Positions 1 to 64,000 of a stretch of DNA of 64,000 nt are shown piece after piece; position 1 is the stretch's first letter; each line of letters begins with the position of its first letter. Source of the stretch: Mytilus edulis (taxonomy: Eukaryota); NCBI RefSeq assembly GCF_963676685.1, contig NC_092352.1, positions 11,532,001 to 11,596,000 of the forward strand, in the 5' to 3' direction. Under the pieces are notes generated by a model. The model did no database searches. It was not told the origin of the DNA and saw nothing but the letters and a program-made list of their open reading frames with translations. The position numbers and the translations under genes were made by a program.

Positions 1-220
1 GGTGTGAACTGTCATACAAATGAGAGGTTTAGCTAGCTTTAAAACCATATATAATCAACCATTTTCTACATAAGAAAATGCCTGTACAAAGACAGAAATA
101 ATTATGACAGTTGTTATCCATTCGTTTGATGTGTTTGAGCTTTTGATTTTGCCTTTCGATTACAAACTTTCCGTTTTGAATTTTTCTCGGAGTTCGGTAT
201 TTTTGTTATTTTACTCTTTG
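1..220 (+). repeat. Fragment of abundant Penelope-like (Naiad) 3' UTR/pLTR repeat
   Basis: Reverse complement of the repeat at about 14525-14740, 32095-32300, 46050-46200 and 49178-49372. Confidence 0.7.
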
Positions 221-519
221 ATACTTTTGCTACATAAAAAGTGAATATAACAACTCATAAGTGTAATGCGTTTGAAGGGCTCATCTGGATTTCCCTTCAT
301 CAGGAACGCTTAAACCAACTATTTGAAGACCAAGATGGTTATGGGCCGAAACAATTGAACAGTTTTATGACCAAAAGGGACATATGTAGAAGTGGAAGCT
401 CATTTAATTCAAAATTGATAAACTGACAATTCGAAAAAAAATTGCTTTACATCATACAAATTGATAAACTGACAATTCGAAAAAATAATTGCTTTACATC
501 ATACAAGTTCCCAATCACT

Positions 520-735
520 TGTTGTAAAATACTTTTACATTCTTTTATTATAGACATTTTCGTTTAATTGGTAAACGTCTTAACGTCGTTTACCGCGGTA
601 ATTACGTAACTGTATATTCGACGTCGCTACTTAGCGACGTTATTGTATTCCTACATGTAGTTTAGATAAAGATTTCGTTCTATGAAGACGTTCTTCATCA
701 TTTCTTTAGAATATATGTTAAATTGGTGCCGTGAC
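520..735 (+). promoter_or_regulatory. Putative 5' LTR remnant and tRNA-His primer binding site of a BEL/Pao element
   Basis: TGTTG start at 520. TGGTGCCGTGAC at 724-735 is complementary to the tRNA-His 3' end and lies at the start of the gag ORF. 652-710 is duplicated exactly at 10680-10738. LTR limits are uncertain. Confidence 0.6.
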
Positions 736-2746
736 AAAAAGAACGATGAGTTCTAAACTCAAAGCTATTCGAGTTGGACATCGTGGTGCAGTCACGAAAC
801 TACTGAAGCGAGTGAGCGGAAATTTCGAGGAGTTATCAAAGGAATACGATGTCAATGAAATTATGTCAATCAGGGAAATGATACGGAAAAAGGAAACAGT
901 TATTTCGGAGCTCAACGATAAAATTGTGGAAGAAATTTCGGAAGAGGATATTCAAGAAGAGATAGAAGAAGCCGACAGGTATGAATTTGATATTCAAATT
1001 ACTCTAACAAAATTAGCAAAAGTAATCCGGGAAGCAGATAGCACAACATCTTCGAAACAGCAACAATTAAACCCGCACGCCACAGAATTTACACTTTCAA
1101 ACAACCTAATAAACCCTACTCCAGTAAGTTTCACGCCAGCAAATAATTCTTCATCTACATTTTCAAACTCCAGTATGTACCATAAATTACCAAAGCTTAC
1201 CCTACCCACGTTCGGAGGAAATATACTGGAATGGCAGCCATTTTGGGATTCCTTTTGTGCAGCAGTTCATGAAAATTTGTCCTTAAACGACGTTCAGAAG
1301 TTTAACTATTTAAGGTCTCAATTGTACGGAGAAGCAAGCCAATGCATCTCAGGATTACAAATTACAAACACAAATTACGCTCAAGCCCTACATGTATTGA
1401 AACAGAGAGTTGGTCAACCCCACAAAATTGTGAATGCCTATATGCAAAGCCTTATTAGTCTACCTAGTCCATCCGCGAATATTAGAGACATAAAGAACTT
1501 TTACGACAGTATGGAGAATTACATTCGAGGTCTTGAGGGAATGGGACAAACACATGAATCTTACGGGAGCCTTCTAGTACCAATTATCTTAAATAAAATT
1601 CCGGGAAACATCCGACAAAATATGGTACGCGTTAATGGAAATGATAGATGGAATTTACAGTTGCTACGTGGCGCAATTCAGCATGAAATTACTCTCCAAG
1701 AAGCAGGTCAGTCCGTAAGTTGTTATGAATCAGAATCAGAATATACATCTACGTCAGCATTTATAGTAAGTACAAAACGAAACTACGAATCAAATAACAG
1801 AGATTTAACCAGCAAACCCTGTATATATTGTAACGACATTCACGCTCCAACTACATGCATGACGGTAATAAATATTGATGACAGAAAGCGCACAGTTAAG
1901 GAGAAACAGTTATGTTTTAATTGTTTGGGAAGACACAGAATTGCAAACTGCAAATCAATAAATACATGTAAAATTTGTGGTAAACGACATCACACAAGTA
2001 TTTGCAATAAGGCGGAGCAATATACGCAAAACGAAGCAAAAACAGAAACGGAAAATTACAATTCAGAAAAACTAGACAGCAATCTCTCAGTAGCAAGCAT
2101 GCAATCATTAACGACATCAGTAAGAGCTCAAGTACTTTTGAAAACCGCGATAGTTACAGTCTCGTCCGACAAAACCCATTTTAGTCAAGCAAACACCTTA
2201 TTCGACGAAGGTGCACAGCGCAGTTTTATTACCAAAGATATGGCAGATAAATTAAACTTGAAACCCGTGAGAAATGAAGATATAACGGTCTCCGGATTCG
2301 GTGAAACAAATACGAAGGTAAGACATCTTCAAGTGGCTACTGTTTATTTACGAGCCCAGACTACAAAATTAATACCAATTAATGTACTTATCGTTCCAAA
2401 GATTGCTCACCCTATACAAACATACGCAAGAAATCAGTCACATTTTCCGTACTTAAATGGATTTAAATTAGCAAACCCTGTATCACGTGACGAGGACTTT
2501 GAAGTTTCTATATTAATTGGCGCTGATTACTTTTGGGATATTGTAGAGGACAAAGTTATTCGAGGACCGGGACCAACCGCAGTGAAATCGAAAGTAGGCT
2601 ACTTATTATCTGGGCCTATGCATCGAAATTCATCAGAACATTACAGTCCGTCATTTTCACCAATCATGAATATGTTAACCCCGCACAGTCGAAAAGCTGA
2701 TATGAAAGGCCGATCATGTCAAAAACCCGATAAAGTAACGCGTTAA
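731..2746 (+). mobile_element. BEL/Pao LTR retrotransposon Gag-protease ORF, truncated before RT
   Basis: KLPKLTLPTFGGNILEWQPFWDSF (DUF1759 gag), CCHC knuckles (CIYCNDIH..C, CFNCLGRH..C, CKICGKRHHTSIC) and aspartic protease LFDEGAQRSFI...ILIGAD...GYLLSGP. The last ~20 codons read into inserted DNA. Confidence 0.92.
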
Positions 2747-2989
2747 CATTTAACGCGATAAAATCACATTTAACGCGATAAATACAGTTTTAACGCGTTA
2801 AAACAAGATTTTAACGCGTTAAGAAATCAATATATTTAACGCGTTAAACTTTGCAATTATCAAGTTTGGGATTTAACCCGTAGGTGAAAAAAGACGTTTA
2901 TCGCGTTAAAATACCCGTTGCACTGGCCACATGTGTCATAATGAATCACATTAACGCGTTAAATGCAACACAATTACGTTGCTACATTA

Positions 2990-3150
2990 CTTTAACGCGT
3001 TAAAATATAATATAACGCGTTAAAACATCATTTAACGCGATAAAACATCATTTAACGCGTTAAAACATCGTTTAACGTGATAAAACATCCTTTAACGCGT
3101 TAAAACATCATTAAACGCGTTAAAACATCGTTTAACACGTTAAAACATCG
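2990..3150. repeat. Left subterminal 20-bp tandem array (TTTAACGCGTTAAAACATCA)
   Basis: About 7-8 units with the TTTAACGCGTTAAA palindromic core. Confidence 0.9.
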
Positions 3151-4390
3151 TTGGATGGAGTTATGGAATAATGTTGCTAACGAATACAATGATCTGTTCG
3201 CATTTTTTGGAGTACCGTGGTGTCCTGGACATTACATCCTCTCACGATTAAACCATGCTCTTTAACAAACCAGATTTCAAAACAGCAAACACGGTTTGTT
3301 AACTGAAAACCATACAAGTTCTAATGTCCTATTTGTAACAGGTATCTTGAACAACATACTATCAAAAACAAGTGTTGCAAATGAAAAAAAAAAACCACCA
3401 CAAACACAAGAAGATGACACCAATGGAGACGATAACATTTTAGCACACTCGGGAATGAATTACAGCCTTCAACGTGTAGCCTTGGTTCACACTTAACAGC
3501 AAGGTATAAAGGATCTTAAAAAAGACTAGTGTAAAACCAATGAAACAAGAAAGCCAACGGTCTAATCTATAAAAAGAAAATAAGAAACACTTATGAAGCA
3601 CATCAACAAACGACAACCACGATACCAGGTACCTGACTTAGGACAGGTGCAAACAAATGCAGTGGGTTAAAATGTTTTAATAGGCACCAACCTTTATCCA
3701 ACTTGAAACAATAGTGTGATATAACAACGTAGAAAGACACACTTTAAAATATCAACTGAAATGGCTTTACTCAATCAAATAACATATTAAAATAACTAAT
3801 GAAGATACACTGAACGAATACATTTGATCTATGACTCAATGTAAATACAAAATAAAACAATGGGGTTAGAGGCAAACAATATCAGAAAGACAATCATTAA
3901 CCTTAAACAAAATTCAGGACTGATAACGGACAGAGAAACGGACGGACAGTCAGAGAGAGTCTCTTTCAGTTTTACAGGTAGGGCATTAATTATAGCGCCC
4001 ATTTTAAGGGGAGGATAAATAATCTGTTCTCCATACATGCCATATTACAGAACAACGCAGTATTTAGAGGTAAAAATGTCGAAAATGAATGATTGCGCGG
4101 CAATAAAAAAAACTACTTAATTAGTAGTAAAAATAAAGAATAACATCCTCTTTCCCCAATGTATATCAAATGGTCATCCTCTTACTTTTGGCACAGATTC
4201 ATTACTTTATTGGGCATGGTTTACTAGATACTGGATGCCTGCTCTTAAAAACCTCTTGTTTTAAATATGTTCACAATTCACACACGATTGCTAGCTAATA
4301 AACTCAAAATGGATACCAGGTTTGAAATTTTGTATTTGCGCCAGACGAGCGTTTCGTCTACATAAGACTTATCAATGACGCTCGAATGAA

Positions 4391-4776
4391 AAACTAGAGG
4401 CTCTCAAGAGCCTGTATCGCTCACCTGACTCTACTTGGGTTTTTGAAAACGTATAAAAAAAGATTTTTTGGTTTAATATTGCATTCTGTTCTGTGGTTTT
4501 CTAAAAGAAGACATTTGTATGTATTTCCCTTGGGTCCTATGTTAAACTAAGTCCCTCGCTTGCGACCATCTTGGATGATTGATCGGCTACAAAGAAACAA
4601 CACTTGGTCAGCACCTCATCAGGAACATTCATGCCATGTTTGGTTCTATTCCATTCCGTAGTTCTCCAGAAGAAGTACAAATGTAAAAAGTTAACGACGA
4701 CGACGACGGACGACAGACGACGGACGCCAAGTGATGAGAAAAGCTAACTTGGCCCTGCGCGCCAGGTGAGCTAAAA
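4391..4776 (-). mobile_element. Non-autonomous Helentron-associated element (HINE/DINE-1/pearl-like)
   Basis: Subterminal IR GCTCACCTG (4419-4427) / CAGGTGAGC (4763-4771), GAC/GGAC microsatellite at ~4695-4727, terminal hairpin GGCTCT-CA-AGAGCC and A-rich flanks. Confidence 0.8.
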
Positions 4777-5069
4777 TTTAAAAAAGGGCGGTTATCTGAC
4801 TGACAGCCGTGTAACAATATCCGATTGTAATGTTTAACTGAGGTATGGTTGATAGATATAGTAAAGATATGTCATGTTTTCACCATCTGCAGAAAAAAAA
4901 CTTCACTTGTAGAGACTTATGCAAGTATACGTCAAACTAACATAGTTTATGTTAAACCCTAATGTTAGATACAGACATCAAAAGATGCAAAAAGACCAAG
5001 TAAAGTATCTGAAAAACCTGACTTATAAACAAAATTTATTCAAGACGAAACGTAAAGACAGGTTGACAA

Positions 5070-5649
5070 AGGAGTAGGTCCAGTAAGACCCCTTTTTGGC
5101 CCCAAAATATAGCAGTTTTACAAAATTGTTAAAATGTAAACTTTTAGTTATTTATTGGACAGTAGAATGCTTCTGCTACATAAATATGTACTGTTTTTGA
5201 CAATACAATGCACATATATCGGGTACTAGCACCATAAAGTCATGCTAAATTACTGAAATCTTCACAATTTTAGCATTTTAGTTAAATTTTAGACGGTTTT
5301 CGTGTAAAACGAAAGTGGCCGCATTCGTGTTCATCCTTAATATTGAAATGTAAGTTGTATTTTATTATAATACATAACATATATAAAGGTTGAGGATGAA
5401 CACGAATGCGGCCACTTTCATTTTTGACAAAAACCAACTGAAAAGTGACATTTTTCGGCATATTTGATAGATTTTTCATATTTGAGCTTGAATCGGATCG
5501 TTTTTAATGACAAAATCAGCTAAAATCTTTCACATAAACTGATTGATTCAAATGAAATAGACACTTAAGTGTTTAAAAAGTGGTCAAAATCTTTCGTCAG
5601 ATGAACCTGAAATTTGAGGCCAAAATCGGTCCTTACCGGACCTACTCCT
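5070..5649. mobile_element. Kolobok-like MITE (AGG...CCT ends, TTAA on the right flank)
   Basis: Imperfect TIR AGGAGTAGGTCC(A/G)GTAAG. Internal perfect 27-bp IR at 5311-5337 / 5393-5419. The left flank is ACAA rather than TTAA. Confidence 0.7.
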
Positions 5650-5744
5650 TTAAATTAAGCTGGCCTTTTTTAAATTAACATAATCAGTCCATGTAAGTAA
5701 GGTTGAATTAAATTAAACGTTGCTTAAAACACGTCACAGTAGCT

Positions 5745-6560
5745 TTTAACGCTGTAAAGTTGCATTAAACGCGTTAAAGTTGCATTTAACGCGTTAAAGT
5801 TGCATTTAACGCGTTAAAGTTGCATTCAACGCGTTAAAGTTGCATTCAACGCGTTAAAGTTGCATTTAACGCGTTAAAGTTGCATTTAACGCGTTAAAGT
5901 TGCATTTAACGCTGTAAAGTTGCATTAAACGCGTTAAAGTTTCATTTAACGCGTTAAAGTTGCGTTTAACGCGTTAAAGTTGCATTTAACGCGTTAAAGT
6001 TGCATTTAACGCGTTAAAGTTGCATTTAACGCGTTAAAGTTGCATTTAACGCGTTAAAGTTGCATTTAACGCGTTAAAGTTGCATTAACGCGTTAAAGTT
6101 GCGTTTAACGCGTTAAAGTTGCGTTTAACGCGTTAAAGTTGCGTTTAACGCGTTAAAGTTGCATTCAACGCGTTAAAGTTGCATTCAACGCGTTAAAGTT
6201 GCATTTAACGCGTTAAAGTTGCATTTAACGCGTTAAAGTTGCATTTAACGCTGTAAAGTTGCATTAAACGCGTTAAAGTTTCATTTAACGCGTTAAAGTT
6301 GCGTTTAACGCGTTAAAGTTGCATTTAACGCGTTAAAGTTGCATTGAACGCGTTAAAGTTGCATTGAACGCGTTAAAGTTGCATTGAACGCGTTAAAGTT
6401 GCATTGAACGCGTTAAAGTTGCATTTAACGCGTTAAAGTTGTTTTTAACGCGTTAAAATTGCATTTAACGCTTTATAGTTGCATTTAACGCGTTCAGGTT
6501 GTTTTTAACGCGTTAAAGTTGCATTTAACGCGTTAAAGTTGCATTTAACGTTAAAAATGC
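5745..6560. repeat. 20-bp tandem minisatellite TGCATTTAACGCGTTAAAGT, about 40 copies
   Basis: Three units per 60-nt line, each with a 14-bp palindrome. Lies inside the right arm of the 2701-7007 element. Confidence 0.97.
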
Positions 6561-9500
6561 TTGTCACGCGTGAAAGTTGCATTTTTCTTATCTTTTTATG
6601 CGGTAACCTTCTTTTAACGCGTTAAACCCTCTTTTAACACGTTAAACCTTCATTTAACGCGTTAATTCTTATTTTAACGCGATAAGTAATTAATGACGAT
6701 GAAATCAAAAATGTGCTGAAAATCAATAAACTTTATCGCGTTAATTGATAAAGTTATGACACATGTGGCCAGTTCATTTAGTAAGTTTCGAGTAAAATCT
6801 GACGCCTTAAATTGTAGTTATGGCGAAAAAAGAAAGTATTTTCGGTATTTTTTTGTAGTTCTGTGCTTAACGCGTTAAATAATAAAATAACGCGTTAAAA
6901 ATTATTTAAACGCGTTAAAACTGTATTTATCGTGTTAAATGTGATTTTATCGCGTTAAATGTTAACGCGTTATTTTATCGGGTTTTTGACATGAACGGCC
7001 TTTCATAAGCTGACCCCGGTTTGACCCCATTTCTTAAAGCAACAATGGACGTCATGTGATTACCATATATGGGCATTTTTTTACCAAAAAAAAGAAGCTC
7101 GTTTTTTGGAATTTGTAGTTTTTTGCATGAATTAAAACTAATTTCCTTTTAAGTGAACATTCTTGAGTATATAAGAAATATATTACTCAACTCAATTATG
7201 GATTAAACTCATTTTTTTCTCTCAAAATGTGTCTTCAAAGTCAAGGTGTTGACGAAAAAAATTGGTCACAGAAAATTAAAATCGTAATTTTCTTTCTTAA
7301 CTTCTCGGGAAGCTATGCTAAATTTAAATTATGTTATGTAACATAACTTGGACTATGATGTGTCAAATTTGTGCCAGTTGATATGCTAAGATACGCAAAT
7401 GTGCCAGTTAGATGTGTCGATATTTCTGACGAAGCGGGGCCGACGGTAATTCACGAGTTACGTCCCTTTGTTTGACACTATCATGAACAAACTATTGTTA
7501 TATCAAGCAATATGCTGTTATTTACATGTGGATATTATTAAAAATTATCTTATTAAATATATTTTGATACTGTAAACATGTGCCAAAAAATAGAGAAACA
7601 CATTTTATCACTTTTCAGAACTCAGTCCCTGTGAAATAGGCCCTATGTGTCCCTATGTGCCATAATAGGGTTAATAATTTAATATTAATTTAATATTCCA
7701 AGAGTTAATTTAATATTCATGTTTTGGTAAGTATGTTTACTGCTGCAACCAAATTATTTTAACACAGAAATAAATGTCTACTCAATTTATACAAGGGGTA
7801 CTCTAAATATTCATGAATAATGGATCAAGACAGTATTAAAATGATAAAAAACAGGAATATTCCTTTTCATTACTGACACTTGCAAGTTGGTCCTACATTT
7901 TTCATTTAAACATAAAAGAGATCATAATGATCGAAAGTATTTTGAATGTAAAATCTTCATTATTTTAAATTTATAAAAGGAAAATTATTTTGCAATCCTT
8001 GTATGAACAAACTAAATGTAACCATGTTGTCTCATTGATTTCATGCAAGTTATAGTTCTAATGAATGGACTCAAATTATAAAATAACACACTAAACCAAT
8101 AAATAAATGGTGCTGGTCATGAACTTGAAAATAAATAAGAACAAAATAGACTTAGTAATATTTTTCTTTTTCTATTTGAAAAAAAGATAATAACATTAAA
8201 AAAACTATGCATTTTTACATTTATATAAAAGTATTTTCAGAGCAGTTTCTGGTGGCTAAGTCAACAATTATGTTTTAGATCACAAGTCAAAATTAAGTCA
8301 CACTTCATGTCAGTATGATAATGCTTTGAATAAGATTGATTAAAATGATACTCTGAAAGAGATTGTTTGAAGACAGCAACCATTTGTTTTCAGGGAGAAA
8401 AATCTAAATATTTACGAGGAAACTAAAAATGATGGACTGAATTTAAATTTAAAGAAGCATCTCATTAAGACAAACACTCGATATCAATATCTCGGCAATA
8501 GAATGTTGGATACGCAAACGTCAAATTGATTTCAAAACGAAGCGGTGGTTTTTATGCCGATTTGTGCAAGTGGTTATCTCCCCTTAATATCACCAGTCAA
8601 AAATAAAAACCCAGCAAAATGCATAAAAATTAAAAAAGGAGTTTATTTTACAAAAATTAGAAAGAAAATAAACGAAACTCGATTTATAACTATGTTATGA
8701 TAATATAAAGAAGAGATACTTCCCTATTTTTCAGAGAAGGACTAAATGTAAAAAATTTAAACACAAAATATTACTGTAGTAAAAAAAAAAACTATTCAGA
8801 AATGTGGATAATGACACCTACATGTAAAATTAAAAACCTAGCTATATTGAAAGAAGTTAGATCTGGCGGATGAATTATACTACATGTAATTTTTATATGT
8901 AGGATCATTCCTAGCAGAATTTTTTAAAACACTTCTGATTATATTTAATGCAATAAAACATAGTTTATACAATTTCAATAATCTTTCTGAAAATTGATAT
9001 AATTATTAAATAAATAGTACTGATCATATATATTCTATAAAGTGTGACCAAGAGTCACAACAAATTTCTTCAAATTAAGAGAGCCTTTAAACTCAAGCCT
9101 ATGTTTCTTAGTTGAACAGTAAAATACAAAAAAGGGATTTATAAGTTTTATACCAAAAATATTGACAGAAATTCTGTAAAAAAATATGCTTTAAATTATA
9201 AGTAAAAGTGACCCAATTTGGAATTTCAGAATCATTATTATTGTAAAATTAAACTATTAGATTAGCTTGCACAGTAGCCCTTTATCTTATTTCTCAGAGT
9301 ATTTTATAGATTATGAAAGTAGACTTTTTGGAAGAAATGGGGCTTCTTCTCTTGAACAGGTTGCTGTATCAGCTGCTTTAATAACATATTTATAAACAAA
9401 GTATTGTATATATACTTTACCTGAATACTAGTAATAGGAAATTAAATGAAACTGGTGGGACAAATTTTGTGCATTTTACTTCAATAATGATCAATGATGC

Positions 9501-10679
9501 TTAAATTTGACAAGAATTAGCCATTTGAATAAATTCAATTTTGTAAGAACACATCTCTATGAATTAACTTCTTGTTTGGCTGACTTGGCTTGATAAGCTA
9601 GTGTTTGCTCTTATTACTATAAAATTGAGAATGGAAATATAGCTTACTAAGTAAAGAGATAATAATATAAGCAATATTTTATTAACTGACCTTCTTTTCC
9701 TTTTTTCATATGTTTTTTTCCTACAGAATTTTCTTTGCAATGCATTTTCTATTGCTATTTTTGTGCTTTTGTCCATCCCAGTGGTCCATCCATACAGTAG
9801 GCTATCAATAATTTGTCAGATCTGTCAGAATTTTCCAAGACATTTAGCTTTAAACGCAATAAAGAAGATCTTTGTTTGTTGTTTCACTTTAATTTCCAAT
9901 GTGTAAATTTTTACTATGCACATGACCCTGACACATATTTTGTTGTATAAACGTTACATGACGTATGTTGAAAAAAGAAAACAATGTCACCGCCAATTTG
10001 TGTAGGGGATCAAAAGGGGTTTTAGTTACTTTAAAATATAAGTATTGTATGGAATTGTGAAAATCCACAACTTTTAATCAAAGTTTCATTCATGTCTTTA
10101 ATAAAATCAGTATTTTAGAGCACTTTGAAACAGGTACAATGAAAAGAAGCTAAACTTCACTGTTTTGAAGTAGAAACGTAGCTAAAACCAGATACAAATT
10201 GACATGGCTGGTGGTCACTAAAATTGATGTATAAAAGCAAAAAATGATGGCTTCAAAACAGTGTATAAATTTGAAATAGGTCTCCCGGTTTCATTTAATA
10301 TTATAACCGTTCTATTCTGTATTTGGATACGCAAACGTCAAATTAGGAAAAATCGCTTTTTTTGGCGAACAAAAAAGATGGCTATTTTTTTTTTAGAACG
10401 GACAGGATAAAGGAATTGCAATAACAAGCTTTTTTTGTAATGTTTGTGTGTCGTAAAGAAATTATATTGGTCACAAAACCTACAAATTTTAAAATTTAAT
10501 TATAATAAAAGCATGACAAGTTGCAAAAAATACTTTAAACGTCAATCTTTTAGCCGATTGATTTGGCGGACTTTTTGACGTTACGAACGACTGTAGCGCC
10601 ACCTAATTAATTCCCCCTGCTATTGTTGCTGATAGAGCTTGACGAGAACGGCCGTATCGAAGGACTTGCTTTCCAACTG

Positions 10680-10738
10680 TACATGTAGTTTAGATAAAGA
10701 TTTCGTTCTATGAAGACGTTCTTCATCATTTCTTTAGA
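10680..10738 (+). repeat. 59-bp exact direct repeat of 652-710 (probable 3' LTR remnant)
   Basis: TACATGTAGTTTAGATAAAG...CATTTCTTTAGA is identical at both sites and is followed by CA here. Confidence 0.85.
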
Positions 10739-11449
10739 CACTGACTACTGAGCTTTGCAGATTCATTTTCGTGGTACCAAACACTTCGATTTAATATATT
10801 TGGCTACTTTAATTTTCGTAAAATTTTCTTTTTTTTTCTTTTTTTTCCAAGTAAATATCTTTTATTATATATCTGCTGTTTTGACAATTTACTCGGATTA
10901 CAGCGTTAGCCCGAGTATCCCTGTAATTAGTTACTGAATTTCCAGGGAAGAGTTCAGTAAAGTATACTAAAGTATTAAAGTGTTAATTATATATATCACA
11001 TATACATTCTTTTAAATACAGTGTATACATATTAAGAATAAAATTTCATAGTATAAATCACGTGTTTACGGAACATCATTTGCCTTCCGAATTTGTATTC
11101 ATCGTCCCGTGTTTACATCTTTGACCCAGTTATTTGTACTTGACCTTTTGTGCTGGATTAGTTACAAATCATTGTCCGAAAGCTAGTGCAAAAGGAAGCA
11201 CTTGTTTGTTGTGAAAATAAATTTTTGGATTAGATAAAACTTGTTTGGTAAGTGTTATTTACTATTCGTTAACAATTTTGTCTTAGAAACAAAATAAATG
11301 TATCTAGAGTGAAAAAGATTAAATGTTTCTGGAAATATAATATAAAGAATAAGGTTTTTAACATGTGATTTGATACCAACAAAGTGAACATACACACAAT
11401 TACTTGATGATATTTGGTGCAAAACAAATCAGTGTTGAATTATAATCAT

Positions 11450-12390
11450 TTTAGTTTTATATATTATATTAAATAAAGTGTCTTGTTTGGTTTGTTCATA
11501 CATACAAAAAATGAAAAACCAACAACTGCAACATACATGTACACAATATAAAGTCTAGCATAGCTATTAATTTTCACACCACACAATTGTATACATTTCA
11601 ATTACATATATTTTTGAATATTTTTAAGCATCTTACTTATTGTTTTATTTCTATACTCCATCAGATAATATCTGTATTTAAATTCTTGTTTAAATATTTC
11701 ATAAACATTAACTTGATTTATCTTATTATTTGAAATACAATTGCATTTGTGTAGAGTGAATAGGATGACTGTCAAGAGATAATTAATATCATTTAATGAG
11801 TCCTCTTCTATTTTATATCCTACTACTAAGTGTTTTAAAGTAACTATATGTTCACCAATATGAAGCGTATTTAATAAAATACAAATTTTATTCCAAAAAA
11901 CTTTAAAATAAGTACATTCCATGAAATTGTGTTGATAAGTATCTGGTACCCCACACACTGAACACAGATTGGTGTTCTTAATTTTCCATGTGAAAAGATG
12001 TGTACCTACAGGTAGTATATAATGTAATAATTTCCATCGAACCATTTTTAATTTATTGTCTTCTAAATAATTAAAAATAAAATTTAATGTGTATTTAATT
12101 TTTGGTTGAATTTTATCTATATTTAGTTCTTTCCGCCATTTTGTAAACCCTATAGGAATATCTTTACTTACATTAGATAAGATTACATAAATATCTTTAT
12201 TATTAATTTTTTGTAAATCATATATAATTGCGCCTTGTTTTAAAGATAGTTGTTTTTTACAATTAACAATAGTTTTTGATGAGTTTTGTTTTTGTAATAT
12301 ATCTTTCCAATGATTTGGTATGCTCTTTCTTATTTGTATTATTTCTGCAATCCAATTTCTTTTACATTTTAACTTATTGAGTATTTTTTC
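11450..12390 (-). mobile_element. 5'-truncated L1/Tx1-clade LINE, ORF2 C-terminal zf-RVT fragment
   Basis: ORF 11602-12045: WKLLHYILP...CSVCGVPDTYQHNFMEC..FW (zf-RVT CxxC...H...C pattern). Confidence 0.8.
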
Positions 12391-12774
12391 GTAAAATTTT
12401 CAAATGATATTTACTTTGACCTGATGACAAATTAAATAAAAAAAATTGAGCAACACAATTTAACCGGAATAGTTAAATTAGGAATTAGATATATAGCAGT
12501 GTGACAAACACTTATTTTGATGTTTAAGAAGCTAACAAATAGTATGTGATTTAAGAGTTCAGCTGATTTGCTATTCTGAACTCTCCCAAGGTATTAACAA
12601 GGCTTTCTTTTTTACGTGTCAAGAAGCTTGAATTTTTTTACTCATAGTTCGTACTTAAAAGGTTCAGCTGAAATGTAAAAAGGTAAGTCCCTTAGGTGTC
12701 CTGAACCTCTTAACGTATTAATCACACACGCTATTTTTTATGTCATTTTTTACATTGATTTATGGAAGACTTAC

Positions 12775-14334
12775 CCATAATTCCAACAGGAAACCAACAA
12801 AGAAAGTCTGTTTAAACAATCAAAAATAATCTTCTAGCCAGTGTTATATCTTGTTTTGTCCTCTTCGCCATTATTCTATTACTACTTTTAGCTACATTGT
12901 AAATTGACAATTGACACCAAGCTATAACAGTAAACGCAATACTGTTGTAAAACACGAAAATAGCTGTTGAATATTCCCATCCGCTGACTTTCTGTCGGGA
13001 AAATGGTAAAGCCAAACAAACTGCTGTTCTTGAATAAAACATATTAGAAAAATATGTCGTATCTAAAATCGGTACCACAGCTATGATGACTACGAATAAC
13101 CAGCAAACCAAAGTCGAGACCTTTGCTATTTTGTATGTTATCCGCCATCCGCCAAATGGAAACTTTACCATTAGATAGCAATCAAAAGTCGTTAACATGA
13201 CAAAACAAACAGATGCCTCACATGAAATGGCTGCAATGATACCTGCAAGTTTACAAACAAAACTATCTCGCCATTCACGGTCATGTAAAATATAGTTTCC
13301 AGAGTAGTACATATCAGCTACAGCAATAATCCCGAGGTACACACCCATCAGCAGGTCTGAAACACCAAGATTCATTATGAATAACCAATTTGCCTTAAAT
13401 AGTAGCGTTTGTTCGTTGATGATACGATAAATTATAACTCCAATATTTCCAATCAAAGCATTTATAGCAATAGTCCAAAGGCACACACGTAATACATCAT
13501 TTCTCATCAAATTGCTACACGAGGAAAATTCGTCCATTTTTGGGAAACAGTTCTCTGCAGAAACAGATTCTGGTTTTAAACAACAAAATATATAGGAATC
13601 AGTTTTCATTTTTGTTAAATGAGAAAGACGGGAAAATATATCAGGAGAAACCTTTGTCACATCGTTTTGTGTCAAATCAATTGTTAGAAGAGATACAAGT
13701 CCATCAAATACATTTTCCTCTACAGTTGTTAGTCCATTCCCTGTTATGTTAAACGTTTCAAGGTTTTCTAAACCAATAAATGTCCCATTAAAAAGTGTTT
13801 TTATTCTAGTTCCAGAAAGTTCCAAATCTTTAACATTAGGTAATGCCATGAACGCATTTGGTTTGATAAATCCCAGCATCAGATTGCCTTTTAAGTTTAA
13901 GGTTACTAGTTTAGTGAGACCATAGAACGTGTAACTTTGTAGAACCTTTAATTTGTTGCTACTCAAATCTAAATGAAGGAGGTTCATTAATTGTTCAAAT
14001 GAGTATGGCATAATCTTGTCAATGCTGCAGTTGAATAGTTTGAAATCAGCCAGGTATGTATATGCAGGAACAATCAAATTATTATTCGGAAACAATGAGC
14101 TGCTCAAATCTAATTTTCTAGCTTCAACAGACAAATCCTTGAAAATTTTTTCTACTTCTTTTTGATGACATATAAATACAAAACCTTCACATGAACATCC
14201 AATAGGACATGTGACATCACAACCAACTTCATCATCCCCATGAGGACATTGTCTTATGTTGTCACAAACCTCATCAAATAACAAACAAGTGGTTGACTGT
14301 TGACATCTATATAATCCAGGACAGGTCAAATTTC
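12775..14334 (-). CDS. GPCR exon 16: LDLa, LRRNT, LRRs, hinge, TM1-TM6 (contains premature TAA)
   Basis: CPGLYRC..CDNIRQCPHGDDEVGC, CPIGCSC, LxxLxLxxN repeats, CC..C.P..DEFSSC, GN (TM1), NLGVSDLLMGVYL (TM2), RRLFLIV*TDFLCWFP. AG acceptor at 14336-14335, GT donor at 12774-12773. Confidence 0.93.
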
Positions 14335-14524
14335 CTGAAAGCAATCATATATGAAAACCTCATCAAATTTGTATGAACTATCCTCAATTAAAAGACAATA
14401 ATGATAAGTTGTGATAGAAAATTTTCAATTGAAAAAAACAAAACAAATGTCTAAATCTTAAGTTTCCATTGTCTTTAAAAAAAGTTGACATTTGAAGGTT
14501 TTGGCTCTGTTTATATCCTCTTAG

Positions 14525-16075
14525 CGAAAAGTAAAATTACAAAAATACTGAACTCTGAGGAAAATTCAAAAAGGAAAGTCACTAATCAAATGGCAAAATC
14601 AAAAGCGCAAACACATCAAACAAATGGATAACAACTGTCATATTCCTGACTTGGTACAGGCATTTTCTTATGTAGAAAATGGTGGATTGAACCTGGTTTT
14701 ATAGCTAGCTAAACCTCTCACTTGTATGACAGTCGCATCAAATTTTTTTATACTGACAACGATGCGTGAACAAAACAAACAGACACAATAGGTAAAAATG
14801 TCAAAAATAGGGGTACAGCGAACAACATTGTGTTATCATCTTAATCACTATAAAAACAAACAAATGTAACAAAGAAGCACAAAAAGGCATACATCAAATT
14901 AAACATCCTCATTTTGCTTTTTTACTATACGATTTTATTTATCTATGTAAAATCCACCCATAAAGGATTGAAATGTTTTAAGTACTGGCGTAGAATCGCG
15001 CGTTTTACGTCACACAGGTAGATATTAAATAATTTTGTCGTTCAAAGTATGACGGGATACATAAGTACAGAGTCACGTCAAATGGATATCACAAAAAACA
15101 GACTTAACAGTAAAAGCAATATTAATGAGAAAAATAATTTTGTCGTTCAAAGTATGACGAAATGGATATCACAAAAAGCAGACTTAACAGTAAAAGTAAT
15201 ATTAATAAAGACAAATAAAGAAATACTATAACACGTTATTAAGATGATAAACAACGTCAGTACGCAGAATCTATACTTCAAGTCATCGTGTATTATTTGT
15301 GAAGTTGTGAAGGTCTTGGTTTCTTCCGATGAACTTTTAGAAAAAGGACGAGACGTTCTTTGACATACCCCTGGTTCATCAACTTTCTGTTCAGACACTG
15401 TTGACGTTTTACAAATTCTGAGTAGGAGCTGCAAGCTCTTGAATACCGAATAAGTTGGGAAATGTATATCCCATATGCAGGTGAAGTTGGTATATTGCTA
15501 CTAAGGTGGGGGAAATTGATAATTTCAAAATTAAAATCGTCTCGTTTGTCATAGATTCTGGTACTGAGATGACTGTGTATGTCAAATTCGATGTATAAGT
15601 CTAAAAATGAGGCGGAGGAAGCCGTGTCTGTTGTTTTTTTAATTTCTAGTTCTGGGGGATATATTAATGGAACCCAATCAGAAAAGTTCGGATTTTTAAT
15701 GGAAAGAACATCATCAATACATCTGAAAGTGAAATTAAATAACCTGGCTTCTTTGATCTTCTTGTTTTTGACAAGTGTCTGAAGGAACTCCGATTCATAT
15801 GAAAATAAGAAGAGGTCGGCAAGAAGAGGCGCACAGTTCGTTCCCATAGGAATGCCGACAATTTGTTGAAAAAGTCTACCTCTAAATTCAACAAATACGT
15901 TGTCAATAAGAAACTCAAGCATACTGATCACTTGTTCCTCTGTGTAGCATGTTTTACCCTTTTGTTAACTATTAACAAAATATGCTTTATGGTATCCCAA
16001 AGCAATAAATTTATAGCGTATGCTACCATTTTTATGTTGAAAAGCATTGTGGATTATTTCTTTTAGACGATTTTT
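14525..16075 (-). mobile_element. Penelope-like (Naiad-type) retroelement, 5'-truncated: RT C-terminus plus 3' UTR
   Basis: QQIVGIPMGTNCAPLLADLFL, FRCIDD, FLDL, YDKRDDF, YGIYISQLIRY. No GIY-YIG after the RT. Confidence 0.88.
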
Positions 16076-16614
16076 CATGCTTCCCTACTGAAATTGATAT
16101 CATACCTTTATGAATAAGAAGATGTGGTATGAGTGCCAATGAGACAACTCTCCATCCAAGTCATAATGTCTAAAAAGTTAACAATGATAGGTCAAAGTAA
16201 GACCTTCAACATTCAAACAGGAAAACCAACGGTCTAATTCATATAAAAAACGAGAAACGAGAAACATCTATGAACCAACCAACAACTGAACAACAGGCTT
16301 CTGACTTAGGCCAGGTGTATAAAAATGAAACGGGTTTAAACGTTTTAACAGGCGCCAAACTTCACCCTAACATGAGACAGTAGTGTACCATTACAACATA
16401 AAAAGACACAATATGAAATATCAATTGAAATGGCTATGTTCATAATTAAACAGTTAAATATTTTTAATTATGTTTTAATAGATTAAAAACAAAAACAATG
16501 TTAGCATCGACGAACAACAATATAGCTACAGTCTGATGATACGTATTTAAGAAAAAGCGTGTGCATTAGGATGAATACAACATTATAATGTCAAGAAGAC
16601 TTATAATTGGTTAC

Positions 16615-16731
16615 CACAAAATAATTCATCATCGCCATGGGTGCAATGTTTTCTGCCGTCACAAAGTAAGCTTGATGAAATGCAGTGACCCTCTTTGCAT
16701 TTGAAGAAGCCTGGCTGGCAAATCTCTTTTT
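16615..16731 (-). CDS. GPCR exon 15: LDLa repeat
   Basis: [39 protein letters not shown]; 117 nt, phase 1-1, AG/GT. Confidence 0.9.
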
Positions 16732-17423
16732 CTACAAAATATATTGTTTTTTTTTTATAAAAGTGTATTTTTAGGGGTGATTGAACAAAGATTCGCAGAT
16801 TTATAGTTGGAAACAAGAATGAAATGTTTTCTGCAATTAAACACAAGATTGTTCAATTATAGACAGTTGTCCATTCAATACATAGAACTATAAACCGTCC
16901 AAAGTTTGAGTAAAACATGAAAACAACACGTTATAAATTGCATGCGTCCGAGGTGCTTTTCTAGATTAACCTTCATCAGGAACGCCCAAAGCCGAATATT
17001 TGAAAGCCAAGGATGTGTAAGAACCGAAATAGTTGAAGAGCTTTATAACCAAAAAGGACCTAAACAAAAAGCCAAATTTAGTAAAAAAAATTTAACACTT
17101 TTATTCCACGGATCGATATGAAAAGAATGCGAACTGAGAAATAGTCTCAAACAAGAGTATGTGTCCAAAAGACCCAATGCCCCGCTCACATCGTGATTCT
17201 CTTTGTCAAATGAAATTGAGGGCAACATTCTCATTTGTAATGCATTTTAGTTGGAAATAATAAATGTAACCTGTGTATTAAGTTTCAAGTTGATGACTAC
17301 AGGCCAAACTGAACTACTTTCATTAAAAACCCTGATAATCATAATTGAATAATACTTATAATACTTAAAATACTTTATTCTATGATAATTTACCAAAGTA
17401 TTGGAAAGAGCTTCAAGAAATCT

Positions 17424-20400
17424 TCACTGCTGATTCCATAAAGAAACACAAATACTGCTGTGATCACTATAATATGTCTTAACAACTTTCATATGCTTCA
17501 CTATTAGATTGTCTGTGTAAAAATGGTCAAGAATTGACCCACTAATATGTGTTGGTACTGAGACATGTTGTTTTAAGCCGGAATTCAAAAAATAATTCAT
17601 GTAGAACTGATGACTGATCTAAACTAATGTCTTGGTTGATATCTCCTGTGATGATAGAGTTATCGAAAATGTATGGATGTGTTTCAATTAAATCACGAAA
17701 TTTGTCTCGACAATGCATGCTTGGATTTTGTTGATTTGGAGAATTTTAATTTGCTGTAATATAAAGATATCCATTAGAAGTATTCACTTTGATTACAGCG
17801 ATTTGAAGGAAATTGTCCTTGTAAAGAAGCACTTGCTCACTGTAAATTGATTGTTTTACCATAATAGCTGTGCCACCTGCTGTCCTACAAGTTCTGTTGC
17901 CAGGTTTGTCGACTCTGTAAATGTTATGTGTTTTGAAATGTTCTAAAGATGTTGTTTTAATATTGTCAGTTAACCATGTTTCTGTAATTACAATCACATC
18001 ACTATTTGAATGACAAGGATCTAACAGAATATCTTTCTCATGTAGTAAAAAGGAACGAGCATTGATAACAGATATCAAAAACTCTTTTTGGTCTTCCTTA
18101 ATGAAGGTGAAAAATTGATCAGTGACACAATTTCCCCTAAGCCGTTCCATTTCTTTGAGAACAGACTTGTTTGCTTTAACTTTTTTTTCCTCAAAATATT
18201 CTAGATATAATTCAGTTAATGTTTTTGCTCTACTCAACGCCACATATGCTTGCCCATCAAAGAATGTGTTTTGAAATGATACAACAATTTTGTTTACAGT
18301 TATCCCTTGCACCTTGTGTATGGTACAGGCTCATGCTAATTTGATAGGGAATTGCAGACGGGACATCTTTAGCCCTTTGTTTTTTGATGATAATGTGAAT
18401 GAAATTTCACTCCGTGCAATAGGTGTGGCTGAACTAAATTGTTTGTTTTCAACTGGGAATCGAGATACCTTTCTTGCATTAGATCCTGTATTTGCATCAT
18501 CAAACTGTACCAACAAAGCAACTACATTTGAAATTGTTGAGGAATTGTTTATACGCTTTATTATCATTTTAATGGTTCCTTGAGCACCATTTACAAGTCC
18601 ATCTGATACATCAACATTTCTTGTAAGCATGATTTTTGCTCCAACTGCTACTGTAATTTCATCAGGCAAACCACCAGTAAATCTAGGATCATTTTTTGGA
18701 TTTATTTTCTTTAAGTCATGAGGCTTTTTATCAATTGCTTTTAATATTTCCATGGTTTCCTTTGAAGTTGATAACATTTTGGTATTATGCTGGTCCACCT
18801 TTGCATTAGTGGAATATACATGTAAACAGTCTATGGGATGTTTTAATGGATGAATTGTTGTATCTGTACATTTCAATACTTCTATATCTTCACTTGTGAA
18901 AGTAGCATTTCTAATTCTATTTAACAATTCAGCAAACTTGAAATCATCCTTTTGCCTCATTATCTCAGTGAGCTCATATAGTGAGAAATCATCCCATAAA
19001 TTACCATACATACGACTTAATGGGTCTTTAGATGGTTTAAATACAAACTGCTGCATAACTGGTGGTAATTGAAAAAGATCTCCAAAATGCCAGAACTGAA
19101 ATACCCCCAAATGGTTCATTAATTCCAGTTATTTCACAAAGCCGGTAATGTATTTGTAGAAGCAGCTCTGATCCTACCATGGATATCTCATCGATGATAA
19201 GAAGTCTAATTTTGCTTGCTTTTGACCTTAATGCATTTCTTTTGTCATCTGATAATTTTAGATATGTTTTAGTTTGTCCTAAAGGTAGCAAGAAGGCAGA
19301 ATGTAATGTCACACCTGAAATGTTGTGAGCAGCTGTACCTGTTGGGGCTGTTAATAGGACATGAACATCATCAGGATTGTCTCCAATAGTTTGTAGCTTG
19401 CGTAAAGCCATCTGATAAATGCAAGAAATTAAATGAGACTTTCCTGTTCCTGCTCCACCAGAAATGAACATACGCAGTGGGTCACTCTTCTTCTTTGAGA
19501 TGTCCATATGTGCTAGGTTCTCACAACACTGCAATACTATTTGGAGAATGTCGCTTTGTTTGGCATTGAGGCTGCGAATTCTTTCACGATAATCCTCATC
19601 AGTCAAAAATAGTGGTCTAAGTTCGACTGTCATGCTAACAGGAACAGTGTTACATATGACAGGTTTTTCATTTTGTTTTCGTTTATCTTCTGTGTTTAAA
19701 AAAGAAAAGTTTTCATCTTCAGTAACCCCTTCTACTTGTTCAGCATTTTCCTGTTCTACTTGTGGTGCAATAGTATCCCAACTATGCTCAGGTGGACCAA
19801 CAGATTCAAATTGATCTAATGCTTCTTCAAAAATGTCTGCATGATGTTCTAAATGTTGTCTATTGCTGTCAATAATGTCAAACACATTATCATAGAGCTC
19901 TTCATACATATCAAACTTGTTTAGATCTTCATGTTCTTTTCTCCAAGGCATGTACAGTAATAATTGTGAATAACAATAATCCTCTTTTTCTTTCAATTCT
20001 GAGTATTTATGATATTTAAGAATTGCTGGTTTTCTTGTCTTTCGCATTTGTCCTAGTGTATTTTTAAGAGTAATAGTACTTGATGCTGTATTGTCTTCAG
20101 CTGATTCAATACCATTCTCACAACTTTCACTTTTTTTTACTGTTATCATATGTATACCAGATGGAAAATTTGGCCAAACAGAGATTTTCTAACTTTGTTG
20201 ATCTTGCTGCATAGCGATCCAAAATACTTGTCTGATAAACATCTTCATCTTCGTCTTCCTTGTCTTTGACCGATGACATTGGTTTAAGTAAACATATACG
20301 CCTTTCTGGTCTGTCTGCTGGAACATATACAGTGGAAAAGTTACTCTTGAATAATGGAAAACTCAGCAAACGATAAACTGCTTCCTGCGCACTAACCTCT

Positions 20401-23400
20401 CTTGCATTCAAAAATGCAGAAGCATATTTTTCATTGATGACTTAAAATCTAAAGTGTTTGCTTCATTAGACACTGCTTGAAGTATCTGGCTCATCTCTCG
20501 TTCATCTTTGGTGATATAAGCAACCATGTATGCAATGCAAGCATATGGATCCAAACAGTACTGAACATCCAAATTTGCTTCCCATGCACGTAGTAAATGT
20601 TTATTGTATGAGTTTATTTGAATCTCAGTCGGGTTTCTTTTGTAAATAATAAGTTTTCCACGCTTTGATAGTTCTAGTGCTGATTTGTATTCTTGAGGTG
20701 AAATGTTTGAATCCTTTAACAGATGATTCAATGATGTATAGTCTTTTGTCTCTAATTTTTCAATTACTGAGTATTTAATTAAAGCTGCATTTTCCAGTGC
20801 TAATTTTGCCTCATTAGGGTTAAGAAAATCTGATGGTTGAGCAATTATTGTTTCTGATGAAGGTGGTTTTGGGTAGTTGAACCTGCAGTGTGTGCCTTTC
20901 TTTTTACAAGTTGCTGTATGGTTGTGGAACTGTACAGATTTTACCAAATTATGAAATTCTGGATGTCTTTTTGCAGATGGTATTGAGCATGTTATATATT
21001 TGTCTATGAATTTGACAATATCTTTTACAGGAGTATCTGGATTTGGTGCATTATCAACCCAAAGCACGCAGTGTGCATGAGGGGATCCTCTTTGCCGGAA
21101 CTCTATTCTATAAGAATAATAAGTAATGTTTCCCAAAGGTTCAGCATTACTAAGTATAACATCCCTAAAAAGACACTGTAATATATGGTCAAAATGCCTA
21201 GCTGCTGTCACAGGATTTGATCTCAAAATTCCACATTTTTCCTCCCATGTGAGTTTACCTACTTCTTCTTTGGACATTGACTTTCCCTGTTGCCTTGTTA
21301 TAACTATTATTGTATCTGTCCATTTCATGTCAGCTGCAGATAAAGTGACAAAGAAGGTGAATATACCAAGTTGTTTCACTGCTGCTAGCAACTTATACAT
21401 TGCTTTTTGCCAATATGGTGGAGTACCTCTTATTATTTGCAGAAATCTATATGCCTTGTCTTTCCTTATTAGACTTTGGAGGCGTACAGGATCTTTCAAC
21501 ATACCAACATTGACAGCCTCTCCTGATGAATGACTGTAAGCCTTTCTCACTGCTATTGATATTGAGTCCATAATTTGTTTATATTCTGTTACGTATTGGG
21601 CAAAAAAGAGATACTCAATGTTTTTAGCAAACACTCCAGTTTTATTCAGTATCCTTGCATTAAAGTACTTTTTAGGTGTAAGGTGTACATTTCTGTGCCG
21701 GTCAAAGCCAAATGGACCTGTAGGGAAAAGCTGTGGAAAAGATAATTCTTCACACCCTTCATCCAACATAATATTTACTGGTGATTTTCCTTCACCTGGT
21801 GCAAGAGTTATTATATTTTCTGTGTCCAAATGAGGATCTGTTCGTTGAATGCATGTATCATATAAGACATTTTTTTTGTTCAGAAGTATCAGGTTCATCT
21901 CCATCTTCTGATTCTTCAGATTCTTCATCCTGTGTATCATCTTTGTGGTCATTGGAATCATCATTATTAGTTATGTTATTATCATCCTTAGTAATAGCAT
22001 TCCAAAGTTCCTTATCTTCACGTGCACTTGTATTTTCCAAGTCTGAGGTTTCCATAATATTAAAATAATGAGGATTATTTTTTTTAAACCATTGTAGACA
22101 TTCAAGTATTACTTTGGGCCTTATGTTTTGAAAAAAATGCATGTCCCTTGTAACATTTCTTTCGTTTAATTTTGATAGGTATAATTCCAGCACTGATGGG
22201 AGTTTGTGGAAGAGATGTGCATACTTGTTGTACATTAACTGGCACATTAACCACTGCTCCTTTTATTCCTGTTTGTCATCGTCTTGGTAAGGCTAACAAC
22301 TTCATGAATGGATAACGTGTAGATAGTATGCGTGCTTCAAGTGGTGTCAAATCCTGAATTATTTTGGGTACATCTGGCAACATCATGTTATTAGCTTCTG
22401 CTTGTGGTGGCATTTTGTTATTTTGGATATGTTTCATACAGGTCTTGCACATGTATTCAATATTATCTCTGGATTGACTCGCAGTCCTACATTTCTCCAG
22501 TATGTCTTTAAACTTGAATTTATCATTTTTTAGTCTGACAACTGTTGATTTGTATAACATTCTGTTACATACTGTACAAATATACTCCAGTGATTCACTA
22601 ATATGTTTCCTAAATAATCTCAGTTTAAAATCAATGTCAAGTGATCTTTTCTGCCTTAATATGCTCATTCGATTTCTTTTAAACTTCAACTTATCTTGAA
22701 GTCTATCATAAGATAATGTTTTTCCTTCAAAGCTTTTACGTTTTGCCTCCTTTGTATTTCGAATTTTTCTGTTGTTTTGGGGAATTTCTTGTCTAAACAT
22801 TTTCATTCTTTTCATAGCAGCCTTTTTACCTAGTGTTTTGTCATCTTGAGGAAGTTCTTGTCTAAACAATCTCTCTCTGTCTGAATCAGCTCTTTTGACT
22901 CGTTCTTTGTCATCTTAAGGAAGTTCTTGTCTAAACAATTTCTTTCTGTCTGAATCAGCTCTTTTGACTCGTTCTTTGTCATCTTGAGGAAGTTCTTGTC
23001 TAAAAATCTTCATTCTTTTCACTGCAGCCTTTTTAGCTAGTTCTATGTCATCTTGAGAAAGTTCTTGTCTAAACAATTTCTTTCTGTCTGAATCAGCTCT
23101 TTTGACTCGTTCTTTGTCATCTTGAGGAAGTTCTTGTCTAAAAATCTTCATTCTCTTCACAGCAGCTTTTTTAGCTAGTTCTTTGTAATCTTGAGAATGT
23201 TTATCTCTAAACAATCTCTTTCTGTTTAAATCAGATCTTTTAACTAGTTCTTTGACATCTTCAGGAAGCTTATCTTTAAACAATTTTTTTCTGTTTAAAT
23301 TAGCTTTTTCGGCTAGTTCTTTTTCATGTCTGGAAAACTGTTCTCTATTAAATCTCCTTCTTTCTTTGTCGTTTTGTCTTGTTATGTGTTGCTTTCGTTG

Positions 23401-24787
23401 AGATATAGTCTTTCTATTAATTTGTTTTCTCACAGATTCCTTATTCATAATACATTGTGTTTTTTCACTTGGATTATTTGAGTTTTTATTTGAAGCCCAC
23501 TTGATTTGTCTTTCTAATTCCTTTGAAAGTAATTCAATCTCAGGACAATTAGTCACAGAATTATTTTTTAACAGATTTTGAAGATCTTGGGTTGATGTAA
23601 CAACTTCAAAATGGTTTTGATTGGTATGTTTGAGATATATAGCATTATATTTATTTCTAATATTTGCTTGTGACTGTGATGCTGTGTATTTTAACCACTT
23701 CCATGTTTGCTCAGTGAAAGAGTACACATATATATCTGTTTGTAAACAACTTGCCATAGCAGTAATTTCTACTTCTGTAGCCCACACTGACAGACTTGCC
23801 ATATTTGATTTTTGCAAATATTGTCTCACAGTTATTCTGGATGGTAGAACAGTTGTTAATTCTTGTGGTATTGTCATCATATATGCAGTTAAATACTTTC
23901 TTACAGCTTCGTGATAATTTTCACTACCAGTCATTATAAAAGACACTGCCCTAAAAAGCAGTTTCCATCACCAACTAAAGGATGTATATTTGTAGGGACT
24001 TGAATTAAACTATCTGAAGAATCAAAATGGTGAACAAATAATACAGGTAACTTAAATTTGATTGTCTGAACTGCCTGCCATTTCATATCAATTGGATTGA
24101 ATGTAAAATCCTGTATCTGTTGTGTTCCTAAATAAATTAGTTCATCATTTGATGCAGCCTGTGTTGACACATTTTGACAATTGTTCTTAGTAATGTTCCT
24201 TCCTGGAACATCATCAAATCGTTTGTCTTTAACTTCATCAACAACTTTAGATTCTTCCTTAAAGACCTTTTGTAATTCTACAAACTGGGCATTAGTATCA
24301 CTCAAAGTATCTTCCTTGTTCTTTTCTTTATTTTCAACGTTTTGAATTTTACTCTCTGTAGGGTTTTTTTCGACACTACTTTTACAAAAGTTTGTTTTTA
24401 TTAATTGAGTTTTTTTTTCTTTAGATACTAGTTTGATTCTTGATTTTGTCACATCGTCAACAACCTTGATATTGTCTAAATGCTGATTAAGTTTTTGAAC
24501 AGAACTAATACTGTAGAGCAGTGCTTACAATAAGTACACTTATGATTGCTCAAAGTTCTTTTTGATTTGAAATCCTTATTGCAGTAATCACATGTGAAAT
24601 CTGTTGCACAGTTATGGGATTTAAGCTTCTGTGAAGACGTGAACACTTTATCACAAAAAGTACAAATTATACATTGATGTTTTTTCAGGAATGATTTTCT
24701 ATTGTATGTTTTCCCACATGTGAAACACTTGTAGATGTTGTCATTATATAGATGAGCTCCTTTATTTCCTAGTAGATGATCAGTCAT
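17424..24787 (-). pseudogene. Helentron polyprotein, about 2450 codons, broken by stops and frameshifts: C2H2-like zinc fingers, OTU protease, 23-aa repeats, HUH Rep, Pif1 helicase, EEP endonuclease
   Basis: OTU: GDGNCF, WATEVEI, HFEVV. Rep: EFRQRGSPHAH, YMVAYITK. Pif1: GGAGTGKS, LIIDEISMV, GDLFQLPPV, LTEIMRQ, QFPIKLA*ACTIHKVQG, YVALSR. EEP: INARS, TETWL, GDIN, LDH, SDH. Terminal TGA at 17424-17426. Confidence 0.92.
22720..23390 (-). repeat. 69-bp (23-aa) coding tandem repeat, STPR-like
   Basis: ELPQDDKERVKRADSDRKKLFRQ alternates with ELSQDDIELAKKAAVKRMKIFRQ; GTCTAAA recurs every 69 nt. Confidence 0.9.
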
Positions 24788-26225
24788 GCTGCTTTTTCTG
24801 AAAATAAAATATTAAAATATAGCTTTTTAAAAGCACATGATTGTTAAATTGTATGTTAATGATGATTTCAGTTATACACTTGATAAAGATCCCCTTTATC
24901 ATTGTTTATCAATAGTGTAAATGGTTCCTTTTAAACATATAGAGATTAATTCAAATCAATTAATTTAATGTTGTATGAATTTAGAATAAAATATGCGTAT
25001 TATCCAGATGAAATTATCAATATAAGACAATTTCAGTTAAAATAGTTGTGTAGTGTTATTTTACAATAATATGGTTGAATGTAAAACTAACAATTTTTAA
25101 ATTTTATTGTTCTGACTGATCTTTTCTGGATTCATATCATTGAAGTTACATAAAGAACTTTTTAATAAAAAAATAAAAATATGTCTTGAACTGATCATGA
25201 TATTATCAATAACAGAGGTTACAAGTTGAACTTTATAAACTGGGAAAAAGGATGAAAAAGTTTAATGCATAACTGTTAAATAATTACAAGTTATAAACTG
25301 GGCAACCTTTGTAGGAAATACAGGACAAATTTAACAACTTTGTAAATATCTTGAAGCCACATCAAGTTAATATTTCGATTTTCATCTGTCATAAGAAATA
25401 GGTCAGTATTTATATTTAATTGTTTTTTTAATTTTTCAGAGAGTTACAAAGCCAAGTCATGTCTGTTAATCCTATCATTGGCTGAAGTAAATAAAAAAAT
25501 GAAACATATTAACTGAAACAAATTGAAGTGGAATAGGGAAAAAAGTCTGCAGATTCATGAGTCCTATATAGGGTTTAACTTGATATGACCTTTTGATAAG
25601 TTGAATTTTATAATTAGTCTAATTTCCACTAATAATTGATAGAGGTTTAAAGCAGTAATACCAAAACAAAACATCAATTTTCTGGTCAATTATAAAGCTT
25701 TTTGTTTGCTTTTGAGGTGTCAAAGGTACTTCAAAATGAAACTTTAATTTCAAAGAACCAACTCTGGCATCAATTTTTGTTTTGAAAAAATATCATATTA
25801 CTGCTGCAAACAAACAAACAAATAATTATATTACTTACTTACTTATGCTCAAAGATAACTGTAATAATAACAATTCCATTCTACAATTTTTAATATAAAT
25901 AGTAGTTTATAATACGTACACAATATATATTCAATAAAAAGTTTTAAAAACTTACAAAAACATCACAGCCATTATTGTACTCAGTAATTCCAAGATCTTC
26001 AAAACTGCACGCACACACAATGTGTTGAACAGAGAACTGTTCTCTTTAGTTGCAAGTTGATGCAAACTATAAACTAGAGCCTGTGTAGCATACCTGTTAT
26101 CTTTTTAAATAAAATTGATACATTATACAATAGAACAACAATAATAATTCTAATGCTTTATTCCTAACAATTATGGTTTCCAGGTTGTGAATTATAACTT
26201 CATGATAAACTACCTCGTGACTCAC

Positions 26226-26911
26226 AATGAACCATGAAATGTGGACCAAAACCTAAATTTGTAGTACTTTTTAGAAATTCCCAATCATAATGACTATGTA
26301 TGCAAAGTTACAAATGGATGCAACTATAAATTCATGATAAACTACCTCGACCAAAAACGTTAACCTGAAAAAGAGCTGTTTTGCACAATCTCATTTTCAT
26401 GTTCAATGAACCATGATGATGAAATGTGGACCAAAACCTAAATGTGTAGTACTTTTTAGAAAATTCCCAATCATAATGACTATGTATGCAAAGTTACAAA
26501 TGGATGCAACTATAAATTCATGATAAAGTACCTCGACCAAAAACTTTAACCTGAAAAAGAGGTGTTTTGCACAATCTCATTTTCATGTTCAATGAACCAT
26601 GAAATGTGGACCAAAACCTAAATTTGTAGTAGTTTTTAGAAATTCCCAATCCTAATGACTATGTATGCAAAGTTACAAATGGATGCAACTATAACTTCAT
26701 GATAAACTACCTCGACCAAAAACTTTAACCTGAGAAAGAGCTGTTTCACACAATCTCATTTTCATGTTCAATGAACCATGAAATGTGGACCAAAACCTAA
26801 ATTTGTAGTAGTTTTTAGAAATTCCCAATCATAATGACTATGTATGCAAAGTTACAAATGGATGCAACTATAACTTCATGATAAACTACCTCGACCAAAA
26901 ACTTTAACCTG
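26226..26911. repeat. 179-bp satellite-like tandem array (~3.8 copies) inside the Helentron 5' end
   Basis: Unit starts AATGAACCATG at 26226, 26405, 26591 and 26770. Confidence 0.95.
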
Positions 26912-27081
26912 ACATAGGACGAACGGACGCACAGACGGACGAACTTCATGATAAACTACCTCGACCAAAAACTTTAACCTGACATAGGACGAACGGACGC
27001 ACAGACGGACAAACTTCATGATAAACTACCTCGACCAAAAACTTTAACCTAACATAGGACGAACGGACGCACAGACGGACG
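26872..27081. repeat. 70-bp tandem repeat x3 at the satellite/microsatellite junction
   Basis: AACTTCATGATAAACTACCTCGACC starts at 26872, 26942 and 27012. Confidence 0.95.
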
Positions 27082-27583
27082 AACGGATGCACAGGCGGAC
27101 GAACGGAGGCACAGACCAGAAAACATAATGCCCCTACTACTATCGTAGGCGGGGCATAAAAACATTTGCTATCAATACTACTAGTTTAATTACTATCATA
27201 AGACCATAGGTAAAAGAACCTTCACATATGGCCAAACTCGGTACAATATCACAATAAAAAGATGGTTGCTTTGTAACTCGACTCCAGTCGTAGATACCGA
27301 ACAGTTTACGTGTTGACTGGGGGACTATTCTTAATCATTTGAACAAGCGAGGTGGAAGATACAAAAGGGATATACAAACTCATTAGTTGAAGGAAACCAG
27401 ACAACGCCATGGCAAAAAACGAAAAACGACAAAAAGTCAAATAACAGTGTGCACACTAAATAAAACTAATGACTGAGCAACAGGAACCCCTCCAAATTCC
27501 GGGGCTGATATCAGGTGCTCCCGAAGGGTAAGCAGATTCTGTTCCACATGTAATGCTTTTATAGTACAATTTGTTTGTCTTAC

Positions 27584-27724
27584 CGCAGTGCTGAAGATGA
27601 GTCATATCTCTACATCCATTTACATCATTTCTTTCATTTACACGCATTATGCAGTGATCTGTATAGTTATACAACTTTCCATCAGAACACAAGGAATGGC
27701 TACTGGAAACATTTTTCGAAATTT
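27584..27724 (-). CDS. GPCR exon 14: Cys module typical of GRL101-like receptors
   Basis: LCSDGKLYNYTDHCIMRVNERNDVNGCRDMTHLQHC; 141 nt, phase 1-1, AG/GT. Confidence 0.85.
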
Positions 27725-27982
27725 CTGACAAATAAATATAAGAGTAGTTTACCGATGTTCAAATCGTATAAAACGATTAAAAAAGATAAACGAAGGGAAC
27801 AAGAAAAAGTGAGGGACTCCAAGTAAACAAAGATGACATTATAAGGTAACAGAAAATATATATTCTATACGTTTAGTGAAAAATCTAATCAAACACATTC
27901 ATCTAAGAGGATGAAGCACACATTAAATAATGATGTACGAATCAAGTTTCTCACTGAATCAAAAAGATACATAACCAGAATG

Positions 27983-28414
27983 CATATCGTCGCTGGGCTT
28001 CTAAAATGTCGTATATGACTTTTTTGGCTAGGAAGAAAACCTTTCGAATTACAAAATAGCATACAGTAAGACCTATCAAAATGTGTGAAATAAGACATAT
28101 TACAAAATTGCCAATGTCAGTTGTTTGTAAAGTTTGCTTCCAAAATGTTGTATGAAAACTTGAAAATCGTTGTAGAATGGCTTTGGGAAAAAAATAATTG
28201 TACATTTCTTTATTTCTGTGAAAATAATTTAAGGACTTGGATAATCCAGAAATGTCAAAGTTTTTATTTCACTGCTATTTACAAAAATGTTCAAGTTCAC
28301 ATACGACATTTTGGAAGCATGCATTTTGCCAAAAGTTTCAAAGCCTGTTTGTGAGATATTTTTTTCTTGAAAAATTTGTAATTTACAACATTTTAGAAGC
28401 CCAGCGACGATATG
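27983..28414. repeat. Fold-back element with nested inverted repeats
   Basis: Perfect 27-bp IR at 27983-28009 / 28388-28414 and an imperfect inner IR at ~28137-28165 / 28290-28318. Confidence 0.8.
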
Positions 28415-28577
28415 ACTTGAAACAGGAGATTATCAATTAAATTTCGTGACACACTTTAACATATAATTTTTTTTCGCAAACATTGGAAACGATAATACAG
28501 GTTTATAACTTTTCTTCAAATTTTTTCAGCTAAAACATTTGAAAATATATTAATGCTGCCTGTACTTGAAAATTTAC

Positions 28578-28756
28578 CTGATTTACATACAACAGGTCCA
28601 ACTTTCACATCATAAAACCCCTCGTCACTGTAAGATTTATCTGGAACACCGTAACGATGAAACGGAAGTCTATCGGGATTTGAAATGACTATATTATCAG
28701 TAAACACTCTATTGACATCTGATTGACTCCAGTCCATGCCTCCAATACAATGGCAA
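28578..28756 (-). CDS. GPCR exon 13: end of Caspr/fibrinogen-like module
   Basis: CHCIGG...DNIVISNPDRLPF...KVGPVVC; 179 nt, phase 2-1, AG/GT. Confidence 0.75.
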
Positions 28757-29044
28757 CTACAGAACAAGGAAACTAATGTGATGATGATAATGGAATGCAC
28801 TTTGTTTGAAACAGTTTCATACGGCATCTATACGGTATGAATTGTAAGGTGTTATATTGTGCAATATTGAATTAGCTTTATGTCTGACTATCAAATACTT
28901 GCATTTCTATTGACTTTCAAATATATAGTAAAATTAAGTTGAATTTACCATGTTAATTTTTTTATGTGTTATGATAAGGAATATATAAAAAAAGGTTATA
29001 AATGTAAAGCATACAATGTGATCATAAGAATCGGAAACAACTTA

Positions 29045-30808
29045 GGGACCGTTCAATATTTATCAGATGGATGGGCCGGTGCATTCTTAATATTGTTTTA
29101 TTAAAAAAGTTATTGCCCATCCTTTTAGATTGTGAAAAAAGTCCTTGCCCATCTAAAAAAATCTATAAAAAAGTCCTTGCCCCTCTAAAACTCTAAGACA
29201 ATCAAAAATGATTTAGGTTCTTTTTCTATTTTAAAGTTTTTAAATTTTTATGTCTTGAAATCAAAGAATAGACTTTATAAAAAATTTAAAATGTGCTAGT
29301 TAATTATATATGTATATATCTATGTGTGTATCAGAACCATACATTTTATTGATTTTTAAAACCAGTATGAATATACATGTACAGATTTGATTTTATATAT
29401 GCAGCCTCAAATACAATATTGATTTAAAATAAAGGAAATAATTCAAATTAAGGGACAATAACTCTTGGACTAGTAAACATATTATCATATACTGAATTAC
29501 TTATTATTGTCCTAAAAACAGAACATGTTTATAGTTCAAATATCAATGTCCCTTTATCTATTCTACTTTTCAAAAAAAAAAAAATATTATGGTCTTTTTA
29601 AGCAAATATAGGCAGACATGTTTTTGACTTTGATGCAGCCTTTTTCGCCTATTAATTAATTCCCTAAATTTGACAGCTTAACACCAAACTATAAAACAAC
29701 CTGGCATTCTTTAAGATGAATATATAAATGAGATAGCTGTACAGTTATATGAAAATCTAAGTTGATTTGAAAAAGTTATAAAAAAAATGAAAGGTGACCA
29801 TCTGAACTTAGTCGAAACTTAAAATTGTAGCTTTTTTTCAACCTATTAACTAATTCCTTTAAATGACAGCAAAAAAAAAAAACAAAGTACAAAACAGCCT
29901 GGCATTCAGTAAGATCAATATACAAATGATATAGCAGTAGAGTTTTATGAAAATGCAAGTTGATTTGAAAAAGTTATGAAAAAAATTAAAGATGACTATC
30001 TTGAAATAACAAAAAACTGAAAATTTAAGCTTTTTCTTAAACCTTTTTATTAAATCCATTTGAATGACAGTATCACACCAAACTACCAAACAACTTGGCA
30101 TTCTGTAAGATCAATATATAAATGAAATAGCTGTTAAGTTTTATGAAAATTCATGTTGATTTAAAAAAGTTATAAAAAAAATTAAAGATGACTATCTAGA
30201 TTCAGCCTAAACTTAGAATTTGAGTTTTTTTTTTCTTACCTATTAATTAAATCTAAAAATTTAACAGCAATACATCTAACTACCAAACAACCTGGCTTTC
30301 TATAAGATCAATATATAAATGAGATAGCTGTAGAGTTTTTGGAAAATCCAAGTTGATTTGAAAAAGTTAGAAAAAAATTTAAAGTTTACTATCTGAATTT
30401 AGCCTTATCTAAAAATTTGAGCTTTTTTTTCTTACCTATTAATTAAATCCATAAATTTTACAGCAATACACCAAACTATTAAACAATTTGGTATTCTTTA
30501 AGGTCAAAATAATCTAAAAGATAGTCTGAACAGAAAATTCTAGCTTTTTATTCCTTAATTAAATCCTTAAAATTGACAGAAATGAGCCAAGCTACCAGTT
30601 TGTTGAGACATGTTTTGAGTGCCCGCAAAAGAAATATCCTACAAACCAATAAAATTGATAACATAATTTTTCCTATAAAATATGTTCTGGCCCATCCACT
30701 AAATATTTTAAAAAAAGTTCTTGCCCATCCAAATATTTCCACAAAAAAAGTGCTTGCCCCGCCCCATTTTGCACCGGCCCATCCATCTGATAAATATTGA
30801 ACGGTCCC
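29045..30808. mobile_element. PIF/Harbinger-like non-autonomous element with internal ~197-bp tandem array
   Basis: Perfect 39-bp TIRs (29045-29083 / 30770-30808) and TTA TSD (29042-29044 / 30809-30811). Array anchors at 29701, 29899, 30095, 30292 and 30488. Confidence 0.92.
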
Positions 30809-31132
30809 TTATATACCAAACTTCAAGAGCTCAAACAAACAAAAATCTGACACAATACCGTTTACCACAAACAGCTGATAATTATCCCAATCAAAGTGAT
30901 TTGATATCTGTCGATACCATTTCTACATAAACTTTCATCAGGGCTTACAGTTCGAAGAACAAGCACAAGCAGTAGATGGCGATAAACAGTGCAAAAACTT
31001 TCTGATATTAATAGATACATTCGTCAAAAATTCACTTTGACTAAGTGGGTTTTGTATAAATGAAACGACTCCTATGACTACGAGAATGATGGTACGTTGT
31101 TCGTCAAAATTAAATAAAGTTTTTTTACTTGC

Positions 31133-31433
31133 CTGTTATTGCATGCCTCAACAACGATGACAATAGATTCCGTATACCTTTTAGAGTTATCAGATATAAC
31201 GTCGTGGTAATAGCATGTTAATTTCACATTTTGTGAACACTGGTGGTTGTCCTTCTTCATTACACTCTTTATCATATCCTCAGGAAAACTATATACTTTT
31301 TCAAGTACAGTTTCTAGTTTATCAGAACTACCATAAAAGCTAGAGAAATAGTCAACATCATTATAATAAAAGAATGTTGAGACCAGTAAAGCATTGCCTT
31401 GATCATTGAATTCACAGTATACCAAATATGTAT
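31133..31433 (-). CDS. GPCR exon 12: Caspr/fibrinogen-like module
   Basis: DTYLVYCEF...Y...IKSV..CSQNVKLTC. AG acceptor. The donor is either AG|GCAAGT (exon end 31133) or AG|GTATAC (end 31178); both are phase 2. Confidence 0.75.
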
Positions 31434-31549
31434 CTGAAATAAACAAAAATTGAAATGACATCCTCACGTATTGTTACTTGTTTGAATTATTTTCAAACTT
31501 TACTTCAGAACGGTGTTGATTCATCCTTTTACGCAAAGTTTGTCGACTT

Positions 31550-32720
31550 TCACCAACACAAAGTACATTCAATTCCGGAAACGACATTGTCCGTGGAACA
31601 GTCCAGAGGATGAAAAGATTTAGTACAATAAGTTTTTCCTGTTAAATTACTAGTGAAATCTGGAGTCGTGATTAACATATTACATATCTTACACGTGCTC
31701 CTTTTTCCTTTTTTGTGTTTACTTGTAGAAATAATAGGAGTTGATTCACATGTTACAGGTGTCTTTAAACAATCATAAACATTAATAGTACATGGTTTAA
31801 TTGTTTGAAAAGTATCTGCATTTTTAAAGTAATCATTACCTTCTGGCTGTACATAAGTCAAATCAGGGGTACCCCGAAGGATATGAGGGGAACACAAAAA
31901 TCAAATGCTACAGTGTTCCGTGTAGCAGAAGAAGACCTTGGTAACCCGGGCGACGTCCTAGCCGGTTTGGTCTTTGTAATCTTTGTATTCATCATGCATT
32001 AAGCTACCAAGTTAATGATGCCCTCGTGGAAAAATCTATCAGCAGTAAAATTTCTTCTAGGAAGAAACTTGTCATCGACTTGATTGTAGTAAAAAGTAAA
32101 ACAACAAAAATACCGAACATCAAGGAAAATTCAAAACGGAAAGTCACTTAACAATTGGCAAAATCAAAAGCTCAAACACATCAAATGAATGGAAAACAAC
32201 TGCCATATTCCTGACTTGGTACAGGCATTTCCTTATGTAGAAAATGGTGGATTAAACCTGGTTTTAAAGCTAGCTAAACCTCCCACTCGTATGACAGTCG
32301 CATACAATCCAATTATATTGACAACAATGTGTGACCAAAACAAACAGATATGATAAGTAAAAATATCAAAAATAGGGGTACAGCAGTCAACATTGTATTA
32401 TAATCTCGATCACTATAAAAACAACAAAGAAAAACAAAATGGCATATAGACAAAACACTTACGCAATAATGAAACACAAGAATACCGAAGTACCGAGCCA
32501 CGCCTAAAGGATATTACAAAAAATGGACCAAACAGTAAACGTTAATAATTTACTAAGACAAATAAAATAACACTATACCACGTTATTAAGATGATAAACA
32601 ACGTCAGTACCTAGAATCTATACATCAAGACCATCATGTATTATTTGTGAAGTTGATACGGAATATTTATCAACAAGATCTTGGTATCTTCCTATGGACT
32701 AAGGACGAGACGTTCTTTGA
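31550..32720 (-). mobile_element. Naiad-type PLE tail-to-head junction: 3' UTR/pLTR followed by ORF N-terminus
   Basis: 32095-32720 matches the 3' end of the 14525-16075 copy. ORF 31550-31897 ends CKICNML..FTSNLTGKTY..LDCSTDNVVSGIECTLC, homologous to the GIY-YIG lead-in at 62230-62400. Confidence 0.8.
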
Positions 32721-35040
32721 CAATTGTTTCATTCAATATTTGGTATGCGGATTTGCAAGTAGTTTTTCACTCAGTGAAATCTCACTTGACAATAAATAGA
32801 TTTGGATTATTTTGCTGGTGCAGAGATTCAAAGCAAGTCTGAAAAAGTTTTCATTGAATTGAAAAATTTACTAGATTCATGTGGTTCTGATGAATCAAGT
32901 CACAATCCCGCTTCCACGAGCACGAGAACAGAGCTCCTAGGTATAATATGTGGTATAGTAGCTTTAACTTTAGAAACATCACCAAACAAACTTGATGATA
33001 TAAAATATTCATGAAAGAGTTGGTCTCTAAACATAAGTTAAAATGAGAGATATCCAGTTTCTTGTAGGGAAATAGAATATTGCAGTTTCTTGCGTGAGAC
33101 CCGATAGATTGTTCATGTCAAGATTATTAAATTAGTAAACAATTAAGAGTGGATAGAAATACCAAAAAATTGTTTAAAAAAATAAATTTCTCGGTAACTT
33201 TTATACCCTGGCCTTGTATAATGAAGTACATGTATCTACTTTGGTTATTGAATAATTGATTAAGTCAGATTTTGAAATTTTTTCTTATGCTTGTCTTTCT
33301 GGTTGTTGATCGTGGAATAAAAAACACAAGGAGTTTCAAAGATTTATTATTGATTTAAACTTGAATATTAATGTGCTAGAGCTTTTGCCTGTTGTCGTTA
33401 AGTCGAAACACTAGGTATATAACGTTTAAAAATAAAATAATAAATTTTTTCTACAACAAAGTATCTAAAGTCGAGAAAAACTAGTGATTTAGATATGCAG
33501 CTGTGAATCAATTCAAATAAAGACAATACATGTAAGTGTTTGGGATAATAGCATATATCAGACTTTTTTTTTTATTTATCTAGATGATATTTAGATTTAA
33601 CTTATATTATTAAGTGTTTTGTTTGTTCAAAGATCATCAAGCAACATTGATTTAAACAAAGCTTTATTGTATTGCAAATTTGCACATGAATGTATACCAG
33701 TATACGGGGAGGTGCCACGTTTAGTGTCAAGTCAAAAGTGCCTACAAAACTTATCAAAACGACTGTGCACTCCTTGATTTAACTTATTGTTCTTTCTTGT
33801 AAAGAAGTATGTTATCCTTTAATGGTGTTTTCTATGCAAGGGAGTAAATTATTTGTTGGAAACTACGGATTAGATTGTGCAAAGGAGTAGTACATCCCTT
33901 GGAGTTTCCTTGTCGAATCAAAGAAAGCAGTACCTCTTTAGTATAGTATAATCAAATGGAATTCAATTCGAAAATTAGAAAACCAAAGGCCTGATGTACA
34001 AAACAATAATCGTAAAACAAATATGACGATAACCACTGAATTTTTTAAAACAAATACATATTTACGTAATCTAGAATATCATATCTTTGGTGAGGTCAAC
34101 ACAACATGTATGTAAAGCTTAAAACAATTCAGAGCCTCAAAAAGAAAATGAGCCTTATTGGAAATACATAACTACCTTAGGGCAATTTTCCTGAGAGAGT
34201 TGTAGCATTAATTAGTCAAAGAATCATTACATAATTCATAAGCCATATTTGTATGTGCATATCCCACGTTATGAGCATATAATTCATTGGTTATCGTTAA
34301 TTGCTGCCCGTCATTTCTGTTTTTTTCATTGTTTTGTCATAAATCAGGCCAGGCCGTTGGCTTTTTCATGTGATTTTTTTTCTCACTTTTTGTCATAAAG
34401 GGGCCTTTTAATACTGACTATACGATATTGGTTTTACTCATTGTTGAAGGCCGTACGGTGACATATAATTGGTAAAATCCACGTTGTCTCATTTACGTAC
34501 GACATCATCTATATTTTACATCAGCCTCTTAAATCACTTTTTTATGTACCCTATTTTATGTGTTACGGATCGTTCATTTAAACTGGACCCTCGTACATAA
34601 ATGTTGTAATTGGAAAGTAGTCATTTTGGGCAATTCTGAATTCTGAATTCTGTATTCTGAATTTCTCGGTTGTTCTATTACCAATAAGATTTATCCAAGA
34701 GAAATAGAATGACATGAGATTGAGAGGGTACTTATAATAAATTTACTTTGTATACTGTAAAATAGATTTTAACAATAATCTTCAAAGTTTTCATTGTTAT
34801 TAATCACAAGCTCTCGCACCTCCATTTGCAACTCAATCATTTCGAAATGTCTTGATTACTTCTATGCTACTAAGAATGAACATTGCAAATCCAAAAAGTT
34901 AAGTGAAAATGTTTGACAAAATTACCATTAACATAAACAATCAACTCCATTTGGTTTCTCTTAATCAAATTAATCAAACATTTTGTGGGATAAGTTTCCC
35001 TTTGATCAAGAATTATTTCGAATGCAGTTAAATAATATAC

Positions 35041-35247
35041 CTTCTGTTCCTTGATCTATGGAATACATTCCATTTAATCTCGCTCCAATTACCCACCATT
35101 GTTCACACGATGTCTGTTTGACACTATCAGCGCACTCATATTCGTCTTCTTTGTATCCTCCAGGACAGTCAGATATAGTATCACATACACGATCTTTACT
35201 GATACATGCTTTATCATAACATTGATAGCTTTTTGAACTACAAGTTT
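35041..35247 (-). CDS. GPCR exon 11: LDLa plus start of fibrinogen-like module (absent from the ORF track)
   Basis: ETCSSKSYQCYDKACISKDRVCDTISDCPGGYKEDEYEC-ADSVKQTSCEQWWVIGARLNGMYSIDQGTE; 207 nt, phase 1-1. Confidence 0.9.
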
Positions 35248-37745
35248 CTGAGAAATAAATATCTATAATTATGTTATGTAACGAAACAACGGTGCTGATA
35301 GCATTATGAAATAAAATAACAAACTGATTAAAATCACATCTTTTACTTTTATCCGTTAGCTTTGTTTGTCGCTTATGTACAAACGTTCATCAGATTGTAA
35401 AAATAAAGGTTCTATGTTAGTTCAATCTCAGTTGACACCATATTTACCTACAAATTGATCTAAGTGTCTAAATATATTACAACACTACTTTTAAAAGCTA
35501 TTAAATGCAGGTCTCGATTGGAACTTTGAACTTTTTAGAATCAGTTAAATATTTCAGATAGTATAAGTTATATTTATTCTTTCCGTTGTTTTTTTTTTTA
35601 ATTTTGTTAGGGAAAAACAAAAATTTAAAGAACAATTTCAAAACGTTTACCTTTACTTTTTTTTTTAAATGAAAAAGGGAGGCGGGTGATACCAAAGGGA
35701 TATTCAAACTCATACAAAACGACCAAAAAGACAAACAATAGTGTACAAAACGACCAAAAGACAAACAATAGTGTACATTATAGAATAATAATGTATGAGC
35801 AATACGAATCCAACAAAAACAACCGGGGGTTATGCCAGGTGCTCCGGAAGGTACGCAGATCCTGAAAATTAAATATATTAAAAGAGGTATTGATTTTATT
35901 ATCTAGTATATGTAATATCTCTACAATTCAAAACGTTAAACCTCCCTATTTTGTTAACATAGAACGACCTATGATTTCGTATACCTACAAAAATCCAGAA
36001 ATAGTTTCATATTCAATTATACTTCAGTTACATCAGACGTCATTAGAAACAATAATGCTCGTTCTACTCGAGACTGTTAATCATCCAATTTTTAGATATG
36101 ATTCCTACGGATATTTGAATATCACGTTTTGAAAATAAATAACATCTTTATTTAATTCTTTCAAAGATACAGAGATTTGATTTGGAAATTAGGCTGTATC
36201 TGTAGAAAATTATTACAAACTGGAGAAACCATCCTGATTTTTAGGGTGATGTTGTTTTTAGAGCCCGTAAATTTTGATAGATTCATAAAATTTTAACTTT
36301 AAATAATAATTTTGAATAAAATTAATCTAAAAGTTTATCAATTTAACAGTGTAATATAGTCTTTGGTTCTCGCTGCGTAAGACCCATTGGTGGCCTTCGG
36401 CTGTTGTCTGCTCTTTGGTCGGGTTGTTGTCTCTTTGACATATTCCGCATTTCCATTCTCAATTTTATTTGAACATTGTTTTTATGGGTTAAAAAATTGG
36501 TTGTGTTATCAATAAATTAAAACATAACTTAATATTATTGCTCTTCGGTCCATGTAACTCTTATCAATTCAAAATTTAAAAAAAATTCAAATTTTAGATT
36601 TTTGGAACTTTGATCAAAGTTTTAAAATATCAAAATTCCAAATTTTTGAATTTTTTTGAACTTTTGAAATTTCCACCAAATAATTGAAATTGTAAAATTC
36701 TAAATATCGTTTTTAAATTTAATAGTTTAGATATTTGATCAAACTTTTAAAGTACTAAATTAACGTGCAGTTTTGATTATTTCGCTTTTTGAAAGTTTGA
36801 TTTTTATATAAATTTTTGATTAAGATATCAAAAATAGAATACGGGCGAAATGAGGGTACCTGTATATTGAGATTTTATTCTCCAAAGTAAATCAACTTGC
36901 CGGTTTAAATAGGTTTAAATAATATTTTTTTCAATAGATGCAAAACCTAAAAAAAATCAGGATACTGTTATCTCATGTGATGTCCAATTTGTTTAAAAAA
37001 AAAAACAAAAAACGACTTTTCTTTTAATTATTTATTTTGTAATTTAAAAATGATTTGTTATATTTCGTGCTTTTTATTCCCCATCTAAGAATGATCATAA
37101 TTAGAGCCGTGTTTCTTGTTTTAAAGTGAGATATCCGCTTTTGAGAATATTTATTTTGTTATCCAATTTTTTTTTCGCTTACAACTGTCTGCTGCTGGTT
37201 TTATTTTATACATTTAACTTTTAAGTAATAGTAACTGTTCATTTCATTTCATTTTGTTTCGTTTCGTTTGTTTTGTTTCGCACTTTACATGTACCTCTCT
37301 TTTCGCCCGTATCTATTTTTTATATCTTAATCAAAAATTTAAAAAATAACAAGATCTTGTTTTTTCTCGGACGTCTTCACACTTAATCCATTGGTTGTGT
37401 ACAAATTGAAATATTAGTCTAGGATTCATGATTTTTGTATGTTCTTCTTTCAAGTCAGGAGCGTTGTTTTTGTTGTTGTATATCATATTTGTTTTTGTTT
37501 ATTGTACATAAATCATGCTTTTATTTTTATCGTTTGAATTGTTTTTCAATTGTCACGTTAGCAATAACTAATCATATTGATTCTTATAGAAACACTGAAT
37601 AAATAATGATGATGTTCTGATTTTCCACAGAGTTGTAATGCTACTCCTTCAAATGTATTAAAGTATTACCTTCTATGAAGTAGCATTTTATCCTTTTCAT
37701 ATTTTATCTGATTTGACAAAAAGCTAAGCATATTAGTGTATATAC

Positions 37746-37862
37746 CACAATTTATTTCATCTGATCCATCAAAACAATCGCGTGTGACGTCACAGCGTTT
37801 AGCTGAAGGAATGCATTGTTTGTTGACACACTGCCATTCTCCGTCTTGACAACTTCTCCATA
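37746..37862 (-). CDS. GPCR exon 10: LDLa repeat
   Basis: CQDGEWQCVNKQCIPSAKRCDVTRDCFDGSDEINC; 117 nt, phase 1-1. Confidence 0.92.
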
Positions 37863-38304
37863 CTAAACAAAACACATGATGTCAAAACAGGGATAAAGTA
37901 TTATTTTTGGAGACGATACTAAGTGAAGCAAAACTAATGAATACCTAAACGCAACTCGTTACAAATAACATAAACAAGTAATGCCCCCATATAAACAGAA
38001 CACTACATAACATTAAAGTTTTAAATGATTGACAAATTGTTTACCATCACGAGTCTATACGTAGGCTCTAAAAATTTCATTTACAATTTCACAAAAGTAT
38101 TTTACAGTAGTATCAGGTATCGAAGTCTGTGTTATAATGTTCCATAAAAATTGTGATATTTGAAAGTTAAGAATAATATGGTCAACAGCGGTAAACCAAA
38201 GATTTACAAAAACAAATGAGTCTGAAATGCTTATTCAAAATATGATTCTTTAGCACATTATACAAATTGATAAAAAATAATGCAGATGTTTGTAAACGCA
38301 GATT

Positions 38305-39820
38305 AACAAGAGTGTACATGCTGAAATTTCTCGCCTGCTTGACTTAAATTTATGTTGAAAGTCTTCATTATACAGATTTTACAACAATTGTTGCATAAAC
38401 TTATTATTATCAATGATTCATATAAACGGGGTCAAGGTGCACCATGAAAGACAGAATTTTACACCTTACAAGCATTCAAAACACAAAATACATTTAACCT
38501 ATTGTTTATAGTATCTCAGAAAAGGAACAAATCACGAAACCTAAACATAACTAATGAACCATGAATAGAGGTCAAGGTCAAATGAACTCTGTAAGGCAGA
38601 CACGAATACCAAACAATCATTCCATACATCAAATACAGTTAAACTGTTGCGTTCAGTATCCGATAAATGGACCTTAACATGAAAACTTAACATTGACTTA
38701 TGAACATTGAAAATGTTGTCACGGCCATGTGAACCCTGTCAGACAGATAAGTATACTTTATATTCATTCTATGCTAAACTAAGCTTATTTGTTGCTTATA
38801 GTATCTCAGAAGTTGACCAAACCAATCAAAATGAGGAATAAGTCATATAGTTCAGTAAAATTTGGATAGTCAATGTTATCAGATGAAAGTTGCCTGACAG
38901 TCAAGTTCACCTTAAAATCATTCCTACAACAAATAAAGTTAACATATTTCTTATAGAACAAGACATAAGCTTGCCAGTGAACCATGCGAGGAGGTCAGAT
39001 CATGATTGAAATTTATGTTTAAAGTCTGTAACATCAAGGTATTGCCGAATGTATCAAATAAATTATCAATGAACCATACAACTGCGGATAAGTGCATTTG
39101 GTGACTGTTTTAAAGACATATACACCATATAATTATTTTATAACGAAATATATTTGACTTTTGCTAACAGTATCTAAGAAACTTAATCACAAACGTTTAA
39201 CACTGACCAATGAACCATGAAAGTCGGGTCAGGGTCAAATGAACCCTTTGAGACTGATATGTATAACTTATTTTTATTATATATAAAAATAATATATTGT
39301 TTATATACAAAACTAACCTTAACAGAAAAACGTAACGTTAACCAATGAACCAAGAAAAATGAGATCAAGGTCAGATGAACACTATCTAATCATTCTATAC
39401 ACAAAATTTAGTTATCCTTTTGCTTAAGGTATCTGATAGTTGGACCTCTTCATGAAATCTTTACATTGATTACTGTTCTTGAAATGATTTTAATGTCAGT
39501 ACAGGCGCTAATCTTGTATGAAGGACATGCATACTTAGTTATGATTTCATTTACCAAATATAGTTACCTTTTACTCATAACAACTGAAAATGTCATCAGA
39601 TAAAACAAAATAATATACAATTTTTAGCATTCCATGAACCATAAAAATATGGTCAGGGACATCGATTGGTACCAGCCAGAGGGAAACCTCAGACCTTTAG
39701 GCATCTGTATACAAGAAATGTAGTACCAAGGTCTTCTAACTTCTGAAATTTCGAGTATTATTTAAATAGTTTACACCACCTCCGGATTTGCATTCCTATG
39801 TCTCGCAAACGAGACAAATA
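38305..39820 (-). mobile_element. Old degenerate HINE-like element with ~140-150-bp decayed tandem units
   Basis: Starts AACAAGAG...TCTCGCCT and ends TGTCTCGC..CGAGACA, with recurrent TGAACCATGAA...GGTCAAGGTCA motifs. Confidence 0.6.
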
Positions 39821-40059
39821 TAAGAAATGCTATTTTAAACAGGAAGGTATACCAACTTTTTCACAGATAACTTTCATGTAAACATTTTGTGGATTGCATC
39901 TTTTATTGTCGAAATGCGCATCTGGTGCAGGAAAATTGGTACTGTTAATGTTTTTACAATTTGACATTATCAAAGTTATGAACATACATACATTCATGGA
40001 TATGAACAAACTATATCACACTATTATTTTGCTATGTTTCGGATAATTAACAAACTTAC

Positions 40060-40173
40060 GACAGTCTTGTTCGTCCGATCCATCATTGCAGTGATTTAAG
40101 TGGTCACAGTAGAAAGTAAAATGTATACATGAACCATCTGCACATTGATACTGGGAACTTGAACATTCTGTAC
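40060..40173 (-). CDS. GPCR exon 9: LDLa repeat (absent from the ORF track)
   Basis: GTECSSSQYQCADGSCIHFTFYCDHLNHCNDGSDEQDC; 114 nt, phase 1-1. Confidence 0.92.
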
Positions 40174-40949
40174 CTAATAATAGGAACTTAATATCTTTAC
40201 CTCCAAAACTTAAAAATAAATCATTTTAGGTAATAAGCATAGCACCTCGACAAATATTGAGTGATAATAAGAAAAATTATAATTTATGTCCAAACTTCTA
40301 AACATTGCCCCTCCCGTTTGAGTTTTTCTTGGCGTACATTGATGAACTTTAACAATGTACTTTCAAGACCAACATTTAAACCAATTTGAAAGTTTCAATA
40401 CTTAACTTCGAAAATATAAGCTAATATTTGTATGCATATTTTTTTTTATGCCGAACTCTTAACTTTTAATACATCTTCAACCGTTTACACGGTTTGTTGT
40501 ATATGTTCCAAATTGTATATTTCCTGCAGATTAGTTATTCTATCGTTGTTTTGACCTTTTTCTTGCGATTAAGGAAATCGAGTTAAAGAGTTAATAATTT
40601 ACATTTCATTAGGAACTATCATTTGCTTTTTGCTTTGTTTAATTTTTCCTCTCAATTTATTTTGTTTGTGGTTTTTTTTTATGTTTTTTTTCTATTTTTT
40701 TCTATACATATTATGTAAACTTTATTGTAACACAGTCAACCCTGTTCGTCACAGTTTCATATAATTACTCGCCGAAATGTAATACTACAAATATATTAAG
40801 GAATACATAATATATATGTAATATGAATTTAAGGCGCAATTACTATATAAGTAAGCCGCCTACAAATAACAACAACTATATAACGATATGTTTTTATCTG
40901 ATCATTTTAATTTTTAACATTTCGAATATACTGAAAACATATTTCTTAC

Positions 40950-41066
40950 CACAATGTTTTTCGTCAGAATTGTTGAAACAATCACTGTAAGAATCACACG
41001 CTGCTAACTGTGATATAATCTCACCATTTCCACATGTAAACATAGAATGATTGAAAGAGGATGAAC
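40950..41066 (-). CDS. GPCR exon 8: four-cysteine LDLa repeat
   Basis: MFTCGNGEIISQLAACDSYSDCFNNSDEKHC; 117 nt, phase 1-1. Confidence 0.9.
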
Positions 41067-41859
41067 CTGAAATACCCAGTACTCTAATTTCGATATCGGT
41101 CACTGAAATTAGAAATTGTTTATCTCTTGATAAAATTTCGGGCACGATATACAGTAATAATAAATCCAAAGGATAAAGTTACATGACACTCAATCATTTA
41201 TATGTCAAACTATACCTTTCCTTCATTATGTAACACAAAAACCTGTCTAGTGTAATGTCGATAAAATTCCAATAAGACACACACAAAAAAAAAAGAGAGA
41301 AACTGACATATTAAACCATTTATATTCAAATTATGCATCTATGAAAAAAGTCTAGATAACATTATACTAAAACAATCAATGTAATATCAAGGATGATATT
41401 TTTGGCTCTCAATAATGACGATGTCAGTATAGGGGTAAATTCAGTAAATAAATAGACGTCATCAGGGACCGCCCATTTAGGGGAGAGCTTTCTGTACAAA
41501 ACTGAAGTCATGTGCTCTTCTGATTGGTAGATAATGTTTGTTATAAATATTTTTTGGTAGATGGATCAAAACTAGAGTTGAAAAAAAAATTAAAAATAAA
41601 TGCTGAATGCACTAATTTTTTTCCTACAGGGTTGAAAAGTAATGGGGTCAGTATAGGAATTCAGTGCGAATCTACATTGTTTGTAAACAAGGTAATGTGA
41701 ATGCCCAAAAATGCCGCATGACCTTATGTTTTTATGGTTGCAAAAGATAGGGATACATTTGTACTTTCATGAATAATATATGAAAGTTTCTAATTTCTAA
41801 AGGTAAATCAGGTATACATTTATTTCCATACATAGATTAGCATTAAAGTTAATGGGAGA

Positions 41860-42450
41860 TTTTACCCCAGTATGTACACTGAAGAGATTTTTCCTGTTGT
41901 TTTACTTTAAATAAAGCTAATACTTTCCTGGATCTTGATATCTATATCTCTAACAGGAAGATAATACAACAATTTATGATATAGGAGATGGTTTTTCATT
42001 TTCTATTGTTAATTATCCGTTTCTATCTGGTGACATTCCCTTGGCACCATCGTATGGTGTCTATATATCTCAACTTGTTCGATTCGCTCATGTATGTAGC
42101 AACGTATTTGATTTTAACGAGAAAAAAAAACACTTTATTACACACCAGGGTTTTCGATATCAGATACTTGTCAAACTAAATTTTATCATCGGTAAGACGA
42201 CATCATTCGTAAATATAAATCAACGTGCAGACATCTTACACGTTCAGGTATTTCACATCCCTAATATTCTATACAATCACACAAATTTCGTCATTCACGA
42301 AAACAGCTAACCAAACCTTTAAACAGACTTATCGCAAGGGACATACATTTGTGTAGTTACGATACTGTTGTCAAGTCATGAAAGATGGCATTTTTTGAAA
42401 TTAATATTGATTCAATTATAGGGTCTTTACATAAAAAATAAACACATTTA
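41860..42450 (+). mobile_element. Degenerate PLE RT C-terminal fragment
   Basis: FLDLDI and APSYGVYISQLVRFAHVCSNVFDFNE in shifted frames. Confidence 0.75.
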
Positions 42451-44920
42451 ATCTAAAACCAGTTATTGGCATGATACGGGTTATGTTCTTCTCGTATAAT
42501 GTATAGGGGAAGGGTTGAAATCTCTCATAAAATTTTTAACCACGCTGCTGCGTCTGTCCAAAGTCAGGAATCTCTATTGTTTTGTTAGTCTTGCGTTGTT
42601 TTAAAAAAATTTATCTTTTGGAGTTTAGAGTGGTGTCCATTCCACAACTATTATATTTATTTGTTTAGGGGTCAGCTGAAGCCAGCTTTCGGGTGCGGGA
42701 TTTTCTCGCTGGGTTGAAGACCCATTGGTGGTCTTGTGCTGGTTTCTGCTCTTCGGTCGGGTTGTTGTTTCTTTCACGCATACCCCGTTTCCATTCTCTA
42801 TCCTTTAATGTATAAACTTTTCATACATAACTTATGTTAACTGTTTATACAGTGTGACTTGGATGGAGAGTTGTCTCATTGACACTCATACCACATTTTC
42901 TTATTTCTATTTTCTTTTCAAATTGACTAAAACATAATTATGATAAAATTATCCAATCTATTTATGTCTTTATTTTTGAAATTTAAACATCGGTAAACTA
43001 CTTACTTCATCTTACGGGATTGACTCGTTCAACCGGATATGTGCCGGTAGTAACACCTCAATTTATAGAGTAATCATTTCCGGATATCTCAAATTATGTC
43101 CATTTCAAGTTTGATTATAGAAAAATTTGAATACTAAAGTTGGAAGACGTGTTCTTGAATAATTGGTTTCAAATAATTTTTTACTTCTACCGAAACATAT
43201 TTGTTGTATTTTTGTTTTGCTTTTGTATATGCTATCAAACAGTTATTGGTCTTTCGAATTTGAAAGCTTTTAAGCCAGCAACTTTCGTTGTAATATCTCA
43301 ATTATTTTCTTTTTAGCACATCTCCTTCGTTACCAATAAGTTTTCGCATAGGAATTATCTGTCTAAAACACATTAATAACGAATCAATCATAAAACATTA
43401 GTATTCAAATTTGATCAATACAACATACTATATCATTTTAAATTATACTCTTCAACTAAATTCTTTTAAAGTCCTGAACAATATTTAATATTTGAGAAAT
43501 ATTACATGTACAATGCAACGATCAGATGATGCAAACTCTTTCTAAAGAATTTAGCAGTTTGTTCTTACGTTGTGCTGTTTCACCACTGTCCAGGTAGGGA
43601 AGATAAGGAGATTGAGAGCTCACAACCATGTTCAATTCAGCTTAATTCTGTATGTTTCTATTGCATGTCAGTTGCCTGCTAATCAGTGGTCGACGCTGGT
43701 TTCTGTCTGCCATATTTGCGTTTCGTTAATTATTTATCCTAAATGAGGCCGTTGTTTTTCTGTTTGATTTGAGTCATCTTTGTTATTCCAAGACCTGATA
43801 TAGCTTGATATACAGTTGTACTCACTTTCAAAGGCCGTATAATGACAAATAGATGCTCATGTCCATATCGTTTGGTCTCTGGTGGAGATAAGTCTCATTG
43901 GCAATCATACTACATCTCCTTATCATCATATAAGTCTAATCTGCACTTCCCCCTAGATCTTTTCCAGATTACTCATGAGAAGAAATGAAAAAAAAAACAG
44001 TGTTTTGTCTGTTGCACGTGGATTGTGAAAAGGAAGGGTGTAGAAGATAGGAATACATTTAAATTGACAACAGGTCACCTATGGAGTTCTTTAATGAGTT
44101 CAACTTTTTCACATGCACACAGTCTGACAGAGTAAGATTCTACAAACACACAACTTTGAGTTAACGCCCCTCTTCAGATCATGAGACAATAAATCTATAC
44201 AAAAGAGAAAGCTTGCGTTTTACCTCAACACGGGTCTTATTGAAAAATGAAATAATCCAAAAGTTATAAAATATTTCTTGTATCTATCTTAAATCATAAA
44301 AATTAGATTATTTTGTATTTTAAAGGTTGACCACGTTTGAAAATATCCATAATAAATAGTAAAATTATACATTGTGTCATCATGGCATAAGAACTTCTGC
44401 AACAGAGTGACGAGGAAGACCAACTGAAATCGAAACTATGTAAGTTTCATGGTCACCATAACTTATTGGTTGACCTATACAACATGTATGTATCTTAATT
44501 CATTAACGACATTCTTTCATGGCTTTAGCTTTTTATCTCCTAGAATAGTCGTCTGGTCTGTAAATTTACCTATTGAGACTTATTTCGGATTGAAACATTT
44601 TGACTGAGTGTGGATATGCATGGCGAATGATGCATCAATAGCAGGAGACACTTGCTCTGTCGACGCGCCATTTTTTTTACTCCTTTTGAAGTTCAAGCGA
44701 TTCCCTCTTTTTCAGCTCTTTTCCTTGTCTTGTATCTTCTTAATGAATTTATTAGATTTTATCAACGAAAAGCAACTGTTGCTATTTCTTTTTATATTTC
44801 TGAATTATTATTGTTGTCGAGATTGATTTTTCGTACTTTTTTATAGTCCTATATTAACTTATTGTTGGTGCTGTAAACACTTGAATATAGTTATCAAAGG
44901 TACAAGGATTATAATTTATT

Positions 44921-44965
44921 ACGCCAGACGCGCGTTCCGTCTACATAAGACTCATCAGTGACGCT
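44921..44965 (-). ncRNA. Minimal type I hammerhead ribozyme-like motif (one core mismatch)
   Basis: Minus strand reads GCGTCA-CTGATGA-GTC-TTATGTA-GAC-GGAA-CGCGCG-TC-TGGCGT. Stem I and stem II can pair and stem III is palindromic; GAAA is changed to GGAA. Confidence 0.65.
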
Positions 44966-45287
44966 CAGATCAAAATAGTTGTAAAGCCAAACAAGTACAA
45001 AGTTTAAGAGCAGTGAGGACCAACAGCGGTATACTACTGTTGCCTTTATGAAATATGATAACAAAAGCAATAAAACAAATTTACAAAACGTAGTTACATG
45101 ACATTTATAACGTGTTTTTCTCATTTTTACATACTTGTTTTTTCAAAATCTATTAAAAATTAAATTCTGGAGTGGAGAAATATCGTACCTTAAATTATGT
45201 AGGGATATAGAAGGTCTTTGGTAAGAAGTGTTTATATGTCTGATATTTATGTTGTTATCTATTTTATTTTAAAATATTTTCGTATAC

Positions 45288-45463
45288 CTTGATTATCATA
45301 AGGATCCAGTTGAGTCTCGCACATAAAATATTGTATTTTATCATAAGCACATGGAACATCATGCCAGCTCTGTTTATTATGGATGCTGTTCAGTATGATT
45401 GCCGTGCATTGTTCGTCGTCAAAACCATCCGGTTGGGAAATACCTTTTAACACGTTATTGGAC
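45288..45463 (-). CDS. GPCR exon 7: C-type lectin C-terminal part
   Basis: QPDG..EQC...WHDVPC...FMCE; 176 nt, phase 2-1. Confidence 0.9.
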
Positions 45464-46204
45464 CTTAAAACAAATAAAGCAGTACTTGGCAATTTGAAAT
45501 AAGCCGTTTAAAAAAAGTGATAGGCTTCATCAAAAATCAGAAATTACTTATTTTATAAACACCTTGTAATTCTTTACAAAGACGTATCGTTATCGGCTTA
45601 TCACAAAGAAATGAACTCAAACCAATGATACTAGTGAAGTGCTAGCTTTTATTCTGTTTTTAATGCCTCACTGTGACTTTAAGAAGAACAAAAATAAAGA
45701 CACTGTTACTTTACTTTGTTTTTTTCCCCAAATGCGTGAAGAAATTTGTGTCCTGAATTAATACACCATATCCATTCGTTTCCTTCTCATGTCCACTCTT
45801 GTTATGGGCAGTAAAATCAGTAAGCTTTTGATACATACAGATTAAGCGCATGGCGTTCATTCCAATTAAAAGTAAACTTTCTAGTGAAATATTTGAAGAA
45901 AATCGGTAGTTTTCAATAAATTGAAACTTTTGTTTTTGACATTTTGAATCAATAAATTTAAATCAATGTGTGTTCATATAAATTTGTTGTAGCCCTTCGA
46001 CAGAATGTATGCACCAATCACGAAAGGGCAAACACGATTATGGTTAACAAAAGGTAAAACAACAAAAATACCGTACTCCAAGGAAAATTCAAAACGGAAA
46101 GTCCGTTAACAAATGACAAAATCAAAAGTACAAACCAACAAACGAATGAAAATAACTGTCATATTCCTGACTTGGTAGAGGCATTTACTTATGTAGAAAA
46201 TGCT

Positions 46205-46862
46205 TACTTGGCATTGCACAAGGTCATGTTTTTCTCTGGCTGTTTATGACGTCTTTACACTAAATCCATTGGATGTTGGATGTGTACAGATTGATAGCTT
46301 AGTCTTAGTTGCATGACTTTTTTATTAGTTGTTAGTGGCTTTGAACTAGCTGTCAGATAACTGAGAGTACTCTCAGATCTGTTCTTGGTGTCTTATTGTG
46401 TCGGGATTTATAAGTACTGGCCCACGTCCACTTGTATTTTTGTCCATCTGATGAGTTAAGCTTTCGTCAACAGATTTTTATAGTTCGTTCTTATGTTGTA
46501 CTGTTATACCACTGTCCCAGGTTTGGGGGAGGGTTTGGATCCCGCTAACATGTTTAACCCCGCCACATTATTTATGTATGTGCCTGTCCCAAGTCAGGAG
46601 CCTGTAATTTAGTGGTTGTCGTTTGTTTATGTGTTACATATTTGTTTTTCTTTCATTTTTTTACATAAATAAGGCCGTTAGTTTTCTCGTTTGAATTGTT
46701 TTACATTGTTGTTATCGGGGCTTTTCATAGCCCACTATGCGGTATGGGCTTTGCTCATTGTTGAAGGAGGCCGTACGATGACCTATAGTTGTTAATGTCT
46801 GTGTCATTTTGGTCTTTTGTTGATAGTTGTCTCATTGGCAATCATACCACATCTTCTTTTCT
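46205..46862 (+). repeat. Copy of abundant interspersed repeat ending GTCTCATTGGCAATCATACCACATCTTC
   Basis: Related copies at ~43555-43922 (+), ~16116-16430 (-), ~3515-3860 (-) and 56577-56727 (-). Confidence 0.7.
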
Positions 46863-47464
46863 ATTTTGTAAATAAACATTTAAATTGTATCAAATGAAGT
46901 GAAAAAAAAACCAAAATATAGGGTAATTCCTCTTCAGATTTATCAATTTACATATGTATTCCATTGATTAATTGTCTTTACCTGACAAGACTATCAGATT
47001 TATTTTAATACATTTTGTAATCACATCTCTGTTTTATACTGTATGATTTTGTTTAATTTCTGAAACACGCTTTTATCTAAATATTAAAAACCTTAATCTT
47101 ACTTTAAAAAGAACAAGTACAAATGTAGATTAACAGTATACACTGACGCGCTTGTAGTCAGATTAACGATTGTTTTTCAAAAACTTCGCTCCTACTACCT
47201 CAAAGGTTTTGTTCTTCAACTTTTAGAGGATGTCTGCTGTTTGTCTGATACAAATATAAATTGATCTAAAGATAACTCGTCTACATAAAATCTAATGGCG
47301 GGTGATACAATTGTCCTCTTGATGTATACGATTGCACTCTGTGAAATTTCAGACGAATTTTTTTATTGCATATAACCTCTTCTGAGGGATTTTTGTAATT
47401 TTATGTTTGAATCTACGGTTTGGTTATCATTGTACACTTCATACAAAAGAAATAATTGTATTAC

Positions 47465-47543
47465 CAGGCTGTATAAGTTAATGGTTCACCACTCAACCAC
47501 TGGAAATCTGAAAACTTGTAACCTTTATTCTGTTTTACCAAAC
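47465..47543 (-). CDS. GPCR exon 6: C-type lectin middle part (absent from the ORF track)
   Basis: GLVKQNKGYKFSDFQWLSGEPLTYTAW; 79 nt, phase 1-2, AG/GT; bridges the phases of exons 5 and 7. Confidence 0.9.
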
Positions 47544-48907
47544 CTGATAAAAAAAATTATAAAATTCAAAGAAACATATGAAAATATTACAAAATGTATG
47601 GAAAATCTCGAAATGTGTTCTGTTCGATCGAAGAAATTTTATGTTTTACATTATATTTTTTTACGTGCGGGTATAATCACGAAAGAGGCAGACATGCTGA
47701 TGTTCAATAGAAATAAGTAGGCGTAAGGTACCAAACAGTCATTCAAAATTGAATTATTGAATGGAAACTGACAACGCCGTGATAACGTAAAAAACCCAAC
47801 AACACCAGAAAACACTAAATAGAAAATAAAAGACTGCGCAAATCGAACGCCAAAAAAATTTGGGGTGATCTCAGTTGCTTCAGGAGGTTTTCCAAGATAT
47901 ACCCGTCGTGTTGCTCGTGGTAAGTACATATTCGATGACAACTCTCTTTCACAATGTTACAATCGAGGAAAGGTGAACGGGTTTGTTCTCCTCTAATTGC
48001 TGTTTTGAGATATAAGCCATATCAAATTAACTTCACTGTAAACAATTTATAGATATTGTAGATCAGATTTGGCTTTTATTCTTGGGAAAACTTATAAATA
48101 GATAATAGTTTAGGAAAAGTTCCCAAAAGTGATGGTAATATCTCCCTTGGTCTTTTTGGTGAGAACACTTATATTCTCCTTTTTGTGTCTTTTGTCTTAA
48201 TGTTAGTTGGGTTGTGTGCTTCGTACAAATCTAATCAGTCAAGCCATTTCCAACTGGTTTAACAGTTTGTTCTAACGTTGGTGGGGTTCGTGTTGCTCAT
48301 TCTTTTGTTTTCTAATGTTTTGTTATATTAACTGTTGTTTGTCTGTTTTTTTTTTTGCCACAGCGTTGTCAGTATATTTTCGACTTATGAGTTTGAATCT
48401 CACTTTTGCATCTTTCGCCCCTCTTCGTGCTGTTAATTCACTGTTCCAAGTTGGAAGGTTTAGCGTATATAAACAAGTTTTAACCAGCAACATTCTTAAT
48501 GTTCCAATCCCAAGCCTGTGATTCAGTGGTTGTGATTGGTTGCTTTCTGTCATATTTGTATTTCGTTTATTTTTTGTCAATGTTTATGTTCCATGTCAGG
48601 ACCCGGTAATTCATTGATTATTGTTAGTCGCTGATGTTGTTCGTTTATTGTTTCTACATAAATTTGGCATTTGTGTTTCTTGTAGTATTTCGTCATGTCG
48701 GGTTCTCCTATAGATACCTGTATGGGTTTTGATCCGAATATAAGGCTACACGGTGTCCTAAAGTTGCAAACATTCATTTTAGTGAGAGTACGGTGGACAG
48801 TTGATTCATTTGGTGACCAAGCCACATCTCCTTATAAAAAATATATTGTTCTTAAAGAATTAAAAAGCCATGATGCGTATCTATTATTCAGGCCAACATA
48901 AACATGC

Positions 48908-49111
48908 CTATATAAACTTGGTCAGCACTTCCCGCTTCAGATATTGTAAACAACAATTGATGAACGAATTTCATTTCCTCTTCCGAATTGACACTGACAA
49001 GATGACCACCTTCTCTCACACATGCCATTTCTGCCTTTTGCTGATTCGTATGATTGCTGTAAAACAGCTTATAACAACTTGTTCTTAAGTTAGCCCACGT
49101 TGCAGCACAAT
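48908..49111 (-). CDS. GPCR exon 5: C-type lectin N-terminal part, GC donor
   Basis: CAATW....SCYKLF...AEMAC...GGHLVSVNSEEE...VYIG; 204 nt; donor reads AG|GCATGT. Confidence 0.88.
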
Positions 49112-50378
49112 CTAACAATAAAAAAAAACAATTATAAGAATGAGTACCGTTTGAAAGGGCAAAAAGAGTTATCACAAAAAGTAAAACAACAAAAATACCA
49201 ATCTCAGAGGAAAATTCAAAACGGAAAGTTCGTTAAGAATTAACAACATCAAAAGCTCAAACACATCAAACGAATGGAAAATAACTGTCATACTTCTGAC
49301 TTGCTACATACATTTCCTTATGTAGAAAATGGTGAATTAAACCTGGTTTTAAAGCTAGCTAAGCCTCTCACTCTAATAGCTACCTGTATGGGTTCGTATA
49401 TAGTGACTAATTTGGAAGATGAAACTACTTGCAAGCATTATAAAAAAAGTAATTTACCATCCACTTTTTTATGTTAAAGATTACGATTCAATAAAGATAA
49501 GTTTGTTGATTCTTAATGTCATGTTATTATAATACAATTAATGCGATACATAATCATTTACTGATCCAGAAATGATTTTTTTCTTTCTTTCCCACCATTA
49601 CATTCATCAATATTGATTCAGAGTGTGAATTGTTGATTTTCTTGTTAGGATGTTTGTTTTCTTTAAGGAATTACTGTATAAATTATTTTGAGTATAACAC
49701 CTTTTCGTGTTTTTTTTTCTTTTGTGATTTGTTCATGTTGCAGCGTGAATTCGAATAAAAAATATAATGGCAAACGTTAAAATTTTAATATATCAGCAGG
49801 CATAGTGCTTTGGGCATCTTTTCAGTATTTTAAGTACTATTCTATGGTATACACCATTGTTTTTTTGTTTTCCGTCGTAGAAAAAGTAAAAAAAAACCAA
49901 GAACAATCATTTACTTTTTTGAAATATATCTCTTTTAACGCGCATATTTGATCTTGCAACCTATCGAAGCAAAATTGCATGTTTAAAAAACTTGTTCACA
50001 TCGTTAACATACGTATGCGCCTGTCCAAATCTGAAGTTAGTTTTGACTGGTTGTTGCTGTCTAAGTAATTGTCAAAATAAAGATTTGGTGTCGAAGTCAA
50101 ATATTTGGTTTTCTCTGAAGATGACACAAAAGATTTTGACTACTCTGACGATCAAGACCTTGTCATGCAGCTTTGTGCTGTTCCACCAATGGTGAACTTG
50201 TAACATTTTTAAATATCTAAAACTCTTTTATAGAGATAGACATGTATCAACTTATTAACTTTCATAAAATGTGTTGTAGACGCGAGCTTTAAAAAAAAAG
50301 TAATTGACACGAAAATAAAGGCGTACAAATGGACAAAGAGTTGGGCTAACGAACGTACGAATATTTTATAAATCTTAC

Positions 50379-50786
50379 CAGATTCATTAGAAATGGTTTC
50401 AATGACAGTATCTTTTATCGTATATAATCCTAAAAATCCCCTTCCGGTCAAGGAATTTCCAACACGGAATTCTACATCCATCATATGCCAACTAGAAAGT
50501 AATCTTATATGTGGCATTGTAACCTTGGTGAATCGTCCAAAAGATGCAGATCGTTCTCCCCGGAGATCAAAATCAAACACTTCCACAAACGAGTCAACCA
50601 ACGACCAGATGTTCACATCAAGTTCTATGAACTGAAGTTCGATATATTGTCCATACTGACCTCTAATTTTCCACATATTTGTATCCGAAGCTGAATATAA
50701 GGATGGATATAGATAAGATGCTATATATGCCTTTTTCGCAGTGCATTTTGCATACTTTTTGGCGTTCACTTCGCACCCAGGATAAT
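50379..50786 (-). CDS. GPCR exon 4: CUB domain
   Basis: YIASYLYPSLY...WKI...GQYIELQF..LDV...FVEVFD...GRF...SSWHMMDVEF....GRGFLGLY; 408 nt, phase 1-1. Confidence 0.88.
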
Positions 50787-53515
50787 CTGAAATTGTATGG
50801 AATGAATTGGTAACATAATTATTTTTATTTTGCTATGTAGAGAAAAACATGGATGGATATATGACAAACATAAGAATTTCGTTAACTGCCATATTTGTTA
50901 CTCTACATTCACACAAGGATTTCTTTCAATATTCTATTTTCAACTGACTCTGTTTGCATATAATTAAGCAATATCCGTAAGTTCGAACATAATGTGTTCG
51001 GCAAGAAAGAAGGCTCCTTTTTTTCCGACGATTGACGACAATCTCATAAAATGCAATATAATTATGATCTTATCAACAGTCTAAATATATCTAACGTGTT
51101 TGACTATTATGTTCTATATATTATACATATACATATACAGTATAATTGGTTTTAATCATTTTTTTTTGTATCATTCATTTATCAACGATGTAAAAGCAAA
51201 AATATTTTATTTTACTTCATCAGCATTTTGAACATAAAGAAACATAGAAAATCACACAAATTCTTTCCTCGTTTGCCATGTAAAAGATATAGATAAATTT
51301 CTTAACCAGATTGCAGAGTATTTATTTTTCTTTACCGTCACAGTTCCTACTAAATTATACTCGAAAGATATGAAAACAAACATGTTAGTGCGACCTCCGG
51401 ATATGATGAGGAAATACTAATATTTTGACAATTCGCACGATAAGTTATCTTTATTCGTTAATTGTTTCTCTTTTTCAAAAAAATAAGAATGTCATTCGAC
51501 CCTTAAAATCATGAGATAGTTTTAAAACACTTGATTGTATATGTCTTAGTGTTTTTTGCTGGAACTTTTGTCCTGATTATTTATCATGCAAATCTGTACA
51601 TACATCTCACTCTTATCGGACATCTTATGCTAATCGTTAAACCAACACATTTTGGTCGACTTCTTGTCCATATCATGATTATTGTGAAAAGTTGTAAATT
51701 ATAATAAAACGCTTTCTTGCTTCCGAAGTTAGTATTGGTAAGATTTGTAAGATATAATTTAATTCTAGACAGTGCCATAATTATTATCATTATAGTTATC
51801 ATTCAATCGCTGTGAAAGTACGAGCATACGAATTAGAGGTCTGAAATATGAATCGGAGGAATCGGTGATTGTTTTGGATGACCAGTACAATCTAGCAACC
51901 ACAATATTTAAAAAAAAAATTCATATCAAGAATCTATTTTATCTCTATTGATAAATAATTTCAATATTCTTTAATAGGTCGACCTGTTGATGAAAATTAT
52001 TAGGTCACTTTCAGATTGACATCAATATAGAATGTTTGACTGTCCCTCTGGTATCTTTCGCCTCTCTTTTGAAGCATAATTATCAATATGAGTTTAAATT
52101 TTAGTTTGTAATAGATAAACAGTTGACAATTCATAATGTTATGACAAAGAATAAATCATCATTTAGTAAGACTGGGGCTACTATGATTGAGCACAATATT
52201 CTCAGTTTGACGTCATATGTTTTGTCTTCATACAAATCGTTGAAATACATGCAACGACATTTCACAAAACGAAACGACAAATGAATATCATCGTACTCGA
52301 AAAATATACTATGATAAAAGTAAGCCATAATAAATTAATCGTCTTGGTCTTTTTGATAATCATAATAAAACTGATTAACAGAGATGATAATTTATTAATA
52401 TTATTTTCTTTTGAAATACCGACATCAATTACGGCGATTCCTGAAAAAAGCGGCGATCAGGATGTCTGAATCAGAGATGGTTAATCTGTAATCGTAATCG
52501 ATTGTAATTCATATAATTTTCCCAAGTATTCGACAGTAATCTGTAATCGTCAAAATCTACCTTTTGTTGAACCAGATTTTCTCACAAATTTTAATGTATT
52601 AAAGCTTTTTTTAACCAATGACTTACAAAGCTAGAAAATATTTTAATTCCTTCATTTATGAGGTAGAATAGGAAAATAGCCAAAGTTAAGTTCAGAACAC
52701 ATCATGTATAAATTGCTTAATTGTATTAATTGATTATTCCTTTTAGATTTATGAGTTTGACTGTCCCTCTGGTATCTTTCGCCTCTCTTTTGAAGCATAA
52801 TTATCAATATGAGTTTGAATTTTAGTTTGTAATAGATAAACAGTTGACAATTCATAATGTTATGACAAAGAATTAAGAAAGGATACACAGTCATCTTAAC
52901 AATGAATTTATGTATTGAAATTCCCGATCAGGAATAGGTGCATGTACTTGTATCTCATTTTGACACAAAAAAGTGTTTATAAATTTGCATACAAAATAAA
53001 GAATTCTCAACTACCTTCTTGGTTTCATTGATCAGATGACCAAAGACTTATAATGAATTTCATGCAGACTTTGTTTTGATTTCAATTATGTCAAACTTTA
53101 GTATCATATTTTTGGTGTATTGCCCTAGGATATACTTTTTACTCCATTGGCATCTGAATCACCTGCAATTAAGGATAAATCCAAACAAAAAGATGAATCT
53201 ATGCATTTAATTTATTTGAAGTAACCATCTATGAAATTAGCTAGACAAATTACTCACCATTTGTTTTCTTTTTTAGAAGAAACGTCAAACAATTTTAAAG
53301 TTATGAACATTATTATCTAATAGAGAAAATCAATGGTGGTATTACACCTAATCAATTACATGAAAATGAAAATTTTGACTATTTTCTAAGGAGATAGTTT
53401 TTAATTTTAAATATGGCCGGAGTCTTTCAGAGACAACATTTAGAATTTCATTCCGTTTTATTGGTGGTAAGAAACAACAATAACTTCACAACAAATATCA
53501 AATATCAAATATTAC

Positions 53516-53732
53516 CTATTGATTCAATTTTTAGTTGGTACATTACGTTCTCTGACATAATGTACCTAAAACACGATGTGAAATGTATTTTGATGTTATC
53601 TCCAGTTGCCATAAACGACGCATATCTGTATCTTTTTTGGTTGTCTCTGGTAATTTGTATATCCTGCCCTGCTCCGATGTCTATAGTTAATGTGTCTTTA
53701 CAAGAACTTGGATTTATATAAGAATGGCCACT
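53516..53732 (-). CDS. GPCR exon 3: second half of a divergent CUB domain (absent from the ORF track)
   Basis: SGHSYINPSSCKDTLTI...FMATGDNIKIHFTSC...YQLKIESI; 217 nt, phase 0-1. Confidence 0.8.
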
Positions 53733-54215
53733 CTGTTAAAAAAAACCCATTTAATTCATAAAGACTGATATGTTTTTTTTTATTACATGAACTGCTTTGG
53801 TTTTAGATTCTTCGTCCTTTTACAACAACATTACGGAATGTAAGAAGGCTCAGGATATTTGCAAAAATGGCATGGTGCTACAATTTACATGTTTAGTACA
53901 GACGAAGATGATAGATTACACACACATTTTTAAAATATTTACAAAAAAATGAAAGGCTTGTAATAATTCTATAAGGGTAAATAAGCCATCAATCATTTTT
54001 CAAGAAAATGTAGTGTCTAAAAATATCAACAATCAACGTTCAATCTATCTAGACGTGATGATGCAGTTACTAAATTAAATTATATAAATGTCAAAGAATG
54101 TAACTTTAACACGCATTGGCACTCATTATATAAAACCTATATATAAAAAGATCGACGAAATTAAATTTGAAAAATATAGTAAACTTTTTGTATCCAGTCA
54201 ACAAATACAACTTAC

Positions 54216-54430
54216 ATTTTTCAGTTGCTCTTCAGTTTCGGTTTCGGCAAATGATGCATAAATAATGGTCAATTTCAAGTACATTCCAGGAAAGCTCTGC
54301 ACTGTTTTATATTCATTTATTCCCATTGGATAATTGGATGGAAACATTGGAGAGTATATATAATCAATATGTCCTTGTATAGAGGGAAACATAGCCCATT
54401 CAGTCAACTGAAACTTTGGTCTGTAAAATT
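54216..54430 (-). CDS. GPCR exon 2: first half of a divergent CUB domain
   Basis: YIYSPMFPSNYP....TVQSFPGMYLKLTI; 215 nt, phase 1-0. Confidence 0.82.
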
Positions 54431-56262
54431 CTATTGAAAAAAAAGTATAATTGTTAAAAAGTAAAACATTTTCTACAATGTGCATAGCAAATATGTTATA
54501 AAGTAATACAGAACATATGGATGTGCATTTGAAATCACACAACAAAAATTGAACTCTCCATTAAAAATGAATAAATTTGCCTGATCATGATCTCCAATGA
54601 CCTTGCGTAAAAGAAATCATGGGTAGTATTTAATATAACTTTGCCTCTAAACAAAATTTCAAAGGTAAAAATGTGTAGGCTATCCAGCCATGAATCACCT
54701 TGTGTGTAGTTTTTAGGAGATGCAGTACTAAAAATCGATTCAGAACTTACCAAAGCAGCTGAGTTAATCCATGGTTTTTGGGCAGGCCATGATTGAGGGG
54801 GAGGGGAGGGGTCATGATTCTTAATTATTAAGAATATTTGGGGTGTTCTAAAGACTTTATTTGATTTTTCGTCCTTTTTATTTTAGTAATGGAGTTTTCT
54901 GTCTTTTGACTTATCACTTAGAATGTTCCCTTGATATTCTTGTTCATTTTTATTCCTGAACATGTAAATCGGTATTTGACATCCTCCTGTTGATGTGTGA
55001 CAACCACTCTTCAAGACAGACAAACAAATTTCGTTCTTGAAAATGCATCTATTTGAGGACATATTTCAATGTAAAATGTTTTTTTTTTGTCTTTAATTTC
55101 GAAAAATTTCTAGTATACGCGTTCACCAAATATTTTCAGATAGCATTTAGCTTTCTTGAACTTTCGAACATTTGCCTTTATGTTAATGGCTCCATATGTA
55201 CTTTGCGAAATTTTGAAAGGCCTATATTATAATATCAAAACAGCTAAGATGATGAATACAACAGCCACGTCATATTTGCATTTATACCACAAGGAAACCG
55301 TGTTCACAGCAATAAAAGCTATTGTGTGATTGCATTTATTGAAAATTGGAGATTACTCAGATATTTTTGCTGAAATTCAACGGACTTTATTAAAAAGAGA
55401 TTTTCTTTATAAATTTTTTTAACACTAATTATTCAGTCGTTTGCCCATGTTATTCTACCGTTTATTGTTAAACTACATTTACAATTGAAAAAACCTAGTG
55501 CTGTGTCACTTAAATCTTTCGCACACCAAAAGGTGTAATTGATAGCCCATTCTTAATTGTACTCATTTTCGCTTAATATAAAATTGAGAATGGAAACGGA
55601 AAATGTGTCGAAGAGACAACAACCCGACCAAAAAGAAAAAAACAAACTAAACTCAAAAACATATAAATGAACCACAATTAAAAAAAACCACACAAGACTA
55701 ACAAAGGCTAAAGGTTCCTGAATTGGGAAAAGTGTAAGAATGCGGTGGGGTTAAGCATGTTTAGTTAGATCTCAACACTCCCCCTATACCCTCTATTCAA
55801 TGTGGAATAAACAAATACACACCAATACGCACAGTAAAATTAAGTTTAAAAAAGTCCGAGTCCAATGTTAAAATAGGTAACAGAAGAAAGTAAGCAAAAT
55901 GTCAATAATCAACATATATTGATTAACGACTAAAAGCAGTTACTGACATGCTAGCTCCAGACCCCAATTAAACTGATCGTTAGGGGTTAAGTATCATGGC
56001 ATCATAATTATACAACAAAATCATATGAGTAAATCGATATTTAAAAAATTACATCTTTAATGACTCGACAGCAGTAAAGTAACCAAATTCCTTGTGAATA
56101 AGTCTGTTTAAAGGTTTGGTTACCTTTTGAGGTGAATAACGACATTTTTTCTTGGTATAGAATATTACCATAAAATATTAGATAGAAATAATTGAAGATA
56201 TAAGATGTCTGCACGTTGATTTATATTTACGAATGATGTCCTTTCACCGATGATATAATTTA

Positions 56263-56556
56263 TGCCTCGTTCACACGTACATTTAATTCGAATTGAATTC
56301 GAATCGAATGCGAATAGAATTCACTAATGGCGTTCACACACTCTTCTGTTTTTTAATTCGAATTGATTCGAATTAGTTAATTCGAATTATCCAATTCGCA
56401 TTAGAAATACGCTTTTGTTAATACGAACTAAAAGGTAACGTCGTTTGGTTAGTAAAGCGAATTTGACGCGCATTGTAATTCGAATTAGAATGACGTTAGG
56501 ACGTAAAACGTTTTGAATGCGAATTAAACTAATTCGAATTACGTGTGAACTCAGCA
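56263..56556. mobile_element. PIF/Harbinger-like MITE rich in AATTCGAATT palindromes
   Basis: Imperfect TIR TGC...GTTCACACGTA and TTA TSD (56260-56262 / 56557-56559). Removing it restores the host PLE sequence. Confidence 0.8.
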
Positions 56557-56977
56557 TTAGTAAAAGTTTTGACAATATAAAAAAGAAGATGTGGTATGAT
56601 TGCCAATGAGACAACTATCCACAAAAGACCAAAATGACACAGACATTAACAACTATAGGTCACCGTACAGCCTTCAACAATGAGCGAAGCCCATACCGCA
56701 TAGTGAGCTATAAAAGGCCCCGATAAGACAAGTTTGTGAAATAGAAAACCTTGATGTAATAATTTTTTCAGTACTATAGAGATTTCTTTCGTTAAAATCA
56801 AATACGTTGTTACAAACACGAGCGAATCGAACAAGTTGAGATATATAAAGACGATACGATGGTGCAAAGGGAACGTCACCATCTTAGAACGAATATTAAC
56901 AATAGGAAATGAAAAATCATTTATTATAAATTATTGTAAATTGTTGTATTAAGTTCCCCATTAAAGATATAGATATA

Positions 56978-58095
56978 CAGTCGGAAACCCGGTTGAAATA
57001 GAACAAAAGAATCGAAGCTCTTTGTTAGAGAAGGCGATAAATGTGTACTGTATTGTTTACTATAGTGACACAAATTTTAAAAGTTAATAGAAACAAACAA
57101 AATTACAATTTTCTTCTCAATTACGAGGTGTTTTATTTTAAAAACACCATTTGCATAAGTTTTCAATTTATCTAATACATAGTTAAGCAGAACAATTAGA
57201 TTCCAAGTCGACGACATGGGTATCTTTCAAGTTGGATGAAGAAAATACATAACCTCCGATTTTTTTGAAAAAATTACCACGGACGGAAAACATATCAATC
57301 TAATTGTTCAAAAATTTTCGTGTCTGCCCTTCCATTATGTGACTCAAGAAAAAATTCCAAAAATGGGAAACAATTGTATCGAAAAGAGAAAATCGAGTAC
57401 ACCTTTTTATGTTAGGGCGTGTTTGAGTTGAATATTTTGTCTTGATATCGTACAAAGTAAGATTATTTCATACATCGTCTCGCTTCAGATTCTATTATTT
57501 TTATTTATCAAATCTACAGATTGACTTTATAACACAAACAAATAACAGTACTAAAAGATGAAATATATGGGTCAAGTGAAATACCTATCTAATGAGTCAC
57601 AAAAACAGAGAAGGTGAGTTCGAATAGCTATTTTTTTACTGAAAGTACTTGACGACAGTCTTTCAAGTTGGATGATGAAAATGCATATCTTTGAAAAAAG
57701 ATATTTTTGTGTGTGTGAAAACTAGGGTTTATAGTCTAAATACACTAAAAAAATCTAGTCTGCCCTTCCACGAAAGTTTTAATTAGAATTTTTATGAATT
57801 TTCGAAAATTCCACCTGACAACCGATCAGACAATAGTTTTAATTTGAATCAATGCAGACAAGATCGTTAACTGATGCTCATTAGCTAGTTGATACATTTG
57901 TATTTTAACATACAACTGACATATATAAAATACAACTGACATATTAGGATCGTAATGGTGCAATGTGGATAAATTTATCGGTTTCCATGAGCAAAATTGG
58001 TAGCGCGTCATCCCTACAATGGCTTCCATTTCTACGATTGTGAAAATGAACTGCCGTAATGGGGAGATAATTCTGACGAAGTAGAATCCTGACTG
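56978..58095. mobile_element. Tc1/mariner-like non-autonomous element
   Basis: CAGTC...GACTG termini and TA TSD (56976-56977 / 58096-58097). It splits the RT FLDI..FNG motif and has internal direct repeats at 57223/57660 and 57322/57758. Confidence 0.7.
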
Positions 58096-61000
58096 TATAT
58101 ATCCAGGAAAAGGCAGTGTTCATTGTTAGTATAAGCTTTATTTAAAGTAAGTTCAGCAGGAGAAATCTCTGTATTGTACATACTGAAGTCGTCATTATTG
58201 AAACCTAAAATATCATCCAAATTTCTAAAGGGTTATTAAAGTATTGTATCAGATGTTGGTTCGATGAGTCTTTGCTGATTTTAGACATAAATTGTGATTT
58301 GTAACATAGCAGAAACAGGTCCGCAATAAGTGGTGCACAGTTATTCCCCATTGGAATTCCGATAACTTGGCGATATACTGAATCTCAATAGCAAAAATAA
58401 ATGTTATCTAGTAAAAATGCAAGTGCATTTATCGTATCAAAGCAGGTCTAATTGACATAGTTCTTTTGTTTGTTGTTACTTAAAATGACCAAAGAGATAT
58501 GAACATATATATTCACACTTTGACAATTTAAATCCCCATCTATTAATTAGGTATGTGATTCTTTTAAGGAAATTATGAGACAAAGTGGCATTTAGGGTAG
58601 AAAAATCAAAACTTGAAACAAATTCGAAAGCACCAGTTTAAAGAGCAATTTATCAAGTAATTCCAACGAATTTTTGATATTCCAAAAGAAATTATTCCAC
58701 TATTTTCGTAGACCTTATTTGAAAAATTAATTCCACTATTATCGTAGACCTTTATTACCAGATTTTTGATTGTACCAAAAAGTTCAAGAAAGTAGAATAG
58801 ACAGTTTAACGGTGGAAAAATGGCTTGAAGTCGGAATAAATCAATATTTGTAATGGGTTTTGTGCAACTCGGGAGTCAGTACATAGTTTGCACCTTCTTG
58901 TAATTCGGATCTGCTTGATAAGAGGCAGCTAAAAGTTTATGTTTGTTAACTAAGTCATTTTCAGAAAATTGAGGAAGTTGGAATGTTGGTGAAAGTGTGA
59001 TTTCTTTACACAGAACCTCAATAAAAAATTTACGTCAAACACGAATGATATTATTGGCAGCCTTTTCAGCCGGGACAAAACACAAAAGTATTGTCGAGTT
59101 ATTTTAGCCAATATTCGATACGAAAAATAGGGCTATTATGGTGGTTGATATGAGTAAAATGTTCTTTAAAATGTTTAATATGGATATCAACTATTTTCAT
59201 TACTTAATTGAAAAAAAGAATCTGAAAATTTTCTGTAACCTTTTCCTAGTTTTTTCCATTTCATACAGTAAGTATGGATTCAGTCGTGGATAATGTTACG
59301 ATACTCGTTCTAATTAACTATTGACGGGGAACGATATTTAGATCCTTTTCTATGGAATTAATTTAAATCTCGGTCAATGACGATATTAAGGTCCCCTGTT
59401 ATAACATGGGAACCAGGGCCATACGTGTATTTGGAATTACTGCAGTTTGATGACATAGGTGTATTGTCTCTGATATTAACATATTTATACACATCGCTAT
59501 AATTAAAAATATATGTCCGTATTTATTTTTTGTAAACATAAAAAATACGAGGGAGCTCAGTATCATCAAAATAACAAAGAAGGATATTGTAACAAGCCAG
59601 CTATTGAAATAAATATTAAATCATGTTGTTAAAAAATAATAATAAAAAAAAATAACCAAGAATGTGTTCCTTTACAGCATGATCATTAAGAATAGCAGCA
59701 ATATTTATAAAATCAAAACCTTTGTTGACATGTTTGATTTTAATAAAATGTTTTTCTTATGATCTTCAGGGCGATCAATTAGGGAAGGAGTATAGAATAA
59801 CAATGTGCAATTATAATTTGGACGGCTTCATACTCATACAAGTAAAGAACAGAGCTGGGTTAACAGATGATGTTTGTCGTTGTTTTTAGAAACAGTAATA
59901 AGGTTCCGAAATATTTGCATTGTTAGTACAAAATTTTCTCTTATTGCAACGTATTCTACGTCCATGAGAACGGTTTTCACGTAAGTTTAAGAAAATTTCA
60001 ACAAAATCGGTTCTTGATATACATCACATATTCCCATGATTTTATCATTAAGACAAAGAGAATAAACTGTCTGTAATTTTTTGATCCAATTTTATTCAAT
60101 TAATTTCCGCGAACGTACAAATTTTGAATTAGATTCTCCAGGTTGCTTATTTACTACATCTAAAGGTTGAACTATTACATATTTAATAGGACAATTGTCC
60201 TTCTTAAGGTGTTGATAAATAATACTTTAAAATTAATTGGATCATCCAATTTTTAAAAAAAACTTGTTTGAGGGAAATCTTTGCTTGCACTGCTATCATT
60301 TAAGTCTCGAATTGACAAGAGTGCAAGGGGAAAAACTTGATTTAGTATAATATTATAATGAAACAAATTATTTTTAAAATTTATTTCTTAAATATTAGTT
60401 AGCGATCATTTTCATTAAAAAGACATCCACCTGTGAAAGATCTACCTTCTACGAGTTTAATAATCTTGAAACGTCCTCCCGGAAGTATATTGAATTTTAT
60501 TCAACGTTTAAAATTGACGGATATGCATTTGTTTTTGTTGTACAAAATATAAGTCTATCGTAAATGATAACACATTTAGCAAGTCTCATGTTAATTTCTT
60601 TTTAGCTCAGTCTTATTTCAGGTATATGGATTTCTTTACTGAATATATAATTTGAAATGATTTTAGGCGCATTAATAATATCTAGGTTTTCTTTTATAAC
60701 TTCATTAATGAAATCATGATTTTTAATTTGAAAACAAAAATTGCTTTTTAATATATCTATTTTCGTAAAATGATTTAATCAAATCCAAGTAATGCGGCGA
60801 GTTTCATCAAAGCAGACCATTGCATCAAAAACACTGCCAAGCATAACATGACTTCTCTTACTATATAATTTTGTGTTGTCTGAAATCGCAAAATCGTTGT
60901 ACAATGTTTTTAACAAACCTTACAAAACATATTTGCACGAGAATGTTTTTGTATCAGAGCGACAAATATTCTACTTTTATCTTCTAATATCGTCTATATT

Positions 61001-61792
61001 AGAAATGATTTTTTTTTAAAATATGCAACCAATATACTTTGAAGACACTTTTTAAAAGTCATACACCCTTCAACATTAACCTAACATAATCAAAAGTGAT
61101 GAAAGATAAACTTGATACATTATAAAAAGAAATAGACTAAAAGCTCTCATGACAGTACGTCATTTTTAAGGAGAACATTGTTTTCTTTGTTACAAGATAA
61201 TCGAAAAGACTAATCGCAATATAGTATAATCCGTTTCTCTTTACTATTGTTATTTTGATGAAATGAATTTAGGTAAATTATAGTACATATTATAAATTCG
61301 ACTAAATCTAAACAAACTAAATGCCTTTTACACTTTTTAAAACCCATGTTTTCTTTATAAAAGTAATAAATATTAGAGTTTGTTGTTCTAATTGCGGTTT
61401 GGTATGATGTAATTTGCGTTTTCAAGGCATTTAAAAATGTGATCTACGAGTCTGCATTATCAGACCCCTTTTAAATTGTTCAGAAGCACCTGAGATCACG
61501 TGGGATTACCCCCGGTTTTTGGTGGTGTTCGCGTTGCTCAGTTTTTAGTATGTTGTTTGTCCTTTGAGCGTTTTTAGTTTTTTGTCATGGCATTATCCTT
61601 TCGTGTTTGACCTTTAAGTTTGAATATCCCTTTGGTAACTTTCGTCATTTTACATGTTTATGGCAGCAACAATATTTAGGTATTTGTTACACATAATTAT
61701 ATTTGTTTTTTACTTTAAATAAAGAATTATTATCATTATTGTTATTCCTGTAAGGGATGTTATTGATATGTGTAACCTTACTCGATCTTTAC

Positions 61793-62116
61793 CTGAGAAA
61801 CAAAGTCTCTCGGATGTTATTACATCTTCAAATTCATTTCTTTTCCAAAGATGTTTGTAGTGTCTATTGGTGCTACTTATATTGTAATAACAGCAGTGGT
61901 TTCTTGATTCATCATAAACACTTCCAATGTATCCGGCATCTTTAGACATTTGTTGACAATCTTTGATGTTCATATGTAAAAGACCATCTTGAAACCAAGA
62001 ACAAAATAAACCACCTGTTTCAATGTGTCGAATAGAAGCAAATCCCATGTCAATGCTTCTTTTAGGGTGACTGAAGAGACTCCCTCCTGATTCTTTGCAC
62101 CATATATCACGACAAG
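61793..62116 (-). CDS. GPCR exon 1 (most 5' exon found): Cys-rich module, possibly PAN/apple-like
   Basis: 324-nt open exon, phase 1-1, AG at 62118-62117 and GT at 61792-61791: CRDIWC...FCSW...DCQQM...YDESRNHCCYY...RLC. Linkage to exon 2 is inferred from strand and phase. Confidence 0.6.
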
Positions 62117-62189
62117 CTAAAACAAAACTGTTTGTAATTTGCTGTTTACAAATTTTGTTTGCTAAGCTCAGATAATCTCAAATGTAAAT

Positions 62190-64000
62190 TCCAATTAAAA
62201 CCTTAACGACTCTGAACCAAACTATCTCATTTCGAAATGTAAAACCAAAAACTGCAAAACCTATAAAATTTTAATAACAGATGCTCAATTTATTAGCAAT
62301 TTAACTAAACTATCTTACTTTACCAGAAGCTACGATGATCTGAATTGTAAATCAACAAATATCGTCTACGGATTAGAGTGTAACCTTTGCGGATTGGTAT
62401 ATGTCGGTGAAACGAAAGGAAGGCTCAATAAACGTATGTGCGGCCGTATGTCAGATATCAACAACAATGCAAGCAACATTGTTTACCAGCATTTAAATCA
62501 GCCTGATCATTCAATCCCTTCTATGCAACTTCGCATCAACGAAAAAATATATACCACAGGACAAACAATCCCCATCTTCTTCGTAGACAAAAGGAAGACT
62601 ACTGGATTCGACAAATGGAAACTGCGACACCATATGATTGTAATGACAAAATTGATGGTATAGATATTCTATGTAATCCTTCTTGTAGCTCGTTGAATGT
62701 GGTGAATATTTTCAAGTCTACTCATAGACGTAGGCGCAGTCATGGTCTCAGTCATTATACATCACCTACTCTCCATGATGTCTCTATTAATGAATCAATG
62801 CCATTTATACAAAAACCGTTAGCTATTCATCACATTCCCGAAGCTTTATTCATTACCCCTTTCAAAACATCATTCTTTATGTTTGGAAACCACTGTTACA
62901 AACCCTCATTCAAACTAATACAAACTTACATCAATCATACCACATCTCCTTATTTTTATATAACAGCTATCATCTCGGATATTGCTAATCACAGACTTTT
63001 ATAACCAGAGAGCATTGGAAAAGACTAAAAGGAGAAAAGATCCTTTCTAAAACTTTCCTTTGCCAACAAAGGCCTCGATGCCATGAACTAGGGCAATATC
63101 CTTCATCATAAGTCAGTTCAGTCGGAAATACCTCCGTATTTTAAAGATCAGTCTGTACCTATCATTTCTTATATCTATACCAAACCAATTGCAACTACAA
63201 TTTTCAATTACACACACGTGTTGCAGGATCTCAATATTGACGATAACAAGTCTAACCCTCCTGATTGTACCTGTGCTAGTTCCCATTTCATATATAATCC
63301 GACTGGCCACATTATTACTGATGACATAAACACTGTCATTAACACTTCTCTGTGTTATAGGCCCGGAATATCGTGAGGCTTATCCATCAATCGGAAACAC
63401 AACTTCAAAATACTAATGGATTCAGTCGCGGATTATGCCAGACTATAGGTGAAACGCCCAAAAGAAGACGTAGATACTCTTGCCGAATGGATCAAGTCTG
63501 TGAGGTTGTTGATACAAATCAGAATTAAATCAGAATTAAAAAACTGAATGGGTCAATGAATACCCATGGTACATCAAAAAGACCTAAATGTTGCAAAACA
63601 CCTGCTCTATCTCCATGACAAAAATGTTGTTGTCCCCGCAGATAAAATTACATTACATTAACTGCTTGATAAAGGTATTGATAATTCACTTGGAAACATA
63701 TACCACCATGACACTTACCAAGGAGGAAATTCGATATAATCATAGGTCTGTTCTATGTTCCTTTGTAATTTCAACCAAAGATGAAGAACTGGATCTTCAT
63801 TCACTGTATTATATACCTAAACTACACAAGTGTCCGTATAAACAACGTTATATTAATGGGTCTTTCAAGTGCTCAACGAAATTTCTTTCTAAATTATTAG
63901 CATCAATTTTATCAGCAATCAAAGCCAGGCTTCAAAGTTATTGTGAAACTACCTATTCTAGATGTGGCATGAATCAGATGTGGATACTAAAAATTCCAAA
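62190..64000 (+). mobile_element. Degenerate Naiad-type PLE, N-terminal GIY-YIG leading into RT; runs off the window
   Basis: SKCKTKNCKT...LNCKSTNIVYGLECNLCGLVYVGETKGRLNKR...YQH, then IPPYF..PIISY, VVVPADK and YIPKLHK.P across shifted frames. Confidence 0.88.

Follow-up and report, generated by a model that had tools for sequence, protein, structure and literature searches.

Sixteen internal exons of a likely broken mosaic LRR-GPCR allele in the mussel Mytilus edulis

The GRL101 receptor of Lymnaea carries about 12 tandem LDLa repeats and, in the cited part of its description, no other ectodomain modules (PMC8286064). The SudRes2 GRL101-like receptors of Biomphalaria sudanica combine a C-type lectin with LDLa, LRR and 7TM parts and were proposed to act in pathogen sensing or immune recognition; they form a tandem cluster, with copy-number and truncation differences between haplotypes. 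In the sections of that account used here, the lectin is described as unique to the SudRes2 genes, and neither CUB nor pseudokinase is mentioned (PMC12297450). GPCR-kinase fusions with whole kinase domains were described as absent from animals or limited to early-branching ones (PMC5784254, PMC12716839). A few tyrosine-kinase GPCR cases in sea urchins and cats are given in the cited portion of another source (PMC10463195), whose sea-urchin entries might include relatives of the tail-bearing LGRs treated below.

The window analysed here is the whole stretch of 64,000 nucleotides of M. edulis DNA. In the reading favoured here, it contains 16 internal exons from a mussel LRR-GPCR gene of type C2 (GRL101-like), in an allele that is likely broken. 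The intact receptor would capture glycosylated or microbial ligands with an extended series of lectin-type modules and would signal through its 7TM domain and a non-catalytic half-kinase docking tail. The probability of this reading was put at about 0.55.

Exon structure and domain content

The sequence-only reading of this DNA had proposed 16 minus-strand exons in 12775..62116. All were recovered as receptor exons collinear with M. edulis protein P0001, at 88-100% identity, except that a 79-nt exon was matched to P0004 instead. The exons and neighbouring features are as follows.

61793..62116, minus strand: PAN/apple-like domain ('Cys module'), the window's first exon and number 11 of about 30; P0001 match, fold match on paralogue model
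54216..54430, minus strand: CUB1, first half; P0001 match, two-CUB model aligns to neuropilin, MASP and cubilin
53516..53732, minus strand: CUB1, second half; P0001 match, paralogue-model fold match
50379..50786, minus strand: CUB2; Pfam CUB E 8e-8, Z 16.7 on paralogue model
48908..49111, minus strand: C-type lectin part 1, GC donor (also in paralogue); Pfam Lectin_C E 9e-6
47465..47543, minus strand: C-type lectin part 2, 79 nt, omitted by the P0001 gene model; 89% to P0004
45288..45463, minus strand: C-type lectin part 3, QPD and WHD read in the exon; P0001 match
40950..41102, minus strand: LDLa 1; Pfam E 3.8e-8
40060..40173, minus strand: LDLa 2; 95% to P0001
37746..37862, minus strand: LDLa 3; Pfam E 3.4e-10
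35041..35247, minus strand: LDLa 4 (Pfam E 1.3e-5) and start of the fibrinogen/Caspr-like domain; fibrinogen-like block conserved in relatives
31133..31433, minus strand: fibrinogen/Caspr-like domain, middle, GC donor (also in paralogue); P0001 match
28578..28756, minus strand: fibrinogen/Caspr-like domain, end; 97% to P0001
27584..27724, minus strand: GCRD cysteine module; conserved in 21/21 rows of alignment A1
17749..24811, minus strand: broken Helitron-type element in the GCRD-LDLa5 intron, separate from the receptor; zf-C2H2, OTU, DUF6570, Rep and PIF1 helicase domains
16615..16731, minus strand: LDLa 5; Pfam E 2.5e-9
12775..14334, minus strand: LDLa 6, LRRs, hinge, TM1 to mid-TM6, DRY motif = DCY; Pfam LRR_8 E 1.7e-27, 7tm_1 E 7.9e-17
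12812..12814, minus strand: premature TAA within TM6, where other Mytilus records have Leu; exon translation against those records

Joined, the exons amount to 4,512 nt on recount, which replaces the former figure of 4476 nt. The splice phase had been called consistent, and all 15 junctions can indeed be joined in frame; all have AG acceptors, with 13 GT and two GC donors, and both GC-AG introns are also present in the tandem paralogue. Twelve of the 15 introns are in phase 1, and the other three interrupt CUB1, the lectin and the fibrinogen-like domain. The exons do assemble one mosaic LRR-GPCR, as had been claimed, but they do not make up the whole gene: 14 exons lie outside the window (10 beyond base 64000, 4 before base 1), and the frame is closed by the TAA. 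The window exons are the middle part of a gene of about 30 exons and about 110 kb. It is tandemly amplified, with at least nine loci in G000, and several Mytilus annotations break it into separate pieces, some of which are named 'relaxin family peptide receptor 2' in databases.

The complete domain order is ApeC, F-type-lectin-like, F5/8C, PAN/apple, CUB x2, C-type lectin, LDLa x4, fibrinogen-like, GCRD, LDLa x2, LRR, 7TM. The order given earlier stood for the part that it covered; four N-terminal domains had been missed, and its 'Cys module' is a predicted PAN/apple domain. No Pfam match was obtained with the PAN/apple exon. In the model of paralogue P0117, residues 106-185 were aligned to the HGF N-domain 3hms (Z 8.1, rmsd 2.2) and the factor XI apple domain 7qox (Z 6.6), and residues 103-187 matched HGF-N, apple and MIC4 domains at middling Z (6.5-8.6). 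The fibrinogen/Caspr-like domain has no Pfam match in the window exons or in P0001, and its label is a tentative one based on motifs. Of the exons bearing the six LDLa-like repeats, which form two blocks, four have their own Pfam match and the others were assigned via P0001. The GCRD-LDLa5 intron measures 10.9 kb here and 1.6 kb in the paralogue; no near-full-length copy of its Helitron was found among the best candidates examined in G000.

A premature stop, a missing exon and the transcript evidence

The TAA at 12814-12812 (minus strand) replaces a TM6 leucine and closes the reading frame before its end, so that this copy does not have seven intact helices. The CWxP and NPxxY motifs are intact in the DNA past the stop and in other alleles. 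One upstream exon is also absent from this copy, in the intron at G000:C9:11604007-11606296. With the stop in TM6 and the absent exon, this copy is probably a null allele; function would be lost through truncation in TM6 or through transcript decay. A nonsense allele shared with P0107, from another M. edulis contig, was considered and rejected: P0107 ends three codons earlier, and its end is thus a separate change or an error.

We regard it as very unlikely that the locus is functional and both lesions are assembly errors, or that its products are shortened, being either a secreted ectodomain or a transcript of LRR-7TM only. Intact Mytilus records of the gene do exist (P0001, P0002, P0106, P0112, P0114, P0115), and the missing exon could be bypassed through cryptic in-frame sites. 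Assembly error would, however, have to account for two independent lesions, separated by about 60 kb, in a region without N gap, and for an exon that is present at eight other places in G000 but not here. As for shorter products, two runs contain 0.66 and 0.50 of the LRR-TM exon words and almost nothing on the CUB/lectin exons, but 3' bias could account for this unevenness in the RNA signal. The datasets matching the LRR-TM exon include none recorded as RNA.

Four runs were mapped to 39900-54600 (6% and 18% of two raw-read runs were covered). Among the rows listed, no spliced read or contig was found across any of the seven junctions examined; exon depth was near zero in 4/4 runs, and the signal in this interval lay almost exclusively on intronic repeats. 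For this locus, expression and the one-transcript model are thus predictions. In relatives, the whole design is found on single transcript-like Logan contigs, as 2,327 aa on 8.5-kb contigs (P0011/P0123) and as 2,377 aa on a 7.4-kb contig (P0128).

Kinase-derived tail and loss of the DRY arginine

Judged by profile and predicted fold, the cytoplasmic tail of the family is a catalytically stripped protein-kinase C-lobe. When tail profile A2 was compared with the PDB, the best 60 matches listed were all protein kinases (best E 2.8e-7 over two stretches; best single-stretch match E 6.2e-6, PERK). Against a set of 128 proteins, the sole match outside the family was the one with a precomputed kinase domain. 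The tail was modelled on P0108, which is 98-99% identical to two G000 tail exons; the AlphaFold model has a pLDDT of about 90 over residues 80-170 and was aligned to Rad53 (VIA Z 11.1, rmsd 3.7, 110 aligned). A kinase-like fold is thus indicated by sequence and structure, and more weakly by Foldseek, where the model gave no match at E <= 0.001 (best 4.4e-3). A Pfam search on P0108 alone gave no match, Pfam by itself missing the Mytilus tail. An Atlas search with the tail returned kinase-named clusters, all below 0.9, which are taken as a lead only.

The tail has lost HRD, DFG, the activation segment and most of the N-lobe; in Mytilus, the Gly loop and the VAIK lysine are also missing, and the tail is not an active kinase. 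A longer dead kinase is found in hemichordate GRL101s (Pfam Pkinase E 2.3e-6 and 2.1e-5), with degenerate HRD and DFG. Kinase-derived tails occur in molluscs, chelicerates (ticks), a myriapod, a priapulid, nemerteans, echinoderms and hemichordates. The profile matched 29/46 CUB/CTL-bearing LGRs versus 8/67 other LGRs; with 17 of the 46 mosaic receptors giving no match, the tail is often lost or diverged. Two proposals were set aside: the kinase N-lobe of Nematostella P0375 was seen by eye only (E 0.28 against the kinase profile), and a single origin of all tail-bearing receptors was not recovered, six changes being needed on a first tree with unresolved deep nodes (three short rows dropped). 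A literature search, with subscription journals outside its scope, returned nothing in which an LGR bears a kinase-like tail or the ApeC-to-7TM layout is described.

All parts of the gene are under purifying selection relative to the tandem paralogue (dN/dS 0.32 for the ectodomain, 0.24 for LRR-TM and 0.34 for the tail, with 0.60 in one tail exon). Arg3.50 is present in 187/204 rows and replaced by Cys in 16, all from Mytilus. These are 16/16 of the Mytilus family rows, DRY being changed to DCY or ECY (DCY in this copy), so that the D/E-R-Y arginine of G-protein-coupled class A GPCRs is lacking. The earlier reading had missed this loss, as well as the stop and the tail.

The Mytilus family might consist of G-protein-uncoupled scavenger, decoy or adhesion receptors, which bind and internalise ligands, or scaffold partners via the half-kinase tail, without activating G proteins. 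The uniform loss of Arg3.50 would suit such a role, as would the long Mytilus branch, the selected tail and the LDLa and CUB modules, which are also found in endocytic receptors such as cubilin. We nevertheless hold it to be unlikely, given the intact CWxP and NPxxY motifs; moreover, loss of Arg3.50 does not invariably abolish coupling.

Family placement, proposed function and described relatives

The earlier assignment to the GRL101/type C LGR group was upheld in its broad sense. LRR_8 and 7tm_1 are found by Pfam in the window exon and in P0001, the hinge is strongly conserved (alignment A1), LDLa modules lie N-terminal to the LRRs, and multiple LDLa and a 7TM close to that of GRL101 place the gene in type C2, on 7TM trees whose scope, being without RXFP/LGR3/LGR4 rows, leaves out the C1/C2 border. 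In a quick 7TM tree, 12/12 canonical GRL101 rows, including Mytilus P0316, group at SH-aLRT 99 without this gene, which falls in a separate mollusc clade (support 99). The ectodomain also departs from that of GRL101 in its extra modules. By these sequence comparisons, the gene is a type C2 LGR paralogue rather than a GRL101 orthologue.

Novelty had been claimed for the architecture, subject to many annotated receptors not sharing it, and does not stand. The same domain order was found in 21 of the 400 proteins gathered and the core order in 77. Annotated proteins with the full order come from mussels, scallops, oysters, Solemya and abalone; the core extends to ticks, spiders, a centipede, nemerteans, echinoderms and hemichordates. 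CTL-LDLa-LRR receptors also figure in the cited part of PMC12297450. On this distribution, the ectodomain design is not new. Exon shuffling, previously proposed from the phase-1 module borders, fits those borders but is ancient and not specific to this locus.

The QPD motif, and WHD in place of WND, were read in the window lectin as described earlier. Among 92 lectin-bearing receptors, WHD occurs in 70, QPD with WHD in 43 and WND in two; motifs of the QPD/WHD type are conserved across phyla, which keeps glycan or pathogen sensing by the receptor plausible. With WHD instead of the canonical WND, sugar binding by the lectin is not assured.

The intact receptor could instead be a peptide-hormone receptor whose LRR and LDLa parts bind an insulin/IGF/relaxin-like ligand, the lectin, CUB and PAN modules serving adhesion or localisation, and the tail a decaying relic. 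GRL101 and RXFP/LGR3/4 are its nearest groups, an IGF ligand was proposed for GRL101 in the cited passages of PMC8286064 and PMC7357564, the hinge is strongly conserved, and the tail is absent from most canonical GRL101s and some mosaic members. A hormone receptor seems rather unlikely to us, because the gene lies outside the GRL101 orthologue clade, is amplified in tandem rather than single copy, keeps its lectin motifs across phyla and has a tail under purifying selection.

Under the preferred glycan- or microbe-sensing reading, ligands would be bound by the ApeC, F-type-lectin-like, F5/8C, PAN and C-type lectin modules. The signal would be relayed through LDLa-LRR and the conserved hinge, as in other LGRs. 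Species that keep arginine 3.50 would couple to G proteins, Mytilus only weakly, and the half-kinase tail would act as a protein-docking scaffold. More tentatively, and with the odds against it, these receptors may be an ancient, so far undescribed bilaterian class of glycan-sensing LGR-type GPCRs with a lectin-chain ectodomain and a half-pseudokinase, the latter descended from a whole kinase that was joined to the type C2 ancestor. The tail would be a G-protein-independent scaffold and the main output in mussels, where the DRY arginine is lost, the gene amplified and the tail selected. The Mytilus copies, tandemly amplified, without the DRY arginine and with probable null alleles among them, would offer a direct test system for G-protein-independent signalling.

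With Lymnaea GRL101, type C2 LGRs and arthropod LGR5, the nearest clade by 7TM tree, the mussel gene shares LDLa repeats, LRRs, hinge and rhodopsin-type 7TM; it differs in having six LDLa, split between two blocks, where GRL101 has about 12, and adds ApeC, F-type-lectin-like, F5/8C, PAN, two CUB, lectin and fibrinogen-like domains and the half-kinase tail. With the SudRes2 receptors it shares the C-type lectin, LDLa, LRR and 7TM combination and the tandem cluster, whereas the lectin is found here across bilaterians and with many more modules. The family is a candidate pattern-recognition GPCR, with related lectin-bearing genes in a snail schistosome-resistance region. Relaxin receptors RXFP1/2 (type C1 LGR) follow the same LDLa-LRR-7TM logic but, unlike the mussel gene, have one LDLa, a known peptide ligand (PMC11863921) and no lectin modules. 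The GPCR-kinase fusions of oomycetes and amoebozoans (GPCR-TKL), choanoflagellates (GPCR-TKL/K) and sponges (GPCR-TK) likewise place a kinase-derived domain after the 7TM in one chain; theirs is a whole kinase, whereas the mussel receptor is a bilaterian LGR with a C-lobe remnant of about 110 residues without catalytic motifs. A kinase remnant on an LGR would carry such fusions from protists and early-branching animals into Bilateria, and the series from the near-whole dead kinase of hemichordate GRL101 to a lone C-lobe shows the extent to which a pseudokinase can be reduced while still being kept.

Extent and modules of the receptor gene

The LRR-TM reading frame at 14344-12815 was 98% identical to P0001, a 2,128-aa GRL101-like protein of Mytilus edulis. 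Fifteen window segments matched residues 506-1940 of P0001 collinearly and a sixteenth (47543-47465) mapped to the paralogue P0004. In a junction search against six Mytilus homologues, all 15 window introns could be assigned an AG acceptor in frame and a donor that was either GT or GC, so the 16 minus-strand exons proposed by the sequence-only reading can all be joined in frame; they sum to 4,512 nt instead of the 4,476 nt proposed with them. Module borders were mostly in phase 1, as had been stated (12 of 15 introns), and the remaining three introns interrupt domains. The donors after 48908 and after 31133 are GC, both also in the neighbouring paralogue; they are probably the reason why the lectin and fibrinogen-like domains are incomplete in P0001. 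RNA coverage from four runs over 39900-54600 lay on intronic repeats, not on exons. The window holds a real gene fragment.

The window corresponds to G000:C9:11532001-11596000. Twenty stretches around it were scanned for further exons, and the gene was extended by 10 exons upstream and four downstream, giving 30 exons and 6,730 nt over about 110 kb. The upstream part codes for ApeC, F-type-lectin-like/galactose-binding and F5/8 type C (F5/8C) domains (Pfam on relatives) and, judged by eye, likely starts with a signal peptide. TM6 is completed by the downstream part, which also codes for TM7 and a tail of 155 aa. For the N-side modules, the paralogue fragment P0117 was modelled with AlphaFold (mean pLDDT 75.6), and both predicted CUB folds were recovered. 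On the same model, the 'Cys module' of the first window exon is predicted to belong to the PAN/apple group (HGF N-domain, Z 8.1, rmsd 2.2, 73 aligned). The domain after the fourth LDLa is presumably fibrinogen/Caspr-like, a label taken from its motifs.

Lesions, repeats and tandem copies

The joined frame contains a single stop (TAA at 12814-12812, in TM6), where six other Mytilus records have Leu; a seventh, P0107, terminates three codons earlier. In this copy no exon coding for the first half of F5/8C was found between the flanking exons, although it is present at eight other places in the genome. Joining the natural splice sites without it gave a stop at codon 450; the junction search revealed cryptic in-frame splice sites that could bypass the missing exon. 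Against the tandem paralogue, dN/dS was 0.32 for the ectodomain (1,158 codons), 0.24 for LRR-TM (558 codons) and 0.34 for the tail (120 codons); selection on the lineage was therefore purifying, and the lesions seem recent. On this sequence evidence the copy is probably a non-functional null allele, an assembly error being a possible explanation.

Mobile elements and repeats around the exons
722-2743, plus strand: Gag/protease ORF (DUF1759 + DUF1758) in the 19-kb intron splitting TM6, which we take to be a Bel/Pao-type retrotransposon
11605-12399, minus strand: retroelement fragment with a zf-RVT match
15296-15964, minus strand: retroelement fragment
62199-62660, plus strand: retroelement fragment
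63588-63998, plus strand: retroelement fragment
17749-24811, minus strand: broken Helitron-type element in a receptor intron, with zf-C2H2, OTU protease, DUF6570, Rep and PIF1 helicase
5745-6584: tandem array, 20-bp unit x42 with palindromic core; related units at 2749-3152 and 6591-6959
26225-26912: tandem array, 179-bp unit x3.8
29648-30511: tandem array, 196-bp unit x4.4

The fragments at 15296-15964, 62199-62660 and 63588-63998 were without Pfam match; by eye they resemble pieces of Penelope-type reverse transcriptase or of GIY-YIG. By eye, the Helitron-type element then carries an endonuclease-like ORF; a 69-bp coding tandem repeat lies within it (22777-23327), and among the best candidates elsewhere in the genome there were just short related pieces.

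Directly upstream, at G000:C9:11643250-11750254, sits a complete tandem paralogue whose TM6 is open and which has the F5/8C exon and both GC donors. Its region also contains a second, incomplete copy of an LDLa exon (G000:C9:11689599-11689528). Matches indicated at least nine family loci on three contigs. Two near-identical loci about 68 kb apart (G000:C12:37757601-37837171), both carrying several repeated copies of TM7 and tail exons, stem either from recent duplication or from duplication in the assembly.

The kinase-like tail

A profile (A2) was built from 14 tails. Against PDB it gave 1,097 sequences at E <= 10, the best 60 of which were all protein kinases (top E 2.8e-7); among 128 stored proteins it matched a single non-family member, the one protein for which a kinase domain had been precomputed. 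When 1.84 billion representatives were searched, 28 of 145 new top matches were 7TM receptors, and an HRD-like motif was present in 64 of the other 117. The AlphaFold model of the tail of P0108, a stored homologue, was confident across residues 80-170; in VIA-align, Rad53 came out on top (Z 11.1, rmsd 3.7, 110 aligned) and most of the next ranks were kinases and pseudokinases, and Foldseek returned matches only at E >= 4.4e-3, again kinases. In the reverse test, 17 of 18 selected tails scored above threshold with a profile made from 39 stored kinase segments. The overlap covers helices D and E and the catalytic loop region, reaching the DFG position in some tails. The Mytilus tail alignment has no Gly loop, lysine strand, HRD, DFG or activation segment and closes with a helix-F-like segment. 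Sequence and model thus identify the tail as a putatively non-catalytic protein kinase remnant, a half-kinase.

The tail profile A2 matched 29 of 46 CUB/lectin-bearing LGRs versus 8 of 67 others. Two of these eight, the canonical hemichordate GRL101s P0323 and P0327, have 393-aa tails (Pfam Pkinase E 2.3e-6 and 2.1e-5, under the curated cut-off) that retain more of a dead kinase; this near-complete form was not seen in the mollusc, insect and starfish GRL101 orthologues examined. The simplest reading would be one old kinase fusion, afterwards trimmed or lost many times, a single origin being unproven by trees.

Signalling and relation to known receptors

Arg3.50 of the DRY motif was present in 187 of 204 aligned 7TM rows. 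Cys replaces it in all 16 Mytilus family rows and likewise in the tandem paralogue (DCY), which suggests weak G-protein coupling in these members; a rival reading is a scavenger or decoy uncoupled from G proteins. Only the anatomy of the proposed mechanism is observed, and we infer each later step. Most likely, distal modules of the intact receptor would bind glycosylated or microbial material, the conserved hinge together with LDLa-LRR would relay the signal to the 7TM, and the non-catalytic half-kinase tail would recruit partners. Alternatively, the receptor may respond to a peptide hormone, a reading drawn from passages of PMC8286064 and PMC7357564.

Domain orders were counted in 400 stored proteins, isoforms included, with profiles cut from the family alignment A1. 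PAN-CUB-lectin-LDLa-fibrinogen-like-GCRD-7TM occurred in 21, the same order without PAN in 44 and CUB-lectin-LDLa-GCRD-7TM in 77, so the ectodomain architecture is widespread. Bearers include mussels, scallops, oysters, Solemya, abalone, nemerteans, ticks, spiders, mites, Strigamia, echinoderms and hemichordates. The full design was also found on single 7.4-8.5-kb contigs, taken to be transcripts, in two Logan clusters. The QPD motif with WHD for WND noted in the lectin proved family-wide (WHD in 70, QPD+WHD in 43 and WND in two of 92 lectin-bearing receptors).

GPCR-kinase fusions are placed in protists and early-branching animals in the passages seen of PMC5784254 and PMC12716839, and those of PMC10463195 mention a few metazoan GPCR tyrosine-kinase cases. 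The portions consulted of PMC4079206, PMC11863921, PMC6267866, PMC2246102 and PMC13619432 describe no half-kinase tail on an LGR, and our literature search found no report of an LGR with a kinase-like tail. The tail is the lesser-known feature of the family, whereas the mosaic ectodomain is a common design, in part already published: according to the sections seen of PMC12297450, Biomphalaria GRL101-like genes share the lectin-LDLa-LRR build of the mussel gene, and pathogen sensing was proposed for them. In a quick 7TM tree of 48 rows, 12 canonical GRL101 rows, including Lymnaea and a Mytilus gene, formed one clade (SH-aLRT 99), whereas the mussel lectin receptor grouped in a separate 13-row mollusc clade (SH-aLRT 99). 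Canonical GRL101 has its own Mytilus member, and the tree places the gene studied here as a paralogue of GRL101, not GRL101 itself.
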